Part shown: in pieces, positions 1 through 64,000 of the stretch | How positions within the stretch are numbered: position 1 is the first letter of the stretch | Layout: each line of letters starts with the position of its first letter | Translations under genes and position numbers: made by a program | Virus record (IMG/VR): IMGVR_UViG_3300047558_000137 | Span: 62,001-126,000 of that record | Length of the DNA stretch: 64,000 bases | Direction: 5' to 3' (one strand) | The notes under the pieces: model-generated | Databases searched by the model: none | Told to the model about the DNA's origin: nothing | Seen by the model: the letters and a program-made list of their open reading frames with translations, nothing else

Positions 1-6
1 GGCCAT

Positions 7-630
7 ATGGCACTAGTTGTCTATAGTGACACATTGCCACGTATGATCCACGACGAAGTTATGCGTCAATTAGAAAGTCCGGTTGGCCAAAACGCCAAAG
101 AACTCAGTGACGTATTATTCCGTACAGTAATGGCCGATGGTCGTAATGCTTTAGAAGTATTGCACCGTGAAGGCTTTATTAAGAAAGTTCCTACTAGCCA
201 AGTGTTAATTACACCAACTAGTAAGAGCACAGTTCGTTTAGATGAACTCAACGACATCTTAGACGAAATGGAAAAGGGTGAAGAAGCCGTTAAACGTTTA
301 CAAGACATTGATAAAAACTCTGGTATGCAAACCAAGAAGCGTGTTCGTGAAGGCCGCGAAGTTGGTATGCCACCAAACAATCAAAGTCTAAGTAGAACCA
401 ATGTTGATGTTAACGCTACTGATAGTGCGGCAGCATATCTAAAGGGCGCTTTAAGCGACAGTGATCTTGCAGAACAGCGCAAGAGCCAAGCTGAACAAAT
501 GAAGCGTCAGGCCGAGCAGTTACTTGCTGAAGCCAAGAGATTAGAAACTGAAGCAAATGAACTATCACCTGCAAATGTCAAAACAACAAGAGCCAAAAAA
601 GCCCCGAAGACAAAAAAGCAAGAGGCTTAA
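7..630 (+). CDS. Hypothetical phage protein with C-terminal coiled coil and basic tail (may start upstream of the window)
   Basis: 207-aa ORF in frame with the downstream gene cluster; helical Glu/Gln/Lys-rich C-terminus. Confidence 0.7.
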   Translation: MALVVYSDTLPRMIHDEVMRQLESPVGQNAKELSDVLFRTVMADGRNALEVLHREGFIKKVPTSQVLITPTSKSTVRLDELNDILDEMEKGEEAVKRLQDIDKNSGMQTKKRVREGREVGMPPNNQSLSRTNVDVNATDSAAAYLKGALSDSDLAEQRKSQAEQMKRQAEQLLAEAKRLETEANELSPANVKTTRAKKAPKTKKQEA

Positions 631-922
631 TTTAAATAAAAGAGAACAATGGGAGCGATTACTCAAGGAAGTTAATACTGAGTACGCACCCATTGGTGTT
701 ATTTTATTCTTAACAGTTAACTTAAAAGACGGAACTAAGGTCGAAGTTAACATAGCCGAAATGCTCGAAGACGGTGCCGATCCTGAAGTGATCGAAAACA
801 TCGTCACCAAGAAACTAAATGAACTAGATCACATTATTAGTGACGTTGACTTTCATATCAGCGTTGATAGTGTTGCAAAGACAGTTCAACCCTTTACCGA
901 TCAACTTTTAAGAGACTTATGA
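575..922 (+). CDS. Hypothetical protein
   Basis: ORF 557..922; ATG at 575 (MSKQQ...) is the likelier start; stop overlaps the DHFR start (ATGA). Confidence 0.65.
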   Translation: MSKQQEPKKPRRQKSKRLNLNKREQWERLLKEVNTEYAPIGVILFLTVNLKDGTKVEVNIAEMLEDGADPEVIENIVTKKLNELDHIISDVDFHISVDSVAKTVQPFTDQLLRDL

Positions 923-1428
923 TTAACGCCTTATTCGCCGTAGACAGTTACGGCGGAATGGGGTTTAATGGTACAATGCCATGGCCTCACAATTCCGCTG
1001 ACTTACAAAATTTTAAATCTTTAACAATGGGACATGTTGTTGTCATGGGTCGTAAGACTTGGTCTGACAAAAACTTACCAAAGCCCTTATTAGGAAGAAC
1101 AACTTACGTTGCTACGAACAAACCGTTCTTACCATACACATCAACTATTTCTGGAGATTTAAAAACAGAAATTCTTAAACTAGAAGACCTACACCGAGAC
1201 AAAATTATTTGGGTCATTGGCGGTCCTGAAGTATTAGAACAATGTGATGGAATTTTTGATCGTTTATATTTGACTCACTACAAAGGATCGTATAAAATAG
1301 ATACTAAGTTAAATCTAAAAAACTTTTTATCTGGGTGGAGTCAAAAGACAGCCACAGCAGATCCTAAAACAAATTTTACAACAGTGGTATATGAAAGTTT
1401 ATTTAAACGCACTTCAAGAAGTTCTTAA
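919..1428 (+). CDS. folA: Dihydrofolate reductase
   Basis: GGMGFNGTMPWP, DLQNFKSLT, VVMGRKTW and WVIGG motifs; directly upstream of thyA, as in T4 frd-td. Confidence 0.93.
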   Translation: MINALFAVDSYGGMGFNGTMPWPHNSADLQNFKSLTMGHVVVMGRKTWSDKNLPKPLLGRTTYVATNKPFLPYTSTISGDLKTEILKLEDLHRDKIIWVIGGPEVLEQCDGIFDRLYLTHYKGSYKIDTKLNLKNFLSGWSQKTATADPKTNFTTVVYESLFKRTSRSS

Positions 1429-2305
1429 TAATGGAACCGTTAAGCAAGATCGAACTGGCACTGGAACTATTAGTCAATTTGGTATGCAACAGAGATATAA
1501 TCTTGCAGAATCCTTTCCAGCGGTTACAACTAAAAAACTAGCCTGGAAATCTGTTGTATCAGAGTTGCTGTGGTTCATTGAAGGTTCAGGAGATGAAAAG
1601 CGGTTGCGAGAGATATTACATGGTAGCACCGAGTCTAGCAAGACGACTATCTGGACTGCAAATGCCACAGCACCTTATTGGCAACCTAAGGCCAAATACG
1701 AAGGAGACTTAGGTCGTGTATATGGAGTACAATGGCGCAAGTGGCGCACTCCAGTAGAACACAAACAAGAAACATTTAAAGATGATTTTGGTAGCACATA
1801 CAGTAGAGATGGATATGTGCATTTTAAAGAAGTCGATCAACTAAAGTCGTTGATTGAGGGTATTAAAGCAGACCCACACGGACGAAGACACATATTGACA
1901 GCGTGGAACCCCGGAGAATTAGAACTCATGGCTCTGCCCCCGTGTCATTGCTTTTCACAGTTTTATGTTAGTGCAGATGGCCGACTAAGTTGCCAAATGT
2001 ATCAAAGAAGTTGCGACCTGTTTTTAGGTGTCCCATTTAATATCGCAAGCTACTCGCTCCTTACTGCGATGATAGCTCAAGTGTGCGGCCTAGCGGTCGG
2101 AGAGTTCGTTCACGTTCTCGGCGATGCACACATCTACCTAAACCATGTTGAACAGGTAAAAGAACAGCTATCACGTGAACCATTACCTGCGCCAACTCTT
2201 TGGTTGAATCCTGACATAACTGATATTACAAAGTTTACTATGGCCGATATCAGACTAGACGGATACACAAGCCATGCAACAATTAAAGCGGAGATGGCAG
2301 TATGA
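1391..2305 (+). CDS. thyA: Thymidylate synthase
   Basis: DRTGTGT, ELLWF, LPPCH (catalytic Cys), YQRSCD, PFNIASY and GDAHIY motifs. Confidence 0.97.
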   Translation: MKVYLNALQEVLNNGTVKQDRTGTGTISQFGMQQRYNLAESFPAVTTKKLAWKSVVSELLWFIEGSGDEKRLREILHGSTESSKTTIWTANATAPYWQPKAKYEGDLGRVYGVQWRKWRTPVEHKQETFKDDFGSTYSRDGYVHFKEVDQLKSLIEGIKADPHGRRHILTAWNPGELELMALPPCHCFSQFYVSADGRLSCQMYQRSCDLFLGVPFNIASYSLLTAMIAQVCGLAVGEFVHVLGDAHIYLNHVEQVKEQLSREPLPAPTLWLNPDITDITKFTMADIRLDGYTSHATIKAEMAV

Positions 2306-3267
2306 AATTTATTGTAACCGGTGGTGCTGGCTTTATTGGACACAATGTTGTTAGACAGCTCGAATCACAAGGGCACGACTGCTTTGTATTAGACAGCGTA
2401 ACAGATTATGGGTTTGTTAATGCAGACGAATTAGCATACCTGTACCAAGAACGTAGATCACGTATGAAGTCGGGAGTACATCATATTGATCTCAGAGATC
2501 ATAAATCTGTAGAAGATTTCTTTCGTGCGTTTAACGGTGTACATGCAGTAATACATTTGGCCAGCTTTCCCCGACAGAAAGTAGTTGGCCAAAATCCTAT
2601 ACTAGCCAGCGAAGTAATGAGTACCAGTCTAGTAAACATGTTGGAACTAACAAGACAGCTTGGTATACCTAAGTTTGTTTATATTAGTAGCAGTATGGTC
2701 TACGGAGACTTTAATGATGATGTCACTGAAGACTACAACTGCCGACCACAGGGACAATATGGAATTATGAAACTAATGGGAGAACACCTTGTTAAAGATT
2801 ATACTCGTCGTGGTTGCTTTGATCATGTTATTATTCGTCCCTCTGCTGTCTATGGCGAGTACGATGTCGAAGATCGTGTGGTTAGTAAATTCATGCTTAG
2901 TGCTATGCGCGGCGAAACTCTACGTGTTAATGGAGCAAATGAAACACTCGATTTCACGTATGTAGAAGATGCTGCCGCCGGTATCGTGGGCGCCGCATTA
3001 AACCCTAAAGCGGTTAATGGAACATATAACATTACAAAGTCGCATAGCACAAGTCTATTAGAAGCGGCTGCATTGGCTATTAAGATTGCAGGAAAAGGCA
3101 GTGTTGAAGTTCGCGACAAGGATGCAGATTTCCCATCACGTGGTGCATTAAACATTGCAGCCGCACGTAGGGACTTTGGGTTCAATCCTACTGTAGATGT
3201 TGAAGAAGGATTTCAACGTTACCACGATTGGTTTAAAGCGAGTGAGTTTTGGGCACCAAAGCTATAA
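2302..3267 (+). CDS. NAD-dependent nucleotide-sugar epimerase/dehydratase (extended SDR)
   Basis: VTGGAGFIG Rossmann motif, SSSMVYG, YGIMK (YxxxK). Confidence 0.9.
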   Translation: MKFIVTGGAGFIGHNVVRQLESQGHDCFVLDSVTDYGFVNADELAYLYQERRSRMKSGVHHIDLRDHKSVEDFFRAFNGVHAVIHLASFPRQKVVGQNPILASEVMSTSLVNMLELTRQLGIPKFVYISSSMVYGDFNDDVTEDYNCRPQGQYGIMKLMGEHLVKDYTRRGCFDHVIIRPSAVYGEYDVEDRVVSKFMLSAMRGETLRVNGANETLDFTYVEDAAAGIVGAALNPKAVNGTYNITKSHSTSLLEAAALAIKIAGKGSVEVRDKDADFPSRGALNIAAARRDFGFNPTVDVEEGFQRYHDWFKASEFWAPKL

Positions 3268-4352
3268 TTCCGTTTTTTGGTATTAAGCGACAGTACCAAA
3301 ATCTACGCGAAGAATTACTACATATTACTGACCAAGTATATAGTAGTGGTAAAGTATTAGACGGGGAATACACCCAGCGGTTTGAGCAGTTAATTGCTAC
3401 CCGCTGTAATAGACGCTTTGCAATCGCGGTAAATTCGTGTACGCAAGGGCTTTTATTCGCGCTACAAACGCTTTATCCGCCGGGGTTGGTACTCATACCT
3501 ACCCTGAGCTTTGCAGCCACGTTAAACACGGTTTTATTAACCGAGCATGTACCCGCTTTTGTGGACGTGGATTACCAGGGTCTAATGGATCTAAATAATG
3601 TAAACTTTAGTTTAAATGATCGGAATATTGCCGCTGTTATGTATGTTAACTTATTCGGTAATACTTTGGACTACGATAAGTTTAGGGTAATGACTGAGTT
3701 TTGGGGACAGAAGCCACGCATCATCGAAGATGCTGCTCAGAGTTTCGGCGCACGATATAAGGGCATACCGTCGGGAAAGATGGGAGATGTCAGTGTACTA
3801 AGTTTTGATCCAACTAAGAATCTACCCAACTATGGATCAGGCGGAATGATCCTAACCGACGATTATCACTTGGCCGAGAACTTTCTTGATCTACGTGACA
3901 ACGGTAAACATGGTATACACGAAGCACCGGGTACTAACAGCAAGATGAGTGAAAGTGACTGTGCTCAGTTAACAGTCAAGTTACAATATTTTGATGAGTG
4001 GCAAGATCGTCGTGATGCTATTGCTCGATATTACACTCAACAATTACATCCTTACGTTGATGTATTAGGTCCCGGAGAGGATGTAGAACATGCCTGGCAT
4101 AAGTTTGTCATTCGTGTGCAGAACGATAGATACAAACTACAGAGCCATCTAAGCCTTAAAGGCGTAGAAACTAAGATACACTATGCCCAACCATTGGACA
4201 CATTATCAGTTGGTGTTGCCTATGCACAACACGGTGTTTGTATTAACTCTGCTGAGTTTAGTCGAGAGACACTTAGCTTGCCTATATACCCTGAATTAAC
4301 AGATAGCGAAGTTGAATACATCGCGCAATCTGTTAAAGAGTTTTATCATTAA
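3249..4352 (+). CDS. DegT/DnrJ/EryC1/StrS PLP-dependent sugar aminotransferase
   Basis: AVNSCTQGL, IIEDAAQSFG, SFDPTKNL (PLP Lys), GGMILT, LSLPIYP. Confidence 0.92.
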   Translation: MGTKAIIPFFGIKRQYQNLREELLHITDQVYSSGKVLDGEYTQRFEQLIATRCNRRFAIAVNSCTQGLLFALQTLYPPGLVLIPTLSFAATLNTVLLTEHVPAFVDVDYQGLMDLNNVNFSLNDRNIAAVMYVNLFGNTLDYDKFRVMTEFWGQKPRIIEDAAQSFGARYKGIPSGKMGDVSVLSFDPTKNLPNYGSGGMILTDDYHLAENFLDLRDNGKHGIHEAPGTNSKMSESDCAQLTVKLQYFDEWQDRRDAIARYYTQQLHPYVDVLGPGEDVEHAWHKFVIRVQNDRYKLQSHLSLKGVETKIHYAQPLDTLSVGVAYAQHGVCINSAEFSRETLSLPIYPELTDSEVEYIAQSVKEFYH

Positions 4353-4797
4353 GCTCGTAGGCCCTTGGATTAGTTAAGTAGAAATCAGTTTCGCCGGGAC
4401 CTTTTTTGGTATGCAAGTTCCAGTCCGGTAGTAAACGCTTTACCATTCTGGCATACAAACTTGTGCGAGAATCCCCTTCGGAACTAAATCGTATTTCTAA
4501 AACTTTGTTGCCATACTGTTTTAAAAACTCTCTAGTAATATCAACAGCGGATGCTATAACAGTATTGGAATTTCCAGTACCAGTCATTCCAAATGTTTTG
4601 TCCCAACCCTCTTGATCTCGTTGTTGAAATGCAATAGTCCAAACAGTTGGATCACGATGATTCATTACTCTAGCAGACCACAGATACTCAATATCGCCTG
4701 CTTTAAAACTAGCAAATGCTTCTTCGCTACCACGAAATTCCCATGCCCATTGTTTTCCAGGTTGAAATAGTTCAGTGATAAAATCTGTTGCTCGCAT
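4333..4797 (-). CDS. Hypothetical protein with N-terminal capsid-targeting-like peptide (MRATDFITE)
   Basis: 154-aa ORF; N-terminus nearly identical to that of 41509..42144; TAAATA box 4 nt upstream of the ATG. Confidence 0.7.
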   Translation of the reverse strand: MRATDFITELFQPGKQWAWEFRGSEEAFASFKAGDIEYLWSARVMNHRDPTVWTIAFQQRDQEGWDKTFGMTGTGNSNTVIASAVDITREFLKQYGNKVLEIRFSSEGDSRTSLYARMVKRLLPDWNLHTKKGPGETDFYLTNPRAYELNDKTL

Positions 4798-7440
4798 CTA
4801 GTATTTAGCGTCATAACGGGCACGTAACCATGCCCATTCAAAGCTCAACTGTAGCTTTGCGGGATCTCCTGCTACTTCGTCATAGTAGGCAACAGCATCA
4901 TTTGCACCATCTATACAGTAATTGCTATAGTTGCCCTGCGCCACAGTAAGCCAAGTATTGAGTCTATGTTCGGTTTCTAGTGTGGGCTGGGTGGCCATAA
5001 ACAAACGTAGTTTTAATACTTCTCTAAATGCTGTACGCCATGTAGTCCAAGCGTCTTGATTAAAGTGTGCTATGCCCGACAAAACCGGCACTGATTCGTG
5101 CGGTTGTGACAAAGTAAAGTCTATTCCCGGCGCATTATTTGATAAAACGAGGCTCTTATTGTAGGCAATCATGCCCATGTGTCCGTACTCCAGTCCGTTA
5201 ACAGGATTACGTGCATTAAAGATGTAATGCTTTGGCTCTTGCCAATAGTCAGGTTGCCAGTGCCAATCGAACTCGCCGCCCAGAACTTCTAGTTTGGCAA
5301 ACACTGCAAAGAACCAATTTGTTTCACTTGCGCGGGCAGCAGCTTGATACGCAGCCACACGCCCATTAACACCGCGGATCCATTTTACATCACGATTGCT
5401 TTGATAACAGGCGTGCTCGTACCAACGTTGCTCATCTGGTTCCCCATTGCTGATATAGACAATATCCAAATCCGGAGTAAATCTTACATTACGAACTTTG
5501 CTAGTTTCTAAATATGGGTAATCATAGACTTGCGTTTTAATGTACTTCTTGATATCTCTTGGAATCATTGATGTACTCTTATCGGTACTTAGGTCCCTGG
5601 CAACACGATCCTTTTCGGTCCATAGGCAAGTATTGAAATTGCCCATACCAGCAAGATTAGGATCATTGGTAAACATAGCATACGATGATGTAAACGTATG
5701 CGCCTTAATTGCTTCAATTAAGTTGTCACCTTTATAATATACTGCGGGAACTGGCCAACGCTCAACTCGTTGATCAAAAACATAGTTAATAACATTAAAC
5801 CAGTCAAGTAACTCTAGTTCAACCATCTGCTTTTTAAATGATTCAACGTGTATGTAGAATGTATCGCCACGTAGCTCTGCATTATTCTTGCCTGCTACAC
5901 TACCATTAACAAAGCAGTGTATCATTTCCTTTTGCCATGGTTCAGGTTGCCATGTAAAGTCAAAGAAGTCATATGTACAAACACTGTTTAATATCCACAC
6001 ATACTCAGTTGTGGCTGTGTTCATGATACGCTTAAATGTATCCAGGTAGTTATCCATGAATCTAGTCTTAACTACATCATAATGATTGCGTAGCATCTCG
6101 TATTGGCTCTCTGGATTGCCATGATCAATGTAGTACATGTTCCAGATGTTTTCAGGCTTAACTACTTTCTGGTCCGGAACAAAGTTTAAGTTGGGAAATT
6201 CTTCTAAACTCTTGGCCCACTTGGCGTGTCGTTCAAACTCGTAACGATTGATTAAGAATGTATCCGACCATTTGTTGTGTTGACTTGCAAACACATGAGT
6301 CATGTAGTTTTGCCATGGCTCAGCATGCCAAGCAAAATCAAATTCATCATAGTTGTATTCGCTACTAATAACCCAGAATTTACTAGTACGACTACGTGTA
6401 ACACAACGCTTGATAGTATCCATCATGCTGTTGGCATAACGAACTTTTGTTACAGTGTAGTCTTCGGCAAGTCGTTCGTAACGTGCTTGTGCAGTATCAT
6501 TGCCTCTATCAATAAAGAATATATCTAATACTTCAACAGCAGACTTTTGTCCTACTGTGGGAATGTCGCCGCCAAACTTTAGTTCTGTTGCACTGGGCAC
6601 AGTGTATGTTAGGCCAATGCTTTGTTGATAGTCGGTACCAAAGTGATATACATAGGCAGGCTCGCCGGGGTCAGGTACCCAGCTGAAGTCTACACTATCT
6701 TCGTTAACTTCTTCGGGTATAGACCATAGAGTCTTATTAGGTAATAACTCGGCCCTAGGATAGTCCATATACTTTACAGGACTGTCTTCTGTAATGTCGG
6801 GGTGCGTCCATTCCACTGTGGGCATTTTCTCTGCTGGCCAGTGTTGATTGCCAAACACATACGTCATAGGAGGATCGCCTGGATCGGGCAACCAACTGTA
6901 ATCAAAGTGATATCTATGCTCACTCCTACTGCTCCACTGCATCATATTAGTCGCCAGAGTTGCCTTGGGATAATCCATGTACTTGCGTTCAGTGGCACCG
7001 GGTGTGTGGTACTCAACAGTGGGCATTACTTCAGCTGGATACCATTGATTACCGAAGACATATATGTAAGGAGGATCCATTGGATGTGGTACCCAACTAA
7101 AGTCAAAATCCATTGAGTATTTAGATGGTGCCCAATTTTCTAAACTGGCCTTGGTCTCAACTACTGTATGATGAAATTGCCACTTGCGTTCTTGTACACT
7201 ATCCGTGTGTGCTAGGTATGCACCACCATACTGATTCCATTGCGTAGGCCATACGTGCGTGTGTGTACTTTCCCATGGAACAGGCCTATAGTCAAAATCA
7301 AAGTTAGTGTAATCATTGTTCCCATAAATATACCAGTAGTATCCAGTACGGCACTGTGCCGCAGCATCATCAAGATCCTGAGCAGGCTTTTCAAAAGCAA
7401 ACAAGTTGGGTTTTGGCCCTGAATAAAAAACGTCAAACAT
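4798..7440 (-). CDS. Large repeat protein built from degenerate GT-A/GT2-like modules
   Basis: 880 aa; repeated F/DxSW.PDP..P.Y.YVFG units and repeated (D/N)(I/M)(F/Y)(F/Y)I..GN ... FD(F/W).W.PE/D.W modules. Confidence 0.6.
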   Translation of the reverse strand: MFDVFYSGPKPNLFAFEKPAQDLDDAAAQCRTGYYWYIYGNNDYTNFDFDYRPVPWESTHTHVWPTQWNQYGGAYLAHTDSVQERKWQFHHTVVETKASLENWAPSKYSMDFDFSWVPHPMDPPYIYVFGNQWYPAEVMPTVEYHTPGATERKYMDYPKATLATNMMQWSSRSEHRYHFDYSWLPDPGDPPMTYVFGNQHWPAEKMPTVEWTHPDITEDSPVKYMDYPRAELLPNKTLWSIPEEVNEDSVDFSWVPDPGEPAYVYHFGTDYQQSIGLTYTVPSATELKFGGDIPTVGQKSAVEVLDIFFIDRGNDTAQARYERLAEDYTVTKVRYANSMMDTIKRCVTRSRTSKFWVISSEYNYDEFDFAWHAEPWQNYMTHVFASQHNKWSDTFLINRYEFERHAKWAKSLEEFPNLNFVPDQKVVKPENIWNMYYIDHGNPESQYEMLRNHYDVVKTRFMDNYLDTFKRIMNTATTEYVWILNSVCTYDFFDFTWQPEPWQKEMIHCFVNGSVAGKNNAELRGDTFYIHVESFKKQMVELELLDWFNVINYVFDQRVERWPVPAVYYKGDNLIEAIKAHTFTSSYAMFTNDPNLAGMGNFNTCLWTEKDRVARDLSTDKSTSMIPRDIKKYIKTQVYDYPYLETSKVRNVRFTPDLDIVYISNGEPDEQRWYEHACYQSNRDVKWIRGVNGRVAAYQAAARASETNWFFAVFAKLEVLGGEFDWHWQPDYWQEPKHYIFNARNPVNGLEYGHMGMIAYNKSLVLSNNAPGIDFTLSQPHESVPVLSGIAHFNQDAWTTWRTAFREVLKLRLFMATQPTLETEHRLNTWLTVAQGNYSNYCIDGANDAVAYYDEVAGDPAKLQLSFEWAWLRARYDAKY

Positions 7441-8620
7441 GTATAATATAGCTAACCATTATGAGAATATCTACGAGTATCTTAAGACTATTATAACAGA
7501 TCCTCGATTATTATATCTCTACCCTTTTGGATCAACTCAACCAGAAAATATAGAGATACTTAGAAATGACATTGATCCACCAGTACGCCGGGGCCCTCTG
7601 TTTATATTCTACGATCAAGAGCCTTTAAATTTTTCTTATAACCAACCATTCTTTGATTACATTATAGAAAATACAAAAGGTCCTTATGTATTAGTACACA
7701 CCGAAAGAACAAGTGAGGAAGTGGACCGTATATGCGACCATTATGGGTTTGCCAAACTAGAATATTTCTTTCATATATTTGCAGCCGCAGATTGGTACAG
7801 GGGACATGAGTACTTACCTGGAATTGTTGCACCCGAAAATAGAAAGTTATCTAAGTCCTACATTACATTTAATAGACTAACAAGCAATGAACGTATATAT
7901 CGTAGTTTATTTGTTAATGAACTATACAAGGCAGATTTATTAGAATCGGGGCATGTTAGTTTTAGTAAAGATTGCCCCGATGGTGGCAGATTTGACATTA
8001 ATTTACTTGCTGGCATAGAGAACCAAGGACTTGATTCCTTGCTAGTTAAAGATGCTATTACCAATATAAATCAATTGCCTGAGCTGCGTATAGACTTTCC
8101 CGATCAACATATACCTAATCAGAGTATGTTGTTAAGCCCACTGCAACAACTAATGGAGAGCTTTATATTTGTAGTTACAGAAACCTGCTATTGGCAAAAC
8201 AAAACTCATTTAACAGAAAAGATATTTAAACCTATTGTTCTACGTATGCCGTTTGTATTAGTTGGCTGTACAAACAATCTAGAATATTTACGTAGTTACG
8301 GGTTTAAGACATTTGGTAATTACTGGGATGAAAGTTACGATTCTATTGAAGATCCAATATTGCGTATGCAGGCCGTGGCTGCTATCTTAAAACAACTGTC
8401 TAATATGACGGCAGATGAACAATATCGTATGCTGTTGGATATGCAACCTATACTAGAGCACAACTACAATCTATTCAATGATCCTGCATTTGTTAGAAAA
8501 GAATGGGATCACCTGTTAAGTCAACTTAATAGTATAAGTGCCTATTATAAATTTGAGCCACCGTATACCCTTGACTTGAAAACAGGACAGGCGATTCCTA
8601 AAGTATTACAAGATGCTTGA
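7439..8620 (+). CDS. Putative glycosyltransferase (GT10/fucosyltransferase-like TEK motif)
   Basis: FIFVVTET...HLTEKIFKP...PFVLVG resembles the GT10 nucleotide-sugar-binding motif; paralogous to 26134..27105. Confidence 0.5.
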   Translation: MYNIANHYENIYEYLKTIITDPRLLYLYPFGSTQPENIEILRNDIDPPVRRGPLFIFYDQEPLNFSYNQPFFDYIIENTKGPYVLVHTERTSEEVDRICDHYGFAKLEYFFHIFAAADWYRGHEYLPGIVAPENRKLSKSYITFNRLTSNERIYRSLFVNELYKADLLESGHVSFSKDCPDGGRFDINLLAGIENQGLDSLLVKDAITNINQLPELRIDFPDQHIPNQSMLLSPLQQLMESFIFVVTETCYWQNKTHLTEKIFKPIVLRMPFVLVGCTNNLEYLRSYGFKTFGNYWDESYDSIEDPILRMQAVAAILKQLSNMTADEQYRMLLDMQPILEHNYNLFNDPAFVRKEWDHLLSQLNSISAYYKFEPPYTLDLKTGQAIPKVLQDA

Positions 8621-9161
8621 AGTAATTGAAATGTTGCTCTAAGGTCCAAGTGGCAGGATCAATTACCGTACCATCATATGTTTCGTATACGGCCGTAAAC
8701 ACGTTTGTATAACGTTGGAATGGTAACCACATATTAGGTGTTTTACTGGCCCAACCTGCATCTTTAAGTGCCATATGTTTAGTGCGGCTTAATCGCACAG
8801 TGGGCGCATTAAGCGCCTGCTCGGTGGTTATAGTGCCTGCTAGTAACAGATCACGAATACGACTTGCTGGGATCAGATGTTCAAAGTCGCATTGATCGTC
8901 TGCATTAACTTCGTGATAATGTGCTTTCATGCCATCACGCTCCTCAATGCAGTAGGCGTGGTATCGACGAAGATAATAATCAATATCGTTACGAACTTCC
9001 CGTAACCACTGTTGATCATTCTTAATGATTTGATATTCGCCTACTAAGCGATCAATATGCGTACTGCAATGTTTAGCCACAGTACGGTAAGTCTCAGATG
9101 TACGCTTAGTCTTACCGTAGACTGGTGCTGTAAATTTCTCTAATGATTCTTGAAGTGTCAT
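8598..9161 (-). CDS. Putative HNH/beta-beta-alpha-Me nuclease-like protein
   Basis: DFEHLIPAS resembles the EH(I/V)xP core of HNH/DUF1524 domains; coupled to the upstream gene by overlap. Confidence 0.45.
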   Translation of the reverse strand: MTLQESLEKFTAPVYGKTKRTSETYRTVAKHCSTHIDRLVGEYQIIKNDQQWLREVRNDIDYYLRRYHAYCIEERDGMKAHYHEVNADDQCDFEHLIPASRIRDLLLAGTITTEQALNAPTVRLSRTKHMALKDAGWASKTPNMWLPFQRYTNVFTAVYETYDGTVIDPATWTLEQHFNYFKHLVIL

Positions 9162-10219
9162 TGTGTATCTGGGAAAAGTCCTGGGGCAATATTACCCGCT
9201 AACACTCCCATTGTAGCACCTTCTCCGTGATAGGGCAAGTCTAATGTGCCACCGTTGCGTAAATGCAACTCACGCAAGAAGTTAGCCATAGCACTTGGGG
9301 CCGACCATGTAGCACCTGGGTTTTTGTGTTCCCATTGTACTTTGGCTTTAGCATGAACTAATGAGCTTGACTTAAATGTTGGCTTAATACTCATTAACAG
9401 TGTTTTCATCCAATCTGGCGGCAAGTTAATATTAGGACTAGTCTTAGCCAATCTGTGCAATTCGTAGAGGCCAATAAAATTTCCTTGATCTATTTCCTCC
9501 TGCAAAGGAAATACTGTTTGGATAGCGTCAAGAATATTGTATAAAGTTTTGCCTGTGTCATCTACTTCGATAGCCTTTTGAGCGTACTTGAAGTGGCTAA
9601 AGAATCGATCATTATCTCCTCGGAGATTATCGCTATTGCGACTGTTCTTGTCCTGTAGATCAATTCCGCAGGCATCAAATTGATCTTGCATTGTACGTGC
9701 CAGTACGTTCTTCAGTTCTCTGCTGCCGTTCTTGTAACGTACTAGAGCATTGCGATGTAGGTCTCCGGGAGTCAGACGTTTAACACCTGTATCGTTTAGC
9801 ATTTCAAATGCTTCGCTGGCAAAGTGTGGATCACTTGTAACAACAACAGCACAGGGTACTTCTGTGTATCCTAGTATAGCCGCAGTAATAGTACGATGCT
9901 GTCCATCATAGGTATCAATGCGACCAGTTTCGCTAACACGACAGGCACTCACAGGACTGCAAATACGTGGATCCCATTTCTTAAGGAGAGAAATGATATG
10001 AAGAAAAACTACGTCCCTCTGAATTTCGTAGTCAATCCAGAGGTCAGCAATTGGTTGCATTGTGCATTGTGGAAAGCTAAAACCTTCAACATCATGCTTG
10101 GCCTTGGCCTTGATACGCCATGCATCAAGTTCTTTTTGAGTTACGTTGAAGTGTGCTTTAAGTTGTGTCTCAACTTCGTCGGCGACTTCTGTTAGTTTTC
10201 TTGTTAAACGTTTTGCCAT
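9158..10219 (-). CDS. ParB/Srx-fold protein with DGQHR motif
   Basis: IDYEIQRD...W...YDGQHRTITA motif typical of ParB-like/DUF262/DndB-type domains. Confidence 0.7.
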   Translation of the reverse strand: MAKRLTRKLTEVADEVETQLKAHFNVTQKELDAWRIKAKAKHDVEGFSFPQCTMQPIADLWIDYEIQRDVVFLHIISLLKKWDPRICSPVSACRVSETGRIDTYDGQHRTITAAILGYTEVPCAVVVTSDPHFASEAFEMLNDTGVKRLTPGDLHRNALVRYKNGSRELKNVLARTMQDQFDACGIDLQDKNSRNSDNLRGDNDRFFSHFKYAQKAIEVDDTGKTLYNILDAIQTVFPLQEEIDQGNFIGLYELHRLAKTSPNINLPPDWMKTLLMSIKPTFKSSSLVHAKAKVQWEHKNPGATWSAPSAMANFLRELHLRNGGTLDLPYHGEGATMGVLAGNIAPGLFPDTQ

Positions 10220-10221
10220 GA

Positions 10222-10818
10222 TTATTTGTGTGATTTGTTTAAGAAAGGCAGCATGCCTGTTGTAGTGCTGAAGTGTTTCAGATAAAGTTCTTCAAGACTT
10301 TTGTGAATAGTGTTTTTAACTGTTATAGTTTTACCTGCTACAGTTGTAGTGAATGTATCAATAGGGCAGGCACGTGCCCAGATAGTAATTTCGTTGCCAG
10401 CATCAATACTCTCTCTGAGACTTTCTCTGATGTTGTAATCAGTGCCGTCGCCCTTTCGTAGTCGGCCGAGCCGGCAGACAGAAGAGCCCTTGGGTTGCCA
10501 TTCGGCATGGTATCTTTGAGATTCTCTAATACCAAGTGGGTTACCTGTTTCACCTAGTTTGAGAATTACATCATTTTCGACTACAACATAAATCCAACTC
10601 TTATGATCTGCATACATCAAATTCGTATTGATGTTGTAGTAAACCCACCCGCTATAGTTGTCTAATTTTACATCACAGACTTTTTCAAATCCATCCTCGA
10701 TGAATTTGTTAATATCAAATCCTTTGAATCCACGTGGAATTTTGTGACGGGAAGTTGCACCTTGTGCTGTGGTGCTAGTGTCTTCTGATTCAGAAGAGCT
10801 TTCGGCATCTAATAACAT
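10222..10818 (-). CDS. Putative GIY-YIG-like nuclease
   Basis: SWIYVVVENDVILKLGET...R and a C-terminal E..YL..F...G.LP.LN segment resemble GIY-YIG domains. Confidence 0.5.
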   Translation of the reverse strand: MLLDAESSSESEDTSTTAQGATSRHKIPRGFKGFDINKFIEDGFEKVCDVKLDNYSGWVYYNINTNLMYADHKSWIYVVVENDVILKLGETGNPLGIRESQRYHAEWQPKGSSVCRLGRLRKGDGTDYNIRESLRESIDAGNEITIWARACPIDTFTTTVAGKTITVKNTIHKSLEELYLKHFSTTTGMLPFLNKSHK

Positions 10819-10916
10819 AATATATTCTCCTACGGGTTATAACAGCGTACCATACGCTACCAGCCGATGCACTAAAATAAGTACCATACTAACGTGTGCA
10901 TCAACTAAGTGTTATT

Positions 10917-10946
10917 ATTATATTTAAAAGCTATGAGCTAAATCAA
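10917..10946 (-). promoter_or_regulatory. Sigma70-type promoter for the GIY-YIG/DGQHR/HNH cassette
   Basis: Minus strand TTGATT-N18-TATAAT. Confidence 0.6.
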
Positions 10947-11009
10947 ATTAATAGGTAAACTTAATTGGGCTAAAAGCACCTAAAAAGTAAATATGCGTAT
11001 ATAACGAGA

Positions 11010-11015
11010 TAAATA
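11010..11015 (+). promoter_or_regulatory. T4-like late promoter box TAAATA
   Basis: GATAAATA upstream of AAGGA-N6-ATG of 11038; a second TAAATA at 10988-10993. Confidence 0.5.
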
Positions 11016-11037
11016 ATAGTAGATCAAGGAAACTGTT

Positions 11038-11325
11038 ATGTCAAGACCAAAACCAACTGTACTGTTGGATCACGTTAATAAGAATACCTATAAGAGCCAG
11101 CAAATTCTGAATTCAGAAGGAATCTGGGCAGTCTTCTATGATAATATGCCTATCAATATGAAGAGCTTCAATATATTAACTTCATACCCAGGTCCAAAAT
11201 ATGGCAAAGTTAGTTTTAGCAATCCAGGTCATGCAATTAACTTGGCCAAGAAATTAAATACTCTATTCAAGAGCGATAAATTTACTGTAGTCTTGTTAAA
11301 GCAAGGTGATCAAATCTACCCCTAA
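11038..11325 (+). CDS. Hypothetical phage protein
   Basis: 95-aa ORF with SD (AAGGA) and late box. Confidence 0.75.
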   Translation: MSRPKPTVLLDHVNKNTYKSQQILNSEGIWAVFYDNMPINMKSFNILTSYPGPKYGKVSFSNPGHAINLAKKLNTLFKSDKFTVVLLKQGDQIYP

Positions 11326-11677
11326 TCGACAGTTGGAATTCCAACAGCGTGTGTTGTCTGCTTACGGACACGACCATCGCATATTTGTCGAACACGCCAA
11401 AGTTTGGTGGCGCAACCCAACTAATCATAACAGTCTACGCATGACTAGAACAGGTCTAGACTTCTTTACAAAAACTTTAGACCTAAAGACCTATAAGATT
11501 GCTGTAGATAGGCCATTGAACTTTAAACACCTAATACAGTTAGAGAGATTATTTACTGCACCGTATTTTTTACATCATGGTGCTATCACAGTGTTCAGTG
11601 AACAAGATGCTATTATGTTGCAACTACACGCAGGCAATCTAGATCAGTATCTAGATAATTTAGAAATCAATCAATAA
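11306..11677 (+). CDS. Hypothetical protein
   Basis: 123-aa ORF overlapping the previous gene; converges on the minus-strand block. Confidence 0.65.
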   Translation: MIKSTPNRQLEFQQRVLSAYGHDHRIFVEHAKVWWRNPTNHNSLRMTRTGLDFFTKTLDLKTYKIAVDRPLNFKHLIQLERLFTAPYFLHHGAITVFSEQDAIMLQLHAGNLDQYLDNLEINQ

Positions 11678-11893
11678 TTATTTAAACCCGCCACCATCCA
11701 TATTAACGCTGATAACGGATGGTGCAGTGGGATTTTCTTTAGTCAACTCAGCAATAGTGGCCAACAGTTCGTAGATATCGTTATGTAGACTACGTGCCTC
11801 TTGTGCGTTAAGAGTTAGTAGCTTGCCATTGGTTTGATTTAACTGACGCACACGGTCGTTAAACAGTTTTACGTGATACGGTAAATTATCCAT
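11678..11893 (-). CDS. Hypothetical protein
   Basis: 71-aa ORF in the tightly packed minus-strand array. Confidence 0.65.
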   Translation of the reverse strand: MDNLPYHVKLFNDRVRQLNQTNGKLLTLNAQEARSLHNDIYELLATIAELTKENPTAPSVISVNMDGGGFK

Positions 11894-12356
11894 TTGCCTT
11901 CTTTAATGCCGCAGTCATTTCTTCTGTAGTATGGAACGGGCCTTGGTATTCATAACGATTAAGTGTAATTAACTTAGGACATGTGGCACGTACCCATGTG
12001 TTACTGAACTTAATAATGTAATGACCTGCACAGAAAAAACTTTTACTTTTTGCAGTCTTTGTATAGATAGGTAATTTGCGTTGTACGTCAAATACTTCGT
12101 TATGCGGCTGATTTCCTGCAGGATAACCGTAGACTTCGTGACCTGCAGAGCGGTCTTTCTTAGTTTTTTCTGCCTTTACAAATTCAATGTTGTATTGCTT
12201 TGTTAACAGCTTAATGCTAGGAAAACGCTCACGAGTGTTATCGTGTACGTATGCAAACCCACCTTCTTCAATTGCTTGTATAGTGGCAATCTTTGTCCCC
12301 TCGGATTCTACTATCCAATATTTGTTTTTAACTACTGGTTTAGCTACTGCGTTCAT
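11886..12356 (-). CDS. Hypothetical protein
   Basis: 156-aa ORF, overlapping packing. Confidence 0.7.
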   Translation of the reverse strand: MNAVAKPVVKNKYWIVESEGTKIATIQAIEEGGFAYVHDNTRERFPSIKLLTKQYNIEFVKAEKTKKDRSAGHEVYGYPAGNQPHNEVFDVQRKLPIYTKTAKSKSFFCAGHYIIKFSNTWVRATCPKLITLNRYEYQGPFHTTEEMTAALKKANG

Positions 12357-12361
12357 TTTTA

Positions 12362-12655
12362 TTATTCTTTCTTTAAACAGCTCATAGTAATGATCTTACC
12401 AATCTCTGCACCAAGGTCTTTATCCTCAGTAACAATATGTAGATCGGGCCTAACTCCAATATTGCGATGGCTTACACTTACAATAAATCCGCCGCTAGCA
12501 GGAGTAACACGAATGTCAATGCCTGCATCATACTCATGTTGAGGGCCAACAGTGTACGGGCCACTCAACCCAATACCGGGTATAGCGCCATATCCATGTC
12601 CGGCTACAGCACCAGCATTTGTACTAGCCGATTGTTTGGCTACATTTACACTCAT
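12362..12655 (-). CDS. Hypothetical protein
   Basis: 97-aa ORF; C-terminal half resembles that of 12652..12930 (..V.PA.GG.IV...IG.I..M). Confidence 0.6.
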   Translation of the reverse strand: MSVNVAKQSASTNAGAVAGHGYGAIPGIGLSGPYTVGPQHEYDAGIDIRVTPASGGFIVSVSHRNIGVRPDLHIVTEDKDLGAEIGKIITMSCLKKE

Positions 12656-12930
12656 ATCTTAAACAACTCCATAGCAACAATCTGTCCAATGCGATGTGCT
12701 ACGTCCTGTTCAGTTTCAGGAATAACATAAGTCCTGGTATTACTTTCGTCCTTGCGTCGATCGTATGTACGCATTTGAACAATAGTTCCGCCTTCTGCTG
12801 GCATAACGGTAAAACGCATGCCTTCAATATCAGCTTCTTCACGTTCGCGGACACTTGACATCTTGGGACTAGCAAGATTATCTTGTGGAAATATAAAATT
12901 GTGTAGTCGGTGTCTTAGCCAATTAATCAT
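12652..12930 (-). CDS. Hypothetical protein
   Basis: 92-aa ORF, overlapping packing. Confidence 0.65.
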   Translation of the reverse strand: MINWLRHRLHNFIFPQDNLASPKMSSVREREEADIEGMRFTVMPAEGGTIVQMRTYDRRKDESNTRTYVIPETEQDVAHRIGQIVAMELFKI

Positions 12931-13276
12931 GTTTCTTTTCTTCCTCTAATGTTAGCGCCTTCATAATCTCTAGGCGTTCGTATGCTTCTTTAAGGCCGGG
13001 ATGCTTTTCCATAAGTTCTTTTAACTTAAATTCTTCATCTCGCTTTGTGCGGGCCCAATCCAACAGGCTTTCTGCCTCAGTAGTTAATCCAATACTAGCA
13101 AAGCCCGTATTAAGTTGTACCCAATTATTGCCATCAAACACTTCCATGGTTTGATTGCTGGTATTGTAACGCATATTTCCTACGCCTTGTGCGCCACTGT
13201 ATCCGTTAACATAAGTACTGGCTGTGCCACCTGACACCTGCATATAACGTCCGGCCTGCATGATAGTTTTAATCAT
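12923..13276 (-). CDS. Hypothetical protein
   Basis: ORF 12923..13291; likely start MIKTIMQ at 13276, overlapping the upstream stop. Confidence 0.65.
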   Translation of the reverse strand: MIKTIMQAGRYMQVSGGTASTYVNGYSGAQGVGNMRYNTSNQTMEVFDGNNWVQLNTGFASIGLTTEAESLLDWARTKRDEEFKLKELMEKHPGLKEAYERLEIMKALTLEEEKKHD

Positions 13277-13656
13277 GCAAATACCATCCAAATAATGAAT
13301 AGATAGGTAAGTTGATGCAACATCTGGTCAAATCCTAACCAGATCCAAAACGCAGTATCTTTTACTGTGTAATTGTATTTCTTATTAAGGTTAATCTTGG
13401 CCCAATCAATATGATAGTGCAGTGCAAAATCAATTGCTGATATAATACCGGCCCAGGCAATATAAGGCCACCCTGTGACCATTAATACTGCAAAGAATGT
13501 CCCTATAGCGTGTTTTGCACTATGATTAATACCTGCGGCATCGCCATATATGCCCTTGCTAACAACTTCTTCCATTGATTGATCAACAAAATCAATATAC
13601 CAGTGTTTGATCTGCAATAGAACTAATAACGCCAATATATAGTTAACAGTATTCAT
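13273..13656 (-). CDS. DUF3307-like membrane protein
   Basis: KHWYIDF, HSAKH, HYHIDW and DQMLHQL His/Asp motifs within hydrophobic helices. Confidence 0.7.
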   Translation of the reverse strand: MNTVNYILALLVLLQIKHWYIDFVDQSMEEVVSKGIYGDAAGINHSAKHAIGTFFAVLMVTGWPYIAWAGIISAIDFALHYHIDWAKINLNKKYNYTVKDTAFWIWLGFDQMLHQLTYLFIIWMVFA

Positions 13657-13889
13657 AGGTTAAATCTTGCCTTAATTGCAGCCTTTGCCGCATCAACTGA
13701 ACATTCATGCTGACCTAAATCAAATGTAGTATACACATGATTTTTACTGGCAGTATCTATTGCACGTAGACATTCTTCTACCACGTGACGACCGTAGGTT
13801 TCTAATAGTTCTCCGCCAACATCGGGATAGTGGCTTCCACCTACTTCCAATGCAATGTTGTGAAATAATTGATTTTTCATTCTGCTCAT
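13653..13889 (-). CDS. Hypothetical protein
   Basis: 78-aa ORF, overlapping packing. Confidence 0.55.
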   Translation of the reverse strand: MSRMKNQLFHNIALEVGGSHYPDVGGELLETYGRHVVEECLRAIDTASKNHVYTTFDLGQHECSVDAAKAAIKARFNL

Positions 13890-13890
13890 A

Positions 13891-13986
13891 TTAATCCATT
13901 AATTTTAAAAATCGCCATGCCAAGTAGAACATAGGTACGCCTACAATAAAGGCGCAGATGATGTTTAAAGTCATATTATCGGTCAT
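13891..13986 (-). CDS. Small single-pass membrane protein (31 aa, not in the ORF track)
   Basis: MTDNMTLNIICAFIVGVPMFYLAWRFLKLMD; ATGA overlap with the RNase H stop; fills the gap exactly. Confidence 0.5.
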   Translation of the reverse strand: MTDNMTLNIICAFIVGVPMFYLAWRFLKLMD

Positions 13987-15008
13987 TTTGTGTTCCTTAG
14001 TACACTTGCTGTTGCTTCGACTTCGGGATAACTAGAACCTAAGAAGTCTACATAATTTTGTAAGTTGTCACTAATACGTTTAAGCTCATACTTGCCGCAG
14101 AACTTCATGAACTTAGTTCCAACTTGTCCAACTTCTTTAGTTACGCTGTTGGCTGCAATAGTTTCTGCAATCCATACTTTAACATGATCAGGCTGTGCAG
14201 TCAAATCAATTAATACTCGATTACGTTCATAGTCATCAAGTACACGATGTTCGACTCCATTATGGTCAACCCAACGTTGGAGCATTAGATTGTTCCAATT
14301 GAAACCTTTTGTTTCTTTGTCTTGGAATGCTTCAGTAAGTCCAACGCGATTTTTAGTTCCTTTAGTCCGCACCCCTGGATAGGCCGAGAACACGTTATCG
14401 CTTGTATCGCCACGCATACACTTTTCGAAGAGGATCCACTCAGGTGCCGGGATCGTTTTTGGCTCCTTAGTTTTCTTATCTTTGACTGGGGCACCTTTTT
14501 TGTCAAAGATCCCGTTAATGGTATGAAGTTCTTCAGAGATGCCATTGAATTGCTTTACGTTAGTTGCCAGTAATTGATAAAAATCGCTGTCGCTTGATAC
14601 GATTATGTGTTCATCGTGAGGGTGTGCTTGAATCCATCCTGCCACCAAGTCATCCGCTTCCAAGTTTTCGTGCCGGAGAACAGTACAATTGGACTTTTCT
14701 TGGATGAACGCTTTGAAGTCGTCAAAAGTTTCCCAAAATAATCGGTCTTCTTCTTGCTCGGCTTCTGTGAGCGCTGCTCTCGCGACTGCGCGGTTTGCTT
14801 TGTACGGGGCATAGTAATCCTTACGCCAGCTACGGCCTTCTAAACAAAATACAACGTGATCTGCTTGCTGTTCACGCCAACACATAGCAACGCTGGCAAG
14901 TGTTACATGGATAGCAAAGCCTAGTTTGTCCCATGTATCACTTTGAGGGTGTGCCGCGTGGCGGGCACGAAAGAATGTATTAGCGGTGTCGACAATCAGA
15001 TATTTCAT
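13983..15008 (-). CDS. rnh: T4-type RNase H / 5'-3' exonuclease (FEN family)
   Basis: LIVDTANTFFR, EGRSWRK..Y..YKANR, LEADD, SSDSDFYQL, GDTSDNV. Confidence 0.88.
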   Translation of the reverse strand: MKYLIVDTANTFFRARHAAHPQSDTWDKLGFAIHVTLASVAMCWREQQADHVVFCLEGRSWRKDYYAPYKANRAVARAALTEAEQEEDRLFWETFDDFKAFIQEKSNCTVLRHENLEADDLVAGWIQAHPHDEHIIVSSDSDFYQLLATNVKQFNGISEELHTINGIFDKKGAPVKDKKTKEPKTIPAPEWILFEKCMRGDTSDNVFSAYPGVRTKGTKNRVGLTEAFQDKETKGFNWNNLMLQRWVDHNGVEHRVLDDYERNRVLIDLTAQPDHVKVWIAETIAANSVTKEVGQVGTKFMKFCGKYELKRISDNLQNYVDFLGSSYPEVEATASVLRNTK

Positions 15009-15014
15009 AGAGCA

Positions 15015-15043
15015 ATAATAACACAGATCTATTAACTAGTCAA
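15015..15043 (-). promoter_or_regulatory. Sigma70-type promoter of rnh (likely leaderless mRNA)
   Basis: TTGACT-N17-TATTAT with the ATG 6 nt downstream and no SD. Confidence 0.7.
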
Positions 15044-15736
15044 TGCGTTATATGAAAGTTGTTTGAATAAGTAATCGGCCCAGGCTGCGTGTGCAGGTTC
15101 GCCGAAATGGTAGCTATTTGTATTTACCGTTGTAAAACCTTTGTTTTTAAGCCAATTGTAGTATGTAGAGTCGCGATCGTATGGATTCAGATAATATTTT
15201 CCCCATTCTAACGTATCAACATTAGTAAATGGTTCGTAACAGGTAAAGAATAAATGATTTATTTTCTTATCCAATAACACCTGATGCAACAACCAAATTC
15301 TATAATGATCGTCTTCCATGCTTTTTTGATAATCTAAGTCTAAGATCCAGTTTTGGTAACGGGCAACAATACTATTTGGCCAATCGTGCCCTATACCACC
15401 AGCATTAACCTGCCAGTAACGATTAGTTTCACTATCATACCATTCTTCGCGTTCCCAAGTTGACCAGCCAATAACGATTAAATCTGGCCTGGGATTGTTT
15501 TCTAAGTATTCTTCTGTAGTGCGAATAATACGTTTGTTACTACTGGCACTTTCTGCATCACATTCAAGGATGGCACCTAGGTGATTGGCCAAATGGCAAC
15601 CATAGCTGGCACGTAGGTTATCGGGGTGTGGTTGACGACCTAAGCCCCAATACAATCTATCATCTTCTGCAAAGGCGTGAGCATTAACTGCTTCTGCGCC
15701 TGCACTGTGGCTATCACCGTTTACGTATAGTATCAT
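15032..15736 (-). CDS. SGNH/GDSL-like hydrolase or acyltransferase family protein
   Basis: LYVNGDSHSAG (block I), SN..I.R, DLIVIGWS, HFGEPAH near the C-terminus. Confidence 0.55.
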   Translation of the reverse strand: MILYVNGDSHSAGAEAVNAHAFAEDDRLYWGLGRQPHPDNLRASYGCHLANHLGAILECDAESASSNKRIIRTTEEYLENNPRPDLIVIGWSTWEREEWYDSETNRYWQVNAGGIGHDWPNSIVARYQNWILDLDYQKSMEDDHYRIWLLHQVLLDKKINHLFFTCYEPFTNVDTLEWGKYYLNPYDRDSTYYNWLKNKGFTTVNTNSYHFGEPAHAAWADYLFKQLSYNALTS

Positions 15737-16034
15737 GTTCTTTTACTAGTTCTACAACTACTCGCAATTTTTCTAAGGCATCTGCTACCGCTGGGTTGTC
15801 TCGATATTTAATTGCATCGTCAAACACAGTTAATGTATCTCGATCGAGGTAGTCCGAGAATTGAAACAGATATGTGCTACCATCGCCGTGTATACGTGCC
15901 AGTGTACCAAAGTGATTTCTAATATCTATGCTACTTCCCATTGGAGGAGGCGTAGAAAAGCTCACGGCATTGTTGCAAGAAGTGTAGTCAATGCCAGGAA
16001 CCTGTATTAACCCATTAACGGATACTAGTAACAT
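15714..16034 (-). CDS. Hypothetical protein
   Basis: 106-aa ORF, overlapping packing. Confidence 0.6.
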   Translation of the reverse strand: MLLVSVNGLIQVPGIDYTSCNNAVSFSTPPPMGSSIDIRNHFGTLARIHGDGSTYLFQFSDYLDRDTLTVFDDAIKYRDNPAVADALEKLRVVVELVKEHDTIRKR

Positions 16035-16288
16035 TATTCTTTATATGCTGGATTAGGCAACTCTAGTTCAAAGACGTGGTAACTGTTAAAAGCCCCGTCT
16101 TGGTCCTTAAGAATTTCCAATGTGCGATTATGCTCAGCTTCTTGTAACGTCAAATACATACCAGTACCGATGTAATTAGCACTGCCTCCTGGACTAGTAC
16201 CGCAGCTTGAAATATTCAAACTGGTTTTAGTTGACATTTTTAACAGTTGATAGACCTTCATGGTCTTTGGTGGTTCTAGGCCTTGCAT
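16034..16288 (-). CDS. Hypothetical protein
   Basis: 84-aa ORF, TAATG coupling. Confidence 0.6.
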   Translation of the reverse strand: MQGLEPPKTMKVYQLLKMSTKTSLNISSCGTSPGGSANYIGTGMYLTLQEAEHNRTLEILKDQDGAFNSYHVFELELPNPAYKE

Positions 16289-16695
16289 TAGCTCACCTCT
16301 GTGCGGCCATCGCCTATGTCTTTACGTGCAATCACACGTGGTCTACCATCAATTGGTTGATTGGCTTCCCATTGCTCAAAGTTTTCCAATACAACATTGC
16401 GGCAAACATCTTGGAACCAGCGATCGACAATAGTTGCATCTTCTTCGCCGGGTTTCAATTGATAGCCAGCACGTACTAGATTAGTAACAAACTTGTCGTT
16501 CCAGTCCAATTCAAAAGCACCGTTACCGATATTATCGGGGTCAAGTTCTACACTAAGAATGGCAACATATGGTTCGCCTTTTTCGTCTGCAATTTCTTTA
16601 GCAGTTTTCTTTGGTGTAGCCTTGGCCTTTGTTGGTGCAGACTTAGGTGCCTCTGGGGCTGTCTTCTTTCCAAGTAGTTTATCAAATATTCCCAT
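16288..16695 (-). CDS. Hypothetical phage protein
   Basis: 135-aa ORF; Lys/Ala/Pro-rich N-terminal linker. Confidence 0.7.
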   Translation of the reverse strand: MGIFDKLLGKKTAPEAPKSAPTKAKATPKKTAKEIADEKGEPYVAILSVELDPDNIGNGAFELDWNDKFVTNLVRAGYQLKPGEEDATIVDRWFQDVCRNVVLENFEQWEANQPIDGRPRVIARKDIGDGRTEVS

Positions 16696-16704
16696 ACAGA
16701 TCCT

Positions 16705-17058
16705 TTAAATTACATGCTGGGCAATAACCATTAAACTTAACCATGCCCACATAGTATTAAATGCTACCAAGGTTGGTAACAGTTTTTTGTTTGATGCCCA
16801 AATAAGTGTTAGACTAGTTGCTAACGTTAAGAAATACAATTGCCATATATTAATGCCAAAAATTAGCCCAGGAATAATAATAACGGCCTTGGCTAACCAA
16901 CTAACGGCTTCTACAATATTGTATGTATGTTGCCAGTATTCTTTAGTGAACCACATTTGATAGCAGTCGCGTATCTTTGCCCATCCTGTAAAGTGATAGG
17001 TAATTCCCGTTAATGCTAACCAGCTTGTGACCACAAATATTAATTGATCTGTTGTCAT
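16705..17058 (-). CDS. Membrane protein (about 4 TM helices)
   Basis: 117 aa, mostly hydrophobic. Confidence 0.65.
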   Translation of the reverse strand: MTTDQLIFVVTSWLALTGITYHFTGWAKIRDCYQMWFTKEYWQHTYNIVEAVSWLAKAVIIIPGLIFGINIWQLYFLTLATSLTLIWASNKKLLPTLVAFNTMWAWLSLMVIAQHVI

Positions 17059-17315
17059 TAGTTGCCTTTAAGTTTCCACATTAAGTGTTCTAGTTTGTTA
17101 TGCCATCGATGATCAATAATAGGATCGCCGGGCCCGGTTAGTACACTTGTGCCTTGGTATGCATATTCTAACCAAACTCTGCGACCAGTTAAGTCGCAAA
17201 TGCTAGGCCACCAGACGAATTTAAGTTCCCACCCAACACAACGACGATAAAACCAGTCATCGAGCTCATGTCTGTTTTTCTTAAATGCGTAACCGGCCAT
17301 TAATTGTCTCCCCAT
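17058..17315 (-). CDS. Hypothetical Trp-rich protein
   Basis: 85-aa ORF, coupled packing. Confidence 0.55.
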   Translation of the reverse strand: MGRQLMAGYAFKKNRHELDDWFYRRCVGWELKFVWWPSICDLTGRRVWLEYAYQGTSVLTGPGDPIIDHRWHNKLEHLMWKLKGN

Positions 17316-17497
17316 TTAACTTTTAACCATACACGATCGTGTACATAATGTATAATCATAAGACCTATATGTATACCTATCGCTGTTGATAATCCTGTCC
17401 ACACAGCGGTAAAAATTACTGCCAGTAACCGGTATGTTACAATTCTTGCTAAAGTTCTTTTATGTGTTTCTATCATTTGCCCCAGCCGTTGCCCCAC
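17300..17497 (-). CDS. DUF2061-like small membrane protein
   Basis: THKRTLARIVTYRLLA...YVHDRVWLKVKWG. Confidence 0.6.
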   Translation of the reverse strand: MGQRLGQMIETHKRTLARIVTYRLLAVIFTAVWTGLSTAIGIHIGLMIIHYVHDRVWLKVKWGDN

Positions 17498-18330
17498 AAG
17501 TCAACGTGTAGACGTGGACTGTAGTTGTAACCTTTGCTTAGTGCCCAGTCTGCTACCCGAACACGGTTGGCGGCATAAGGAGTAACAACACCACCTTGTG
17601 GCATTACATAGACAGGACCATGAAACCCAACAGCACGATATTGACCAACTGCACGATCTACTTCTGCAAAGTGTTCGTCTGTTTCCACAACAAACTTCAA
17701 GTAGGTAAAGCCGTAGTCTTGGTACATACGCACAATCTCTGGACGAATTGCTTCGTCCCATGCTTCGCCACTTGCACTTAGCTTGGGACTTACTGAGAAT
17801 GTAATTTCATTGCCAGCAATATCAACCCAGTCTAAGATGTAGTCAATAAACCTACCTTGCAGAGTTTGTGTACCATTTGTTTCGAATGTGATATTACGCA
17901 AGTCCTGCATACGCTCATGTTCTAATAACTCTTGATACGCACGTTGCCAACCTAGCAATGGTTCACCACCTGTAATTACAAGATGCACATCGTTGCCATT
18001 GTCCTGCACCCAACGATGATTGGGTGTAAGAGCTAGCATTTGATCTACTAGATCTTTTGTTTCTACTGTTGGGCTTAGATCTTTAAAAGCAGGATGCCAC
18101 GATGCGTAGCTGTCGCATCCAGTATTAACTAAGGGTAGACTAGTAAAGTCTTTATACAAGTGGACATTCTTTGCCACTTCGTCGGCCTCCGTTGACGTTT
18201 CGCCTGGCTTGCAGCCAAAGCCTGCACATGTAAAATTACATCCAAATGTGCGTAAGAATACTGATGGTACGCCAACAAAACGGCCTTCACCTTGAGCGCT
18301 GTAAAAGAGTTCACTGATTTTTAATTTCAT
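17473..18330 (-). CDS. queE: 7-carboxy-7-deazaguanine synthase (radical SAM)
   Basis: ISELFYSAQGEG...VFLRTFGCN, ITGGEPLL, FETNGT, SVSPKL, PRLHVDLWG. Confidence 0.92.
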   Translation of the reverse strand: MKLKISELFYSAQGEGRFVGVPSVFLRTFGCNFTCAGFGCKPGETSTEADEVAKNVHLYKDFTSLPLVNTGCDSYASWHPAFKDLSPTVETKDLVDQMLALTPNHRWVQDNGNDVHLVITGGEPLLGWQRAYQELLEHERMQDLRNITFETNGTQTLQGRFIDYILDWVDIAGNEITFSVSPKLSASGEAWDEAIRPEIVRMYQDYGFTYLKFVVETDEHFAEVDRAVGQYRAVGFHGPVYVMPQGGVVTPYAANRVRVADWALSKGYNYSPRLHVDLWGNGWGK

Positions 18331-18333
18331 ATG

Positions 18334-18498
18334 TTACCAATGTCGAATTACACCTGCTACAATAAACAGGTTAGTTATGATATATGTTAGCACAATTGCT
18401 GTGCGGATGCAAGCAATACGGTCAGATTCTTTGTCCGTATTTCCTGCTTTCTCTCCAAGTGCCTTGGCCCATAATCTCCAAAATTTATTTCTTTCCAT
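18334..18498 (-). CDS. Small membrane protein (54 aa, not in the ORF track)
   Basis: MERNKFWRLWAKALGEKAG...IRTAIVLTYIITNLFIVAGVIRHW; fills the gap. Confidence 0.6.
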   Translation of the reverse strand: MERNKFWRLWAKALGEKAGNTDKESDRIACIRTAIVLTYIITNLFIVAGVIRHW

Positions 18499-19213
18499 GG
18501 ACAATGTTTTTTATTAAGTCTATATTAAGTTGCCCTTGCAACCATTTTCTATAATAGTTTACAGATTCTTCTGTAGGCAATGTACCTAAATTTTTAAGAT
18601 GTGTAAAAAATTTAGTTTCGCTATATAGGTCCAATAAATTAACAACATAGTCGGCGTCTGTTGTTAACTCTGTCGGTAACCCGTCCCTAAACAAATCTAC
18701 ATTGTTACGAAAGTAATCAACAAGTTGATTAAAGTTTACTGGCAATTGAGTAGGCAAGTTAATAAATTGGGAATCAATCATTGCCCTTTGTTGTATAGAA
18801 TCCTCACCTAGGCATACTGTTGCGTTAAACCTTGCCCAGTTTTCTAGCACAATCGGATACAGTTCTTGACTATAATGTATAGCAACAGTAAAAAGTTGAT
18901 CACCAAAATGTTGTTTCATTGGTAATAACTGATTATGATATACAGTTGCTAACCATACGTGTCTTTTTTCACTTTCGAGGAAAGATTCCAACGCATGAAT
19001 ATTATTAGGCCAATTAATATTTCTCCATCTGCATCTATTAGCCTGTGTAAACATTTTTACATACGGCTCAATAGTTGAACTATTATATAAAAGAATGCCG
19101 TTATCGGTTATATCAGCAATGCATGGCCGAAGCCATGCATTATTAAATCCACCTAAACAAATAATGAATACATCGGCTACAGTAGCCTGTGGAAAAACTC
19201 CAAAATACAGCAT
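18485..19213 (-). CDS. Hypothetical protein (AT-rich)
   Basis: 242-aa ORF coupled to the isocitrate lyase stop. Confidence 0.6.
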   Translation of the reverse strand: MLYFGVFPQATVADVFIICLGGFNNAWLRPCIADITDNGILLYNSSTIEPYVKMFTQANRCRWRNINWPNNIHALESFLESEKRHVWLATVYHNQLLPMKQHFGDQLFTVAIHYSQELYPIVLENWARFNATVCLGEDSIQQRAMIDSQFINLPTQLPVNFNQLVDYFRNNVDLFRDGLPTELTTDADYVVNLLDLYSETKFFTHLKNLGTLPTEESVNYYRKWLQGQLNIDLIKNIVHGKK

Positions 19214-20421
19214 TAATGGAATTGATCAGCTTCGGTTGAATGTTTGTTAGCTACAGTAGAAGTTGCGCCCACTGCTTCACTAATCAAGTCAAAATAACCA
19301 ACGCCAACTTCACGTTGATGTTTGACAGTAGTGAATCCACGTTCTTGGGCCGCAAACTCACGCTGTTGCATTTCACTATATCCAGCCATACCACGTTCCT
19401 TGTATGCTTCTGCTAATTCAAATGTAGCTAAGTTAACTGAATGGAATCCTGCTAATGTAATAAATTGGAACTTGTAGCCTAGTTCACCTAGTTCACGCTG
19501 GAATGATTCACACTCGGCTTCGCTTAAAAACTTACGCCAATTAAAACTAGGACTACAGTTATAAGCAAGCATTTGATCAGGGTACTGTGCGTGTATAGCA
19601 TCGGCAAACTTTCTAGCTTGTGCAATATCAGGCGTACTAGTTTCGAACCATAAGAGATCAGCGTAAGGGGCATAAGCAAGACCTCGGCTAATACAAGCAT
19701 CAATACCATTTTTAAATTTGTAAAAGCCTTCGTCAGTGCGTTCATTGATAATAAAGTCCTTGTCCAATGGATCATGATCTGATGTGATAAGTGTTGCGGC
19801 TTCGGCATCTGTGCGAGCCATAATAACTGTGTCAACACCTGCAACGTCTGCGGCTAAACGTGCGGCATTTAGTGTGCGAATCATTTGTGATGTTGGAACA
19901 AGAACTTTGCCACCTAAGTGACCGCATTTCTTTTCACTTGCTAACTGGTCTTCAAAGTGAACACCTGCCGCACCTGCTTCAATCATATGTGTCATTAACT
20001 CGTATGCGTTTAATGCGCCACCAAAGCCTGCTTCTGCATCTGCTACGATAGGCAAGAAATAATCTGTTGTTACTTTGCCTTCACTATGTTCAATCTGGTC
20101 TGCACGACGGAATGCGTTGTTGATACCTTTAACTACACGAGGAACACTGTCAACTGGGTATAGTGATTGGTCCGGATATGTAGTGTTTTGTGTATTATTA
20201 GCAGCCGCTACTTGCCATCCGCTTAGATAGATGGCCTTTAATCCTGCTTTAGCATGTTGAACTGCCATTTGTCCATTGTATGCACCTAATGTATTAACAT
20301 AAGGCTCATTGGCCAATAATTCGCGTAGTTTGTGTGCTCCACGCTTCGCTAATGTGTGTTCTACTTGTAAACTACCTTGTAGCCTACGAACTGTTTCTTG
20401 TGTATAATTTCTTTTCTTCAT
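19213..20421 (-). CDS. aceA: Isocitrate lyase (glyoxylate shunt)
   Basis: [64 protein letters not shown]; likely start MKKRNY at 20421 with AAGGA SD. Confidence 0.95.
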
Positions 20422-20431
20422 ATATTTCCTT

Positions 20432-20647
20432 TTAAGTTCCACAATCCATGCGCCAAGGACACATAGATAAAGTAACAGTTGCACAATCATCCTGACCAAA
20501 ACATCGTGGTTGATTGGTTCTCTTTAATCTAATTATTGTGTGAATCTTTTTGCGTTCTTCGCTATTGCTATGCCCTGTATTAGAGAGCATGGCTTCTTCA
20601 TTGAGCAATTTTTGCAGCTCACTTAATCCAGAAGATTCTCGTTCCAT
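20432..20647 (-). CDS. Possible small Cys-containing protein
   Basis: ORF fills the queD-aceA gap; C-terminal RC...DC...MCPWRMDC; start uncertain. Confidence 0.4.
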
Positions 20648-21177
20648 TCTCGGTGCCCTTCACGGTATGCCATGTTGCTTTGTGTTTCACGTACCTCAAC
20701 TCTGTAGCACCACAAACGTTCAGCTTCTCCTGGGCCCCACATCTCGGGGATGTAAACGCCATTGACATACTTGTAAAGCATATCTGAGAGTGCTTCGCAT
20801 CCTAGTGCAGGAAGTACAACAATCTTGGCCATTTTCTTTTCTTGCAACAGTTTAAATGTTTCCATTTCTGGATCATCTTGTGCAACAATTAGCGTGTGGT
20901 CAAATTGATCTTCTAGTGTCTTTTTTAGTTCTTTAAGGCCGCCGTAGTCCGCGGCCCAATTACGAACGTCTAGGTCATTGGTTCCAAAATAGAACTTCAT
21001 ACTAAACGCATAACCATGAATCAAATTGCAGTGACTATCCGCACGCCACTGACGGTATGCTACTGGAAATGCATTGTGATATTCTTTTGTACTTGTGTAC
21101 TTGTATTGTACTGGTCGGGTGTTTTGTAAGTTTTCTTCTAGATGACGAATCAAGTCGCCGGTTGATGAGTTTGCCAT
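20623..21177 (-). CDS. queD: 6-carboxytetrahydropterin synthase
   Basis: HCNLIHGY, DYGGLK..K..L..QFDH, E.L, VRET.SN; AGGAG SD. Confidence 0.88.
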   Translation of the reverse strand: MANSSTGDLIRHLEENLQNTRPVQYKYTSTKEYHNAFPVAYRQWRADSHCNLIHGYAFSMKFYFGTNDLDVRNWAADYGGLKELKKTLEDQFDHTLIVAQDDPEMETFKLLQEKKMAKIVVLPALGCEALSDMLYKYVNGVYIPEMWGPGEAERLWCYRVEVRETQSNMAYREGHREWNENLLD

Positions 21178-21184
21178 TGTGAAT

Positions 21185-21250
21185 CTCCTATAAGTTAATA
21201 TAGGCTTGCAGAATTTGTATAGCGGGATGAATGCCGAGAAAGGCCGCTGG
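21185..21250 (-). promoter_or_regulatory. Candidate preQ1-I-like riboswitch/structured leader of queD
   Basis: AGCGG...CAUC-CCGCU stem followed by AUACAAA; CCUAUA/UAUAGG hairpin overlaps the SD. Confidence 0.45.
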
Positions 21251-21259
21251 TTGAATTAG

Positions 21260-21265
21260 TATTTA
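21260..21265 (-). promoter_or_regulatory. T4-like late promoter box TAAATA
   Basis: GATAAATAC overlapping the PRTase stop, upstream of the queD leader. Confidence 0.5.
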
Positions 21266-21796
21266 TCTCCACCAGTGTTCCCATGGAAAAACACACCAAA
21301 TATCAATCTCTTGTTTGTTGATAGTATGACCAACATAGTTAACATCTTTAAACTCGCTAGCATCGTTATTAATCAATGCCGCGGTACGCACGTTGGCGCC
21401 CCAGATGTCTTGCCAAGCAGGATCATTAGGCATACAACTGCTACGCCAATCCTCTTGTATCCATTTGAATGTTGCACCACTGTCATTAATGTCGTCAACA
21501 ATCAAAATGTTCTTACGCTTGAACTCATCACTTTGCCCATCTTCGTAGCCAAATGCATCTTCGCTCATCCAGAGATTACTTTCTGGGCCAAAGTCGCTGT
21601 CACGCAGACTTGCATTAAGACTATGCATAGGAATGTTAAAGTAATGACTCAACATTACAGCAGGAGTAAGTCCACCACGTGATAGGCCTACGATATAATC
21701 TGGGCGCCAGTTATCTGCAACGATTTCGCGGATAATATTATGAAGCCACCCATTAACTTCATTTTGTTCGTAATATACTTTAGTAGTAGAACTCAT
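21263..21796 (-). CDS. Type I phosphoribosyltransferase (xanthine/guanine PRT-like)
   Basis: YIVGLSRGGLTPA and ILIVDDINDSGAT (PRPP-binding loop). Confidence 0.88.
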   Translation of the reverse strand: MSSTTKVYYEQNEVNGWLHNIIREIVADNWRPDYIVGLSRGGLTPAVMLSHYFNIPMHSLNASLRDSDFGPESNLWMSEDAFGYEDGQSDEFKRKNILIVDDINDSGATFKWIQEDWRSSCMPNDPAWQDIWGANVRTAALINNDASEFKDVNYVGHTINKQEIDIWCVFPWEHWWR

Positions 21797-22142
21797 TTAC
21801 TTCTTTCAAATTATGTTTAACAACACGTTCGTTGAATTTTAACAGAAACATACTGGCAGTACTAGCATCTTTGCCTAAAAAGTGTAGGCGAACATTACCA
21901 GTTCCGTCTTGCATATAATGACAGGCTTTGCTGTTATAAGACACATATGATCTGCGTGTATGCTTACCTCGGTGCGAGTATTCATCTTTGTGTGATACTG
22001 TACCTTCGATTAACCTATACCAGTCAACTATCTCGTCGGTTAACTGATCTATGTCAATAGTGATACCGTATGCTACAGTACAGCCTGGTGGTAGTGCGAT
22101 CATTTTGCTCTGGCAGACAAATATTCTTCGTGCTGTACCCAA
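21780..22142 (-). CDS. Hypothetical protein
   Basis: 120-aa ORF; start uncertain. Confidence 0.55.
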   Translation of the reverse strand: MGTARRIFVCQSKMIALPPGCTVAYGITIDIDQLTDEIVDWYRLIEGTVSHKDEYSHRGKHTRRSYVSYNSKACHYMQDGTGNVRLHFLGKDASTASMFLLKFNERVVKHNLKEVNEFYY

Positions 22143-22558
22143 CCTTTGTTGGTTAGGAATCCCCAGTCACGCCGCTGTGGGCCTGGCATAAACAAGGTCC
22201 AACAATCTACTGCGGGGTCAAGTTCAATGCGGTGGTAACTGTTTGCACCAGCCATTCTAAAGCTGCCTGGGCCACACCAGCGAGCAATTTCGCCAATCTT
22301 TTTTCCGTTGGCATCAAACTGTGGACGCCATTCCCAGTAGCCGCCTTTTAGGATAAGAGTGGCATAAGGCCAAGGGTGGTCATGCACATCATCGGGATCT
22401 GATTTGAGAAACTTGTGCAAAAACACATTAAACGGAAACCGTGTACGGTCTGTGAGAAAGAGGTAATATCTTTCAAGGTATGGTTCATCATTGATCCTAT
22501 CCATAACAATACGCTTGCGACCCATTCGTTCAAGCAGGTTGAGAAACTTAGTAAACAT
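22100..22558 (-). CDS. Cupin-fold protein
   Basis: LHKF..SD..D.HDHPW...LILKGGYWE...HRIEL...WTLF. Confidence 0.65.
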   Translation of the reverse strand: MFTKFLNLLERMGRKRIVMDRINDEPYLERYYLFLTDRTRFPFNVFLHKFLKSDPDDVHDHPWPYATLILKGGYWEWRPQFDANGKKIGEIARWCGPGSFRMAGANSYHRIELDPAVDCWTLFMPGPQRRDWGFLTNKGWVQHEEYLSARAK

Positions 22559-23760
22559 TACATCTCCTGAGTGTAAAGGGTTCTGTTAATAGATTGTAGC
22601 ATATACAACTTACCTGTGCTAGAGTTTTGGTAAACAACACCCGAGTCTACACTCCAGTTAAATCCTGGCGTATATCCTGCTTGTTGTGCCATCTCAACAA
22701 AACGATTTTGGTTATATGCTACTACTGTATTGTTTTGAATCTTGTATAAACGGCTCTGTAAGTTTGATCCGCTAACATATAGATACTGTGTGCCATTAAA
22801 CACTAGTGCTCTGTGATGGTATAGGCTATAGACATTGTCTTCAACAGTGTATGCGTAGGTATAGTTACCGGCCCCGTTATTTGTCCATACTTCTCGTCGA
22901 CCTTTTGTATTGTCTGTTGTGCTGTTAAACACTAGAATAAAGTCTCGATGCCCGTCATTGTTAACATCAAGGCTAACACTGTCAATTAAATCATTGGTGG
23001 CAGGATCTTGACTAGACACATTAACTGTACTAATTAAATTCAAGTTGCTATCATAGGTATTAATGTGATTACTGTTGCCCGCTACAATAGACACACGGCC
23101 ATTTGATTCATGATTAATACTGCAAGTTGCACCCGAGCCAATGGCTGTGCTAAATGTGAAAGACCGGTTGCCGTTGTTAATATATAGCCCACCTTGTGTT
23201 GTATGTGTAGCCTGATCATAAACTCCACGCACTAAAACATCCAAGCGTCCATCATTGTTAATGTCGTCTACACAGGCACCGTGGCTATCTAACTGCTCGG
23301 GTAATGTCTGTTGTACAAACTGTCCGGGCTGATTCCAAAAGATAACACTGTTTACTGCACAACCGCCAACACAGCCATCATTGAAGCCGGGAATAAAAAT
23401 ATCATTGCGTCCGTCATTGTCAAAGTCTTGTATAAAGATACGCTGACTGCCACCGTATGTAACCACAGGAAGAATACTAGCGGTGCGGTCAACTAAGGTA
23501 CCATCAGTGTTTTGTATGAGCACATAGATGTTAGTATTAGATCCGGGACCCGACCAGCCGCCCACAACAACATCATCTAATCCGTCACCATTAAGGTCGC
23601 CAACAGCCATGTTTCGAATGCTACCTGATGTATAGGTTAACACAGATTGCAATGCTTTAGTATTACTAGCAGGAGTAGCAGGAGCAGAACCTCCTCCCCC
23701 GCCGCCTCCGCAAGCAGTTAATACTAAAGTTAACAAAAAAGGTGCAATGAGTTTTATCAT
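22558..23760 (-). CDS. FG-GAP/VCBS-repeat beta-propeller lipoprotein
   Basis: Signal peptide with LTAC lipobox then poly-Gly; GDLNGDGLDD, DFDNDGRND, DINNDGRLD, DVNNDGHRD repeats; likely start at 23760. Confidence 0.8.
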   Translation of the reverse strand: MIKLIAPFLLTLVLTACGGGGGGGSAPATPASNTKALQSVLTYTSGSIRNMAVGDLNGDGLDDVVVGGWSGPGSNTNIYVLIQNTDGTLVDRTASILPVVTYGGSQRIFIQDFDNDGRNDIFIPGFNDGCVGGCAVNSVIFWNQPGQFVQQTLPEQLDSHGACVDDINNDGRLDVLVRGVYDQATHTTQGGLYINNGNRSFTFSTAIGSGATCSINHESNGRVSIVAGNSNHINTYDSNLNLISTVNVSSQDPATNDLIDSVSLDVNNDGHRDFILVFNSTTDNTKGRREVWTNNGAGNYTYAYTVEDNVYSLYHHRALVFNGTQYLYVSGSNLQSRLYKIQNNTVVAYNQNRFVEMAQQAGYTPGFNWSVDSGVVYQNSSTGKLYMLQSINRTLYTQEM

Positions 23761-23766
23761 GCACCT

Positions 23767-23775
23767 ATTATAACA
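23767..23775 (-). promoter_or_regulatory. Extended -10 promoter for the lipoprotein gene
   Basis: TGTTATAAT (TGn-TATAAT) 6 nt upstream of the ATG at 23760. Confidence 0.5.
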
Positions 23776-23785
23776 TAGTTTCGAA

Positions 23786-24529
23786 TTAACGCGGAGCGAA
23801 CTCTTGCTGTAGCTTGATGTTATCAAAGAACTCTTTTTTAGTACTTTGATCCCGTTCAAATGCGCCTTTTAGTACTGTGGTCTGTGTGAGGCTACTGTGC
23901 GCCATAATACCACGATTCTCGCAGCATCCGTGGGTAGCTTGGATATATACCGCAACATCATTCGATCCAGTGGCAAACCCGATCTCACGAGCGATGTCCA
24001 TGCAAAGTTCTTCCTGAAGTGTTCCGCGGCGAGCACACCATTGTGCGATTCTAGTATACTTACTAAGTCCGATGAGCTTTGGCCCAGCAATAATTCCAAT
24101 ATAAGCCACGCCTGACACAGGCTGATGGTGATGGCTACACATGCTCTTAAGCTCACTACGCACAACCAACATGCCTTCGTATCGTCCTTCTGTGTCATTT
24201 GGGAAAGCCGTTGCGTTAGGTGTTGGTTCGTAGCGACCAGCCATGATTTCATTGTAGTACATTTTTGCAAGGCGTCTTGCTGTACCTTTACTGTTAGGAT
24301 CATTTTCTCTATCAATCAATAATGTGTCTAGTACACGTTCAAATGCTTCTGTAGCTTCGTCGATTAGTTGATCTTTCATTTTGTCGTCGATGTATTCGCT
24401 GACATTATCTCCTGCCCAGAATCTTTTGCCATCACGTTTAAATTTAAAGCGAAGGTGATCGCATACTTTGCCTAATCCATATCCGCCGTCTCCGGCCATT
24501 GCATCTAGTGCTGTTTCTTTATCTGTCAT
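23786..24529 (-). CDS. folE: GTP cyclohydrolase I
   Basis: GTARRLAKMY, SMCSHHHQP, IGLSKYTRI, RRGTLQEEL, HGCCENRG. Confidence 0.93.
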   Translation of the reverse strand: MTDKETALDAMAGDGGYGLGKVCDHLRFKFKRDGKRFWAGDNVSEYIDDKMKDQLIDEATEAFERVLDTLLIDRENDPNSKGTARRLAKMYYNEIMAGRYEPTPNATAFPNDTEGRYEGMLVVRSELKSMCSHHHQPVSGVAYIGIIAGPKLIGLSKYTRIAQWCARRGTLQEELCMDIAREIGFATGSNDVAVYIQATHGCCENRGIMAHSSLTQTTVLKGAFERDQSTKKEFFDNIKLQQEFAPR

Positions 24530-24530
24530 T

Positions 24531-25130
24531 TTAATCCTTGATAGTGATTGTTCTTAAATCTGGGTACTGTACTAATACAGGGTCAACTGGAAACTCTTTA
24601 AGTTTTTCTAGTAAAGCAAGTCCTCGATCGGCTTCTTCAATAGTAGGCTTATAGTGATATCCAACTCTAAACTCTCGTTGTTCTACCCAGGGTGATGTAT
24701 TTAGGTCGCGGCCATCATAGCGCATTAAAATTATTGCATCATATGCAGCCTTGTCGTCTAACAGTATAGCACCTCCGCGGCCGATTTGTAAAGGCTTTCC
24801 TTGTCCAAAGCTGAGACATTGCATCGTTCCTGCTCGATACATATTCTTTTCTAAACGTCTAGCACTATCCCATATTCTAGTTAATCCAAAAGGATATTCT
24901 CCAATCCATTGTTTAGGCGAATGATTTTCATACATGTACTTAATTTCTAATTTATGCATAAGCATAGGGATACTCAGATAGGTAAACGGCGTCATAATAA
25001 CTTCCTGTACCTGCTCATAACGCATACACAACTCAATTGCGTGTGTACAACAGTCAGTCATGACGGCGTAAGGAGCACCTGTATACTCTGCTAGTGCTGT
25101 TTCAAATTGTTTAATTTTATCAAATGTCAT
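24531..25130 (-). CDS. Short DegT/DnrJ-like PLP-dependent aminotransferase
   Basis: FE..LAEY.G..YAV.TD.CT.AI.L, WDSA, LSFGQGKPL, GGAILLDD; only 199 aa. Confidence 0.7.
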   Translation of the reverse strand: MTFDKIKQFETALAEYTGAPYAVMTDCCTHAIELCMRYEQVQEVIMTPFTYLSIPMLMHKLEIKYMYENHSPKQWIGEYPFGLTRIWDSARRLEKNMYRAGTMQCLSFGQGKPLQIGRGGAILLDDKAAYDAIILMRYDGRDLNTSPWVEQREFRVGYHYKPTIEEADRGLALLEKLKEFPVDPVLVQYPDLRTITIKD

Positions 25131-26155
25131 AGATACATTGTCTCCATTGACTGAGGATTATCTAGAATATTTTGTATATTGATATTGTGTATGTTAGGCC
25201 TACATGGCTGGCAAAAAGCAACTCTAGTTTGATTATAAACTTCCATATGACGCTCACCCAACCATTCATCTCTAAAGTCACCCGAGTCCCACGACCCAAT
25301 TCTGAAATTAGGATTACCTTTATTTTCACAGCAGGTGTATATTCCACCATCTGCACAGAACACAGGAAAATGAAACATCTGATGACACTTCTTATAATTA
25401 CGTGTTAGATACTTGTTTAAGTTGATTTTATGTTCAACTTGATATCTCTTGCCTAGTTCATCTATCAGGGCCAGAGTCTTATTAGATATGTGGTATGCTA
25501 CATTGTTAACAATAGCCGGCCTAAAAAATACTGATCTGGCTCGTGTATCTCGGACTAACATAAAAATATCTGTTAGGGCCTGTTCGTTATCGTTGTAATC
25601 ATTAAGCAGTATTTTAAAATCAACATTTACACCAGCATCGATTAACCCACGTGCATTATTAATAACCTTGTTAAAGATACTTTTTTTAGGTATAGAACGT
25701 CGAATAGTTTCGTATAATTCTTCTGTTGCGGCATCTATATCAATACCTACCCAACCTAATTTGCGTAGCTTATCTACTGGTACTTTATTAAGTAATACAT
25801 CTAAGTTTGTGCCATTGGTTGTAATACTGGTTAGGAATCCTAGATCAATGGTATGTTCGATTACGTTTTCGTACCCTTTAAGCAAGGTGGGTTCCCCTCC
25901 GCCCGGGTAAGTGATAGTGTGTAAACTGCCATAGCTTCTGGGACTATGTGAACGCCAAGAAGCCAAACGATCTAGTAATTCTATATATTCACTGTATTGT
26001 TTTTGTACAGGCATTTCTTTTCTAAACTCTGCACTGTTACAATAGAAGCAATCTTGATTGCAGATATTAGTTAGGTCTATGTCGATTGATGCAGGCAATA
26101 TCTTCATGGTAGATGAATTGCCCATCCAGTGTACTACTTCAGCGTATTGATACAT
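25127..26155 (-). CDS. Radical SAM protein with SPASM/twitch-like C-terminus
   Basis: CNQDCFYC, GGGEPTL, TTNG; C-terminal C...ADGGIYTCC...CQPC. Confidence 0.85.
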   Translation of the reverse strand: MYQYAEVVHWMGNSSTMKILPASIDIDLTNICNQDCFYCNSAEFRKEMPVQKQYSEYIELLDRLASWRSHSPRSYGSLHTITYPGGGEPTLLKGYENVIEHTIDLGFLTSITTNGTNLDVLLNKVPVDKLRKLGWVGIDIDAATEELYETIRRSIPKKSIFNKVINNARGLIDAGVNVDFKILLNDYNDNEQALTDIFMLVRDTRARSVFFRPAIVNNVAYHISNKTLALIDELGKRYQVEHKINLNKYLTRNYKKCHQMFHFPVFCADGGIYTCCENKGNPNFRIGSWDSGDFRDEWLGERHMEVYNQTRVAFCQPCRPNIHNINIQNILDNPQSMETMYL

Positions 26156-27105
26156 GTTTTTATTTCTTGTTTATATGGTTGCCCGAACAGCCCTGCAAAA
26201 AAATTGTCAGCATTTCTTTGTCTACGAGCAAGGGTATGTTGATTTAATTTATACAGATCTTGGGCCATTAACGAATCTAATAATTCGTGTACCTTGTCTA
26301 TTCTACTAGACCAGTTTAATTCTGTATCATAATACTTATGATCAACAATATCGTCAAATGTGTCCACACCTAAACTACGCAAGTGATCTACAGCACCTGG
26401 TGCACCGATCATTAAAAATAATTGCCCACTGGCAACGGATTTCCATGTCTTCTCTGTAATAAAGACTTCAGGTAACACTGTTGTTTCTGTGATAAGATTT
26501 ATATAACTGTTACTATATGCAGGATTATAAATTTCATCTTCGACCCCGGGGCGAATTTTATTTCTATTAGGCAATGAATCTTTAATTGTATTCCACTCCT
26601 CGGCAACACTAGGCTCTAATTTATAATCGTCGTGTCTGCCGGGATCAAAGTCGGACCGGTGCATAGTAAACAGCATTTTGTCAAAGTAGGACTTTTTGCG
26701 TAATGCCAGATAATTATAGATTCTATTAAAACGTGGTGCGGCATTAAGGCATGACACAGGATAGAGTTTTTCTAGTGTGTTAATACGTAAACAGCGTTGA
26801 TTAAAATTATCTTTTGTCCATTCGTACCACCACGGATAAAATAATAATCTAGGTTTTCTTAAATGGTCAGCTGGATTATATGTTAAAAGAATAAAGTTTA
26901 TATTATTTTCTTCCAGTAACTGATATACGTAATCAATAGAAGTTGACCAATGCTCACTGCTTAAATCAGCAATAACCAATGGATAGTTTTTAAATTCTTC
27001 TATGTGCTCGACAATATTATAGTTGATATTATTGAGAAAATAAAAGGCATTTGTTTGGTTTCGAAGAACTATCAAGTCGCTGGTTGGGCTCTGCTGCAAT
27101 ACCAT
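26134..27105 (-). CDS. Putative glycosyltransferase (GT10-like TEK motif)
   Basis: YINLITET...FITEKTWK...GQLFLMIG; paralogue of 7439..8620. Confidence 0.5.
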   Translation of the reverse strand: MVLQQSPTSDLIVLRNQTNAFYFLNNINYNIVEHIEEFKNYPLVIADLSSEHWSTSIDYVYQLLEENNINFILLTYNPADHLRKPRLLFYPWWYEWTKDNFNQRCLRINTLEKLYPVSCLNAAPRFNRIYNYLALRKKSYFDKMLFTMHRSDFDPGRHDDYKLEPSVAEEWNTIKDSLPNRNKIRPGVEDEIYNPAYSNSYINLITETTVLPEVFITEKTWKSVASGQLFLMIGAPGAVDHLRSLGVDTFDDIVDHKYYDTELNWSSRIDKVHELLDSLMAQDLYKLNQHTLARRQRNADNFFAGLFGQPYKQEIKTCINTLK

Positions 27106-28079
27106 TTATATGCACTATCAATAATTTCTTCTATGCTACTGTGTTGGGGTTTCCAGCCTAGCCATGTTTCTGCATCGTCGGCATCGGCAACTAGTCGTTC
27201 TGGATCGCCAGGTCGCTTGGGACCATAGTTAACAAAAGGCAACCCGTAAGTATTAACTACATAGTCAACAATGTACTTATTACTAATTCCTTGGTTGGTC
27301 CCCAGATTAAAGATATGGCAATCTGACACACCGGTAATTGTACTGCGTTCTAGAAACTCTGCGGCACGTACATGTGCTGTAGCAATATCCCATACGTGTA
27401 CATAGTCGCGCACACACGTACCATCGCTAGTTCCATAATCATCACCATTAATGGTAAATCCACGACCTGCTAGGCTTGCTTCTAATACACGGGCAACAAT
27501 GTGCGTGGCATTAGGTTCTTGGCCTAGATCAAAGTCTTTAGGTTCAGCGCCCGCGGCATTAAAGTATCTAAAGACTACACTGTTAAGATTGTATGCTCTA
27601 GCATAGTCCCATAAGACTTCTTCGATCATGTCCTTGGACTTGCCGTAAGGACTCATTGGTCTCTTAGGGTGTCCTTCTTTTAATGGAAGGTCTTCAGGCT
27701 CAGGATCGCCATATACTGCGGCACTGCTACTAAACATAATGACAGGTTGCTTCTTAAAGTCCTTAATGTAGTTTAAGAACTTAACGGTCTTGGCTACATT
27801 GTTATCATAATAGTCAGCAGGATCTGTTACACTGGGACCAACTAGACTAGTGCCAGCACAGTGTACAATGATATCGGGCTGTAGATCGAAGATAGTTGCT
27901 AGACTTTCATCGCTTGAAAAGTCATTAACAAAGAACCCGTCTAGGCCCTTTAGTGTATGTTCACGTAGAACACGATCAATAACAAACACACGGTTGTCTG
28001 CGTTAGCATACTTAAATGCTCGTGCGACATGGCTACCAATGTAGCCACATCCACCTGTAACAATAATAGTTTTACTCAT
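27072..28079 (-). CDS. galE: UDP-glucose 4-epimerase-like SDR
   Basis: TGGCGYIGSH, FSSSAAVYG, YGKSK, FRYFNAAGA, DGTCVRDYVHV, RPGDP. Confidence 0.85.
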   Translation of the reverse strand: MSKTIIVTGGCGYIGSHVARAFKYANADNRVFVIDRVLREHTLKGLDGFFVNDFSSDESLATIFDLQPDIIVHCAGTSLVGPSVTDPADYYDNNVAKTVKFLNYIKDFKKQPVIMFSSSAAVYGDPEPEDLPLKEGHPKRPMSPYGKSKDMIEEVLWDYARAYNLNSVVFRYFNAAGAEPKDFDLGQEPNATHIVARVLEASLAGRGFTINGDDYGTSDGTCVRDYVHVWDIATAHVRAAEFLERSTITGVSDCHIFNLGTNQGISNKYIVDYVVNTYGLPFVNYGPKRPGDPERLVADADDAETWLGWKPQHSSIEEIIDSAYKWYCSRAQPAT

Positions 28080-29007
28080 TTACAATTGCATCAGGGTCTA
28101 CAGCTAGACCTTGCCATTCTTTAATTTTAATTTCTTCTGTGCTGGGTTCGTCGTCATGCCATGAGCCGATCCAACGTGTGCCAGTCCATTTAGCTTGATA
28201 TGTATAACTGTTCTTACCGGCAGTTTTAACCATGTAGATACCGTTGCGTACAGGGTTAATCTTCTTAGGGAACCAATCAGTCATAGTGTATTCGATGTCA
28301 TCCATATTTGAATACTTTTCCCACTTATTATCGTTTTTGTTACTGCCGGCAATGTAAAAGCCAAAGTCCGAACTCTTGCCGTCTGTACTACCACCCCAGT
28401 TGTCAATAGTTTCACCATCGTACTCAACATAGTTGACGATTTCTTCACCATCAATTTCATCGTAGCCTAGTGTTAGTTTGGTAATATCAAATGGAGATTT
28501 AAGCTCAATTTCGCCTTCGAAGAACGTGCCTTTTTCGTTACTGTTACCAATAAACACAACAGTACCATCTGGCTTCTCACCAATCCAAACTTCTTCGTTA
28601 CAAGTCCACTCTGGTTGATCTTCATCGTAAGTAAAATCGTCAAAGCTCTTTTGGAATACGGTCTCACCGTTTTCATCTTCGATTTGCAGTGTACCAGCAT
28701 TACGACTTACACCGTGTGCATGACCCATACTGTCGCATTCGTACCACGATCCTGATGGAAATGGTTGCATGTGATCGGGAATATTGTTAATTTCTGCATA
28801 CTCGTGGTCCCAGGCGTATTCACTTAAATCAAGTCTGCGTGATCTAAAATAATCGTAAATCTCACGAGTTACAGTGCCCATAACCTTTTCACCACCGTAG
28901 CCCCACATAGTGATCTTGTAGGTACGTGGAGTGAACTTGAGATGTTCAAGTAGCTTTTCGTGTTCTGGGTTAACTGTTTCAATATTCGTCGTCTTCTTCT
29001 TGCTCAT
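28072..29007 (-). CDS. Hypothetical acidic protein
   Basis: 311-aa ORF, overlapping packing. Confidence 0.7.
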   Translation of the reverse strand: MSKKKTTNIETVNPEHEKLLEHLKFTPRTYKITMWGYGGEKVMGTVTREIYDYFRSRRLDLSEYAWDHEYAEINNIPDHMQPFPSGSWYECDSMGHAHGVSRNAGTLQIEDENGETVFQKSFDDFTYDEDQPEWTCNEEVWIGEKPDGTVVFIGNSNEKGTFFEGEIELKSPFDITKLTLGYDEIDGEEIVNYVEYDGETIDNWGGSTDGKSSDFGFYIAGSNKNDNKWEKYSNMDDIEYTMTDWFPKKINPVRNGIYMVKTAGKNSYTYQAKWTGTRWIGSWHDDEPSTEEIKIKEWQGLAVDPDAIVNE

Positions 29008-29230
29008 AGAAATCCTTTGATAGCGTATCTACAATTTTACATTTTTTGTAAATATCTGTCAATTCAATCATACGATCAAATCCATCAACATAATACTTAC
29101 TGTTTGCCGCTACAGCCCGTAGGACAATTTTGAGCAAATGATATGCTCGATCGGGACAGATGTCTTCCCACCAGATAATTTCATCCAATGATTCGTGCCA
29201 GGCACGAAACCCCGATCTAGTTAGAAACAT
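28979..29230 (-). CDS. Hypothetical protein
   Basis: 83-aa ORF. Confidence 0.5.
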   Translation of the reverse strand: MFLTRSGFRAWHESLDEIIWWEDICPDRAYHLLKIVLRAVAANSKYYVDGFDRMIELTDIYKKCKIVDTLSKDFYEQEEDDEY

Positions 29231-29472
29231 TATAAATCCTTTAATGTTTTTAGCATTATGTATTGTTCAAACACTTCTACTAACTCAGGGTCACCCCCGA
29301 GATAGTATTCTGCTGCGGCCTTCATACTAAGTGCCATTGCGGCTGCTTCGGTAATAGTGGGCCATTTTGCTTGACAGCACTCTAACCAGATTTCTTGTTT
29401 AGAATTTAGACTCATGTGTGTATTTGCGATAATCAGTTGACATACGCAGCCATTGCTCGCCCTTACCTTCAA
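29230..29472 (-). CDS. Hypothetical protein (true start probably downstream, MSLNSKQ)
   Basis: 80-aa ORF overlapping the GT stop. Confidence 0.45.
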   Translation of the reverse strand: MKVRASNGCVCQLIIANTHMSLNSKQEIWLECCQAKWPTITEAAAMALSMKAAAEYYLGGDPELVEVFEQYIMLKTLKDL

Positions 29473-30589
29473 TTATATCACAAATACGATTTACAGTATT
29501 ATCAGTCCAGTCACTTATTTTGCCCATATTATCATGTGGCTTTTCTAGCAACTTTTCTAATTTGTTAAGTGCATCTTCTATTGACCAAGGAATGTAAAGG
29601 CGTTCAGCATCGTTCGCAAATGATTCAGGAAAACTCCGATAAGCAGGATACAGAACATTGCTTCCCAGGGTGTCAGCTTCTGAGACTGTGTTAGAGACCC
29701 AATCTTGTAAAGCACAATTAAAAAGCACACGGGTATCATTGAGTAAATTATAGTAATCATTCTTTTCTAGATCCTCGTGAATAACTAGTGTACCTTCTTC
29801 CTGCATACGGCGTGTACGTGCCATATAGCTGTCGTTGTTGTACTTGAGTTTAGCACCCGAAAAGATGCAGAACTCTACATAACGACTTGGGTGACGCTTA
29901 TTCCAAGCATCAATTAAGTCCATGTAGAAGTCTGGTTGCTTCTCCTGATCCCAACGAGCCGCAAAGCCTACACGATGCTTACGCTCATTAAATGGCTTCA
30001 ATGGTCCTGCTACACGCTCACGCACTTCCGCTTTGCCAAATGCTAGACCACTAATGTTGTAGATAGGGCAGTCCCATCCTGCAACCTTCATGTGCATGAC
30101 CATTTCTTCATTAGAAGCGAGTACTGCTCCATTCGTTTTACGAACGATTTCACAGACCATCTGTTCATAGAGCCCCATCCACTTGGACATTCCCCATACG
30201 TGAACAAAGTCGTCAGGATCAATTGACTGTGCCAAACACCGTACATAAATGCGTGGTCGCATTGCTTCAGGTACTTGATCAATGATATAAGGTAGACTTT
30301 CAATGCCCGGCTGGAACATGTCTTCAAAGTAGATAACATCTTCATTAGTGACTTCTCCTGCCTTCATCATCTTAACTAGATTCATTAGTTGACTCATACC
30401 AAAGTAACTGCGACCATGTGCATCTAGCACCTGTCCAGTTACAATAGCTTGATCATTGCCGAGTGTCTCGCCGGGTACCAACACATAGTCAATACCTCTC
30501 CGATCGAACACACGCTTATTCCATTCCTCTAGCTGTAGAGTGTAACGTGCTTTGTAGGACTCAAGTCCCATGTAGTATAGTTTTCTCAT
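29399..30589 (-). CDS. GT-B fold glycosyltransferase
   Basis: GFAARWDQEKQP, LFNCALQDWVSNTVSEA, VLYP.YRSFPE (GT4-like E-x7-E-equivalent region); size similar to phage DNA glucosyltransferases. Confidence 0.7.
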   Translation of the reverse strand: MRKLYYMGLESYKARYTLQLEEWNKRVFDRRGIDYVLVPGETLGNDQAIVTGQVLDAHGRSYFGMSQLMNLVKMMKAGEVTNEDVIYFEDMFQPGIESLPYIIDQVPEAMRPRIYVRCLAQSIDPDDFVHVWGMSKWMGLYEQMVCEIVRKTNGAVLASNEEMVMHMKVAGWDCPIYNISGLAFGKAEVRERVAGPLKPFNERKHRVGFAARWDQEKQPDFYMDLIDAWNKRHPSRYVEFCIFSGAKLKYNNDSYMARTRRMQEEGTLVIHEDLEKNDYYNLLNDTRVLFNCALQDWVSNTVSEADTLGSNVLYPAYRSFPESFANDAERLYIPWSIEDALNKLEKLLEKPHDNMGKISDWTDNTVNRICDIIEGKGEQWLRMSTDYRKYTHESKF

Positions 30590-30987
30590 TCGTCTTTGTA
30601 TTTCTTTAATAAAGGACTATTGATATGCTTAATAGCCTGTTCAAGATGCTTCATTTTTTGATCTTCGAGTTCCCATTTGCTTAGACTCCAGTGATTTTGG
30701 GCATCAACAGCAGTTGTGCCATAGCGTGTATTCATAGCGGAGATACTACGCATTTCACTTTCCATACGTTCTAGTCTTCGTATGATCTGATTTTGATCAT
30801 CGAGTACTTGACGCAATGGTCCAATGGTGGCACCTTTACGACCCTCAGGCTTGGTTAAAATAACCATCATCATTAGACTACGTAGTGCATTGATCACACG
30901 CTCGTCGTTGCTAGTTAATGCTTCATCAAACATGTCAATGAAACGCTCAAGATCGAAGTCTGCCTGCTCTTTTTCTCTCATTCCCAT
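30586..30987 (-). CDS. Hypothetical coiled-coil protein
   Basis: 133-aa ORF. Confidence 0.6.
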   Translation of the reverse strand: MGMREKEQADFDLERFIDMFDEALTSNDERVINALRSLMMMVILTKPEGRKGATIGPLRQVLDDQNQIIRRLERMESEMRSISAMNTRYGTTAVDAQNHWSLSKWELEDQKMKHLEQAIKHINSPLLKKYKDE

Positions 30988-30990
30988 TTT

Positions 30991-31650
30991 TTATCCTTTA
31001 ATGTAATAGCCTTTACCGTAGCTACGACTGTGTACGATTTTATGGCATTCTATAGGTATTCCAAACCGTCCATTGGCCAATTCACCAACGAATCTAGGAA
31101 CTCCCCCATCTGTTGTATTATATAAAATATCGTCAAACACAACAATGCCACCTGGACGAACTAAGGGTTCGTATAATAACCAATCGCATAATACAGAATG
31201 GTAACTATGATCCCCATCAATGAACAACAGGTCAACTTGATGTACAGCATCGTATATTTTTTTAACAGTTGCAGGATCTTGGCTACTACCAATGGCAAAG
31301 TGTGATCGCCCATCGTTGCCAAACGAATGCCCAAAAACCTGTTCAGTTCTTAGGCTAAATTCGTTTACTCGATTGTGATTTTGTTCAATGGTGTAGACTT
31401 GGTCTGCAATATTACGCCACATAACGTGCGTACTACCAAAATGACCTAATCCTATTTCTAATACAGTAGATAGTCTGCCGGGCATAACGTGTAGAAGATC
31501 TTGGATTTCTCTTCGGACCTGTTGCATTCCGTGAACCGGCATCACTTGTAAGTCGGGCAATGGATCGATTGCATCTTCTGCATAATACTTTCCATTACCG
31601 CACATACTAACCCAACTATCTAACTTAGCCAGGATTTCGTCTACGTTCAT
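30991..31650 (-). CDS. Class I SAM-dependent methyltransferase (Methyltransf_24-like)
   Basis: VLEIGLGHFGS, VDLLFIDGDHSY, LVRPGGIVVFDD. Confidence 0.85.
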   Translation of the reverse strand: MNVDEILAKLDSWVSMCGNGKYYAEDAIDPLPDLQVMPVHGMQQVRREIQDLLHVMPGRLSTVLEIGLGHFGSTHVMWRNIADQVYTIEQNHNRVNEFSLRTEQVFGHSFGNDGRSHFAIGSSQDPATVKKIYDAVHQVDLLFIDGDHSYHSVLCDWLLYEPLVRPGGIVVFDDILYNTTDGGVPRFVGELANGRFGIPIECHKIVHSRSYGKGYYIKG

Positions 31651-31653
31651 TGA

Positions 31654-31926
31654 TTAACGTGCCCTAAAGTTATGGTTACCGTTTGTGTTGCGAGGACGGA
31701 ACTCAGTACGTTCACGTCGTGGGCTGCGCCACTGATCCCATGGTTCACGCCCTTTAGCGTACTTCATGTATTCTGCATAAGCAGGCTTACGCTCGTTGTA
31801 TAGGTGTGACTCGTCAAAGACGTAGCCATAGTCTACGCAAAATCTTTTAAATGACTCAAGGTCCTCGAAAATGTTGCGGACTTCAGATTTCATTGTGAAG
31901 TATTTTTGTAGATGTTCGTTAGCCAT
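31654..31926 (-). CDS. Hypothetical protein
   Basis: 90-aa ORF with SD. Confidence 0.65.
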   Translation of the reverse strand: MANEHLQKYFTMKSEVRNIFEDLESFKRFCVDYGYVFDESHLYNERKPAYAEYMKYAKGREPWDQWRSPRRERTEFRPRNTNGNHNFRAR

Positions 31927-31935
31927 TTTTATTCC

Positions 31936-32376
31936 TTAAACGCTAATTTGTTGTGGTCGGTGAGTTTCATATTTAATAAGTGCGCCGTTTTCACCATCTT
32001 CGGCCACTTCAATCCAGACACTACGTCCAGGATATTTTGATGCGATTTGCAAATACAAATCGTCTGCAATCATTTCGCACGACTTAAAGTCAAGGTGTAT
32101 GGTTCCATCTCTGTAGAGATTTTCCAGCCAACGCTTGAACTGAATAAATTCCACATCCCGGTCATTATGAAAAACATCGATCCAAACACGGAAGTGGAAT
32201 ATATGGCGATGAGGCACCCCAAGAAAAGATACATCATACTCATCACCGGTCGCCAAAGCAGGATCAGTTGCTGCGGCTGGATATTTGTGAATGCCTTCTT
32301 TACGGAATGTAACCCAGATTTTTCTATCTGCACGTTCTTTAATCCTATCTATAGTAGCACGTTGTTCTTGATTCAT
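31936..32376 (-). CDS. Second QueD/PTPS-like T-fold protein
   Basis: GIH.YP, PHRHIFHFRV, DRDVEFI..K..L, SCEMIA..L, V.EDGENG. Confidence 0.6.
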   Translation of the reverse strand: MNQEQRATIDRIKERADRKIWVTFRKEGIHKYPAAATDPALATGDEYDVSFLGVPHRHIFHFRVWIDVFHNDRDVEFIQFKRWLENLYRDGTIHLDFKSCEMIADDLYLQIASKYPGRSVWIEVAEDGENGALIKYETHRPQQISV

Positions 32377-32882
32377 AATGGTGTATCCTTAGTATATTTA
32401 GACCAGTCAGTAAAGACTTTTCTATTTCTTAATTCATGTAGACTATGACACCAGACTCCTGGATTAGTTGCAGCAAAGTCTTTGTCGTCTAGCTTAATTG
32501 TAGCATTGTAGCCTAGCATTTGTATATAGGGTAATTTTACCGAAATCATCGGAATAAAATTATTGTATTCGCAAAGAGCTCCTTCTACTAGACCTTCAGC
32601 CGATTGTACATCAATATCTAATGTACATAGATATCCTTGTTTTAGATAATGTGTAATCATATCTTCCCAGGCCTTCCATGTATCAGCATCATTAATTGCT
32701 GGATTAGGAAAGCTCATGTTAGCGCCAAAGTAAATGTGCTGACCCGGCTTCTTTAATCGAGCAGTAATATCTGCTGTTGATTGTACGCCAACAACAAACA
32801 AGGTATCCATGCCATATGCAGGGGTGTGTTCTACTTCAACACCGTAAAAGAAATTTACATCTTCATGCCCGGGTCTGTCCAT
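32373..32882 (-). CDS. Hypothetical protein in the deazaguanine cluster
   Basis: 169-aa ORF coupled to the TGT-like gene. Confidence 0.7.
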   Translation of the reverse strand: MDRPGHEDVNFFYGVEVEHTPAYGMDTLFVVGVQSTADITARLKKPGQHIYFGANMSFPNPAINDADTWKAWEDMITHYLKQGYLCTLDIDVQSAEGLVEGALCEYNNFIPMISVKLPYIQMLGYNATIKLDDKDFAATNPGVWCHSLHELRNRKVFTDWSKYTKDTPL

Positions 32883-34404
32883 CTTCCAATTCCTCTAGTT
32901 TATGTTCGTCAAGTTCTACTTCGGGGTCTTCGTCTACAAACTCAACAAGTCTGTTAAACACAGTATTTGAGTTCATAGTCTTTTTACCTTTAAATCCACG
33001 AGTACCTACAATTTCCATCCAGTAGTCACTATATGAATTAATTATAGCAATGCTTTCTTCTTTAGTCTTTGCTGCAAATATACGTTCTACAATATCTTCA
33101 AAGTAAGAATAGTCGCCAGTACTGTAACGCATCATAGCAGGATGTTCTCCGGCATCGAATCGACGATTGGCTTCTTGTACCGCTGTTAAATGTTGATAGA
33201 CATTATGACCCATTAGCAATGCATATGAGAAACTGTCCCAACTAGTCTTGCCTTCTTTGCCAATCTTATTTAGATCTCCTGGCTTGTAGATACAGATATC
33301 TTTCATAGTTAGCAAGTCACTAATGGGACTATTTTGCCAACGATCGTAGATGCCGTCCTGTACTACGCCGGTGGCCCAAGGTCTGGTGTCTGTGGCGTAT
33401 TTTTTGTCGTCTGCGCTTGGGGCCATTCTGTAGCTCCATTTTGAGTCGTGTTCGAAGACGTTTTCGAAATAGACTTGGCCATTCGCCGTCGCAAGGAATG
33501 GACTAGCGCAATCAAAACTAATAGTAAAAGCAGGGTTGACATATTTTCTTACAGCTCTCTGAATAACGGTGAGCAATACTGCCCACTCTAATTTACTTGT
33601 GCCCAAGAAGTGCATCCAATCATGCCGGCCTTCTTGTAACAAGTTATCGTAACGTAGTTCAGTTAGGCGTTTAAGCACCAAATGAACATCACACATGTTC
33701 TGTCCTCCCATTGCCCATCCATCAAAGTGTGTATCTGGATAAACATCAGGATCACAAAATTCTTTCATAGTCTGGTACCATTCTTCGGCACTGGTATGAT
33801 TATCACCTTGTAACACATTTAAGAAACGTGCGCCACCATTCTTAACACCCTTACGATGCTGCATGAAATAGTTATTATTAAACTTAGTTGCGTCTACTGC
33901 TTCTTGCAGTGTAGTAATCTGACAGGCTGCACTTGCTTTCTTATCATGTATAACCCAAGTAGGAATATCAAGAATCATGCCATAATCGGCAATATTGTCT
34001 AGCCAGTTTAATATGAGCTCGCGTTTTTTCTGCGCCTTAGGACAACCCGAATTGGCTTTCCAATCCCCTTCCCACAGCCCTTTAGCAATCTGGAAACCAC
34101 CCGAGTCGCCAAGAATAAAAGATCCAGCTTCCCTATTTCGAACCATATCCTCTGACCAATCTTGTTTATTAAGGTCAAGGTTCGCATGTCCTCCACTATA
34201 CAAACTCCATTTATACGGAAATAAACCCTTAGTTGAGTTGAGCCAATTAAGCTGCTCCATATCAGTAAGACCCTGAGGAAATCTTGCGGGATCAACATAC
34301 TGTTCATTACGTTGTTTGCCTATAAATGTAGCATAGAAGCCGGAAATAGCAGGGAGAAAAACTGCATAGTCTAATTGTTTACTTGTTAAATCATCTTGCG
34401 CCAT
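32863..34404 (-). CDS. TGT-fold deazaguanine transglycosylase (DpdA-like)
   Basis: LGDSGGFQI (catalytic Asp), MILDIP, NVLQG, GWAMGG, MHFLG, SFDCASP, HN; 513 aa; no CxCxxC zinc motif seen. Confidence 0.75.
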   Translation of the reverse strand: MAQDDLTSKQLDYAVFLPAISGFYATFIGKQRNEQYVDPARFPQGLTDMEQLNWLNSTKGLFPYKWSLYSGGHANLDLNKQDWSEDMVRNREAGSFILGDSGGFQIAKGLWEGDWKANSGCPKAQKKRELILNWLDNIADYGMILDIPTWVIHDKKASAACQITTLQEAVDATKFNNNYFMQHRKGVKNGGARFLNVLQGDNHTSAEEWYQTMKEFCDPDVYPDTHFDGWAMGGQNMCDVHLVLKRLTELRYDNLLQEGRHDWMHFLGTSKLEWAVLLTVIQRAVRKYVNPAFTISFDCASPFLATANGQVYFENVFEHDSKWSYRMAPSADDKKYATDTRPWATGVVQDGIYDRWQNSPISDLLTMKDICIYKPGDLNKIGKEGKTSWDSFSYALLMGHNVYQHLTAVQEANRRFDAGEHPAMMRYSTGDYSYFEDIVERIFAAKTKEESIAIINSYSDYWMEIVGTRGFKGKKTMNSNTVFNRLVEFVDEDPEVELDEHKLEELEDGQTRA

Positions 34405-35023
34405 AAAATTGTACTTGTTCTATTAATCTATAATCTTCTTCAAAATAGTCTTGTATACGTTGAAGGTATTTAGGTTCGTCCTGCATAGCTTCATTAAAAA
34501 GCATCTTAAATTGCCTACGCTCGGGACTATTTTTGCTTACGTGCTGATAATCATATCTATCATATTTGTTATCACCGCAGTGCGTTTTTATAAAATCACT
34601 AAAGTTCTTTCTATAATTGTCATCGCACATCATAAACGTGCAATTGTCTGTATTTAGACCTACTAGAAATTTTATTTGTTTTTCTGTATGATCGTCAAAT
34701 GTAACACGATCGAAAACTAAATCAAAAACGCTTTGAGTAAAATGTCCTGCACTTATATGCGGGTGGTATAATGTAAAATATTCAGCTATGCCACTTAGCC
34801 AACGATCAACAGGATCACGTAGTACAACTAGGGCATCTTTGTCTAACATGTCTGTGCGATAGTTGTAGAACTCCCACCCCCAGTCTTTGAGGTTGGGTTT
34901 AGTCCAACTACTGGCATTCTTGGGAATGTATACGTACATTAGGTTAACACCTGCCTTACTCATACATTCACCATAGACATGGCCCTTATGTTGCCATTCC
35001 GTGATACCTGATTTAATTATCAC
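34391..35023 (-). CDS. Sulfotransferase family protein
   Basis: YVYIPKNASSW (5'-PSB loop), VLRDPVDRWLSG (3'-PB), DDHTEKQ. Confidence 0.75.
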   Translation of the reverse strand: MIIKSGITEWQHKGHVYGECMSKAGVNLMYVYIPKNASSWTKPNLKDWGWEFYNYRTDMLDKDALVVLRDPVDRWLSGIAEYFTLYHPHISAGHFTQSVFDLVFDRVTFDDHTEKQIKFLVGLNTDNCTFMMCDDNYRKNFSDFIKTHCGDNKYDRYDYQHVSKNSPERRQFKMLFNEAMQDEPKYLQRIQDYFEEDYRLIEQVQFYGAR

Positions 35024-35754
35024 TTGGTCTGTGCAAGAATAGTGTAGCTGTATTCGATTAAGCCACTATCAACAGTAATCATCATAGCGCCTTCATCACT
35101 GATCTTAAATGTCTTATCTCCAGACAATCCAAGAATACCGATAACGGCTGCAACTGGCCAATTCCATCCTTTAGCAATTGCGCCACTGACGCCACTTTGG
35201 AATACAAAGTTGCCGGCATGGCGGCTATGATCACCAAACGTAAACTTCAAATCGTTGTTTTCTGTTTTAGCGATAAATGTAGTTTCTTCGCTGTTGGCAC
35301 TGGCCATAAACTTTAGTCGTTGAATGCCTTGCACAGTTGGAGCAAAGTCTACGTGCCATGGAACTGGACGCATTTTAAACTTCTTTAGTTTATCGTTAAC
35401 AACCTGTGCAGTCATAAAACGATAGTCGTTCTTAAAGTCGCCTGTGGCGTTTTCAAAGTGAACACCATTTGGAACATCTACACCATTGGGATCTTTTTGT
35501 GTAGTGATTGTGAGCTTTGCATTTTCTGCATACTCAGGAATACCTAAAATAGTGTTTAGCTTGCCTAGGTTAGGCATACCAAATGTACCAATAAAGTCCG
35601 GGTGTGGGTTTTTAAATTTGGCTTCAACAACAAATAAATTTTGTTCTGCTAGTGCGGTAACAACAGTTTCTTCTGCTGTGCCAACAACTTTAACCAATTC
35701 TACGCTGCCTAAGTTGTATGTGTGTTGTACGATGTCCTTAAGATAATCTTGCAT
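35020..35754 (-). CDS. Sliding clamp (T4 gp45-like DNA polymerase accessory protein)
   Basis: 244 aa; FGMPNLGKLN.IL, DYRF, ISDEG.M.I; located with DNA polymerase. Confidence 0.6.
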   Translation of the reverse strand: MQDYLKDIVQHTYNLGSVELVKVVGTAEETVVTALAEQNLFVVEAKFKNPHPDFIGTFGMPNLGKLNTILGIPEYAENAKLTITTQKDPNGVDVPNGVHFENATGDFKNDYRFMTAQVVNDKLKKFKMRPVPWHVDFAPTVQGIQRLKFMASANSEETTFIAKTENNDLKFTFGDHSRHAGNFVFQSGVSGAIAKGWNWPVAAVIGILGLSGDKTFKISDEGAMMITVDSGLIEYSYTILAQTK

Positions 35755-35775
35755 TTATTTCTCCAATAATAAAGT

Positions 35776-35804
35776 AGTATATAGATTGTATTTAGATTTG
35801 TCAA
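35776..35804 (-). promoter_or_regulatory. Sigma70 promoter with an embedded TAAATA late box, upstream of the clamp/dpd block
   Basis: TTGACA-N17-TATACT; CTAAATAC lies in the spacer (35789-35794); GGAG SD follows. Confidence 0.75.
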
Positions 35805-35808
35805 TGAA

Positions 35809-36747
35809 TTAGATTTCTCTTTTTTCAATTGAGCCTAAAACTTGATGTGCCTTAACTGTTTTTAATGTGCCAGGTTTTTTAATTTCCAACCAACTAATAT
35901 TCGAACCATAGCTTTCATCATGCAATAGTTCAAATCCTAAACTCAAACATAATGGTACCAACAGGCTTTTTGGTAGATATGTTTGACTAAACTTTTCAGC
36001 CATACCTGCACCTGCAGGAGTATCGCCGTCGTTATAACTAAACAAGAACACGCCGCCGGGTCGCATTAATTCGTGTAATTGTTTTAGCATCTGTGTAACT
36101 GTATCAAAACTAACATAGTTAAAGAATCCCCAACTAAACACAAAGGCAAATTGATTTACTGGCAACGCAGATAAATTGTGATCAATCAGTTGATACTTGC
36201 GTAAACGTGCTTGATATACAGGCGGAAAACGATCGTTTGTACTATTTAGAAATTCAATATGCCTATCAGTTATGTATAACGGATCGCCTGCTACTAGATG
36301 CTGTGTCCATTCTCCATCTCTACAACCAATTTCTAATACAGGGTATTTCCAATCAGTATATCTTGCAATTTTTTGTCGAATAATAACTTCTAAGTCTGCG
36401 GTTACTTCAAGACGACGATTGTTCCTAACTTGCTCTACACTACCAACTCTTTCTTCAAGTTCATAATTGTTAGCAAACAGTTCTCGGGTCTTTAATAGTA
36501 TTCTACTGTCAATTGAATTTACGTGATCGTCTACACTTTTAAGTGTTTGATCTATACGTAGAAGAATTTGTTCGTAGTCTTTAACTAAAGTTAAAATAGC
36601 ATTCTTATACTCTGGGCGAGTGTCGGGGATTTCATCAATGATGCCTTGAAGTTTACTTTTAACATCATTAATGTTATCCACAGTGGGGCTTATATTAACT
36701 GCACTAGTTAATGATTGTTTTAACTTAGTTAAGTTATATAAGCTCAC
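35809..36747 (-). CDS. Class I SAM-dependent methyltransferase with N-terminal coiled coil
   Basis: VLEIGCRDGEW, FAFVFSWGFFNY, LMRPGGVFLFS. Confidence 0.8.
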   Translation of the reverse strand: MSLYNLTKLKQSLTSAVNISPTVDNINDVKSKLQGIIDEIPDTRPEYKNAILTLVKDYEQILLRIDQTLKSVDDHVNSIDSRILLKTRELFANNYELEERVGSVEQVRNNRRLEVTADLEVIIRQKIARYTDWKYPVLEIGCRDGEWTQHLVAGDPLYITDRHIEFLNSTNDRFPPVYQARLRKYQLIDHNLSALPVNQFAFVFSWGFFNYVSFDTVTQMLKQLHELMRPGGVFLFSYNDGDTPAGAGMAEKFSQTYLPKSLLVPLCLSLGFELLHDESYGSNISWLEIKKPGTLKTVKAHQVLGSIEKREI

Positions 36748-36748
36748 T

Positions 36749-39415
36749 TTAATCTTCCCAGCTGAATAGTGAGTCGAATGTGGTTTTAATATCAGTATTG
36801 CCGGGAATGTCCCAATCCAATACTCCTAATAGGTTTTCTACCTTTTGGTCTACGATTGTTGATTCCATTAGACCGTCATCAAACGGCAAGTCTTTGAACC
36901 ACTGTGGAATATGTAGTTCGTCTGTGGGATAACCGACGCTAGTATAACCTAGTGGATTATCACGTAGTTTACAGACAATGGTTTTCATACCATCAATGAT
37001 CTGCATACTGTAGTTGTCACCATGCATACGCTTTAGGTTGTTCCAGTTCATGGCTGCACGAACGTGCCCGGGCATGTTTGCTTTGCCCAATCTTGCTTCT
37101 TCAGCAGTATACTTGGTCAAGTTGTTTACACGCTTAGGTGTGCCCTTTTCCCATGCTGGACGATCTTTAAACAGTAATTTAAATTCACGTACTTTATCGT
37201 ATACGTGTTCTTTAGTACAACCTGTTAGAACATCTAGCAGTAGTTCACTTAAGAAGTCTTGTACAACCTTAGGTGTATCACTACGCTTTAGGTCAAGGCC
37301 CATGGCTTTTACTTTACCTGGCTTACCGTTGACATCAAGACGCTTGCCTTCCATATCGTAGATTAGCACAGCATAGCGTTTCTTCTTAATGAATAGTCCT
37401 TGTCCTGCAACAAGTTCTCGACCTGCGGCAATAATTGCGCCCATATCGCGTGGACAGTGGCAAGCACGTTCCATAAATGCAGGGAAAGATTCGTTTACTG
37501 CATCTGCAATAGTATCATAGAGCTGGATACAAATATCTTTGTTCCACTCCATCTTACCGGCTTCTACTTCTTCTTTGATGGCCGGCCACGCACTAAAGTA
37601 TACTGAGTCCGTGTCGCCGTAGATAATGCTTTCGCCAACATGGTCGTAGTTGCCCGTAATTGCCTCGTTAACGAAGCTGTCCATATGTTTGGCAATGATC
37701 CGCCCAGTGAGCGTTGTACTCTGCCCAATGCGCTGGTCAAAGAACCTGCACCCCGGATTAAGGATAGCCCCGTATAAGGAGTTGAGGTTAATTTTTTTGA
37801 CGAGCTGTCGCTTGTCCCAGAACGCAGTGTCTTCAGGAGTTTCTGCGGTCTTCTTTTTTGCTTGTAACTCTTTGCGCTCGGCATACCACCTTTCTAACAA
37901 TCCAGGCACAACGCCTTTCATGTCATATTTAAAAATTGTACCATTGGCACTTAGTGTCCACGGTTGGTTACTATCAAATAACATGTGCCAGACTTCTGCG
38001 GCACTGTGTATGGTACTAGTTCCAGACTCTTCCCAATCAACTGTAAGTTCTGTTCCTACTTCCATATTCATAACAGCTTGATACTCTAGTGTACCAAACA
38101 TGTTTTCCCAAGCATCTGCAAACGACGACCCTGCGGCCATTTTGTCTGCGATGTATTTGTCTGTCATGATTGTTCGGATTTGCCCAACAATCGTTTCTGG
38201 TCCCATGTTAAGGGCTCGAATAGTCGAGGGATAGAGCGAGTTGAGGTCGATGGCTCCAATGTCTCTGTGCATTCCTTTTTTGGGATAAGCAACATAGGCA
38301 CCTGCGGCTTGCGTGTTTTCTTGATCATCTCTATTTTTCCTATTTGGAACAATCATACCACGTTGGTGAGCTTCATTAATGATAGCCTGCTCTGTTACAG
38401 CAACCGCACCCATTGTGGTTTGTAACAACACCGTATTGTCATGAGCAAGTTCGTTAGCAAGATCTAGGAAACGTAGTTTCTTATCTAGTTTTGCTAACAG
38501 CATGGTATCTTGTCTGTTATAGTCAATGAACTTGGGAAAGTCCTTGTTATACAATTGGTCTAGAGTACCTTCGTAAGCAACCTTACGTTCATCTAGTTCA
38601 TACTCACCAATGGCATCCAAGCTATAACTATGTCGTTCCTCGTATGTATACTTGCGGTACAGTTGCATATAGTCCAAATGCACACGACCCAACAAGTCAA
38701 ACGTCAGTTGCTCTGCACCAAAACGTTCAAACATACGTTGTTTAGGTAATTGATTCCACAAGCATAGACGTCTAGTGTCGTCTTTACTCAACACCTTAGT
38801 AATACGCATTGTGGTATAGGGAATATCGAAACCTTCACTGTTCCAGCCAGATAATACATCAGCATCTTCAATTAGGTCAAGAAATGTATTGAGCATGTCT
38901 TCTTCACGCTCAAATAGGAAACAGTTTTCAAACTTACTACAGATTTCTTCTGCTGATTCCCACGAATAACTCTTGGGCGGAACAACCAGTGTAACTAGTT
39001 TGTCTAACCAGTCTAGGTAAACAGAAATAGCAGTAATTGCGTTAAATGGATCATCTGGTCGACTATAACCACGCACGGGATCAAAGTCGACCTCAATGTC
39101 AAAAAACGCTGCCTGTAGTTTAGGCGATTGGGCGCCTAGATAGTTTGTTTCAAGACAACGGAAAATGGGATTGATATCCGACTCCCATAGCCGTTTGTTT
39201 GAATTCATTTTAAGTTCTTTTTGATACTCTTTGTTGCTACGTGAGCTAAAGCGGCTCACTGGAGTACCGTAGATTGTGCGGAACTTACCGCGGGGGTCAT
39301 CATAATAAAAAATATAGTCCGCTGGATATTCGCGGTACTGTCTTTGACCATTTACACGCTCTACTACATGTATACGGTCTTTTTGCCTATCAAAGATAGC
39401 ATCAACGTAACTCAT
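36749..39415 (-). CDS. Family B DNA polymerase (T4 gp43-like)
   Basis: Exo FDIEVD, WNSEGFDIPY, YNRQD; pol DLNSLYPS, KINLNSLYG, YGDTDS, KKRY. Confidence 0.97.
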   Translation of the reverse strand: MSYVDAIFDRQKDRIHVVERVNGQRQYREYPADYIFYYDDPRGKFRTIYGTPVSRFSSRSNKEYQKELKMNSNKRLWESDINPIFRCLETNYLGAQSPKLQAAFFDIEVDFDPVRGYSRPDDPFNAITAISVYLDWLDKLVTLVVPPKSYSWESAEEICSKFENCFLFEREEDMLNTFLDLIEDADVLSGWNSEGFDIPYTTMRITKVLSKDDTRRLCLWNQLPKQRMFERFGAEQLTFDLLGRVHLDYMQLYRKYTYEERHSYSLDAIGEYELDERKVAYEGTLDQLYNKDFPKFIDYNRQDTMLLAKLDKKLRFLDLANELAHDNTVLLQTTMGAVAVTEQAIINEAHQRGMIVPNRKNRDDQENTQAAGAYVAYPKKGMHRDIGAIDLNSLYPSTIRALNMGPETIVGQIRTIMTDKYIADKMAAGSSFADAWENMFGTLEYQAVMNMEVGTELTVDWEESGTSTIHSAAEVWHMLFDSNQPWTLSANGTIFKYDMKGVVPGLLERWYAERKELQAKKKTAETPEDTAFWDKRQLVKKINLNSLYGAILNPGCRFFDQRIGQSTTLTGRIIAKHMDSFVNEAITGNYDHVGESIIYGDTDSVYFSAWPAIKEEVEAGKMEWNKDICIQLYDTIADAVNESFPAFMERACHCPRDMGAIIAAGRELVAGQGLFIKKKRYAVLIYDMEGKRLDVNGKPGKVKAMGLDLKRSDTPKVVQDFLSELLLDVLTGCTKEHVYDKVREFKLLFKDRPAWEKGTPKRVNNLTKYTAEEARLGKANMPGHVRAAMNWNNLKRMHGDNYSMQIIDGMKTIVCKLRDNPLGYTSVGYPTDELHIPQWFKDLPFDDGLMESTIVDQKVENLLGVLDWDIPGNTDIKTTFDSLFSWED

Positions 39416-39564
39416 AGGTTTTCACCTCGGATAGTTGCTACATCTTCATGGATATGGTGTTTAATTGCACATTCTCTAATGCATCCGTTTGGGAATACGC
39501 AGTCTTCGCACTGCTCACATTGTTCGATGGTGTCTTCATCCTCGAAATAATTTCGATTACTCAT
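39412..39564 (-). CDS. Small Cys/His-rich protein coupled to DNA polymerase (50 aa, not in the ORF track)
   Basis: AAGGAG SD; MSNRNYFEDEDTIEQCEQCEDCVFPNGCIRECAIKHHIH...; stop overlaps the pol ATG. Confidence 0.6.
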   Translation of the reverse strand: MSNRNYFEDEDTIEQCEQCEDCVFPNGCIRECAIKHHIHEDVATIRGENL

Positions 39565-39634
39565 AATTCTCCTTGTATAGTTTAAAGCCTATACGACTCT
39601 ACATGCCGCTTAATGTCCGGCGAGACAAAAGTAT

Positions 39635-39925
39635 TTATTGTAATAACATCCTAGCCAACGCAATACTATCAATTGACACTAATAGTAAGTAATTGGCCAG
39701 CATACCAAAACTTTTGCGGCTCCACGCACTCCATCCAAATATAGCGCATTGTGTAATAAACAATGGATAAAGGATCAGGAACGGTGGATTAGGTACAGTC
39801 AGCATCATTGTAAAACTACAGGCAATGCTTAACGCCCATGCGGTAATCTCAAGGAAGCAGCGAACAGGGTTACTGCGCCAATCTTCCTTGATCCAGTTTA
39901 CGGTATTGTAAAATAGTTCTATCAA
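39635..39925 (-). CDS. Small membrane protein
   Basis: 96 aa, about 3 hydrophobic helices. Confidence 0.65.
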   Translation of the reverse strand: MIELFYNTVNWIKEDWRSNPVRCFLEITAWALSIACSFTMMLTVPNPPFLILYPLFITQCAIFGWSAWSRKSFGMLANYLLLVSIDSIALARMLLQ

Positions 39926-40188
39926 AGTGTCTTGCCAACAGTTTCCAAGATGGTGTTTAGTTCATCATGATCACGGTTAGTTTCGCCTAGTTTAGCCTTA
40001 TGTGCAATTTTAATTGCCTTCTTTAATGTAGCTGGTTTAATTTCAAGTTCTTCTGCGATAGCTTTAATGGTATCGTTAAGACCTTCATTAAGTGTATCAA
40101 CTTCATGAAGTACTTGCATGCCTTCATTAATAAGTTGAGTAAGTTTAATTTTGGCATCGCCATTGAAACTGCGGTTATAGTCGCTCAT
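39922..40188 (-). CDS. T4 DsbA-like dsDNA-binding protein
   Basis: 88-aa helical protein with IK.IAEELEIKPATLKKAIK pattern; strong SD and promoter. Confidence 0.55.
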   Translation of the reverse strand: MSDYNRSFNGDAKIKLTQLINEGMQVLHEVDTLNEGLNDTIKAIAEELEIKPATLKKAIKIAHKAKLGETNRDHDELNTILETVGKTL

Positions 40189-40210
40189 GTTATCTCCTAT
40201 TAATAAATGT

Positions 40211-40239
40211 ATTGTATAGTGTTAGTCTTGGTAAATCAA
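40211..40239 (-). promoter_or_regulatory. Sigma70-type promoter
   Basis: TTGATT-N17-TACAAT, then AGGAG SD. Confidence 0.7.
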
Positions 40240-40752
40240 GTAAATTGATTGCCGAATTTGATTTTCTACCCGATTAATTGTACCATGGACGGCTTGGTAA
40301 CTGTTGTCCATAATATAACCGCTATTAGGTAAAAATGGCAGTGTTACTTCTCTTGAATTGATAATAAAAGTAGTGCCCTGATCTATATTGCCATCTAGGT
40401 ATATCTGTACAGTGGGCAATCTTGTAAAATCGTCAGCATGAAACGCACTGCGATATCCTGGTTGATCTCTCCATAGGAATATAGCAGGTGTTTTTGTTAA
40501 GGTAATGTTAGTTAGTTGACTTACTTTAGGTACAGTAGATGCAGCCCAATTGATTAAGTTGGCGAATTGATTATTTTCGTGTGTTACACAAAAACGATAT
40601 CGCATAGGCTCAAATCGTAGATCGTATATATTATCGTCAAGTGATAATATCTGTTTGTGTATACTATCCCACTGTTGATATGGGAAAAATTTTTCAACGT
40701 GCCAGATACCTGGCCCACGATCATTGATTTGCAACATAATATAAGTGCTCAC
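40222..40752 (-). CDS. 2OG-Fe(II) oxygenase-like protein
   Basis: FHADD (HxD), VQIYL, distal VHGT and R.S; start may be the ATG at 40737. Confidence 0.55.
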   Translation of the reverse strand: MSTYIMLQINDRGPGIWHVEKFFPYQQWDSIHKQILSLDDNIYDLRFEPMRYRFCVTHENNQFANLINWAASTVPKVSQLTNITLTKTPAIFLWRDQPGYRSAFHADDFTRLPTVQIYLDGNIDQGTTFIINSREVTLPFLPNSGYIMDNSYQAVHGTINRVENQIRQSIYLIYQD

Positions 40753-40840
40753 TTTCGAAAGTCTAGGATTCCCGGCCTATTCCTTCGCGCCAGCAGCCGG
40801 CGCACACAAGTAACCATAAGGTCCTAAGGTAGTGTGTTCT
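40751..40840 (-). ncRNA. Candidate structured RNA (family unassigned)
   Basis: GC-rich intergenic stretch with several stems and a possible pseudoknot (UAGGA/UCCUA). Confidence 0.35.
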
Positions 40841-40846
40841 GTTTAT

Positions 40847-41512
40847 TCATTTTTTCTTTGCGCGACCAGATTTCATGTTAGCCATCCAGTGTGCCAATTG
40901 GCCTCTTCGGCCACCTTGTTTGGCTATTTTGCGTAGACTTGATATGCTGCCTTTTGTTGGAACATTGTAACGCTTGCTGTCACCTTTATCTTCAGGATGG
41001 CGGCCATCGTGGAAGTTTTCTTTAAGATGTTCTTCGTCACGAGCCAATACAGCCTGCCCAATTCGCTCACATAACTGATTTAGTTTGGCATTATCGGTTT
41101 CGACTAGTTTGAACTTGTGTTGCCCATTATCTTGACTAGGATCCATATATCCACAGTAGACATAGTCAATCCCTAAATCTTCTAGTAGATCTGTGCAACT
41201 TTCATTGTAACGTAATTCCATACGTTGGTCACTACAAGGACTTAGCGTTGTAACTATAATGGATCCAGCGGGCAAGTCACCGTATTCTTTATTATAAGCA
41301 TCAATAGCTGTGCGTTCAGCATGGCACCAAAGTTCTGGATTGTCACTAACTAATGTGCCCAATCTTAGAACTCGTTGACCGTTAGGATCAACTACTGCGG
41401 CACCAACCCAACTGTGTTTTTCGTTGTCGTTGTCAACAATCATTTCGCAAAGGTCAACTAATACTTGATCTAAATCATTTTCTGCTGATTGAGTAAATTC
41501 GCTTAGTCTCAT
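40847..41512 (-). CDS. Zn-dependent deaminase-fold protein with capsid-targeting-like N-terminus and basic C-terminal module
   Basis: HAE...PC..C motif; MRLSEFTQSAE N-terminus; basic module after HLKE. Confidence 0.7.
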   Translation of the reverse strand: MRLSEFTQSAENDLDQVLVDLCEMIVDNDNEKHSWVGAAVVDPNGQRVLRLGTLVSDNPELWCHAERTAIDAYNKEYGDLPAGSIIVTTLSPCSDQRMELRYNESCTDLLEDLGIDYVYCGYMDPSQDNGQHKFKLVETDNAKLNQLCERIGQAVLARDEEHLKENFHDGRHPEDKGDSKRYNVPTKGSISSLRKIAKQGGRRGQLAHWMANMKSGRAKKK

Positions 41513-42144
41513 AGTATGTTCTTATAGTCTAGAAAATTGGCGTGACGATCTTGCAGTCCGCGCAAGGCAGGATTAATAAACTTAGTTACCAATGCAGTAT
41601 CGGCAAAGTTTTTAACGTTTGGTTTTACACGGGTGTTCCAGTACCATACTGCAATCTTTGCAGCCACATCGGGTCTGGCAGCTAGTTCTGGTTGTTGCTC
41701 TAATGGCAAACCTAACGCACGTCCGGCCATTTGATAATTAGCACGACCTGTAATTTGTATATAACCGCGACCATGATAACGTGCGCCATCACCGGGATGT
41801 GTGTTACCTAATATCCGAGCTTTGTCTGGAGAGTGCCGTGGATCGTATCTACGTGTGAAATACTGTGCGCCGCCAATTTCTTTCATACGACTAAAGTCGG
41901 CCGACTCGTGTTTAGTTTGTGCTAGAAATTGTGCTAACTCTACCCCACGTAGCCCATACTTCATTGCAGTCTTTTGTAATAGTATTTCTTTATCGGGATT
42001 ATTACTTAGAACATTGTATGAAGTTGGTGCCTTCATTCCCAAACCAGCTTGTGCAGCACCTGTTGCAGCCATGGCACCGGCACCTGCTAATCCACGCAGG
42101 AAACCTCTACGGTCCATTTCTGTAACAAATTCTGTTGCTCTCAT
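41509..42144 (-). CDS. GH19 lysozyme/chitinase-like hydrolase with CTS-like peptide followed by a Tat-like signal
   Basis: FLAQTKHESA, YHGRGYIQITGRANY, A.W(Y/F)W, T.(F)INP; N-terminus MRATEFVTE-MDRRGFL...AAQA. Confidence 0.85.
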   Translation of the reverse strand: MRATEFVTEMDRRGFLRGLAGAGAMAATGAAQAGLGMKAPTSYNVLSNNPDKEILLQKTAMKYGLRGVELAQFLAQTKHESADFSRMKEIGGAQYFTRRYDPRHSPDKARILGNTHPGDGARYHGRGYIQITGRANYQMAGRALGLPLEQQPELAARPDVAAKIAVWYWNTRVKPNVKNFADTALVTKFINPALRGLQDRHANFLDYKNIL

Positions 42145-42824
42145 TGCTTTAGGTGTTCGGGATTAGTTTGATTATAGTTACGCATGATAACGCCAGCTTC
42201 GGCGTTGGCTTCGTTTTCTTCTGGTGTACCTGTACCGCCTGCACCTGCTTCTAACCGGCCTTCACTATCTTGTTTGTAGTGTACAAGCTCGTGTGCAAGT
42301 GTACGCATGACATCCACAGGATGACGAGTGCCGACAACTAGCTTAATAGTTTTTTCATTTGGATTATATGTACCAAATGTAGTATCTTCAGGTTGATCTA
42401 AAAATACAATTTTAGGCAAATCCTGTAGTCCAAGCTCTTTGGCAACCCAAGGAATAAACTTCTTAACTAGTTCAACAGAAGATTGGTCTTCTGCATCCTC
42501 GCCTACATGCTTGAAGTATTGTACTTGACGTTCTCTTTTTTCTGCACCAGCATGACTAGGATATGTGCCCAAATTCTTGCCAGTGTGGCTTACTAGACGA
42601 TATCCGCCTTTTACTTTGCGAATGGTCTCGGCGATTTCTTGTAACTTTCTAACTGTTTGTGGTGTACAGACAATCTGTTTAATTTCAAAACTACTGTTAG
42701 GAAATTTAGTTTTAATGTTATTGTAGTCTAATAGAACCTCGGCCTCATCAGATGACTTGCTGATAGGCTGTCCGTCTTTATATAAGACGTACTCGGATTC
42801 GTTTAGAAAGTCTCTAGCTCTCAT
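42141..42824 (-). CDS. Modular virion-cargo-like protein with a zincin (HExxH) domain
   Basis: MRARDFLNE N-terminus; LAHELVHYKQ...ENEANA. Confidence 0.7.
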   Translation of the reverse strand: MRARDFLNESEYVLYKDGQPISKSSDEAEVLLDYNNIKTKFPNSSFEIKQIVCTPQTVRKLQEIAETIRKVKGGYRLVSHTGKNLGTYPSHAGAEKRERQVQYFKHVGEDAEDQSSVELVKKFIPWVAKELGLQDLPKIVFLDQPEDTTFGTYNPNEKTIKLVVGTRHPVDVMRTLAHELVHYKQDSEGRLEAGAGGTGTPEENEANAEAGVIMRNYNQTNPEHLKQ

Positions 42825-43255
42825 TTTAGGCTTGCACGTAGCATCCAGCTATGCTTTTCGTGTGCATCCATGCGTTCTGCTAGGAAGTTGCTGAAGCCAT
42901 GCTTACCGTGGATCTCTGCAATGTCGTAAGTCATCTTAAGAATAGTAACCATGTTGCGGCTGTCTTCTAACAATTCAGCAATCATCTGCTCAGGCGGCAA
43001 TACATCAGTCTCATCTTCGATACGACTTAACATGTTAAAACGACTGTTACTACCAGGAGCATACGCACCTAGAGCACGAATCTTTTCTGCAAAGTCGTCA
43101 ACGCTTCCGTAGACTTCTTCGTATATTGTACCAAACAAATCGTGTAGTTCTTTGAAGTTAATACCTTCTACGTTCCAGTGAAAGAACTGTGCTTTCAAAT
43201 AAAATGTAAACTCGCTAGCAAATGCTACTTTGGCTGCTTTATGTAATTCTTCCAT
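42821..43255 (-). CDS. dps: Dps-family ferritin-like protein
   Basis: FHWNVEG..F..LH.LF...YE.....DDFAEKIRALG, HEKHSWML. Confidence 0.9.
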   Translation of the reverse strand: MEELHKAAKVAFASEFTFYLKAQFFHWNVEGINFKELHDLFGTIYEEVYGSVDDFAEKIRALGAYAPGSNSRFNMLSRIEDETDVLPPEQMIAELLEDSRNMVTILKMTYDIAEIHGKHGFSNFLAERMDAHEKHSWMLRASLK

Positions 43256-45681
43256 TATTTCTTACCTTTGCGGATTGACTCTGCAATCATCATTAATTCG
43301 TTAAAATCTTCTACGCTTTCGCAATTCCATTTACGAAGTGCTAGCGCCTTACGTGTAGGCTCACCATTTGGTTTCTTCATTGGACCATCTACACCTGACA
43401 TACGGGCACAGAAACTTTTACGGCGTTTAGCATCCTTGCTACCTGGCTTTAGTTTGCTAGGTTTAGTAGTAACTGCTGTTTGCAGTTTGCTACCAGGATG
43501 TTCGCGGCGATAACTATCAACGCCCTTTTGGTTTAGGCCGCCGTTTTTGTTTTTGCCCGACTTCTTTTGCCATGCTGCACTTTCGCCATATTGTTGACGA
43601 TAGTGCTTTAACATACTCATAGCAGTTTCTTTACTCATGCCAGTTTTAATAGTCACACCATTAGCACTTAACAATTCATATACTTCGTATGTTCTACCAT
43701 CCGGGGCTGTTCTAGTTACTTTACGGATCAGAGGCTTACCTGTTGCTTCTGCCACACCTTCTCTTCCATAATGAAAGATAGATTCTAATTCATCTACTAG
43801 TTTATGGTAGTGAGTTGTGCCATCTAGTCTTTCTGGATTAGCGATAACTCCAGTTGCGTAAACCATTGCTCTAAAGAACTCTGGGCTTGCATCTACTTCG
43901 GCTTTTACTGATGGATTGGTTTTATAAACCTGAATCATCTTTCTTGCAGCACGACGGTATTTGTTATCAATACCTTGTTCTTCGCCTTCCTCCACGCCTT
44001 GCTTTAACTTTTTAATGGTCCAAGAACCATCGTTGTTCATATAGTAAAGTTCTTTTTTATGTTCACTGGCACTCCCATTCGGCGAAAGGCTACCCGACAT
44101 TTCTTCCATATATTCTGGACTATAAACATTAGGGTCGCAAATTACTACGTGATCAGCATAATAGATTTTGTTGCCTTTTATAGTTGGCTCTGATGTTAAG
44201 CCTTCCGCCACACCTTGGTCTTTATTAAATCCAAAATTACCAAACTGACGATAGAACTTTATTGCGTCATTGAAATATGCGTTAAATTCTGGTGTACCTT
44301 TTTTATACCCAATCTTTGTTAATTCTTGTTCAATATGTCGAACCAATGGCATCTCTGCTTTTAGTAGTTCTGGAGCACCTTCAGACATACCACCTGCTAA
44401 TTCTTCTTCGCTCCAGCCAATATAACTATCGCCGTCTTCGTCGCCGATACGCATAACAAACGCACCGCCTTCTTCGCTTTCAAGTTCGCCGATTTCCCAC
44501 CCAACTTTAGCTAGTGCTTGCTCTACTCGTTGTTGTGTAGCAACGTCGGGTGCAGAAAACCACATTTTGGCAAGATGGAACAGCGCATCTTCTGGACCAT
44601 CACCATTGTCATCGCCTGCTGCATATTCGTTAAGACCTTCTTGGTCAGCAACAGCTTGTAGTTCTTTTGCAATTCTAGCCAAATTCTTAGGACTCAGTTC
44701 GGCAATCATGCTGTCCAAGTCGCCCTCGTACTGATCCCAGAACTGTGCAAACAATGGCGCACTAGTATTCAAATACTCTAGTGCATCGTCGCCTTGATCA
44801 TATATTGATTGATACAATTGACGAATAGTATCACCCAGACCTTGGCTTTCTGCCATAGGTGCTGCACCGCCTGCACCTAATGTTGCACCAGCTGGTAAGT
44901 GCCATGCATCTGCAGGCTCATTACCTGTACCGTGCCAATCATCTTCATTTATGTCTGCATCAAAATAGTTTTGTGCATAGGCACGAACTTCGTCATCATT
45001 GTAGAATGGTCCTGCAACTTGATATCCGCGACTGTAGTCTTTCTGGATATGTTTCATAATATCGTTTGGAGTTAAGTAACTCATAAAGTTACCTCCCCAA
45101 TTGTAAGGTGGGTTACCGGATACAGTAGTTTCTTTCCAACGGCCACCATCCTGTGTCAATGCACCAATGAATACTCCTTCGTCTTCACTGGCAACTATAA
45201 CGTAGAAACCATCTACATATTCATCAGACTCTTCATCTTGATCATAGTCATTTTGGCTAACATCGCTAGAGTGGAAACTTACAAGACCGTGGTTATATAA
45301 ATTAACAACAACAAAACGCTTGTCTTGTCCAAAGTCTGTAATAACACCAGTCGCACCTTTATACTGTACATCGCCAGTAACAATGACGTCGTCGCCGATG
45401 TTTAGCTCTTCAGCATTTTCCGCCATGGCTTTCTGGTAAGCAATTTCGGTGTTATTGGCCATTTGTTGCTTGAAGTTGTCAACTGCACCGCCTGGGTCAA
45501 TTGATCCTGGAGTGGTAGGTATTGGAGCACCTTCTTTGACTTTTTTAACTTTAACGCAACTATCTGTACCATTCTTAGTACCGTTATAACGATACCCGTC
45601 CCAGCAAGCCTTGCCGTCTGCACCTTTAATTTTCTTGGATTCTTTTATCGGCTTTGGCCCAATGATGTCATCTAGAAACAT
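43255..45681 (-). CDS. Polyprotein-like multidomain protein (808 aa)
   Basis: Modules separated by Phi-X-E motifs (IKE, VKE, MAE, INE, LNE, MSE, VAE); basic C-terminal module ending ...RKWNC. Confidence 0.7.
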   Translation of the reverse strand: MFLDDIIGPKPIKESKKIKGADGKACWDGYRYNGTKNGTDSCVKVKKVKEGAPIPTTPGSIDPGGAVDNFKQQMANNTEIAYQKAMAENAEELNIGDDVIVTGDVQYKGATGVITDFGQDKRFVVVNLYNHGLVSFHSSDVSQNDYDQDEESDEYVDGFYVIVASEDEGVFIGALTQDGGRWKETTVSGNPPYNWGGNFMSYLTPNDIMKHIQKDYSRGYQVAGPFYNDDEVRAYAQNYFDADINEDDWHGTGNEPADAWHLPAGATLGAGGAAPMAESQGLGDTIRQLYQSIYDQGDDALEYLNTSAPLFAQFWDQYEGDLDSMIAELSPKNLARIAKELQAVADQEGLNEYAAGDDNGDGPEDALFHLAKMWFSAPDVATQQRVEQALAKVGWEIGELESEEGGAFVMRIGDEDGDSYIGWSEEELAGGMSEGAPELLKAEMPLVRHIEQELTKIGYKKGTPEFNAYFNDAIKFYRQFGNFGFNKDQGVAEGLTSEPTIKGNKIYYADHVVICDPNVYSPEYMEEMSGSLSPNGSASEHKKELYYMNNDGSWTIKKLKQGVEEGEEQGIDNKYRRAARKMIQVYKTNPSVKAEVDASPEFFRAMVYATGVIANPERLDGTTHYHKLVDELESIFHYGREGVAEATGKPLIRKVTRTAPDGRTYEVYELLSANGVTIKTGMSKETAMSMLKHYRQQYGESAAWQKKSGKNKNGGLNQKGVDSYRREHPGSKLQTAVTTKPSKLKPGSKDAKRRKSFCARMSGVDGPMKKPNGEPTRKALALRKWNCESVEDFNELMMIAESIRKGKK

Positions 45682-45682
45682 T

Positions 45683-47617
45683 TTATTTCATTCCTTGCTG
45701 TTTAGATACCTGTTGCAATATGCTAGCAACTTGTCCACCTTTTTGTGGATCTGCTAGTGCATCACCAACTAGATCAGCTAGGGCCTTTGTTTGTTTTACA
45801 TCAGTTGATGCCATTGGCTTGCTTGGATCTGTTGCAATACCTTGTATTGCGTGTGATGCTTGTGCAACGTTAATACTCTTATCGGCACCTGCAATCTTAT
45901 TTAAGTTTGCTTTTTGAGCTTGTGCAGCTTGTGGGTCCGGTTGTTGTGGTTGTCCTGGTTGTTGTGCGGCAGGATTAGCAGTACCGCCTGTAGTCATGCC
46001 GTACTCTTTAATCTTACGTGGGGTTTTGCCTTCTGGGTGCTTGCGAATAATAACGCCAGCTTGTCCCATTTTCTGCAATGGTAATACATCATAGCTGCCA
46101 CCTAGAACTTGTTCTACATAACCAATTAGTTCTTTAGTAGTAAAGCCCTTTTGATATGTGCCTGCACTGGTAATAACACTCATTGGCTCTGGACCTGGCT
46201 TACCATTCTTAAGAGCACTTAATACATCTTTGCCACGAGTAGTAATCAACGCAACACCACCTGGTGCTAAAATACGACCAATGTTCTGTACGATCTCTTG
46301 ACGTAGTTTAGGTGGAACAACGTTCAATACGTTAAAGTTAGTTACACGATGGTAAGCATTATCTGGAATAGCTGTAAAGTCTGTGTATGTTGGCTTTACA
46401 TCTTTCTTTGGATATGGCTCATAGCTATCAGCACCCAATTCAGCAGCACCTAGGCCTAGGCCTGATCCAATATCAATGGTTTTGCCTGTTGGACTATGTG
46501 TGTCTAAGTGTGCGCGAGCTTTTTTGTATGTTGGTAGTGTACCGGGAATCTGTGTACGCTGTGCATTTTCTGGTGGAGGTAATTCTTCATCATCCTCATC
46601 AATGCTCTTACTTTGTTCTTGATACAAGGCGTGTAACTCAGCTGGTTCGATTTCGAAACTAACGCTTGCTTGTAATAGTGCTTCTTTATATGATGCACCT
46701 GCATTGTGAATAAGATCCTGCATCAATGCTACAGCTTCTCTAGAATCTAATGCTTCTGGACTAGTAATATTGCCCATCATGACGTCAAACTTTTCATCGC
46801 CAGTGGATTCTTTAACTAATTCGTGACCACCTTCCATGATAGCAAGTTCTTTATCAGTAAATTGCTTGCTAGATTCTCTAACTGGTGGCATCCATTTCTT
46901 AGCCTTGGCGCCTAGCTTTTGTTCTAAGTTGGCAACAGTTTTGTCTACTAGTTCCTGACTAGCACCTGCCTGTGGCTTATAGAACCATGCACCATTACGC
47001 GATTGGCGTAGACCTAACTGTTGTAGTTGTTGATCTGTAAAACTACCAGCAATGTTTCTTAAATTAAAGAAATACATGCTCTTATCAGCTTCTGCTGTGC
47101 CCTGTGGAATATAAGCATCGCCCACAGGATTAACAGTACCATTTGGCCATTTAACGCCAATGGTCATATTAGGATACTTAGACTTAATAGCACCAGCATG
47201 ACGGAACGCATCGTTGCTATTAGTATGTTGTTTCATATCAATCCACTGTGCGCCCTGTTTTTTAACAACACGGAAGTCGCCTTGTGGATCTTCTTCGCCG
47301 GTGACATCTGGACCACGACGACTAAATGGTTTAGCATGGAAGTTATGATCGTAACCTTCATCAAACTTTGCAAACTCTTGCTTTAGTCTGCGCTCAACGC
47401 TGCCTTCAACTACTTGCTTATCTAAGTCACGAAGAATACTTTCGGCTGCACCTACTAACCGTCCAGCAAATGGGTGTTCGCCCGACTTTTTTGCTTTGGC
47501 TTTTTCGGTACCACGTACTTGGTCGCCAGCCTTCTGGCCTTTCTTTTCTCCTGCAAAAGAGAATTTGGTACCCTCATGGATACCATCCAAAATGGATAGT
47601 GATTTTTTAATGTCCAT
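45683..47617 (-). CDS. Polyprotein-like multidomain protein containing a class I methyltransferase domain (644 aa)
   Basis: IDIGSGLG...NVLNVV...ILAPGG; Phi-X-E linkers (IHE, VVE, VRE, IME, VKE, IDE, IKE). Confidence 0.7.
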   Translation of the reverse strand: MDIKKSLSILDGIHEGTKFSFAGEKKGQKAGDQVRGTEKAKAKKSGEHPFAGRLVGAAESILRDLDKQVVEGSVERRLKQEFAKFDEGYDHNFHAKPFSRRGPDVTGEEDPQGDFRVVKKQGAQWIDMKQHTNSNDAFRHAGAIKSKYPNMTIGVKWPNGTVNPVGDAYIPQGTAEADKSMYFFNLRNIAGSFTDQQLQQLGLRQSRNGAWFYKPQAGASQELVDKTVANLEQKLGAKAKKWMPPVRESSKQFTDKELAIMEGGHELVKESTGDEKFDVMMGNITSPEALDSREAVALMQDLIHNAGASYKEALLQASVSFEIEPAELHALYQEQSKSIDEDDEELPPPENAQRTQIPGTLPTYKKARAHLDTHSPTGKTIDIGSGLGLGAAELGADSYEPYPKKDVKPTYTDFTAIPDNAYHRVTNFNVLNVVPPKLRQEIVQNIGRILAPGGVALITTRGKDVLSALKNGKPGPEPMSVITSAGTYQKGFTTKELIGYVEQVLGGSYDVLPLQKMGQAGVIIRKHPEGKTPRKIKEYGMTTGGTANPAAQQPGQPQQPDPQAAQAQKANLNKIAGADKSINVAQASHAIQGIATDPSKPMASTDVKQTKALADLVGDALADPQKGGQVASILQQVSKQQGMK

Positions 47618-48216
47618 TAGTAGGCACCTTTAACTTTAACTAACTTAGGCTTGGTAGCAATATTTGTATATCCACCTAGCTTCTTATTAACCTGCTTGCG
47701 GGTCATGCCCTCTTCGCCTAATTCTTTAACTACTGCACTAACAGAACTAGAGCAACTTGCACCACCTGTAGCATCTTCTCTAATTTTTAAATTCTTAGTA
47801 AGATCAGCTGCATCGCCACCAAAGAATCCCTTAAATGCATCTCTGTACTGTTGTTGTCTTTGTTGCTTTTCTTGTTGTCTTTTAGTTGGCTGTGCTGCTG
47901 GCTTCTTTTGCTTAGGCTCTGAACCTAACATTTCAGACATCTGCGCTTCTGCGTCTGCTGGATTAAATCCTGGGATTTCTTCTTGCTTGCCCATTTCGTG
48001 CTGACTAATCATATAGTCCATAACACTAACAATCATGCCTTTAACTTGGGCAATCTTTTCTTGGCACCACTCTGGCAAGTTTTCGTTATCGCCGATGGCA
48101 CGTTCTAGGTGTGTGGATACGCGAATAATAGTATGCAGGTTGTTTTTAAACATGCCCGCTTCGTCATCATATTCAGCATCTTCTGTGTAAGAGTTAATAA
48201 AATCTGTAGTTTTCAT
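47617..48216 (-). CDS. Hypothetical protein with CTS-like N-terminus
   Basis: MKTTDFINSYTE; first gene after the late box at 48238-48243. Confidence 0.7.
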   Translation of the reverse strand: MKTTDFINSYTEDAEYDDEAGMFKNNLHTIIRVSTHLERAIGDNENLPEWCQEKIAQVKGMIVSVMDYMISQHEMGKQEEIPGFNPADAEAQMSEMLGSEPKQKKPAAQPTKRQQEKQQRQQQYRDAFKGFFGGDAADLTKNLKIREDATGGASCSSSVSAVVKELGEEGMTRKQVNKKLGGYTNIATKPKLVKVKGAY

Positions 48217-48237
48217 AGGGAATTCCGGCCTTTTGTA

Positions 48238-48243
48238 TATTTA
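48238..48243 (-). promoter_or_regulatory. T4-like late promoter box TAAATA for the cargo operon
   Basis: GCTAAATAT 21 nt upstream of the ATG at 48216. Confidence 0.55.
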
Positions 48244-48246
48244 GCA

Positions 48247-48543
48247 CTATACGTAAAAGGTGAATTCTTGAAATTCCTGTGAACTACTGTCGGGCAATAA
48301 TCTACCATCAACTGTTACGTTTTTAAATGATATATTATTGTTAGGGGCACAATTATAAATTTTTACTTGATGAGCGCCGTGTTCTACTTCTACTTCTATG
48401 TGCTCTTTAATGTATGTTTCGTAGCTAGGCCATGCCCAGGTACGTTCGGTTAGCAAATCATCGTCTACGTAGACACGATATACAGGACTGCAATCCCAAT
48501 CTTTGTGGCAATACACATCAATTGTGAGAGCAGCGTGTGCCAT
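48247..48543 (-). CDS. Hypothetical beta-rich protein
   Basis: 98 aa; resembles 49328..49774 (W...P.Y.(V/I).V.....). Confidence 0.6.
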   Translation of the reverse strand: MAHAALTIDVYCHKDWDCSPVYRVYVDDDLLTERTWAWPSYETYIKEHIEVEVEHGAHQVKIYNCAPNNNISFKNVTVDGRLLPDSSSQEFQEFTFYV

Positions 48544-49289
48544 TATTTTAACCCCGCGGCCTGTATTGTTTTGGGCAGTTTAGGATATCTAGTAGATACC
48601 ACTTCTTCCTGTTCTGCCATGGGGATTTTGTCCATAATGCGCCCTAGTTCAGCGTCATTGCGTCCAAACATCTGCATTAAGAATGTTGATCTTAATTCAG
48701 GATTGTTTCTAATCTGATTCCAAGTGTTGCGTACATCTGTGCCGTGACTTACATCAACTGCATCTTCTTCAAGATTAACTTCAGCCTCTTGCTCGGGAAC
48801 AATAATAACATACCCATGTTGATCTGCTGTTACTGCATTATCAGGGCCTTCCCAGGTTTGATAGTAAGTAGGGTCGCCTACACTTTTGCCAGCTGGCAAT
48901 GTGTTTCTTTGTCCGTTTTTCTTAAACTCTTGATATGTACCATCTACATTTAACCGTGCAGCATCGGGCGCACCTACTGCGGTAATAAACACAGTGCGGT
49001 TCTTTTGTGCCTCAAATTGTTTGGGGAATGTGTATAGGCTGCTAGCCTGTATGATACGGTCTTGTGCCACGCCCTGCGCTGTCATGAATTTAACTCTATC
49101 ACTAAAGTTAAATGGACTGTCGTCTTTAACGATACCCGATGTAACTACGTAAACATTATCACGGCCAAATCGGCCCTGTAACTTCTCGTAAACTGCACGG
49201 TGATTAAGACCAAAGGGCTGAAAACGCCCTGGGTATGTTACAACCAAGTTAACCGGGTCTAGGGATTCAAGTAATTCGTTTATAAACAT
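48543..49289 (-). CDS. HIGH-type nucleotidyltransferase-like protein
   Basis: VVTYPGRFQPFGLNH, SPFNFSDR, GTDVR; late box at 49310-49315. Confidence 0.6.
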   Translation of the reverse strand: MFINELLESLDPVNLVVTYPGRFQPFGLNHRAVYEKLQGRFGRDNVYVVTSGIVKDDSPFNFSDRVKFMTAQGVAQDRIIQASSLYTFPKQFEAQKNRTVFITAVGAPDAARLNVDGTYQEFKKNGQRNTLPAGKSVGDPTYYQTWEGPDNAVTADQHGYVIIVPEQEAEVNLEEDAVDVSHGTDVRNTWNQIRNNPELRSTFLMQMFGRNDAELGRIMDKIPMAEQEEVVSTRYPKLPKTIQAAGLK

Positions 49290-49327
49290 AGTAGCATATT
49301 ATACTACTATATTTAGTTTATTTTGGT

Positions 49328-49774
49328 TTAGATGTTTTCCAAAAGCCAGATATAAAACGGGCTAGTGAATTTAATGGACCAGGTGCCATTCCAGCCTAGG
49401 TCAATACAGTTATCCAATGCAGGATATTGGCTATCATCTGGTGTGTAAGTTGATTTTGTATGAATCATATTACCCAAATTGACTTCGTCAATTTCTACAC
49501 TACGGATATTTAACAACATATCTTTTACAATAGCTGTTTTATCTTCGTTTTGTATAGTATCTTGCCAATCTTTATTTTCTAAGCGAATACCTAGTTCAGC
49601 AGGCCCTTCATCTAGTTCATGATCGAACTCTATCACAAAAGAATTGCCGCTTGGCTCATCTACTGCGCCTTGTTTTACAGTTTGACCATTAACTAGAATA
49701 GAATAAGCGGGACGCTTATCCCAATACGTGCCCGCTAATTCGATTTTAAAATGTAATGTTTCTTTATCAGACAT
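49328..49774 (-). CDS. Hypothetical protein
   Basis: 148-aa ORF ending PFYIWLLENI. Confidence 0.7.
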   Translation of the reverse strand: MSDKETLHFKIELAGTYWDKRPAYSILVNGQTVKQGAVDEPSGNSFVIEFDHELDEGPAELGIRLENKDWQDTIQNEDKTAIVKDMLLNIRSVEIDEVNLGNMIHTKSTYTPDDSQYPALDNCIDLGWNGTWSIKFTSPFYIWLLENI

Positions 49775-50639
49775 TTTGTACTGGTTGTGCTTCTAATTTA
49801 GCACCTTGCGCTTTTAGAGTATCTTCGATGATGCCCATAGACCCACGTTCTGCAATTTTTAACTTGTCAAGATCGCCTGCGTATTCGTAGTGTCCAACGT
49901 GGTTCAACAATACTTTGCTGTGTGCCCAAATCTCACCACCTAGATCTTGCCAACGACGACAGAATAACCAGTCTTCGCTTAGATAATGGCCGCGCTCGTC
50001 AATCTTGCAATCAAAGATGCTATACATCATTGGCTCATATTGCTTACCTAACCCAACATCATCCACGTACTTACACTCTGGATGTGCGTCAATTAAACGC
50101 TTATACACATCACGTTTGAACATTAGGAAGCCAGTTCCCATAGTATCAACCGTAAAGATGTCGCCTTGGATCTTAGTCTGTGGTTTTAAGTTAATTACAT
50201 AGTTAACTGGTAAAGTCTTTTTAGGATACAAACCGCCGATAACATCTTTATCGTATGCAATCATACTTAAAATACTATCTGGTTGGAAACGAATGTCTGC
50301 GTCAATGAACATAAAATGTGTAGCCTGTGTGTTGCTCATCATTTTAGCCATTAAGTTGTTACGTGCGCGAGTAACCAATGACTCGTTAACCATGGTATCT
50401 AGGCTCCAGTTAAGACCTGCCTGTTGTGCTAACAATGTAAAACGCAAGAAGCTGGTCATTGTTGGTTCACTAACCATTCCGCCGTAGCATGGAATACCGA
50501 TATGTAAGTGTACATTACGGAAGTCAAATGGCACACCTTGCTGTTGTACTGCCTGTTGTTGCTGTGCTGCTTTTTGTTTGGCTGCGGCTGCTTTAATTAA
50601 ATTCACAGCATCGCTCTGGCTGACTTTTTTATCGCTCAT
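49767..50639 (-). CDS. GT-A fold glycosyltransferase-like protein
   Basis: HIGIPCYGG, ESLVTRARN, FMFIDADI (DxD), GTGFLMFKR, LSEDWLFC. Confidence 0.75.
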   Translation of the reverse strand: MSDKKVSQSDAVNLIKAAAAKQKAAQQQQAVQQQGVPFDFRNVHLHIGIPCYGGMVSEPTMTSFLRFTLLAQQAGLNWSLDTMVNESLVTRARNNLMAKMMSNTQATHFMFIDADIRFQPDSILSMIAYDKDVIGGLYPKKTLPVNYVINLKPQTKIQGDIFTVDTMGTGFLMFKRDVYKRLIDAHPECKYVDDVGLGKQYEPMMYSIFDCKIDERGHYLSEDWLFCRRWQDLGGEIWAHSKVLLNHVGHYEYAGDLDKLKIAERGSMGIIEDTLKAQGAKLEAQPVQNV

Positions 50640-50664
50640 TGATTTCTTTCTTTAGGTTAATTGA

Positions 50665-50832
50665 TTATGCTACGTTGACTTCGACTACTACGCCGCCGCC
50701 AATTAGTTCTTGTGCTACTTGCTCTAGCGCCGCAATAACTTCGTCTGACACCATTGAGGTACCATCGGTTTCGTTATCTTTAACTAGTTTGCTAACGGTA
50801 ATTACAATATTTTCTGATTGAACTTTTGCCAT
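50665..50832 (-). CDS. Small hypothetical protein (55 aa, not in the ORF track)
   Basis: AAGGAG SD; MAKVQSENIVITVSKLVKD...; late box at 50858-50863. Confidence 0.65.
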   Translation of the reverse strand: MAKVQSENIVITVSKLVKDNETDGTSMVSDEVIAALEQVAQELIGGGVVVEVNVA

Positions 50833-50856
50833 ATTGGCTCCTTGAATTATATGCTA

Positions 50857-51579
50857 TTATTTATGTGGCATTACAACCAGCTCATGACAATTTGATATCA
50901 AATCCGGGGACATTAAACGAACCATAGTATTAATACCTTCGTCGTTGCTGTAAAAATAGCAATTCCAAATATAAGAACTACCTTTTGACAGCATATCTAA
51001 TGTGCCTTTTGGAACATGGACTAGATCTGGCCCTAAATTAGAAAGATACAGATAAAGACTCTCTTTTACATGGGCAGAGAATGTGCCATCTTTAATGATA
51101 ACTTTATAACGATACCCGAGATCATTCTTTCGAATAATAGCGCCAGAGTTTAATATAGCTTCTGCTTCGTCATCTTCGGGCCCATATACAGACTCAACAT
51201 GGGTTTTATATGTGGGTATATATGTTTCAACAATATTACGCATATCATCGTCGGTTTGTGCATATACCTGTATGCGCGGTTCTTCGACTCGCATCTTTAT
51301 TCCGGGGATATTGGCCTGTTTGAGATTGCGTAGTTGTTCCAATAAAACAACATCGGCAGAATTTACATTAGACTGTCGAATATGGCGATACCACCAAGAT
51401 CCGCCAGGGTTGTAATTCTTACGGAATTCTATTTCTTGGGCGATATCGCCATTGCTTAAAATCAATCTACCAGCAGGAGCATACAATACCATTTTATATA
51501 GGTACTTGCCATAGTATTTTTTGGCTGTATGTCCTACTGTTATTTTAGGATTGGACTGAATCCAATACGATATATCCAT
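50857..51579 (-). CDS. Hypothetical protein
   Basis: 240-aa ORF overlapping the clpA stop. Confidence 0.7.
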   Translation of the reverse strand: MDISYWIQSNPKITVGHTAKKYYGKYLYKMVLYAPAGRLILSNGDIAQEIEFRKNYNPGGSWWYRHIRQSNVNSADVVLLEQLRNLKQANIPGIKMRVEEPRIQVYAQTDDDMRNIVETYIPTYKTHVESVYGPEDDEAEAILNSGAIIRKNDLGYRYKVIIKDGTFSAHVKESLYLYLSNLGPDLVHVPKGTLDMLSKGSSYIWNCYFYSNDEGINTMVRLMSPDLISNCHELVVMPHK

Positions 51580-53833
51580 TATTATCTACCATAGGAGTGC
51601 TCGGAGCATACGATCCCTGCGGAGTAAAGATGAATCCATCGTTAATGTAATCAACTTCAATCAATGTATATGCAGGAATGTTCTCGAACAATATCTTCTT
51701 ACTTAGCGGGACCTTAATAAGATCGCTAATTTTACGTGCAAGGGGTCGTGCGCCAAGTTTAGGATCATATCCTACCTTGCTCAATTGATCCACAGCCGCT
51801 TCAGTTAACCGAATCTTAACAGATTTCTCTGACAACAGTTCGTTAACTTCGTTAATAAATTTGCTAACAATCTTCTTGATGCTAATTTCATCAAGTTTGT
51901 TAAATTTACAGATGCCATCTAAACGGTTACGGAATTCAGGTTTAAAGAATTCTTTAACTGCTCGGTCATCTTCTCCAGTTTTTTGCAAATCACGGCCAAA
52001 GCCAATGTTATTGCGTTCATTATCTGCCGCACCTAAGTTACTTGTTAGAATAACAATAGCATTACGGGCATCGGCCTTTTTACCATTGGAACTAGTAATA
52101 GTGCCTTCATCCATAAGTGCCAGCATAATATTCATAATATCTGGATGTGCTTTTTCAACTTCATCAAGAAGAATAATACAGTTAGGATTCTTCTCAATAT
52201 CGCTAATAAGCAGGCCGCCGCCTAAGTTACCATCATCGAAGCCAACGTAACCGGGGGGAGCACCAATCAGTTTCGCAACTGAGTGCTTCTCTTGGTATTC
52301 ACTCATATCGTAGCGTAGTAGTTTCATCCCGAGATTCTCGGCTAGCAACTTTGCTAACTCAGTTTTACCTGTACCAGTGGGGCCCAGAAACAAGAAGTTA
52401 CCAATAGGTTTGTTCATTGCTTTTAGACCGGCACGAGCCACGTAAATCTTTTCCAGCACAGTACCAACAACTTGGTCCTGGCCATATAGTTTGTTCTTAA
52501 TATTTGATTCAAGATCAACAAGAGAGTTGGTATTATCACTGCCAATTTGGTCAACTGGAATCTTAGTAAACTTACTAATAATATCCACAATGTGACTCTT
52601 ACGGCAAGTCCAGCTAATAGCATTGATCTTTAGCTTTGCACAGGCTGTATCAACAAGATCAATAGCTTTGTCAGGCAACTTCTTGTCTGTTTGATAGCGT
52701 ACACTTAGATCAACTGCGGCATCTAATGCCTCATCGCTAATACTACCGCCATGAAATTCTTCAAAGTAACCACGTAGTCCACGCAAAATCTCTTTTGCTA
52801 CCTGTGGAGTAGGCTCTTCTACAGTCATACGATAGAAACGGCGCATCAACGCACGATCCTTTTCAAACGATTGGCTGTATTCTTCCCAAGTGGTTGATGC
52901 TACTACCTTAATATTGCCTTTAGTTAGTGCAGGCTTAATCATGTTAGCAAAGTCAACACTGCTATTGCTACCAGTGCCGGCGCCACGCATCTGATGTGCT
53001 TCATCAATAAACAAGATGCACTTGCCTTTGCTGTTTAACGCACCAATAACATCTTTAAACTTCTCTTCAAACTCGCCGCGGTACTTAGATCCAGCAAGCA
53101 AACTGCCAATGTCTAGGTTATAGACTGTATAGTCTTGTAGGTAATTAGGTACTGCACCATTAACAATGTTACGTGCCAGTCCTTCTGCAATAGCAGTCTT
53201 ACCAACTCCGGGGTCGCCTACTAACAATACGTTAGATTTGTTACGCTTAGCCAATACTTGTGCAATCTCATCAAGTTCGAACTCGCGACCAACAACTGGA
53301 TCAATTTGATTGTCCTTGGCTTTGGCGTTAAGGTTGTCGCAATATTCTTTAAGAATCTCTTCTGCGCGGGCACTGTTTGCATTGCCGCGGCGCTGTTTGC
53401 TCTCTACATAGTTCTTATTGTAGTAATCAACAAACTGTGTGCGTTCTAGACCGTACTTGATAAAAAAGTAACTGGCGTGACTATTTGTTTCGCTTGTGAT
53501 GCTTAGAAAAATGTCAATAACTTGTAAGTGACTGCGACCACTAAACAATACTTGTGTAAATGCACGGTTAAACACACGCTCTAGGCTGTGAGTTTTCTTA
53601 GCAACATGATCTGGATCTCGACTAACAATAGCAGTTTGTGCATCTAGGTAGTCTTCAATGTCTTTGATCATGGCATCTGCATCTGCCCCATATGCTACAG
53701 TTAGATCATAAAACGGCTTATAGGTCATAAGACCGTGTGTTAGATGCTCTAACGTCACGTATTCGTGATTGTATTTCTTTGCCAGATCAACTGCACTGGC
53801 AATAATAGTTTCAATTTCGGGGTTTTGATTCAT
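51545..53833 (-). CDS. clpA: ClpA-like two-AAA-domain unfoldase
   Basis: HEYVTLEHL N-domain, GDPGVGKT, FIDEAH, GPTGTGKT, LLDEVEKAH, IGF ClpP-docking loop, GARPL. Confidence 0.92.
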   Translation of the reverse strand: MNQNPEIETIIASAVDLAKKYNHEYVTLEHLTHGLMTYKPFYDLTVAYGADADAMIKDIEDYLDAQTAIVSRDPDHVAKKTHSLERVFNRAFTQVLFSGRSHLQVIDIFLSITSETNSHASYFFIKYGLERTQFVDYYNKNYVESKQRRGNANSARAEEILKEYCDNLNAKAKDNQIDPVVGREFELDEIAQVLAKRNKSNVLLVGDPGVGKTAIAEGLARNIVNGAVPNYLQDYTVYNLDIGSLLAGSKYRGEFEEKFKDVIGALNSKGKCILFIDEAHQMRGAGTGSNSSVDFANMIKPALTKGNIKVVASTTWEEYSQSFEKDRALMRRFYRMTVEEPTPQVAKEILRGLRGYFEEFHGGSISDEALDAAVDLSVRYQTDKKLPDKAIDLVDTACAKLKINAISWTCRKSHIVDIISKFTKIPVDQIGSDNTNSLVDLESNIKNKLYGQDQVVGTVLEKIYVARAGLKAMNKPIGNFLFLGPTGTGKTELAKLLAENLGMKLLRYDMSEYQEKHSVAKLIGAPPGYVGFDDGNLGGGLLISDIEKNPNCIILLDEVEKAHPDIMNIMLALMDEGTITSSNGKKADARNAIVILTSNLGAADNERNNIGFGRDLQKTGEDDRAVKEFFKPEFRNRLDGICKFNKLDEISIKKIVSKFINEVNELLSEKSVKIRLTEAAVDQLSKVGYDPKLGARPLARKISDLIKVPLSKKILFENIPAYTLIEVDYINDGFIFTPQGSYAPSTPMVDNNGYIVLDSVQS

Positions 53834-53842
53834 ATCAGATAT

Positions 53843-54685
53843 TTATTTTGGATTGATTAGTGAACGAACAGTTTCTAGTTGCTCGCTGTTAAGATCTTTT
53901 GGGACAAACAGATTTAGCTCTGCATACAAATTACCTCTAGTGTTGCTGTTAAGTTGATACAATCCTTGTCCGGGAATCCTGAATTTAATTCCAGGTTGTG
54001 TGCCGGGTGGTATTGTAATCTCAAATATTTTATCATCGATTGTGGTGATAGTTGTTGTGCCGCCAGCAATCGCTAATAAACAGTTCACGCTAATTTTACT
54101 ATATAAATCGATATCTTGCACGACAAAATTGTCCAATGGGGCAACCGAAATGTGTACATACAAGTCTCCACGTGGAATAGTGCTAAACAAATTGTCGCCC
54201 AAATTTGGATATTTTATCTGAGTGCCGTGATGTACGCCACGTGGTATCCGTACCTCAACAGTTTCTCGTTGTCCATTTGTTGTCTGTACACTGATTGTTG
54301 TATTTTGTTCACTTAATGTAGATGCCAATGATACCGGTATATTAACACGAAGGTCTTTGTTTCTTCGCATTTGTCTTTGAAAAGGACTTTGGCCTCCAAA
54401 GTTAAATCCAAAATTTTGGAATATTTGATCTAGGTCTGGGTGCGACCCAGGTCCATTCCATTGGAAATTAAATCCACTAGGCATGCCGCCACCGCGACGT
54501 TCTAAATCATACTGCTGTCGTCGATTTGGATCACTTAACGTGTCGTAGGCAGTTTGAATAGCTTGGAATCGAGCCGTGTCTCCGCCCTTGTCAGGATGAT
54601 GCTGACTTGCAAGTTTTCGGTATGCCTTTTTAATTTCATCTGGTGTAGCTGTTTCGCTTACACCCAATGTTTCGTAGTGAGTCAT
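53843..54685 (-). CDS. J-domain co-chaperone (class II, CbpA/DnaJ-like, no Zn finger)
   Basis: YETLGV, HHPDKGG (HPD), G/F-rich linker, GDLYV C-terminal domain. Confidence 0.9.
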
Positions 54686-55458
54686 AACACAGTGAATAAT
54701 TTTTCAGTTTCGGATAACGCCCGAAGTCTATATTGTAGCACAAATTCTCTTAATTCATCAGTTCCTAGTGCATTATACCAACCTGATGGTGGGCCAATAT
54801 GAAACTGACTATCTATATATGCCATTTCCCACAGCTGATAACTCCAGTGTCTAGGATTTGGTCCTTTTGTTCTAATATTGTCAATTGATTTCAAAAAGCT
54901 CAATCTAGCTTGATCAAACAATTGTCTATTGTCAACAAACTCTATTTGTTTATGAGTTAGCACCGAAACAATCTGTGAATAAAATAAATCAGGATTGGTA
55001 ATTAAATCCTCATAATACAAATTTACTGGATAAGTTTTGTTAAACTGTAATATAAATCTAGCTTGATAGAATAACCAATTAAAATCAGACTCATTGATAT
55101 CTGTAGTATTGGCCGGTGTATATGGATCTTTAATTAACCTAACACGCTGTCCGTTATCAACAATAACAGATTTTAACCCGCCCTGCTCACGCTTAATATT
55201 TTTTATAAAATAATTACACCATAGATTATATGGATAGCGACTAGATAAAATAAAATCTGGATCGGCTTCGGTATGATTTAACAGTAATGGAATTTTGCTT
55301 ACTGTACGATACTGTGGGTGCCAATTTTTCTTTTGTTCAACAAACAATTTGTTATTAATTAAACAATCAATTAAATGGAATAACCAATGCCCGCCGGCAC
55401 CCTGTGCAAATGCAATAGCAATTTGTTTCATTTGGTAGTATATTTTAAATGATACCAC
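54682..55458 (-). CDS. Hypothetical protein (possible sulfotransferase/P-loop-like fold; AT-rich)
   Basis: [12 protein letters not shown]-terminal loop; YYEDL motif. Confidence 0.45.
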
Positions 55459-55655
55459 ATGTAGTTTTGTTCAGTATCAAACACTGGAATAATCCTGATA
55501 GTATGCGGCTCTTCTTTAAACCGAATATCCATTAGACCAGGAATTCCAGCAGCTAATATTTCAGCCCTTACTTCACTCTGGAATTCAGCATCGGTCCAAT
55601 CGATAGCATAAGGCCCTTTGGATTCAATGATTTTAGAAATTGGATTAGTGGCCAT
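55428..55655 (-). CDS. Hypothetical protein
   Basis: 75-aa ORF downstream of a sigma70 promoter. Confidence 0.6.
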   Translation of the reverse strand: MATNPISKIIESKGPYAIDWTDAEFQSEVRAEILAAGIPGLMDIRFKEEPHTIRIIPVFDTEQNYMWYHLKYTTK

Positions 55656-55689
55656 AAAAAAGTCCTGTATGTTGATTATACAGGACTTT
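55656..55689 (-). terminator. Intrinsic terminator-like hairpin overlapping a promoter
   Basis: Perfect 12-bp inverted repeat AAAGTCCTGTAT-N7-ATACAGGACTTT followed by T-run on the minus strand. Confidence 0.6.
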
Positions 55690-55703
55690 GGGTTTTAAGT
55701 CAA
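55675..55703 (-). promoter_or_regulatory. Sigma70-type promoter
   Basis: TTGACT-N17-TATAAT. Confidence 0.75.
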
Positions 55704-55704
55704 A

Positions 55705-55905
55705 TTACTTCTTTTCGGGAACTTTTTCGCCTTCAACCTTTTTGTGAACTTTGATTTTCTTACAGGCTTGCTTTTCAGAACCGTCTTTGTTCTTTACAAC
55801 ATTGCCCTTTTTGTCTTTTACAGGTTCACAAACTTCTTTGGTTTGGCCGCCTGCGTATGCAGTACCAGCCAATGCCAACATAATGATTGCTAATAGTTGT
55901 TTCAT
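55705..55905 (-). CDS. Small secreted basic protein
   Basis: Signal peptide ending AYA; two Cys; Lys-rich. Confidence 0.65.
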   Translation of the reverse strand: MKQLLAIIMLALAGTAYAGGQTKEVCEPVKDKKGNVVKNKDGSEKQACKKIKVHKKVEGEKVPEKK

Positions 55906-55914
55906 TTTACTTCC

Positions 55915-56448
55915 TTATAGTAATGGTTGTTCAGCACCTGGTACAATTTTCTTACCACTTGCTGTTGTTGCGATTGGTGCACCAAATCCACCAAATGTTT
56001 GTGTTACGGTAGTCTGCACTGGTGCGCCAAATCCACTTGCTGGTTGTGCTGCTGGTGCACCAAATCCACCTGCTGCCGGTGCTGGTGTAGCACTAGACAA
56101 TTGTGGGCTAGGTAGACCTGCTGCATCTGGTACAGCGGATTGTCCTGCCAATTTCTCTTGTGTACGACCATAAGCTGACACACCTAATACAGCACACATA
56201 CTCACGTGGAATAGTCCACCGCCTTGTAGCGTAATAGGTACCCATTGACGGAACGCATCATTGGCTGCTTCCTGTTCCCAGAATTGGACTACAGTAAACA
56301 TGATTGGAAATACTGCAAAGTCACATAGACAGCAGGTCATGTACATAAATGCTGCACATGGGCGCCAGTATTTCTGCATCCACTCGCCTTTTGAATTAAT
56401 TTCTGTGACAACTGGTGCTGTTTCTTTTTCTTTTTTCTTTTTAAACAT
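55915..56448 (-). CDS. Putative holin (3TM-holin-like) with low-complexity tail
   Basis: WRP..AF.YM..C..DF..FP, W.PITLQGGGLFH..M.AVLGVSAYGRTQEK; lysis-cassette context. Confidence 0.6.
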   Translation of the reverse strand: MFKKKKEKETAPVVTEINSKGEWMQKYWRPCAAFMYMTCCLCDFAVFPIMFTVVQFWEQEAANDAFRQWVPITLQGGGLFHVSMCAVLGVSAYGRTQEKLAGQSAVPDAAGLPSPQLSSATPAPAAGGFGAPAAQPASGFGAPVQTTVTQTFGGFGAPIATTASGKKIVPGAEQPLL

Positions 56449-56471
56449 CTCTAGCTCCTTGAATTTTTATA

Positions 56472-57026
56472 TTAGAGTGGCATCCATAACCAGATACCCT
56501 GGCTTAGTAAGATAATGCCTATAACAGCAACAACTTCACTAATCTTATACATCTTGTTATTAACTGACAAGATACTTGCTGACAGCAACACAATAGCCAA
56601 TTGGAATGCCATGCTAGCAAATGTTAACCATGGACCATGTTTGGCTGCTTCGTCACGTGCTTTTTCAAATGCCTGTGCTTTTGCTAACAATTCTCGTTTA
56701 CCTTCGCCCTTTTCGGGTTCAGATTCGTAACGATCGATTTTCTTTTGTAGTGCTTCTGCTTTTACTTTATCACCGCGAGCAATGTAGTCATCACGTTGGC
56801 CTTCGGCAATAGTTTGTTTAATTGACTTTGACTGATAGAAAGCGTATGTATCAGTAGCCTTCAACATATTCTTTAAGCCAGCACCTGAGTGCATGTTTGC
56901 AAAGTAAGTAGTAATGGCCATGAACAAGGCCATGATAACAATAACTAGACCTGCTTTGTCTTTGATTTGTGCTTCACGTTCGCTGCGTGATAATGGTTTA
57001 ACTTCGGCTTTAACTTCTTCTGCCAT
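56472..57026 (-). CDS. DUF4337-like membrane protein
   Basis: N-terminal TM, YAFYQSKSIKQ, two C-terminal TMs with QLAIVL.S.SIL. Confidence 0.6.
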   Translation of the reverse strand: MAEEVKAEVKPLSRSEREAQIKDKAGLVIVIMALFMAITTYFANMHSGAGLKNMLKATDTYAFYQSKSIKQTIAEGQRDDYIARGDKVKAEALQKKIDRYESEPEKGEGKRELLAKAQAFEKARDEAAKHGPWLTFASMAFQLAIVLLSASILSVNNKMYKISEVVAVIGIILLSQGIWLWMPL

Positions 57027-57281
57027 TTATTTTACTCCTTCGAATATTCTTTTTTGTATTTCGTACCATTCATTCCATTTATCAATTTTAACTGCACATT
57101 CATAGTATGTAGCATAGTTAATATTAACAGTGGAACTAACGTCACTTAACTTTGCACCTTCGGCTAGTTTTTGTAACTGTGGGCAAGTCTGTGCGTTTTT
57201 AGGTGCTTCAGGAAACTTTGCTGTTACTGGAACAACAGTTGAACATCCAGATAACAATAATGCCGCTAATAGATATCTCAT
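57027..57281 (-). CDS. Outer-membrane spanin (Rz1-like lipoprotein)
   Basis: LSGC lipobox, Pro-rich, Cys; follows the i-spanin. Confidence 0.7.
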   Translation of the reverse strand: MRYLLAALLLSGCSTVVPVTAKFPEAPKNAQTCPQLQKLAEGAKLSDVSSTVNINYATYYECAVKIDKWNEWYEIQKRIFEGVK

Positions 57282-57742
57282 TTTGGTTGCTCCGCCGACA
57301 TGTTATGTGCATCAATGAATGCTTTAGGGATAACACATTGATTGTTGTATTTTGCAACTTCGCGATCGATATATTGCTTAACAATAACTTCGCGGCCCTT
57401 TATTACTTTGACCTTCTCTGCTGACTTCTTATCTAATGCTAGATTAGCAGCCTTAGATTCCTCTTCGGCCTTGGCAACTTTGGCTTCCATTTCTGCAACA
57501 CGCTCACGCCATTGCATCTCTGTAGCATACCCACCTTCGAAGTATATACCGGCAGCTAAAAGAGCTGCACTAGCAACCTGTGCTAGTGTTACATATTTCG
57601 ATAATGGCGGGAACCAACGTAGTAGTCGATTGACAACAAAGAAGAATAGTACACAACCAACAATCCCGGCCAATAGGATAGTGTGTACAATAAATTGTAT
57701 AAAACTATCTGGTAGGAAATGTAGCAACCACATGTTATGCAC
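57278..57742 (-). CDS. Inner-membrane spanin (Rz-like)
   Basis: N-terminal TM helices, coiled coil, C-terminal C.IP motif; follows the endolysin. Confidence 0.7.
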   Translation of the reverse strand: MHNMWLLHFLPDSFIQFIVHTILLAGIVGCVLFFFVVNRLLRWFPPLSKYVTLAQVASAALLAAGIYFEGGYATEMQWRERVAEMEAKVAKAEEESKAANLALDKKSAEKVKVIKGREVIVKQYIDREVAKYNNQCVIPKAFIDAHNMSAEQPK

Positions 57743-58364
57743 CTAGTACGTGGCAGGCGTGGTTGTAGTGTTTAATACGATCTTCTAATCCAATGGTACC
57801 GCCGTTAATGCGCTTAGTTAGATTTAGAATGTCGCCTTTGTCTGCGTATTGGTTTAAGTTGTTAGCTTCCCAGAACCAAGCGGCACTTTGTACACAACCT
57901 TCAAAAGTTGTTAAGTGTTCGCTAGCTTCTTCTACACTAATTTCTAAACTTTGTGCGTAACGACTGTAGTTGTCCTTACCAGTTAACTGGATAAGTCCAC
58001 GTCCGCAATACTTATATCCATCGCCTGACTCTTCTGGACCGTTGCCCATACGGTTAGCATAGATTCTATTAGCAATAGCCTCTTGCTTGTTAAGCTTTGC
58101 ACAGTATTCTTCTGCTAGTGCATCCGTTGGGAAATACTTACCGAACAACTTACGTAGTGTTGGCGGGCGATAGTTTAAATTCTCTTTAATGGCTTTAAAA
58201 CCACCAGATTCGTGGGCACACTGTGCTAAAAATGCTGCTACACGCTGTGGTGTATCAATATCATAATCTGGTAATATTTCACACAGGGCTTCATGCCAGT
58301 GATCAATATATGGGTTTCCGGGAACGATTTGTTTTAATTGGTCTAATGATAGTTCGAAACTCAT
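57735..58364 (-). CDS. GH19 endolysin
   Basis: FLAQCAHESGGF..ENLNY, YCGRGLIQLTGKDNY, SAAWFW, TKRINGG.IGL.DR; late box at 58388-58393 and AGGAG SD. Confidence 0.9.
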   Translation of the reverse strand: MSFELSLDQLKQIVPGNPYIDHWHEALCEILPDYDIDTPQRVAAFLAQCAHESGGFKAIKENLNYRPPTLRKLFGKYFPTDALAEEYCAKLNKQEAIANRIYANRMGNGPEESGDGYKYCGRGLIQLTGKDNYSRYAQSLEISVEEASEHLTTFEGCVQSAAWFWEANNLNQYADKGDILNLTKRINGGTIGLEDRIKHYNHACHVLGA

Positions 58365-58416
58365 TGAAAAACTCCTAGTGACTAAGATATTTAGCCAAAA
58401 AGGAGTTTAAAATGGG

Positions 58417-58977
58417 TTAGCGAATAATACCGGCCATATTGCGTAGGGCCTCTGTGTACTCGTTTTTAGGTGCTTTTGTTGTTACTTTTACACCAGCAGT
58501 AGCTTTTAGCTTGTCAATTACTTCTTGCCCGTACAATTGATTGTACTTTTCTGGGCTAGTAGGAATCATCGATTCTAATGCTTCTAGACTAAGAGTTTGT
58601 TCATCATGACTTTTAGTGTAACGCACACGCCAATCCTCTGCTTTTTGTTCAGTTAGATTAAACACATCTTCCATCATGGTCATAATGTTAGCGGGTGCAT
58701 CTTCTGTACGATCTATTTCGACAAATACAATATAGCTGCCATCGTCCATTTCGCCTGAACTTACGTCAGCGTCAAGTACCCAGTCATAGCCTTTTTCAAT
58801 AAATGCAACTAGGTCTTCTGCTGGTTCCTTGCTGTCAACTTTAAAAGTTACAACAACAACATCAGCATCGTCACCTAACTTACTTTTGAATTCGTCTATG
58901 TGTAGTTCAGGGTGAATTAGGCGCTTTAAATCGCCCATTTCAAGACCCTCAAAGATTGGATTGTTGGTCTTGGTCAT
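58417..58977 (-). CDS. Hypothetical phage protein
   Basis: ORF 58417..59052; likely start MTKTNNP at 58977. Confidence 0.7.
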   Translation of the reverse strand: MTKTNNPIFEGLEMGDLKRLIHPELHIDEFKSKLGDDADVVVVTFKVDSKEPAEDLVAFIEKGYDWVLDADVSSGEMDDGSYIVFVEIDRTEDAPANIMTMMEDVFNLTEQKAEDWRVRYTKSHDEQTLSLEALESMIPTSPEKYNQLYGQEVIDKLKATAGVKVTTKAPKNEYTEALRNMAGIIR

Positions 58978-59488
58978 TAATTGTATCCTCTTGGTCCATG
59001 GCTTCATTGTCTGTACCTGTTTCGTAGGCTGTATCAATTTCTTCCATGTCAACTGTGCCAGATTCTAATTCTAAGGCACCCTGTTCAATGTCTTGCATTA
59101 GTTTCTTAGGCATAACGATTTCTACTAACCAGACTGGACTCTTAGTTAGTTTAGGTACTTTAGTACCGGGTTCGTAATCGTTAGGTGTTTTTACTTTTAC
59201 TGGATGTTCAAAGTGATCTTCTTTGTAAGTAACATCGCAGTCGTATTCATTTAAGCGAATGCCGCCACGTGGGTCGGGCATCTTTTTGTAAGGCCACATA
59301 AAAGTACATTTAACAAAATACTTTTCGTAAATTGGGCCCTCTACTAGCTCGCCCTGTTTCCAATTGGCAAAGGCATACAGGTCAAGTTCATCTAACACAC
59401 GTTCAAAATCCAACAGAGTGCTAACAGCAGAATCTGTCATGAAGATATCTTTTGTGTTATCTAATAAATCTCTAATATTTGCTGGCAT
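58949..59488 (-). CDS. Hypothetical phage protein
   Basis: 179 aa; TAAATA box 5 nt upstream of the ATG. Confidence 0.75.
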   Translation of the reverse strand: MPANIRDLLDNTKDIFMTDSAVSTLLDFERVLDELDLYAFANWKQGELVEGPIYEKYFVKCTFMWPYKKMPDPRGGIRLNEYDCDVTYKEDHFEHPVKVKTPNDYEPGTKVPKLTKSPVWLVEIVMPKKLMQDIEQGALELESGTVDMEEIDTAYETGTDNEAMDQEDTINDQDQQSNL

Positions 59489-59508
59489 GTAGTTATTTAT
59501 CGACTTAG

Positions 59509-60768
59509 TTAAATAGCGTGTGTTGCTATTTTCTTTAATTTTCTGTTCTGTATAGCCATAATTTCCATGTTAGAACGTTCTAAGTATCCTCTATTTACAA
59601 ATTTAGGAGATACAGGATTATACGTGCTGTCTCCTATGTAATATAGTTGACTTAAATTTGGTTTAAACCCCACGGGGCTGTTTAATTCATATTGGAAATA
59701 CTTTGGATCGATTTTATCTACTAGAAATTTTAGCCCTGCACGCCATGCATGATCGTACTCGGTCCCTGCTAAATTAGTATGAAACCAGTGATCCATTTCA
59801 TTGTAGAAACTAGTTGTTGGCTTTGATGTTTGCCATGTTTCTAAATCATAATCTGGGTATATTATTGATTTAGCGATATATTCGTATGCTGTGCGCTGGT
59901 TTGTATTACCATTGGGTGTCTGCACCAAATGCCTGACATGTCCGTTCTGGGACATATCAAACCACATCTTAATCATGTGTGCTTGCTTACACACTATTTC
60001 TGGCAAATCTGGAGTCCAATAAAATAACTCTGTGGTTATATTGGTATTATCTCCAACTACAGGATTGGGATGATTTGCCTGTAGGTCACTATAATAGACA
60101 TACCATTTGTTTTCTATAATACAGACTTTGGGTTTATCAATACCATATAACGCACAGATCTTCTTTCCAGAATCAGCTAGGGTTTGATGTGCAGTAGTTC
60201 CAAAGTTAGTGTGCTTAATTCCATGACCGGGTTGAAACCAGTCCCGAGTAGTGTAGACCCACGACTCATCTCTCATATATGAATCGTTTAGAAGATTTTC
60301 ACTGTAGTCTTGAACTGTAACTACTGTATCGGGAAAGTTTGTCTTGATCCAGTGCAGTAGTGGTTCAGCGGCAAATTTCTTCTCACTTAGTGTATTTTCT
60401 GCGTTAGTGTTCCATGGATCGTCTGTTACATCCTTGTCTACTTGTGCGGGATATCTAAATACAACTTCGTCTAAGTGAATTCCGTTTAGTAAGAAAGCAA
60501 AAATAGCAGTAGTACTGTCTCCACCGCCACTAGCTTCAACTCTAATCCAATCATACTGATCTCGTAACTGCTGTGCCCTGATTCGATACAACTCTCGTAT
60601 ACTGACTTCGGGTTCTTGTGTCCAATTAAATTTAGCCAAGTCGATTGTATTAAAGTGCCACCCAGGTGTTACGCCTAATTCTGTGGCACGTATGTAAGCC
60701 TGAGGCTTTGAATAGAAAACCTCAGTGCCTACTGTGTAATAACCTAATTTAGGATTACGTTCAATCAT
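59509..60768 (-). CDS. PP-loop (adenine nucleotide alpha hydrolase-like) enzyme A
   Basis: IRVEASGGGDST (SGGxDS). Confidence 0.65.
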   Translation of the reverse strand: MIERNPKLGYYTVGTEVFYSKPQAYIRATELGVTPGWHFNTIDLAKFNWTQEPEVSIRELYRIRAQQLRDQYDWIRVEASGGGDSTTAIFAFLLNGIHLDEVVFRYPAQVDKDVTDDPWNTNAENTLSEKKFAAEPLLHWIKTNFPDTVVTVQDYSENLLNDSYMRDESWVYTTRDWFQPGHGIKHTNFGTTAHQTLADSGKKICALYGIDKPKVCIIENKWYVYYSDLQANHPNPVVGDNTNITTELFYWTPDLPEIVCKQAHMIKMWFDMSQNGHVRHLVQTPNGNTNQRTAYEYIAKSIIYPDYDLETWQTSKPTTSFYNEMDHWFHTNLAGTEYDHAWRAGLKFLVDKIDPKYFQYELNSPVGFKPNLSQLYYIGDSTYNPVSPKFVNRGYLERSNMEIMAIQNRKLKKIATHAI

Positions 60769-61685
60769 TTTGATTGATCGATTTTAACACCAACTGTTAA
60801 GTTAGTCCAATATTTAGATTGCTCATCCCACCATTTTACTAAATCCTTTTCTGGGATTTGGTAAGGTTGGCAATAGTCAAGTGCATAAGAATCTCTAACA
60901 GATTTTTTACCTTCTACTTTAAGTAGAATATCTCTGATTTCTTTTGCTTTGTCTTCTGGGAATGTTTTTGGTACCATTAGGTTATAAGGAGTATTCATCT
61001 TGCCCATTGCTGTAGGAAAGCCTTGGCTTACTAATGTTGCGTACTTTCCTACAGGTTTAGTGCCGGTGATCCCTAGAATATTCAGCTTAGGCTTACCTGG
61101 TTCAGCAACAACATATTTTTCTGCATCACCAATAAATCCCACTGCTAGATCAACTTGGCCGCCGAGAGCAGCAATAAATGCATCTATTGTAGATTTAAAC
61201 GGAATAATGGTTGCATTTGGGTATGCTCGAACTACCTCAATGGCCATCAGATGACTAACTACACCAAGTCCACTAGTCGCAATGGTAATAGGTTGATCCT
61301 TTGGAACTTCCTTCCATGATGAGTACTTAGAACTTGCTACAGAAAATGGAACACTACATTGTGTGATTAATGTACGGAAATCGTTTGGATCGTAGCTTTC
61401 TTTAGGATAGAAAGCAGGACGCACCCAGAATACACCCGACGTCATAAAAATACTGCCGGGCGTATTTTTAACATAGTTACCTGCAATAGCATTGCCGGCC
61501 CCGGGCTTTGCATCAAAGATAAAGTTATACTTGTCTTGAATTTTATTTGCTTCTTCAGCCAGGTTACGACTGTAGTTTGCACTGTTATCTGCGGCGCTGA
61601 AGCCATAGATGATTTGAATAGTTTCTTTTGCAGATGCAGATAATGCTACTGCCGCAAAAACCAACGCGGTTAAAAGTTTTTTCAT
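60765..61685 (-). CDS. Bug/TctC tripartite tricarboxylate transporter-type substrate-binding protein
   Basis: Signal peptide MKKLL...ASA; KPGAGNAIA, SGLGVVSHL, PFKS..DA..A.LGGQVD; start at 61685 after GGAG. Confidence 0.75.
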   Translation of the reverse strand: MKKLLTALVFAAVALSASAKETIQIIYGFSAADNSANYSRNLAEEANKIQDKYNFIFDAKPGAGNAIAGNYVKNTPGSIFMTSGVFWVRPAFYPKESYDPNDFRTLITQCSVPFSVASSKYSSWKEVPKDQPITIATSGLGVVSHLMAIEVVRAYPNATIIPFKSTIDAFIAALGGQVDLAVGFIGDAEKYVVAEPGKPKLNILGITGTKPVGKYATLVSQGFPTAMGKMNTPYNLMVPKTFPEDKAKEIRDILLKVEGKKSVRDSYALDYCQPYQIPEKDLVKWWDEQSKYWTNLTVGVKIDQSK

Positions 61686-61867
61686 GTTTATTTTCTCCAA
61701 TAAAAATTATACAAAATTATTACTAATTTGTCTATGATTAAAGGCTAGTAGGATTTCTACTTACGGAAGTCGGCGTTCTATGTGTATCACAACAGTAAAA
61801 GAGTTTTACTACTCTTGGCGTCAACTATATGTCCGGCGTCAGATATCTGGCGCTGCAAAATTATTTA

Positions 61868-62851
61868 TTATAATTTGTATTGTAACAAAGTTTCTTTAGC
61901 AAATAATTCTTCTACAGTAAGTAAATGTTTAGACAAGCCTTGTGTGTGGTGGTAACGGCAAAATGTTTCTAACATAGTTAAATTATTTTTAATTCCATAA
62001 CTCCACCAATTGTTGCCAAACTCTCGACGAGTTTCTTCTATGTGTGCAGGCAACCACGGTAACATTATTTTTAATGCATCGGTTTCCTGTAAATCTGTAT
62101 AAGCATACTCTTGAGCCTGTACAAACGCATTAAGTAAATTTTGAGCAAGCCATCTATGTTGTTCATATATCGATCTACGTATAACAATAACATGCATAGC
62201 AGGAAATATATTAGTTAGCCGATAGTAATCTTTTTCTACGTTTGCAAAATCAGGAAACAATCTTATAACTTTCCCGTCACCTTTTAAAAAACTAGTTGGC
62301 GTTCTGGCAGCATATAGTGCATCAATTTCGCCAGTATACAACATATTAGACAATGTTTTATTTGAGTCAATTGGGCTCACAAAATCTAAATCAAGTGGTA
62401 CACGTTCTATTCTGCCGGGCTGCTCTTGCCCGCCGGTGTAATGTTTTTGCGTAGTTTGATCTACACCATAGTATTCTTGCAAAATGCCACGGATCCATAC
62501 AGGTGCAGTCATTTGATATTCAGGGCTCGCTACACGTTTACCATTTAAATCACTCGGTGTTTTAATTCCTGACTCAGCATTAACGTAGATACAACTATGT
62601 CTAAAGAATCTAGATGGAAACACTGGAATAGCAACAAATGGTCTTTCTTCAGTATGTAAAGACATGCAGTAACTAGATAAAGACATTTCTGCTACGTCAA
62701 AATCTTGATATCGTGCCATTCTGAAGAATGTTTCATCTACAGGTAAATTGCTGTAATACAATTCTGCGCCCTCAACAGACACACACCCGTCAATTAACGC
62801 GGCAATGCGATCATAGTTCCAACAGGCAAAACTTAAATTTAATTTTTTCAT
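61868..62851 (-). CDS. 4,5-dihydroxyphthalate decarboxylase-like protein (type 2 periplasmic-binding fold, no signal peptide)
   Basis: YDRIAALIDG, FDVAEMSLSSY, IPVFPSRFFRHS, YQMTAPVWIRGIL, IFP.MH.IVIRR. Confidence 0.8.
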   Translation of the reverse strand: MKKLNLSFACWNYDRIAALIDGCVSVEGAELYYSNLPVDETFFRMARYQDFDVAEMSLSSYCMSLHTEERPFVAIPVFPSRFFRHSCIYVNAESGIKTPSDLNGKRVASPEYQMTAPVWIRGILQEYYGVDQTTQKHYTGGQEQPGRIERVPLDLDFVSPIDSNKTLSNMLYTGEIDALYAARTPTSFLKGDGKVIRLFPDFANVEKDYYRLTNIFPAMHVIVIRRSIYEQHRWLAQNLLNAFVQAQEYAYTDLQETDALKIMLPWLPAHIEETRREFGNNWWSYGIKNNLTMLETFCRYHHTQGLSKHLLTVEELFAKETLLQYKL

Positions 62852-64000
62852 TAAAATCTATTACCTAAGGTAATATTAAATTTTTGTCTAGTATTATCAA
62901 ACATTACAGCATCACCAATATAGTAGAACGGAGTTAAGAACCCAACAAAGCCTACCGCACGGCCAAATTCAATATTAAAGTATTTTCGATCAATATTACG
63001 TTCAACAAAATTAATGCCAGCCATCCAACTATTGTATAGTTTATGTCCTTGAAAGTTATTGTAAAACCAAAAGTCCATTTCGCTATAAAAGTTAGTACCA
63101 GGTTTAGATACTTGAAACGTCATTGGATCGTAGTCAGGATAGACCAATGGCTTAACCATTTGTTCGTATGCTGTTCGCTGAGCGTTACTATGATTAGGCC
63201 AACGCACTAGGTATTGTAAATGCTGATTAGCTGGCATACTAAACCAATTGCGTACTAGGTGTGCTTGCTTTACACTGATCTCAGGCAAGTCCGGAGACCA
63301 GAAGAAGTATTCGTTTGTAATATTAGTATACTCACCTATGTCTGGATTGGCATAGTTAGCCTGGAAGTCGATAAAATACAAATACCACTTGTCGTCACGT
63401 ATACACATCTTAGGTTTGTCAATGCCGTATAACACACAGATCTTTTTACCCGAGTCTGCTAATATGCGTTGGTCAATTGTGTGGTAGTTAGGAAACTTAG
63501 TAACGTGTGCTGGTTGTAGGAAGTCTTTGGCTGCATAAACCCACGACTCATCACGGTCTTCATTTTCTAACATGTCTTCGCTGTAGTCGTGGACTGTAAC
63601 TTTAACCTTAGGGTAATGTACCTGCACCCATTGTAACAACGGTTTAGTTGCTAACTCAGCTTCACTTAGAGTATTTTCAACTTTATAGTTACCGGCATCA
63701 ACGGGTATAGTTTCGCCTCCGGCCTTTGGATAACGAAATACAACTTCGTCGATATGAATACCATTAAGTAGAAAACAAAATAGGGTTTGTGCGCTATCAC
63801 TGCCACCTGAACATTCTAGTCGAATATAATCGTAACGATCCCGTAACTGCTGTGCCCTGATGCGATATAATTCTTTGAGATTTACTTCAGGCTCGTGTGT
63901 CCAATTTTGGGCACCATATACTTCGTTATTAAAATTCCAGTTTGGAAATTGATCTGTGCGAGTGCCTTCTATTAGGGCCTGCACCTTACTGTAATATCGT
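62851..64000 (-). CDS. PP-loop enzyme B (5'-truncated by the window edge), paralogue of 59509..60768
   Basis: IRLECSGGSDS; frame stays open to the window end (RYYSKVQA aligns with FYSKPQA of the paralogue). Confidence 0.7.
   Translation of the reverse strand, partial: RYYSKVQALIEGTRTDQFPNWNFNNEVYGAQNWTHEPEVNLKELYRIRAQQLRDRYDYIRLECSGGSDSAQTLFCFLLNGIHIDEVVFRYPKAGGETIPVDAGNYKVENTLSEAELATKPLLQWVQVHYPKVKVTVHDYSEDMLENEDRDESWVYAAKDFLQPAHVTKFPNYHTIDQRILADSGKKICVLYGIDKPKMCIRDDKWYLYFIDFQANYANPDIGEYTNITNEYFFWSPDLPEISVKQAHLVRNWFSMPANQHLQYLVRWPNHSNAQRTAYEQMVKPLVYPDYDPMTFQVSKPGTNFYSEMDFWFYNNFQGHKLYNSWMAGINFVERNIDRKYFNIEFGRAVGFVGFLTPFYYIGDAVMFDNTRQKFNITLGNRF

What the first reader, a model, noticed from the sequence alone, without database searches (positions are those of the whole stretch)
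8598..10818. GIY-YIG / DGQHR-ParB / HNH three-gene cassette under a host-type promoter
Seen: three coupled minus-strand genes with their own sigma70 promoter, inserted among glycan genes. They encode a GIY-YIG-like protein, a ParB-fold DGQHR protein and an EHLIP HNH-like protein. Established: ParB-like DUF262 plus HNH DUF1524 is the architecture of GmrSD type IV (modification-dependent) restriction enzymes, and DGQHR domains occur in DndB-related defence loci. Inference: a split GmrSD-like or other NTP-sensing nuclease system carried by a phage, perhaps against competing phages or host DNA, while its own deazaguanine-modified DNA is spared.
Basis: partly seen in the sequence, partly recalled or inferred. 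Interest (0 to 1): 0.65.

Follow-up and report, generated by a model that had tools for sequence, protein, structure and literature searches.

The report
Phage ParB-like/HNH-like gene pair plus homing endonuclease
The three genes are real, but they are a conserved, early-promoter-driven pair (a ParB-fold nucleotide-binding protein and a probable HNH-type nuclease) found in many freshwater jumbo phages, plus an unrelated selfish GIY-YIG homing-endonuclease gene that jumped in front of the pair.

Summary
Three tightly packed minus-strand ORFs lie at 8598-10818 of a 374-kb freshwater jumbo-phage record, behind a sigma70-like promoter.

It is not a three-gene cassette.
- g2 (353 aa) has a ParB/Srx fold and a DGQHR motif. 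g3 (187 aa) has a conserved E-H-x-x-P...N...H motif. They form an ordered pair in 126 of 135 related viral loci and co-vary tightly (Mantel r 0.74).
- The pair has its own near-consensus TTGACA-17-TATAAT promoter in 66 of 71 relatives.
- In a more distant phage lineage, the same genomic slot holds a single fused protein: g2-like domain plus canonical HNH (hhalign 99.2%).
- g1 is GIY-YIG-like and occurs in only 5 lineages, at two different insertion points. In the window it sits between the pair's leader/Shine-Dalgarno sequence and the g2 start codon. The g2/g3 junction in relatives holds at least 8 unrelated small nuclease-type ORF families.
- The pair is dispensable. The closest complete relative lacks it and has DNA methyltransferases in that slot.

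Best reading: an early-expressed, NTP-gated nuclease module with GmrSD-like logic, in a hypervariable DNA-conflict island. By sequence it is not a GmrSD, DndB or PADLOC family member. The nuclease fold of g3 is unproven. The genome has no TGT/DpdA or QueC, so the deazaguanine self-protection idea is unsupported.

The parts
10917..10946 (-). Sigma70-type promoter (TTGATT, 18-nt spacer, TATAAT). It is homologous to the near-consensus promoter that precedes g2 in relatives.
   Evidence: window; 66/71 relatives against 10/71 in the coding control; aligned leaders.
10819..10916 (-). 5' leader with a hairpin (AGCGTA-TGG-TACGCT, 10858-10844) and a Shine-Dalgarno GGAG (10830-10827). In relatives this leader and SD serve g2; here they serve g1.
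   Evidence: a perfect stem of >=5 bp with a 3-nt loop in 31/69 relatives against 4.6% of shuffles, with 14 different stem sequences.
10222..10818 (-). g1, 198 aa: GIY-YIG-superfamily-like free-standing (homing-type) endonuclease gene. It is an insertion, not part of the conserved module.
   Evidence: present in 5 lineages, two insertion sites. (family alignment). (phrog_1111 endonuclease, E 1.2e-4). (Atlas neighbours all in the GIY-YIG clan, 0.91-0.94; TM 0.58-0.80). Pfam gives no hit.
9158..10219 (-). g2, 353 aa. N-terminal helical hairpin (1-45), ParB/Srx-fold domain (about 51-169) with conserved Q67-R68, D105-G-Q107-H108 and F133...N142, then a helical C-terminal domain (170-350) with no matched fold. 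In the window it has no SD of its own.
8598..9161 (-). g3, 187 aa. Long helical hairpin (22-73) followed by a small alpha/beta domain carrying D92-F-E94-H95-L-I-P98 ... N118 ... H129. Candidate His-Me/HNH-type nuclease, translationally coupled to g2 (ATGA). Its 3' end overlaps the convergent 393-aa ORF by 23 nt.

Best explanation
Two separate things are present.

(A) g2-g3 is a two-gene operon transcribed from its own near-consensus host-type (sigma70) promoter, so probably early in infection.
- g2 is a ParB/Srx-fold protein of a DUF6551-related family. I infer that it binds an NTP and DNA and acts as the switch or targeting subunit.
- g3 is its dedicated partner, most likely a His-Me (HNH-type) nuclease with H95 as general base and E94/H129 as metal ligands.
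- Together they would form an NTP-gated DNA nuclease or nickase. This is the same division of labour as GmrS/GmrD and as the ParB-fold-HNH fusions seen elsewhere.
- The module sits in a hypervariable island that in other relatives holds DNA methyltransferases or a ParB-like gene coupled to a GIY-YIG gene, and it can be lost. I therefore read it as an accessory DNA-conflict function: attack on host or competing DNA, or exclusion. I do not read it as core replication or packaging.

(B) g1 is an unrelated GIY-YIG-type free-standing homing endonuclease gene. It inserted precisely between the operon's leader/SD and the g2 start codon, and so took over the promoter.

Shown: gene order, co-conservation, co-variation, promoter conservation, the ParB fold, the fusion in the same slot, patchy presence, and the mobility pattern of g1.
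Inferred: NTP binding, nuclease activity of g3, physical interaction, and the biological target.
For: - Pairing: g2 and g3 are adjacent, in the same order and strand, in 126 of 135 loci that hold either gene. Even g2 homologs at 24-36% identity are followed by g3 homologs of 186-210 aa.
- Co-variation: Mantel r 0.74 between g2 and g3 distances (74 loci), against 0.13-0.32 with neighbours 1-2 kb away.
- Abundance: equal for the two genes, 1033 and 1059 clusters.
- Rosetta stone: P0206 (475 aa) has an N-terminal region homologous to g2 residues 51-298 (hhalign 99.2%, E 2.6e-19) plus a Pfam HNH domain. It lies between orthologs of the same flanking genes: exo, g156, g95 on one side and MoxR, VWA on the other.
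- Partner swapping: divergent g2-like genes are coupled to small GIY-YIG-like ORFs (L250, L281, L063) or lie beside SPPY-motif methyltransferases (L266).
- Promoter.
- Fold of g2.
- Literature: phage DUF6551-type ParB-fold proteins bind CTP or ATP, and ParB-fold-HNH fusions exist (bioRxiv 10.1101/2025.10.10.680097).
- g3 motif: invariant E-H-x-x-P resembling the D-x-D-H-I-x-P-x-S of Cas9-type HNH_4. GmrD/DUF1524 is itself a His-Me finger related to Cas9 HNH (PMC4619093).
- Dispensability and island: G001 (354 kb, 98% complete, TerL 85% identical) lacks both genes, with a 5/5 positive control. Methyltransferases fill its slot. With g156 as an independent anchor, 21 loci have the pair and 20 have neither.
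- g1 mobility.
Against: - N118 and H129 are not kept in the most distant g3 homologs.
- g3 shows no profile similarity to the HNH part of the fusion.
- R109 of DGQHR is not conserved in distant g2 homologs, so NTP binding is not assured.
- A few loci have g3 without g2 (L226, L277) or g2-like without g3, so strict interdependence is not proven.
- PADLOC has no hit.
- No expression or biochemical data exist (one search found no RNA runs).
Confidence: 0.5

Rival explanations
1. One reading: g1, g2 and g3 are one three-component system (GIY-YIG + ParB-DGQHR + HNH), a split GmrSD-like modification-dependent restriction system that spares the phage's own deazaguanine DNA.
For: The three genes are tightly packed behind one promoter in this genome. 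The ParB fold plus an HNH-like protein resembles the GmrS/GmrD architecture.
Against: g1 is present in only 5 of about 130 loci that have the pair, and lies between g2 and g3 in the other four. No DUF262, DUF1524 or PADLOC hits. No TGT/DpdA or QueC in the genome. ThyA is an ordinary thymidylate synthase.
Confidence: 0.04
2. g2-g3 is not a nuclease. It is a DNA-binding regulatory or clamp module: a ParB-like NTP switch (like DndB, KorB or Noc) with an adaptor protein. It would control transcription, DNA modification or DNA organisation early in infection, possibly autoregulating through the conserved leader element.
For: The best structural matches of g2 are the CTP-dependent clamps and regulators KorB, Noc and ParB. 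The g3 fold is unassigned. N118 and H129 are not universally kept. A conserved hairpin or palindrome lies in the leader. Relatives place g2-like or g3 genes beside methyltransferases.
Against: The fusion in the same slot carries a canonical HNH nuclease domain. Alternative partners are GIY-YIG-like nucleases. E94-H95-x-x-P98 is invariant across all g3 homologs. No HTH was detected in g2.
Confidence: 0.2
3. The pair processes the phage's own DNA, for example by site-specific nicking as T5 SciA does, or by replication or packaging-associated cutting. It would not be a conflict system.
For: The top VIA hit of g3 is the T5 SciA nickase. The pair is vertically inherited in one fixed slot next to a 5'-3' exonuclease block. 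Both genes are very abundant and under evident purifying selection.
Against: The closest complete relative lacks both genes, and about a third of anchor loci lack them. The pair is about 250 kb from the large terminase gene. An early-type sigma70 promoter fits late DNA-processing functions poorly. The SciA match is at noise level.
Confidence: 0.12
4. g2-g3 is itself a selfish mobile element: an HNH homing endonuclease with a ParB-like DNA-binding helper.
For: Presence is patchy among relatives. The pair lies in a region rich in homing endonuclease genes.
Against: The pair is always in the same slot, even in a lineage with only 31-57% identical flanking genes. Within the clade identity is 65-83% and the pair has its own conserved promoter and leader. 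Other homing endonuclease genes target its junction, which suggests the pair is the conserved landing pad rather than the invader.
Confidence: 0.07

Closest known systems
GmrSD / BrxU / SspE-type enzymes (DUF262 ParB/Srx NTPase + DUF1524 His-Me nuclease; PMC4619093)
   Same: A ParB/Srx-fold protein with a D-G-Q-(Q/H)-R motif is paired with a protein carrying an (D/E)-H ... N ... (H/N) His-Me-type motif. The two occur either as separate genes or fused. The expected logic is an NTP-modulated nuclease.
   Different: Pfam, NCBIfam and PADLOC detect no similarity to DUF262, DUF1524 or any gmrSD/brxU model. The pair is phage-encoded, behind an early promoter. The C-terminal helical domain of g2 and the N-terminal helical hairpin of g3 have no counterpart. 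The H-to-N spacing is 23 residues here against about 55 in GmrD. Modification dependence is unknown.
DUF6551 (PF20188) phage ParB-CTPase-fold proteins and ParB-fold-HNH fusions (bioRxiv 10.1101/2025.10.10.680097)
   Same: This is the nearest sequence family. phmmer links g2 residues 45-175 to proteins that score as DUF6551. The fusion P0206 carries both a weak DUF6551 hit and an HNH domain. The preprint reports CTP or ATP binding by phage DUF6551-type proteins and notes ParB-fold-HNH fusions.
   Different: g2 itself does not hit the DUF6551 model. It is longer, with an extra N-terminal hairpin and a different C-terminal domain. Its nuclease partner is a separate, sequence-unrelated 187-aa protein.
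DndB / DGQHR-domain proteins (TIGR03187, PF14072) and DpdB of the 7-deazaguanine Dpd system
   Same: The DGQHR motif on a ParB/Srx fold.
   Different: No hit to the DGQHR/DndB models. No dnd, ssp or dpd partner genes. No TGT/DpdA or QueC in the genome. R109 of the motif is not conserved in distant homologs.
Free-standing GIY-YIG homing endonucleases of large phages (T4 Seg-type; my own knowledge)
   Same: g1 is small and has GIY-YIG-clan neighbours in the Atlas. It is sporadic, inserted in intergenic positions next to conserved genes, at different sites in different phages, and it piggybacks on a resident promoter.
   Different: No significant Pfam GIY-YIG hit. No recognisable DNA-binding (NUMOD/IENR) domain was detected. 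Homing activity is untested.

Membership tests
ParB/Srx superfamily (g2) | ParB/Srx alpha/beta fold | tested here: met
ParB/Srx superfamily (g2) | Nucleotide-binding motifs (Box I-like QR, Box II-like DGQHR, Box III-like F...N) and actual NTP binding | tested here: inconclusive
   Q67, R68, F133 and N142 are invariant. D105, Q107 and H108 are kept in at least 90% of 20 sequences down to 20% identity, but R109 varies. Binding itself cannot be tested here.
GmrSD type IV restriction | GmrS/DUF262 domain with DGQQR, detectable by the family model | tested here: not met
   No PF03235/DUF262 hit at E<=1. No PADLOC model hit. The only link is a weak profile-to-PDB match to a DUF262 protein, E 0.35.
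GmrSD type IV restriction | GmrD/DUF1524 His-Me finger domain | tested here: not met
   No PF07510 hit for g3 at E<=1. The motif E-H-x-x-P...N...H is compatible with it but not diagnostic.
GmrSD type IV restriction | Cleavage dependent on DNA modification and stimulated by NTP | not testable with these tools
   Needs biochemistry.
DUF6551 (PF20188) | Score above the Pfam gathering threshold | tested here: not met
   g2 gives no DUF6551 hit. Its distant phmmer hits P0182 and P0196 do (E 5e-28 and 1e-21). g2 is therefore a sister family, not a member by the model.
DndB / DGQHR domain; DpdB | Match to TIGR03187/PF14072, with dnd or dpd (DpdA/TGT) genes present | tested here: not met
   Searches give no hit. 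Searches find no TGT or QueC in the 374-kb genome, and the controls worked.
HNH / His-Me finger nucleases (g3) | beta-beta-alpha-Me fold with a catalytic His and metal ligands | tested here: inconclusive
GIY-YIG superfamily (g1) | GIY-YIG catalytic core recognised by family models or by fold | tested here: inconclusive
   Pfam gives no hit for any of the 6 family members. phrog_1111 'endonuclease' scores E 1.2e-4. Atlas named neighbours are all GIY-YIG clan (PF01541, Eco29kI, GIY_YIG_2) at 0.91-0.94 with 177-183 shared features; structure rows include GIY-YIG and T5orf172 clusters at TM 0.58-0.80. Invariant residues include W75, Y77, K87, G89, E90, R116, R119 and N194.
Free-standing homing endonuclease genes (g1) | Sporadic presence and variable intergenic insertion sites next to conserved genes | tested here: met
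   g1 occurs in 5 lineages among about 130 loci. It is upstream of g2 in the window and between g2 and g3 in L090, L105, L121 and L125; in L010 it is in another context. The same junction holds at least 8 other small ORF families, including HNH_3, HNH+NUMOD3 and MvaI/BcnI-like ones.
Known anti-phage defence systems (PADLOC-DB v2) | Any component model hit | tested here: not met
   No family hit at E<=1 for any of the three proteins.

The most novel reading that the evidence does not exclude
A previously undescribed, very abundant family of phage-encoded two-component nucleases. A ParB-fold NTP switch (sister to DUF6551) would load or license a divergent His-Me nuclease on DNA early in infection, and jumbo phages would use it offensively against host or rival-phage DNA. 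The partner would be interchangeable over evolution (separate HNH-like protein, fused HNH, GIY-YIG, methyltransferase), making the ParB-like protein a generic NTP-gated DNA-targeting chassis for different effectors.
Probability: 0.3. Interest if true: 0.7.

Novelty: new variant of a known kind. Interest (0 to 1): 0.5.

Why it matters
ParB-fold proteins were long seen as chromosome-segregation CTPases. Recent work shows the fold is reused widely, but almost none of the phage versions has a known function.

- This family has about 1,000 clusters (at 90% identity) for each gene in public metagenomes. It has a clean genetic architecture: its own early promoter, translational coupling, a fused version in the same slot, and naturally occurring partner swaps.
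- That makes it a tractable case for asking how a ParB-type NTP switch controls a nuclease, and what large phages use such a module for.
- It also shows that compact phage 'cassettes' can be chimeras of a resident operon and a homing endonuclease. This matters when defence-like systems are predicted from gene adjacency in a single genome.

Tried and rejected
- Sequence searches that found nothing: megablast and tblastn of the region and of all three proteins against 50,697 phage records; phmmer and profile searches against PDB sequences for g1, g2 and g3. The only relevant weak hits were SbnI and a DUF262 protein for g2.
- g3 fold: Foldseek against PDB and BFVD and the Atlas shape search returned only helical-hairpin look-alikes or the protein's own unnamed viral families.
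- hhalign of the g3 profile against the four longer ParB-like relatives P0206, P0184, P0200 and P0215 showed no similarity. hhalign of the g2 and g3 profiles against the proteins that fill the slot in G001 also showed none.
- Complex prediction for g2 + g3 gave no verdict (score 0.01, controls not run). It is not used as evidence either way.
- A first DNA alignment of upstream regions (A7) used wrong coordinates and was discarded. It was redone in Python.
- RNAalifold on leader ends (A8) predicted nothing because MAFFT put two hairpin classes out of register. A loose hairpin count that allowed G-U pairs was not discriminating (50 of 69 regions with a stem of >=5 bp, against 358 of 560 shuffles). 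The stricter test replaced it.
- Rfam found nothing in 8300-11400.
- A wrong reading frame for L105 was corrected.
- Considered and rejected: DpdB/deazaguanine involvement, and ThyA being a hydroxymethylase (it passes the thymidylate synthase equivalog cut-offs).
- Not used: read laying (no RNA run holds the stretch), and the metagenome contigs and genome-contig scans.
Full report
**1. What is there**

The window is bases 62001-126000 of a 374,314-bp IMG/VR virus record rated 100% complete. The source is a freshwater metagenome. Its large terminase is 55% identical to that of Pseudomonas phage PA5oct-like jumbo phages.

Three minus-strand ORFs lie at the stated coordinates:
- g1, 10222-10818, 198 aa
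- g2, 9158-10219, 353 aa
- g3, 8598-9161, 187 aa

Two nt separate g1 from g2. g2 and g3 overlap by ATGA. Composition is unremarkable, and there are no tRNAs.

**2. First-pass annotation fails**

Pfam, NCBIfam and PADLOC give no significant hit for any of the three proteins. PHROGs gives only weak hits: 'endonuclease' for g1 (E 1.2e-4) and 'ParB-like' for g2 (E 2e-3). None of the three has a tblastn match in 50,697 deposited phage genomes. Yet g2 and g3 each have about 1,000 clusters of close, unnamed relatives in metagenomes.

**3. The cassette is a pair plus an intruder**

In IMG/VR contigs, g2 and g3 occur together, in the same order and strand, in 126 of 135 loci that hold either gene. g1 occurs only in this phage (plus an identical contig), in four other lineages and in one unrelated context (L010).

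In those four lineages (L090, L105, L121, L125; 45-52% identity) g1 lies between g2 and g3, not upstream of g2.

The g2-g3 spacing is bimodal:
- about 5-22 bp, or
- about 350-630 bp, rarely about 1,000-1,150 bp.

The longer spacers hold at least 8 unrelated ORF families. These include HNH_3-type, HNH+NUMOD3 and MvaI/BcnI-like proteins. This is the signature of a homing-endonuclease landing site between two conserved genes.

g1's nearest named neighbours in the ESM Atlas are all GIY-YIG clan (0.91-0.94). Its Atlas model resembles GIY-YIG and T5orf172 clusters at TM 0.58-0.80. Pfam does not recognise any family member.

**4. The promoter is real and belongs to the pair**

Inside the window the sigma70-like match count is at chance. 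Across relatives, 66 of 71 non-redundant regions upstream of g2 carry a match of at least 9/12, often a perfect TTGACA-17-TATAAT. The coding control gives 10 of 71.

The -35 element begins 82-132 nt before the ATG. It is followed by a conserved leader and an AAGGA-type SD.

The window has the homologous promoter (TTGATT-18-TATAAT, 10946-10917), leader hairpin and SD, but they precede g1. g2 in the window has no SD and follows the g1 stop by 2 nt. So g1 inserted between the leader/SD and the g2 start codon, and it now rides on the pair's promoter.

**5. What g2 is**

With a 20-sequence alignment reaching 20% identity, AlphaFold2 gives pLDDT 91.5.

Residues about 51-169 adopt the ParB/Srx fold:
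- The top Foldseek hits are Noc, KorB, ParB, PadC, Srx and SerK.

The helical domain 170-350 has no convincing match.

Conserved positions map to the ParB nucleotide-pocket motifs: Q67-R68, D105-G-Q107-H108, F133 and N142. The Arg of DGQHR is lost in distant homologs.

An exhaustive search of 1.84 billion representatives found 108 hits. The distant ones (E 1e-5 to 1e-3) are DUF6551 proteins.

A 2025 preprint reports that phage DUF6551-type ParB-fold proteins bind CTP or ATP, and that ParB-fold-HNH fusions exist.

**6. What g3 is**

The model is confident (pLDDT 89.6). It shows a long helical hairpin followed by a small alpha/beta domain.

- E94, H95 and P98 are invariant down to 25% identity.
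- N118 and H129 are kept in at least 90% of sequences, but are replaced (H129 by Asp) in the two most distant homologs.
- The segment D-F-E-H-L-I-P-A-S resembles the catalytic strand of Cas9-type HNH domains. That is the only Pfam signal (HNH_4, E 0.065).

I therefore call the nuclease assignment likely but unproven.

**7. Evidence that g2 and g3 work together, and with nuclease chemistry**

(a) Even g2 homologs at 24-36% identity are followed, usually overlapping, by g3 homologs.

(b) g2 and g3 distances co-vary at r 0.74 (74 loci). With genes 1-2 kb away the value is 0.13-0.32.

(c) P0206, a 475-aa protein, has an N-terminal region that matches the g2 profile over g2 residues 51-298 (hhalign 99.2%, E 2.6e-19). 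Its C-terminus is a Pfam HNH domain. It lies in a phage contig between orthologs of the same flanking genes as in this genome: 5'-3' exonuclease 45%, g156 31% and g95 57% on one side, MoxR 42% and VWA 37% on the other. A fused version in the orthologous slot is classical Rosetta-stone evidence.

(d) In other branches the ParB-like gene is coupled to a small GIY-YIG-like ORF (L250, L281-287, L063), or lies beside an SPPY-motif DNA methyltransferase (L266). g3 without g2 lies near such methyltransferases in L226 and L277.

The complex prediction gave no verdict and is not used.

**8. Core or accessory?**

The pair is always in one slot, downstream of the conserved block exo-g92-g156-g71-g95-g123, but it is not universal.

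- G001 (354 kb, 98% complete) has a TerL 85% identical to the window phage's. That is closer than the five pair-bearing complete genomes tested, whose TerL is 59-80% identical (one of them in two pieces). G001 lacks both genes, and the positive control scored 5/5.
- Its slot holds a Dam-type methyltransferase, a second methyltransferase-like protein, a GIY-YIG gene, MoxR and VWA.
- With g156 as an independent anchor and profile HMMs, 57 loci could be scored: 21 have the pair, 20 have neither, and the rest have one gene (some at contig ends or divergent).
- In L283, L285, L286 and L297, g123 abuts DegT-epimerase-ThyA directly. There the whole block g1-g2-g3-g393-g880-g154 is absent.
- In this genome the MoxR ortholog lies about 5 kb before the window. 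The island therefore spans roughly 15 kb.

**9. Interpretation**

The evidence points to an accessory, early, NTP-gated DNA nuclease module working by GmrSD-like logic:
- an early host-type promoter,
- a ParB-fold NTP-binding protein,
- a dedicated partner with a His-Me-type motif,
- a fused HNH version in the same slot,
- alternative nuclease or methyltransferase partners,
- location in a hypervariable island of DNA-modifying genes, and dispensability.

It is not a member of GmrSD, DndB or any PADLOC family by the tests run.

The target is unknown. The genome lacks TGT/DpdA and QueC. It encodes an ordinary thymidylate synthase and DHFR. Nothing here shows modified DNA, and the neighbouring sugar-nucleotide genes are unexplained.

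Rivals remain open: a regulatory clamp, self-DNA processing, or a selfish element (see the rival list).

**10. Novelty and score**

The architecture (ParB fold plus His-Me nuclease) is known. This family, its split form, its phage early-operon setting and its partner swapping are not described in the sources I could search. I rate it a new variant of a known kind, interest 0.5.

Noticed in passing
Relatives: between g2 and g3, e.g. L006:7052-7462, L008:7050-7469, L032:5460-6005, L030:5540-6004, L017:5456-6004, L004:7053-8045, L123:3379-4005: The g2/g3 junction is an insertion hot spot. It holds at least 8 unrelated ORF families of 120-330 aa, several of nuclease type (HNH_3, HNH+NUMOD3, MvaI/BcnI-like). 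Four families have no recognisable domain.
   Followed up: partly
window 10819-10916 (minus strand; hairpin 10858-10844) and the leaders upstream of g2 in relatives (coordinates): The leader carries a hairpin 18-34 nt upstream of the start codon, with compensatory stem changes (14 different perfect stems) and a T(T/G/A)G loop. It is present in 31/69 regions against 4.6% of shuffles. A second class reads CCCGC-ATTGTG-TCGGG. Rfam has no match. It could be a translational operator or a processing site, or, read as DNA, a palindromic binding site for the ParB-like protein.
   Followed up: partly
window 11038-11677 (+): g95 and g123 are inverted relative to almost all relatives, where they are co-directional with g156 and g2. 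L259 shows the same inversion next to a divergent pair. The inversion borders the g1 insertion.
   Followed up: no
G000:C1 about 56,500-73,700 (window 1-11,700 plus about 5.5 kb upstream); G001:C1:84000-101000 (L222): A hypervariable island lies between MoxR/VWA and g123. In G001 it holds Dam-type and N6_N4-type methyltransferases and a GIY-YIG gene. In L283, L285, L286 and L297, g123 abuts DegT directly. Here it holds DHFR, ThyA, a 4,6-dehydratase/epimerase, a DegT-type aminotransferase, g154, g880, g393 and the three genes.
   Followed up: partly
L250:8878-10468, L281:9439-11017, L063:1427-2895: A divergent g2-like branch (406-412 aa in L250 and L281, where the motif reads W-E-G-Q-Q-[TS]; 372 aa in L063) is translationally coupled to a 116-134-aa GIY-YIG-like ORF instead of g3. 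The coupling is conserved across different phages.
   Followed up: partly
window 4798-7440 (-) and 7439-8620 (+): The 880-aa protein contains about six repeats of a motif like F-D-F-S-W-V-P-D-P-G-(D/E)-P-P-x-x-Y-V-F-G-N-Q and matches no family. The convergent 393-aa ORF also matches no family and overlaps the g3 3' end by 23 nt. Orthologs of both appear next to g2 in L004.
   Followed up: no
G010:C1:332608-335120: In one complete relative the large terminase matches in two pieces separated by about 960 bp. This suggests an intron, intein or homing-endonuclease insertion in TerL.
   Followed up: no
window 919-2305 (+): A DHFR gene is followed by a thymidylate synthase gene that passes the NCBIfam equivalog cut-offs. 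This is ordinary dTMP synthesis and argues against hydroxymethyl-pyrimidine DNA in this phage.
   Followed up: yes
L226:5502-7156, L277:9951-11783: Two lineages have g3 without g2, followed by an unknown protein of 191-237 aa and an SPPY-motif DNA methyltransferase. This could be a different nuclease/methylase arrangement built on g3.
   Followed up: no

What the first reader, a model, noticed from the sequence alone, without database searches (positions are those of the whole stretch)
17473..34404. 7-deazaguanine DNA-modification pathway with no recognisable QueC
Seen: folE (23786), queD (20623), queE (17473) and a TGT/DpdA-like gene (32863) are present, but no QueC, QueF or Gat-QueC is recognisable in the window. 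Established: FolE-QueD-QueE yield 7-carboxy-7-deazaguanine (CDG); QueC converts CDG to preQ0; phage DpdA enzymes place deazaguanines in DNA to block restriction. Inference: the base may be CDG itself, decarboxylated 7-deazaguanine, or a CDG derivative made by non-QueC enzymes. QueC could also lie outside the window or be supplied by the host.
Basis: partly seen in the sequence, partly recalled or inferred. Interest (0 to 1): 0.75.

Follow-up and report, generated by a model that had tools for sequence, protein, structure and literature searches.

The report
QueC-less 7-deazaguanine DNA modification with DpdL

Summary
folE, a queD-like gene and a queE-like gene lie at the stated coordinates. 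The 513-aa ORF 32863-34404 has no Pfam, PHROG or NCBIfam match, but it is a TGT-fold protein: model pLDDT 92, all top PDB matches are TGT, and both catalytic Asp motifs are conserved.

QueC, QueF and ArcS are absent from the whole 374-kb genome, whose ends overlap, so it appears complete.

It is a homologue of DpdL, the proposed CDG decarboxylase of Cellulophaga phage phiST, whose G is fully replaced by 2'-deoxy-7-deazaguanine (dDG). BLASTP gives E 4e-18, and the signature LxxxHRHxF is present as LGVPHRHIF.

In six lineages carrying this transglycosylase family, five have DpdL and no QueC found (whole genomes for this phage, PA5oct and Phosso; 8-kb contigs for two). One has QueC and QueF and no DpdL.

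The likeliest product is therefore dDG or a derivative, inserted by base exchange. This is a new variant of a known system:
- The transglycosylase is only remotely related to DpdA2, and not detectably or only partially to DpdA1 and DpdA3.
- A GT-B glycosyltransferase, an SDR and a purine-type phosphoribosyltransferase travel with it, also in Pseudomonas phage PA5oct.

These extras leave room for a further modified base or a nucleotide-level route.

The parts
32863..34404 (-). DpdA-like transglycosylase: a TGT-fold protein of 513 aa, the predicted DNA guanine / 7-deazaguanine base-exchange enzyme
   Evidence: Model pLDDT 92. The top 50 PDB matches listed, of 176 with E <= 0.001, are all TGT. 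D100 (GDSGGFQ) and D298 (SFDCASP) are invariant in 68 homologues and align to the E. coli Tgt catalytic motifs. hhalign against Vibrio phage nt-1 DpdA2 gives 92%, E 5e-7. There is no Pfam TGT hit.
32373..32882 (-). u169: a conserved protein of unknown function between the DpdA-like gene and dpdL
   Evidence: Present in 34 of 34 relatives with enough flank and in PA5oct at 46% identity. The model has pLDDT 79 and matches no known fold.
31936..32376 (-). DpdL homologue: a T-fold QueD paralogue, the proposed CDG decarboxylase
   Evidence: Carries the motif LGVPHRHIF, which fits LxxxHRHxF. BLASTP against phiST CGPG_00067 (DpdL) gives E 4e-18 at 34% identity. The motif is conserved in relatives. 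It is 58% identical in PA5oct and 70% in Phosso, and absent from the QueC-encoding Vibrio phage 2.275.O.
29399..30589 (-). GT-B (GT4-like) glycosyltransferase, linked to the cluster; acceptor unknown
   Evidence: Atlas neighbours are Glycos_transf_1 / GT4 clusters, and Pfam gives a weak Glyco_trans_1_2 hit. Found in 31 of 34 relatives. A second GT-B type sits beside DpdA/DpdL in L011, PA5oct and Phosso.
27072..28079 (-). NAD-dependent NDP-sugar epimerase/dehydratase (SDR)
   Evidence: PF01370 E 2e-45. Found in 30 of 34 relatives. PA5oct has a short SDR between DpdL and QueE.
24531..25130 (-). Truncated DegT-like (PLP fold) protein of 199 aa, directly upstream of folE
   Evidence: PF01041 E 2.8e-19. 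It aligns in two pieces to sugar aminotransferases and keeps the Lys motif. Found in 31 of 34 relatives.
23786..24529 (-). FolE, GTP cyclohydrolase I
   Evidence: PF01227 at 131 bits. NCBIfam FolE models match below their equivalog cut-offs. Found in 31 of 34 relatives.
21263..21796 (-). Type I purine (6-oxopurine-type) phosphoribosyltransferase
   Evidence: PF00156 E 2.6e-12. The best PDB matches are archaeal purine PRTases and HGPRTs. It is linked to the cluster in L011 (FolE-PRT-QueE), in PA5oct (0321 beside QueE) and in 6 relatives.
20623..21177 (-). QueD-like CPH4 synthase (PTPS family) with the motif CNLIHGY
   Evidence: PF01242 at 54.8 bits. It is the only PTPS match in the genome. The same CxxxHGY variant occurs in the QueD of phiST, PA5oct and Phosso.
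17473..18330 (-). QueE-like radical SAM CDG synthase
   Evidence: phrog_2076 E 3.4e-53. NCBIfam QueE models match weakly, below their cut-offs. The N-terminal motif aligns to solved QueE structures.
36749..39415 (-). Family B DNA polymerase, marking the replication module that the modification genes sit in
   Evidence: PF00136 and PF03104. The order PolB-u312-u244-DpdA is syntenic in 78 of 80 relatives and in PA5oct, Phosso and Vibrio 2.275.O.

Best explanation
The interval is a QueC-independent module for modifying DNA with a 7-deazaguanine, carried by a complete 374-kb freshwater jumbo phage.

FolE, a QueD-like enzyme and a QueE-like enzyme convert GTP to 7-carboxy-7-deazaguanine (CDG). This step is inferred from family membership. 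In place of QueC, a DpdL homologue at 31936-32376 processes CDG, most likely by decarboxylating it to 7-deazaguanine. That is inferred from homology to phiST DpdL, whose activity is itself only proposed. A divergent TGT-fold enzyme at 32863-34404 sits in the replication module next to the DNA polymerase and exchanges guanine in phage DNA for this base. That is inferred from its fold, its catalytic motifs and its gene neighbours. The result would be 2'-deoxy-7-deazaguanine (dDG), or a derivative of it, which protects the DNA from restriction.

The purine-type phosphoribosyltransferase in the cluster most simply recycles the guanine released by base exchange into GMP, and so back into GTP for FolE. 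That role is speculative.
For: - The gene identities are supported.
- TGT fold and catalytic motifs. Remote homology to the proven DNA transglycosylase DpdA2 of phage nt-1.
- DpdL homology and motif.
- QueC, QueF and ArcS are absent from the complete genome.
- Five lineages with this transglycosylase family have DpdL and no QueC found: this clade, L011, L012, PA5oct and Phosso. For this phage, PA5oct and Phosso that rests on whole genomes; for L011 and L012 only on 8-kb contigs. Vibrio phage 2.275.O has QueC, QueF and Gat and no DpdL.
- DpdL lies beside the transglycosylase in 34 of 34 relatives with enough flank, and no QueC occurs in any of 80 loci.
- phiST, which has FolE, QueD, QueE, DpdL and a DpdA but no QueC, has all of its G replaced by dDG (PMC10516641).
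- DNA of PA5oct, a cultured relative with the same gene set, resists G-containing restriction sites and is targeted by nucleases that sense modified G (PMC12191111).
Against: - No chemistry is available for this phage.
- DpdL's decarboxylase activity has never been shown. Co-expression of DpdL and DpdA in E. coli gave no dDG (PMC10516641).
- The transglycosylase is not of the DpdA3 type found with DpdL in phiST.
- A GT-B glycosyltransferase, an SDR and a PRTase are linked to DpdL in lineages whose DpdA-like proteins are only 35-46% identical, yet are absent from phiST. Plain dDG offers no obvious acceptor for a sugar, so the final base may differ.
- FolE could also serve folate metabolism, since DHFR and ThyA are in the window.
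Confidence: 0.6

Rival explanations
1. The final base is a further modified 7-deazaguanine, for example a glycosylated or amino-sugar-bearing one, rather than plain dDG. The conserved GT-B glycosyltransferase, SDR epimerase/dehydratase and DegT-like protein would build and attach the extra group.
For: - GT396, the SDR and DegT199 lie between dpdL and folE in 30-31 of 34 relatives.
- A GT-B gene directly adjoins DpdA/DpdL in L011, PA5oct and Phosso. PA5oct also has an SDR there.
- The QueC/QueF-type Vibrio phage has no GT at that position.
- PA5oct is hit by nucleases that sense hypermodified DNA.
- Atlas neighbours of GT396 include tRNA-queuosine mannosyltransferase clusters, which is a lead only.
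Against: - dDG has no hydroxyl or amine at C7 to accept a sugar.
- Three close relatives lack GT396 at this place, and L011 lacks the SDR and DegT.
- Shared gene order within one clade can be inherited rather than functional.
- The sugar genes, including a second set at 2302-4352, could instead serve virion or host-surface glycosylation.
- No such base has been reported.
Confidence: 0.2
2. A nucleotide-level (pre-replicative) route like tubercidin biosynthesis. The PRTase joins CDG to PRPP, DpdL decarboxylates the nucleotide to 7-deaza-GMP, kinases and ribonucleotide reductase yield 7-deaza-dGTP, and the phage polymerase incorporates it. The TGT-like enzyme would then have a secondary or different role.
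For: - Tubercidin synthesis uses GCH-I, CPH4 synthase and CDG synthase, then a CDG-specific PRTase (TubE) and a decarboxylase, with no QueC (PMC6112128).
- A purine-type PRTase is linked to FolE/QueE in this clade, L011 and PA5oct.
- L011 also has a small P-loop kinase in the cluster.
- DpdL plus DpdA alone failed to give dDG in E. coli.
Against: - A conserved TGT-fold enzyme with intact catalytic residues is present in every lineage.
- Every phage known to carry 7-deazaguanines has a DpdA, and the field infers post-replicative insertion (PMC10516641).
- phiST makes dDG without a PRTase of its own.
- The PRTase was seen in only 6 of 25 relatives within a 10-kb flank.
- No homologue of phiST's MazG-like dNTP pyrophosphatase was found by tblastn in this genome.
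- Similarity to TubE was not tested.
Confidence: 0.12
3. The TGT-like enzyme acts on tRNA (phage or host) rather than DNA, or it inserts host-made preQ0. The phage genes would then only boost precursor supply.
For: - The fold and motifs are those of tRNA-guanine transglycosylases.
- The genome encodes 34 tRNAs, including the four GUN-anticodon tRNAs that carry queuosine.
- Host QueC cannot be examined.
Against: - No QueC, QueF, QueA or ArcS-type genes are present to make a tRNA-type substrate.
- The gene sits between the DNA polymerase and dpdL in the replication module in all lineages.
- DpdL and QueC are anticorrelated.
- PA5oct DNA itself is restriction-resistant.
Confidence: 0.05

Closest known systems
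Cellulophaga phage phiST dDG system: FolE, QueD, QueE, DpdL and DpdA3 (Cui et al. 2023, PMC10516641)
   Same: - It has FolE, QueD and QueE but no QueC.
- It has a DpdL with LxxxHRHxF (BLASTP E 4e-18).
- Its QueD carries the same CxxxHGY variant.
- It has a TGT-superfamily gene two genes from dpdL, close to the DNA polymerase.
   Different: - The transglycosylase here is 513 aa against 259 aa, and is not a DpdA3: there is no HMM hit and hhalign gives only 75% over a partial region.
- The QueE is of a different subtype, with no BLAST match.
- phiST has a MazG-like gene and no GT-B, SDR or PRTase. This clade has those three, and no homologue of phiST's MazG-like gene was found by tblastn.
DpdA2 of Vibrio phage nt-1 and VH7D, experimentally shown DNA transglycosylases inserting preQ0 or preQ1
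   Same: It is the nearest named DpdA subfamily: hhalign 92%, E 5e-7, with DSGG and (S/F)YDSS aligned, and a BFVD structural match at E 1.4e-7. VH7D DpdA2 is promiscuous and inserts some CDG (PMC10516641).
   Different: The relationship is very remote: the profile HMM gives E 0.002 at 13 bits, and tblastn finds no DpdA2 phage. This family is as close to E. coli Tgt as it is to DpdA2. Here it works with DpdL rather than with QueC, ArcS or QueF.
Pseudomonas phage PA5oct (Wroclawvirus) cluster EST35_0316-0322
   Same: It has a homologue of the 513-aa protein (35% identity), a GT-B, DpdL (58%), a short SDR, a PRTase and QueE in one block after the DNA polymerase. FolE and QueD lie elsewhere, and there is no QueC. 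Its DNA is experimentally resistant to G-site restriction enzymes.
   Different: It has a different host and a smaller genome. Its GT is of the other GT-B type. It has no DegT-like, cupin or radical SAM genes in the block. Its base has not been identified chemically either.
Tubercidin biosynthesis, TubC/A/B/E/F (PMC6112128)
   Same: It is a QueC-less route from GTP to CDG, followed by a purine-type PRTase and a decarboxylation.
   Different: It makes a free nucleoside antibiotic. Its decarboxylase is UbiD-type, not T-fold, and it has no transglycosylase. Homology between the phage PRTase and TubE was not tested.

Membership tests
DpdA / TGT superfamily | TGT (beta/alpha)8-barrel fold | tested here: met
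   The AF2 model has pLDDT 92 and pTM 0.91. Foldseek against PDB gives 176 hits at E <= 0.001; the top 50 listed are all TGT.
DpdA / TGT superfamily | Catalytic Asp in DSGGFQ and nucleophile Asp in the FDC..P motif | tested here: met
   D100 and D298 are invariant in 68 homologues. They align to the E. coli Tgt DSGGFQ and FDCVMP motifs.
DpdA / TGT superfamily | Match to Pfam TGT (PF01702) at the gathering threshold | tested here: not met
   There is no hit for the protein or anywhere in the genome. A profile of the family reaches PDB TGTs only at E about 1.2.
DpdA / TGT superfamily | Genomic linkage to 7-deazaguanine synthesis genes | tested here: met
   Seen in the window, in 80 IMG/VR relatives, and in L011, L012, PA5oct and Vibrio 2.275.O.
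DpdA / TGT superfamily | Exchanges guanine in DNA (not tRNA) for a 7-deazaguanine | not testable with these tools
   Only indirect support: PA5oct DNA is restriction-resistant.
Named subfamilies DpdA1, DpdA2, DpdA3 | Sequence membership, detectable by profile | tested here: inconclusive
   The A1 profile finds nothing in phage 9g (DpdA1), CP220 or phiST (DpdA3), and only E 0.002 in nt-1 (DpdA2). hhalign gives 92% for DpdA2 and 75% for DpdA3 over a partial region. No tree was built, and DpdA4 was not compared.
DpdL | Homology to phiST CGPG_00067 | tested here: met
   BLASTP E 4e-18 at 34% identity over 118 aa. The genome search placed the hit exactly on CGPG_00067.
DpdL | Signature LxxxHRHxF replacing the CxxxHGH of QueD | tested here: met
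   LGVPHRHIF in the window. The motif is kept in nearly all relatives and in L011, L012 and Phosso. PA5oct has LGYPHFHYF.
DpdL | Occurs with FolE, QueD, QueE and a DpdA, without QueC | tested here: met
DpdL | CDG decarboxylase activity | not testable with these tools
   Not demonstrated even for the type member (PMC10516641).
QueD (CPH4 synthase) | PTPS fold family and the CxxxHGH motif | tested here: inconclusive
   PF01242 scores above its cut-off. The motif is CNLIHGY, with the last His replaced by Tyr. The same variant is in phiST QueD, a phage that does make dDG. The NCBIfam QueD model matches below its cut-off.
QueE (CDG synthase) | Radical SAM QueE family membership | tested here: inconclusive
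   phrog_2076 E 3.4e-53 over the full length. All NCBIfam QueE equivalogs match far below their cut-offs. Pfam Radical_SAM scores 18.6 bits, below its cut-off.
QueC / Gat-QueC, QueF, ArcS | Presence of PF06508, PF14489 or PF17884 in the genome | tested here: not met
   No match in the complete genome, while control genomes ring.
TubE-like CDG phosphoribosyltransferase | Type I PRTase domain, with specificity for CDG | tested here: inconclusive
   The PF00156 domain is present and the nearest solved structures are 6-oxopurine PRTases. Substrate specificity and similarity to TubE were not tested.

The most novel reading that the evidence does not exclude
A very abundant clade of freshwater jumbo phages, together with the cultured Pseudomonas phage PA5oct and Sinorhizobium phage Phosso, may use an unclassified TGT-superfamily branch plus DpdL, a GT-B glycosyltransferase, an SDR and a purine PRTase. 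With these they could make a guanine replacement not yet described, either a sugar-bearing 7-deazaguanine or a 7-deazaguanine introduced through a tubercidin-like nucleotide route.
Probability: 0.2. Interest if true: 0.85.

Novelty: new variant of a known kind. Interest (0 to 1): 0.55.

Why it matters
The apparent gap, no way from CDG to an insertable base, is closed by a known explanation: DpdL. That lowers the surprise.

Three things still matter.
- The transglycosylase family is very large: 939 clusters at 50% identity and more than 7,500 at 90%. It is invisible to Pfam, PHROG and NCBIfam, and the public annotations seen for it read 'hypothetical protein'. 7-deazaguanine DNA is therefore probably under-counted in jumbo and freshwater phages.
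- It pairs DpdL with a transglycosylase that is not a DpdA3.
- The recurrent glycosyltransferase, SDR and PRTase genes are unexplained. PA5oct is cultured and already known to have restriction-resistant DNA of unknown chemistry, so the question can be tested directly.

Tried and rejected
- Megablast of the interval against 50,697 phage records found nothing.
- Pfam, PHROG, NCBIfam, PADLOC and PDB sequence searches of the 513-aa protein gave nothing usable.
- The search for related loci with the 68-sequence alignment failed for lack of a conserved stretch. It worked with a closer 11-sequence alignment, but that returned only relatives at 61-85% identity.
- Neighbourhood look-ups for three distant family members (P0137, P0148, P0168) gave short or uninformative contigs.
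- I worried that the QueD-like protein might be inactive because of CxxxHGY. I set this aside because phiST QueD has the same variant.
- I checked whether the single PTPS match might itself be DpdL. It is not: it keeps the catalytic Cys, and DpdL is a separate ORF too divergent for PF01242.
- u169 could not be assigned: Atlas scores stayed below 0.9 and no fold matched.
I dropped it and did not send it elsewhere.
- A search for hydroxymethyl-pyrimidine chemistry as an alternative acceptor for the GT found only one ThyA-family gene, scoring 354 bits like a canonical thymidylate synthase. That does not decide the matter.
- The supplementary tables of Cui et al. are not held. I could not check whether PA5oct-type proteins were already listed there as DpdA2.
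- Read laying was not used. Only assembled contigs of metagenomes are available, and they cannot show base modification.

Full report
**Context.** The window is bases 62,001-126,000 of a 374,314-bp virus record. CheckV rates the record 100% complete. Its two ends overlap by about 130 nt, so it is a complete jumbo-phage genome. GC content is 41%. The source is a freshwater metagenome, and parts of the sequence recur in many freshwater studies. Between 14 and 39 kb every gene is on the minus strand.

**Checking the observation.**
- ORF 23786-24529 is GTP cyclohydrolase I: PF01227 at 131 bits.
- ORF 20623-21177 is a PTPS/QueD-family protein: PF01242 at 54.8 bits against a cut-off of 22.4. It is the only such match in the genome.
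- ORF 17473-18330 matches the PHROG 'QueE-like radical SAM domain' over its full length at E 3.4e-53. It shares the N-terminal QueE motif with solved QueE structures. It falls well below the NCBIfam QueE equivalog cut-offs.
- ORF 32863-34404 (513 aa) has no hit in Pfam, PHROG, NCBIfam, PADLOC or PDB by sequence. The Pfam TGT model finds nothing in the genome.

The 513-aa protein does contain GDSGGFQ and SFDCASP. I collected homologues: 939 clusters at 50% identity and more than 7,500 at 90% identity. I aligned 68 of them. D100, S101, G103, H265 and D298 are invariant. The AlphaFold model has pLDDT 92. The top 50 PDB matches listed, of 176 with E <= 0.001, are all tRNA-guanine transglycosylases, at E about 1e-6. 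Among viral models it matches nt-1 DpdA2 and, weakly, phiST DpdA3. hhalign against E. coli Tgt gives 93%, E 3.7e-7. It aligns both catalytic aspartate motifs.

QueC, QueF and ArcS models find nothing in the whole genome, while control genomes ring.

Two genes downstream of the transglycosylase, ORF 31936-32376 (146 aa; phrog_17812, 'unknown function') contains FLGVPHRHIF. Cui et al. 2023 (PMC10516641) define DpdL as a QueD paralogue in which CxxxHGH has become LxxxHRHxF. They proposed it as the CDG decarboxylase of Cellulophaga phage phiST, whose G is entirely replaced by 2'-deoxy-7-deazaguanine. A search of the phiST genome with the window protein lands on CGPG_00067, which is DpdL. BLASTP gives E 4e-18 at 34% identity, with the motifs aligned. 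The window's QueD-like protein carries CNLIHGY, and the QueD of phiST, PA5oct and Phosso carry the same CxxxHGY variant. That deviation is therefore not a sign of inactivity.

**Comparative evidence.** tblastn finds the 513-aa family in only 13 cultured-phage records. These are the PA5oct group of Pseudomonas jumbo phages, Sinorhizobium phage Phosso and Vibrio phage 2.275.O, and all are annotated 'hypothetical protein'.
- PA5oct and Phosso have FolE, QueD, QueE and DpdL (58% and 70% identical) but no QueC.
- The Vibrio phage has QueC, QueF, a Gat-like gene, a YhhQ-like transporter and FolE next to its copy, and no DpdL.
- Two metagenomic lineages with 43-44% identical transglycosylases (L011, L012) also have DpdL beside it.
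- In 80 IMG/VR relatives at 61-85% identity, the gene order is PolB, MTase, u244, (u210), DpdA-like, u169, DpdL, u90, GT, SDR, DegT-like, FolE, (cupin, PRT), QueD ... QueE.
- Among the 34 relatives with at least 6 kb of downstream flank, DpdL and u169 are present in 34, GT396 in 31, the SDR in 30, the DegT-like gene in 31 and FolE in 31. None of the 80 loci has QueC.

So DpdL and QueC are alternatives within this transglycosylase family, and this genome is of the DpdL type.

Experimental support exists for a relative. [quoted passage not shown] The base itself has not been identified (PMC12191111).

**Placement of the transglycosylase.** The family profile finds nothing in phage 9g (DpdA1), or in CP220 and phiST (DpdA3). 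It gives only E 0.002 in nt-1. hhalign gives 92%, E 5e-7 against nt-1 DpdA2, with the catalytic motifs aligned, and 75% over a partial region against phiST DpdA3. It is about equally distant from E. coli Tgt. I treat it as a deep relative of DpdA2 or an unnamed subfamily. I built no tree and did not compare DpdA4. No paper in the searchable library names a further subfamily.

**Mechanism.** What the sequence shows is the gene set, the fold and catalytic residues, the absence of QueC, and the linkage. The rest is inferred:
- GTP is converted to CDG by FolE, QueD and QueE.
- CDG is converted to 7-deazaguanine by DpdL.
- Guanine in DNA is exchanged for that base by the TGT-like enzyme.

The weakest link is DpdL's activity, which has never been demonstrated. 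DpdL plus DpdA gave no dDG in E. coli.

**Unexplained companions.** These genes keep me from calling this an ordinary new member.
- A GT-B glycosyltransferase accompanies DpdA/DpdL in all five DpdL-type lineages. One type is found in this clade and L012. A second type is found in L011, PA5oct and Phosso. The two are related in their C-terminal halves at E 9e-6.
- The Vibrio QueC-type phage has an amidoligase-like gene at that position instead.
- PA5oct also has a short SDR and a PRTase between DpdL and QueE. These mirror the window's SDR (27072-28079) and PRTase (21263-21796).
- L011 has the order FolE, PRT, QueE, P-loop kinase.
- phiST has none of these genes.

The PRTase resembles 6-oxopurine PRTases. 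It could salvage the guanine released by base exchange. It could also act like TubE of tubercidin biosynthesis, which joins CDG to PRPP in a QueC-less pathway that then decarboxylates at the nucleotide level (PMC6112128). Plain dDG offers no obvious acceptor for a sugar. Either the GT has another target, or the base in this clade is not plain dDG. I could not resolve this. u169, conserved between the transglycosylase and DpdL, has no recognisable fold.

**Verdict.** The absence of QueC is explained by a DpdL-type route already described for phiST. The most likely product is dDG or a derivative, inserted post-replicatively (confidence about 0.6). I rate it a new variant of a known kind, because the transglycosylase branch is unclassified and the accessory genes are conserved. 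PA5oct offers an immediate experimental test.

Noticed in passing
window 19213-20499 (-): A full-length isocitrate lyase lies between queE and queD: NCBIfam NF011645 at 692 bits, above its equivalog cut-off of 562. This is an unusual auxiliary metabolic gene for a phage. It was not seen in the 10-kb flanks of 80 relatives.
   Followed up: partly
window 919-4352 (+): DHFR (919-1428), a ThyA-family gene (1391-2305, 354 bits), a second NDP-sugar epimerase/dehydratase (2302-3267) and a full-length DegT aminotransferase (3249-4352, 252 bits). The phage therefore has a second amino-deoxy-sugar gene set next to folate and thymidylate genes.
   Followed up: partly
window 24531-25130 (-): A 199-aa 'half-size' DegT-like protein that keeps the PLP-lysine motif (SFgqgKplqiGrGG) but lacks the C-terminal domain. 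It lies directly upstream of folE in 31 of 34 relatives.
   Followed up: partly
window 25127-26155 (-) and 30991-31650 (-): A radical SAM protein with weak viperin/MoaA-like matches, and a CmcI / rhamnosyl-O-methyltransferase-like methyltransferase, lie among the sugar genes. Both are rare or absent at this place in relatives.
   Followed up: no
window 22100-22558 (-) and 22558-23859 (-): A cupin (phrog_4786, 'cysteine dioxygenase', E 2e-39) and a FG-GAP repeat protein lie between folE and the PRTase. The cupin recurs as FolE-cupin-PRT in several relatives.
   Followed up: partly
window 35809-36747 (-): A class I SAM-dependent methyltransferase (Methyltransf_12) sits immediately next to the family B DNA polymerase and is conserved in 72 of 80 relatives. 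It may be a further nucleic-acid modification enzyme.
   Followed up: no
window 35020-35754 (-): u244 is conserved between PolB and the transglycosylase in every lineage examined, including Vibrio phage 2.275.O. Its PA5oct homologue is annotated as a virion structural protein detected by MS. It has no family match.
   Followed up: partly
genome G000:C1 176114-176189 and 298681-317167 (outside the window): The genome encodes 34 tRNA genes, including His, Asn, Asp and Tyr GUN tRNAs, and one tRNA with a CUA (amber-reading) anticodon.
   Followed up: no
L003 13723-14835 (Vibrio phage 2.275.O NVP2275O_469): In the QueC/QueF-type relative, the gene after the transglycosylase is weakly Amidoligase_2-like rather than a glycosyltransferase. 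A vWA protein and a wHTH protein sit inside its deazaguanine cluster.
   Followed up: no

Follow-up and report, generated by a model that had tools for sequence, protein, structure and literature searches.

A conserved pseudoknot in the queD leader of freshwater phages is a riboswitch candidate resembling the class I preQ1 aptamer

We have studied the 85-nt spacer that precedes the queD gene of a giant freshwater phage, and find that it contains a small RNA pseudoknot conserved upstream of queD in related phages, with 160 unique versions. The element resembles the smallest known preQ1 riboswitch, yet matches no catalogued RNA family, and its second helix overlaps a predicted helix that hides the ribosome-binding site. 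We consider it a strong candidate for a new riboswitch variant, in which binding of a small molecule is inferred to turn translation on.

The queD leader and its components

The DNA analyzed (the window) comprises 64,000 nucleotides, bases 62,001-126,000 of the 374-kb IMG/VR virus record IMGVR_UViG_3300047558_000137. The sequencing runs that contain it are freshwater metagenomes. The spacer lies on the minus strand, between a phosphoribosyltransferase (PRTase)-like ORF and a QueD/PTPS-family ORF. [quoted passage not shown] All of the strings that it described are present in the sequence, and the observation is thus confirmed. Read 5′ to 3′ on the minus strand, the spacer contains the ATAAATA box, AGCGG, an 18-nt loop, CCGCU, AUACAAAUUCUGCAAGCC, the CCUAUA/UAUAGG hairpin (21204-21199 with 21192-21187), the SD and the ATG at 21177. 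The features, in the anatomy deduced below, are as follows.

21263-21796 (-), phosphoribosyltransferase-like gene, upstream
21260-21266 (-), ATAAATA box, a probable phage (T4-late-like) promoter element overlapping the PRTase stop codon
21244-21248 (-), P1 5′ strand, AGCGG
21236-21243 (-), L1, CCUUUCUC
21228-21235 (-), P2 5′ strand: variable core GGCAU, then U (of a U·C mismatch), then CA
21226-21227 (-), L2, UC, with the C directly preceding the P1 3′ strand
21221-21225 (-), P1 3′ strand, CCGCU
21211-21220 (-), L3, AUACAAAUUC
21203-21210 (-), P2 3′ strand: UG (paired), C (mismatch), then AAGCC
21187-21204 (-), P3, sequestering hairpin CCUAUA-UUAACU-UAUAGG, whose first two C are also the last two bases of P2
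21185-21189 (-), SD sequence AGGAG, of which AGG lies in P3
20623-21177 (-), queD-like gene (PTPS/QueD family, 184 aa)
17473-18330 (-), queE-like radical SAM gene, downstream
23786-24529 (-), GTP cyclohydrolase I (FolE) gene, upstream

In this single sequence the stem is not significant. The pattern AGCGG-N18-CCGCT is expected 0.54 times per window, and the minimum free energy fold is no better than that of shuffled sequences (z = −0.47). A scan for consensus promoters and terminators showed nothing at the site. The significance of the element emerges only on comparison with related phages.

The element is conserved upstream of queD

A protein-guided search of IMG/VR returned 80 loci in which QueD is 77-96% identical. 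A 23-nt core of the leader (TCATCCCGCTATACAAATTCTGC) recurs upstream of nearly all of them, and a pattern scan added at least 120 more loci. Together these give 160 unique versions, of which 156 lie directly before a QueD homolog, two have an unannotated ORF inserted between the motif and queD, and two are cut by the contig end.

A covariance model constructed from 146 of these versions finds a full-length match (48-69 bits) in 75 of the 80 protein-derived loci. One further locus has a copy with a degraded P1, one copy is truncated by the contig end, and the three loci without any match have no upstream DNA. Every related QueD locus that has upstream DNA thus carries the element. The model finds exactly one real copy in the 374-kb genome of the phage itself (64.2 bits); the next hit, at 13.8 bits, is a chance match in other sequence.

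The model also finds a second, degenerate copy (32 bits) in related locus L009 (positions 1926-1978; same contig as locus L088). In this copy P1 is shifted to ACCAG/CUGGU and the A-U pair of the P2 extension is broken. It precedes an inserted 309-aa methyltransferase-like ORF, just upstream of the intact copy. Loci L144 and L182 carry other ORFs between the motif and queD, so that the leader seems to be an insertion hot spot.

Two covarying helices form an H-type pseudoknot

The absence of covariation in P1 among homologs had been named beforehand as an outcome that would count against a riboswitch. P1 is in fact paired in 99.3% of cells, with compensatory changes at three of its five pairs, where the pair types are AU/UA, GC/CG/UA and CG/AU/UA. 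The two top pairs are invariant G-C. RNAalifold predicts P1 without guidance.

The sequence-only reading had proposed an extra GCC/GGC hairpin within the loop. This is not supported, because L1 has the consensus NCUU, in which the first base varies (C, U or A), the second (C) is invariant and the third (U) is nearly so, followed by 0-6 variable bases. The GGC instead covaries with the downstream tail, the 3′ part of the loop (GGCAU, 21235-21231) pairing with AAGCC (21207-21203) to form P2. In the window one A·A mismatch interrupts this core. We split the sequences by tail length so that gap placement by MAFFT would not break the register, whereupon P2 is 81.6% and 85.4% paired in the two subsets, with double-sided changes at three pairs in each. 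Sliding the partner by 1-3 columns lowers the overall pairing to 31-66%. The observed pairs include GGCAU/AUGCC, GACAU/AUGUC, GACUU/AAGUC, GACGC/GUGUC, GGCG/CGCC, GGUG/CACC, GGGC/GUCC and GACA/UGUC.

In an alignment-free control, each loop fits its own tail better than tails dealt at random, with a mean contiguous helix of 3.68 against 2.94 ± 0.09, or 3.65 against 2.62 ± 0.15 after collapsing to 46 loop/tail classes. Many of the sequences are related, however, so that these shuffle statistics overstate independence. The highest mutual information in the entire element is found at the P2 pair adjacent to the junction (UA 67, AU 38, GC 17, CG 12). P2 then continues through a conserved U·C mismatch into C-G and A-U pairs, formed by the CA of UCAUC and the UG of CUGC. 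The A-U pair is found as A-U in 155 sequences and becomes G-C in four otherwise different sequences, with none of 159 discordant.

The unpaired bases are nearly invariant. L2 is usually two bases and always ends in C, which is present in all 159 parsed instances and preceded by U in 137, C in 16 and A in 6. A scan demanding a base other than C at this position gave 13 hits, about the chance expectation, and all were unrelated. L3 is a 10-nt strand with the consensus WUAYAAAYUC, containing 4-6 A. Positions 3, 5, 7, 9 and 10 are invariant and position 2 nearly so; this was partly enforced by the search pattern, but the same holds in the loci found through the protein. The resulting anatomy is P1, L1, P2 (7-8 positions, with a variable 4-5 bp core), L2, P1′, L3 and P2′, in a compact element of about 46 nt (21248-21203).

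Position in the transcript

In 118 of 158 relatives an NTAA(A/G)TA box lies within 45 nt upstream of P1, usually ending 5-11 nt before it. A sigma-70-like promoter is found there in 29, with its −10 usually ending 7-8 nt before P1, and 12 have both. The genome contains 65 ATAAATA boxes, 47 of them on the minus strand, and 45 of the 65 lie 10-120 nt upstream of an ORF of at least 80 aa. This is consistent with a T4-late-type promoter consensus for this phage, and the relatives of its QueE are mostly in KVP40-like T4-type phages. We therefore read the box as a T4-late-like promoter, with transcription probably starting a few bases after it, and conclude that the aptamer begins at the 5′ end of the mRNA. 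Contigs of relatives from three freshwater metatranscriptomes cover the aptamer core and queD, although these run on upstream of P1, do not define a 5′ end and could be DNA carry-over.

We also considered whether the conservation might act at the level of DNA, with the element serving as a sigma-70 promoter. Of 93 leaders in platform group G1 (see below), 66 (e.g., loci L001, positions 2950-3000, L172 and L169) match an extended −10 promoter at 10 or more of 12 positions, with a −35 of TTTACA or TATACA in L3, a spacer of 17-18 nt and a −10 of TGnTATAAT (or close to it) in the P3 loop. This would produce a short transcript lacking the aptamer. However, groups G2 and G3, and the copy in the window, lack the −10 yet retain the element, and a promoter cannot explain the compensatory changes in P1 and P2. 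The covariation thus refutes this as the sole explanation, which we regard as very unlikely, although an added internal promoter in G1 remains possible.

P2 overlaps the helix that hides the ribosome-binding site

Downstream of P2 the leaders fall into at least four designs. In G1 (n = 93, including the window) a hairpin CCUAUG/CAUAGG hides the first bases of the SD. In G2 (n = 41) GUCRUC is paired with GAUGGC, hiding the start codon, and in G3 (n = 24) GYCAUUG is paired with CAAUGGC. There is one singleton, with UCUAUU/AAUAGA. The hairpin arms are CCUAUG/CAUAGG in most relatives, and CCUAUA/UAUAGG in the window.

In all 159 leaders the predicted fold of the platform pairs at least two of the first five bases of the P2 3′ strand with the SD/AUG zone, and the SD or AUG is paired. 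The 5′ arm of the sequestering helix starts at tail position 2-4 in nearly all. In the window the P3 hairpin is worth −6.2 kcal mol-1, falling to 0.0 once the two C shared with P2 are withdrawn. P2 and the sequestering helix are thus mutually exclusive, and this relation has been kept while the helix itself was replaced several times, which is the hallmark of a switch. The leader therefore has the general form of a riboswitch, with a conserved putative aptamer and a platform of mutually exclusive pairings in the 5′ UTR of a metabolically coherent gene.

Comparison with preQ1-I and other pseudoknots

The class I preQ1 aptamers are small H-type pseudoknots with a canonical P1, a specificity cytosine directly before the P1 3′ strand that is preceded by U (type I) or A (types II and III), an A-rich L3 in the P1 minor groove and, in translational members, SD bases inside P2 (PMC11625349). 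The phage element shares the pseudoknot topology, the 5-bp P1 topped by G-C, the invariant C (mostly preceded by U, as in type I), an A-rich L3 of about 10 nt that begins WUA, and a position in the leader of a queuosine/7-deazaguanine gene, where it is predicted to act on translation. Its L3 resembles in sequence the 10-nt L3 of the Tte aptamer, UUAACAAAAC (PMC7641330). A search for preQ1-I examples found none in three MAGs or in 101 genomes of one class, so that the comparison rests on the review and on the printed Tte sequence.

Nevertheless, the element is not recognized by the family model. A scan with the Rfam PreQ1 model (RF00522; gathering score 39 bits) gave no hit at gathering on the window and none at E ≤ 10 on 21100-21350, where the leader scores below 10 bits. 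Over the whole phage genome it listed only three unrelated places, at 11.4 bits or less, and there was no hit on the most Bsu-like relative (locus L017), whose P1 is AGAGG/CCUCU. Scans with the other Rfam 15 families, including preQ1-II and preQ1-III, returned only chance-level hits to unrelated families. L1 has 4-10 nt against 2-3 in preQ1-I, and P2 has 7-8 positions with a conserved U·C mismatch, against 3-4 bp. The P2 3′ strand does not contain the SD, which lies 14 nt or more downstream, and overlaps instead the 5′ arm of the separate sequestering helix, so that the predicted logic is ON rather than OFF. We therefore do not assign it to the family, but describe it as a preQ1-I-like variant or derivative.

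An ordinary class I riboswitch that binds preQ1 or preQ0 and represses queD, as in bacteria, would account for the topology, the C, the A-rich L3 and the association with que genes. However, the failure of the model, the placement of P2 and a phage pathway that stops at CDG (see below) make this unlikely.

Other pseudoknot riboswitches (preQ1-II, preQ1-III, SAM-II/V and guanidine-III) are also small aptamers in which the ligand stabilizes the second helix, but none matches in the Rfam scan, and their conserved loop sequences and gene associations differ. The T4 gene 32 leader also has an H-type pseudoknot at the 5′ end of a phage mRNA that is involved in translational control. That element is a nucleation site for cooperative protein binding, with no known sequence similarity to the present one and no linked sequestering helix.

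A proposed ON switch

In our interpretation the spacer encodes the 5′ leader of the queD-queE mRNA. A small molecule, probably a heterocycle with a guanine-like pairing face, would bind at the P1/P2 junction against the invariant C and stabilize P2, as the ligand does in preQ1-I (PMC11625349). The last 2-4 bases of the P2 3′ strand are also the first bases of the sequestering helix, and binding should therefore open the ribosome-binding site and turn on translation of QueD (and QueE). The analysis establishes the conservation, the exclusive link to queD, both helices through their covariation, and the overlap of P2 with the sequestering helix, whereas ligand binding by a small molecule, the identity of that molecule and the ON direction are inferences. 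We are highly confident that this is a functional structured cis-acting RNA, and consider it probable that a small molecule is the effector. The complete proposal, including the ON logic and a ligand with a guanine face, is only slightly more likely than not. An ON switch before biosynthetic genes is unusual, and we know of no preQ1 riboswitch that works in this way.

The interpretation given by the sequence-only reading is thus partly supported. P1, the SD-covering hairpin, the promoter-like box, the conserved cis-acting RNA tied to queD and the missing QueC all hold, and the likeness to class I preQ1 aptamers is closer than it had perceived. The intraloop hairpin is not supported, the PreQ1 model does not match, and the predicted wiring is the opposite of that of known preQ1 switches.

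A protein might alternatively recognize the pseudoknot as a translational operator, in the manner of the T4 gene 32 leader or RegA-type operators. Conserved single-stranded bases and a covarying pseudoknot fit a protein site as well as a ligand pocket, and the promoter box and the KVP40-like QueE relatives suggest a T4-like phage. However, no candidate RNA-binding protein is linked to the locus, where the neighbors vary apart from FolE, QueD and QueE. The size, the invariant junction C and the resemblance to preQ1-I point to a small ligand, and preservation of the P2/P3 overlap across four platform designs is typical of riboswitch expression platforms. We regard an operator as rather unlikely.

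With its extension, P2 may also be stable enough to form without any ligand, in which case the element would be constitutive or a protein target. As a ligand-independent leader it might only protect the mRNA end, beginning as it does at the predicted transcript start, or hold the sequestering helix open as a translation enhancer. Yet protection would require neither invariant L2 and L3 bases nor a sequestering helix reinvented in several forms that always overlap P2, and we consider this unlikely.

The conserved operon is FolE > [motif] QueD > QueE, with the PRTase gene before or after queD, so that the motif would control the steps from H2NTP to CDG but not FolE, which lies upstream. Candidate ligands with the required pairing face are CDG, 7-deazaguanine, guanine or G nucleotides, and the pterin H2NTP. 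The last would give feed-forward activation, and so fits an ON switch best.

A more far-reaching possibility, which we hold only tentatively and think less likely than not, is that this is a previously undescribed, phage-only riboswitch class, derived from or convergent with the preQ1-I fold. It would act as an ON switch sensing not preQ1 but a pathway intermediate or precursor with a guanine-like pairing face, for example dihydroneopterin triphosphate made by the separately expressed FolE, or CDG, 7-deazaguanine or guanine, and would in this way gate synthesis of the 7-deazaguanine used for phage DNA hypermodification.

Few riboswitches have been described in phages, and in the literature searched none is linked to the 7-deazaguanine DNA-modification genes that phages use against restriction. 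If the element binds a 7-deazapurine or a pterin and switches ON, it would extend the preQ1-I fold to a new ligand or a new logic, show that giant phages regulate their DNA-modification pathway through a metabolite, and provide a compact ON-type aptamer for engineering. Its small size, many natural variants and two covarying helices make it directly amenable to in-line probing, ITC and crystallography, and the variable P2 core and four interchangeable platforms are a natural experiment in riboswitch modularity.

Distribution

The element was found only in uncultivated freshwater phages. There is no match at the DNA level among the 50,697 deposited phage genomes of INPHARED. The nearest cultured-phage queD genes (ACP17, BUDD and R5C) abut or overlap the upstream gene, and give no hit with the covariance model at queD. 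A pattern scan of 185,579 species genomes gave two small MAG contigs, binned as Bacteroidetes and Chitinophagales, both of which carry the motif followed by queD and are probably phage DNA. The only other hit was a chance match inside an Idiomarina peptidase gene. Literature searches found no description of a queD-leader motif.

The gene neighborhood

The product of the queD-like gene matches Pfam PTPS (54.8 bits), and its nearest solved structure is a CPH4 synthase (7v0f). This family reads AYRQWR...HCNLIHGY, so that two of the three zinc-binding His of canonical QueD (AHR..., HGH) are Tyr. The motif is invariant in the window, in one IMG/VR relative (L009) and in three cultured phages (loci L214, L215 and L216), and the NCBIfam QueD score is only 32 bits against a cut-off of 89. 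The chemistry may thus differ from that of textbook CPH4 synthase.

FolE is identified by Pfam (131 bits) and NCBIfam, and the QueE-like enzyme by PHROG 2076 (181.7 bits). The genome has no match to QueC (PF06508), nor to TGT/DpdA (PF01702), a model that distant DpdA3/DpdA4 types (PMC10516641) could escape. Without QueC, preQ0 and preQ1 are not products of the phage pathway, which ends at CDG. The PRTase (Pfam Pribosyltran, 46.8 bits; PHROG 8995) is of the xanthine/guanine type. That it travels with FolE, QueD and QueE while QueC and TGT are absent suggests a nucleotide-level route from CDG, as in tubercidin or toyocamycin biosynthesis, rather than base exchange in DNA.

Between queD and queE lie an unannotated 242-aa ORF and a full-length isocitrate lyase gene (19213-20499, minus strand; NCBIfam NF011645, 692 bits). 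Only 1 of 198 related loci has the isocitrate lyase there, and it looks like a recently acquired auxiliary metabolic gene in a giant phage. Also on the minus strand, a 199-aa ORF (24531-25130) matches only the N-terminal ~50 residues of DegT-type aminotransferases and may be a fragment, while a 152-aa ORF (22100-22558) matches a PHROG annotated as cysteine dioxygenase.
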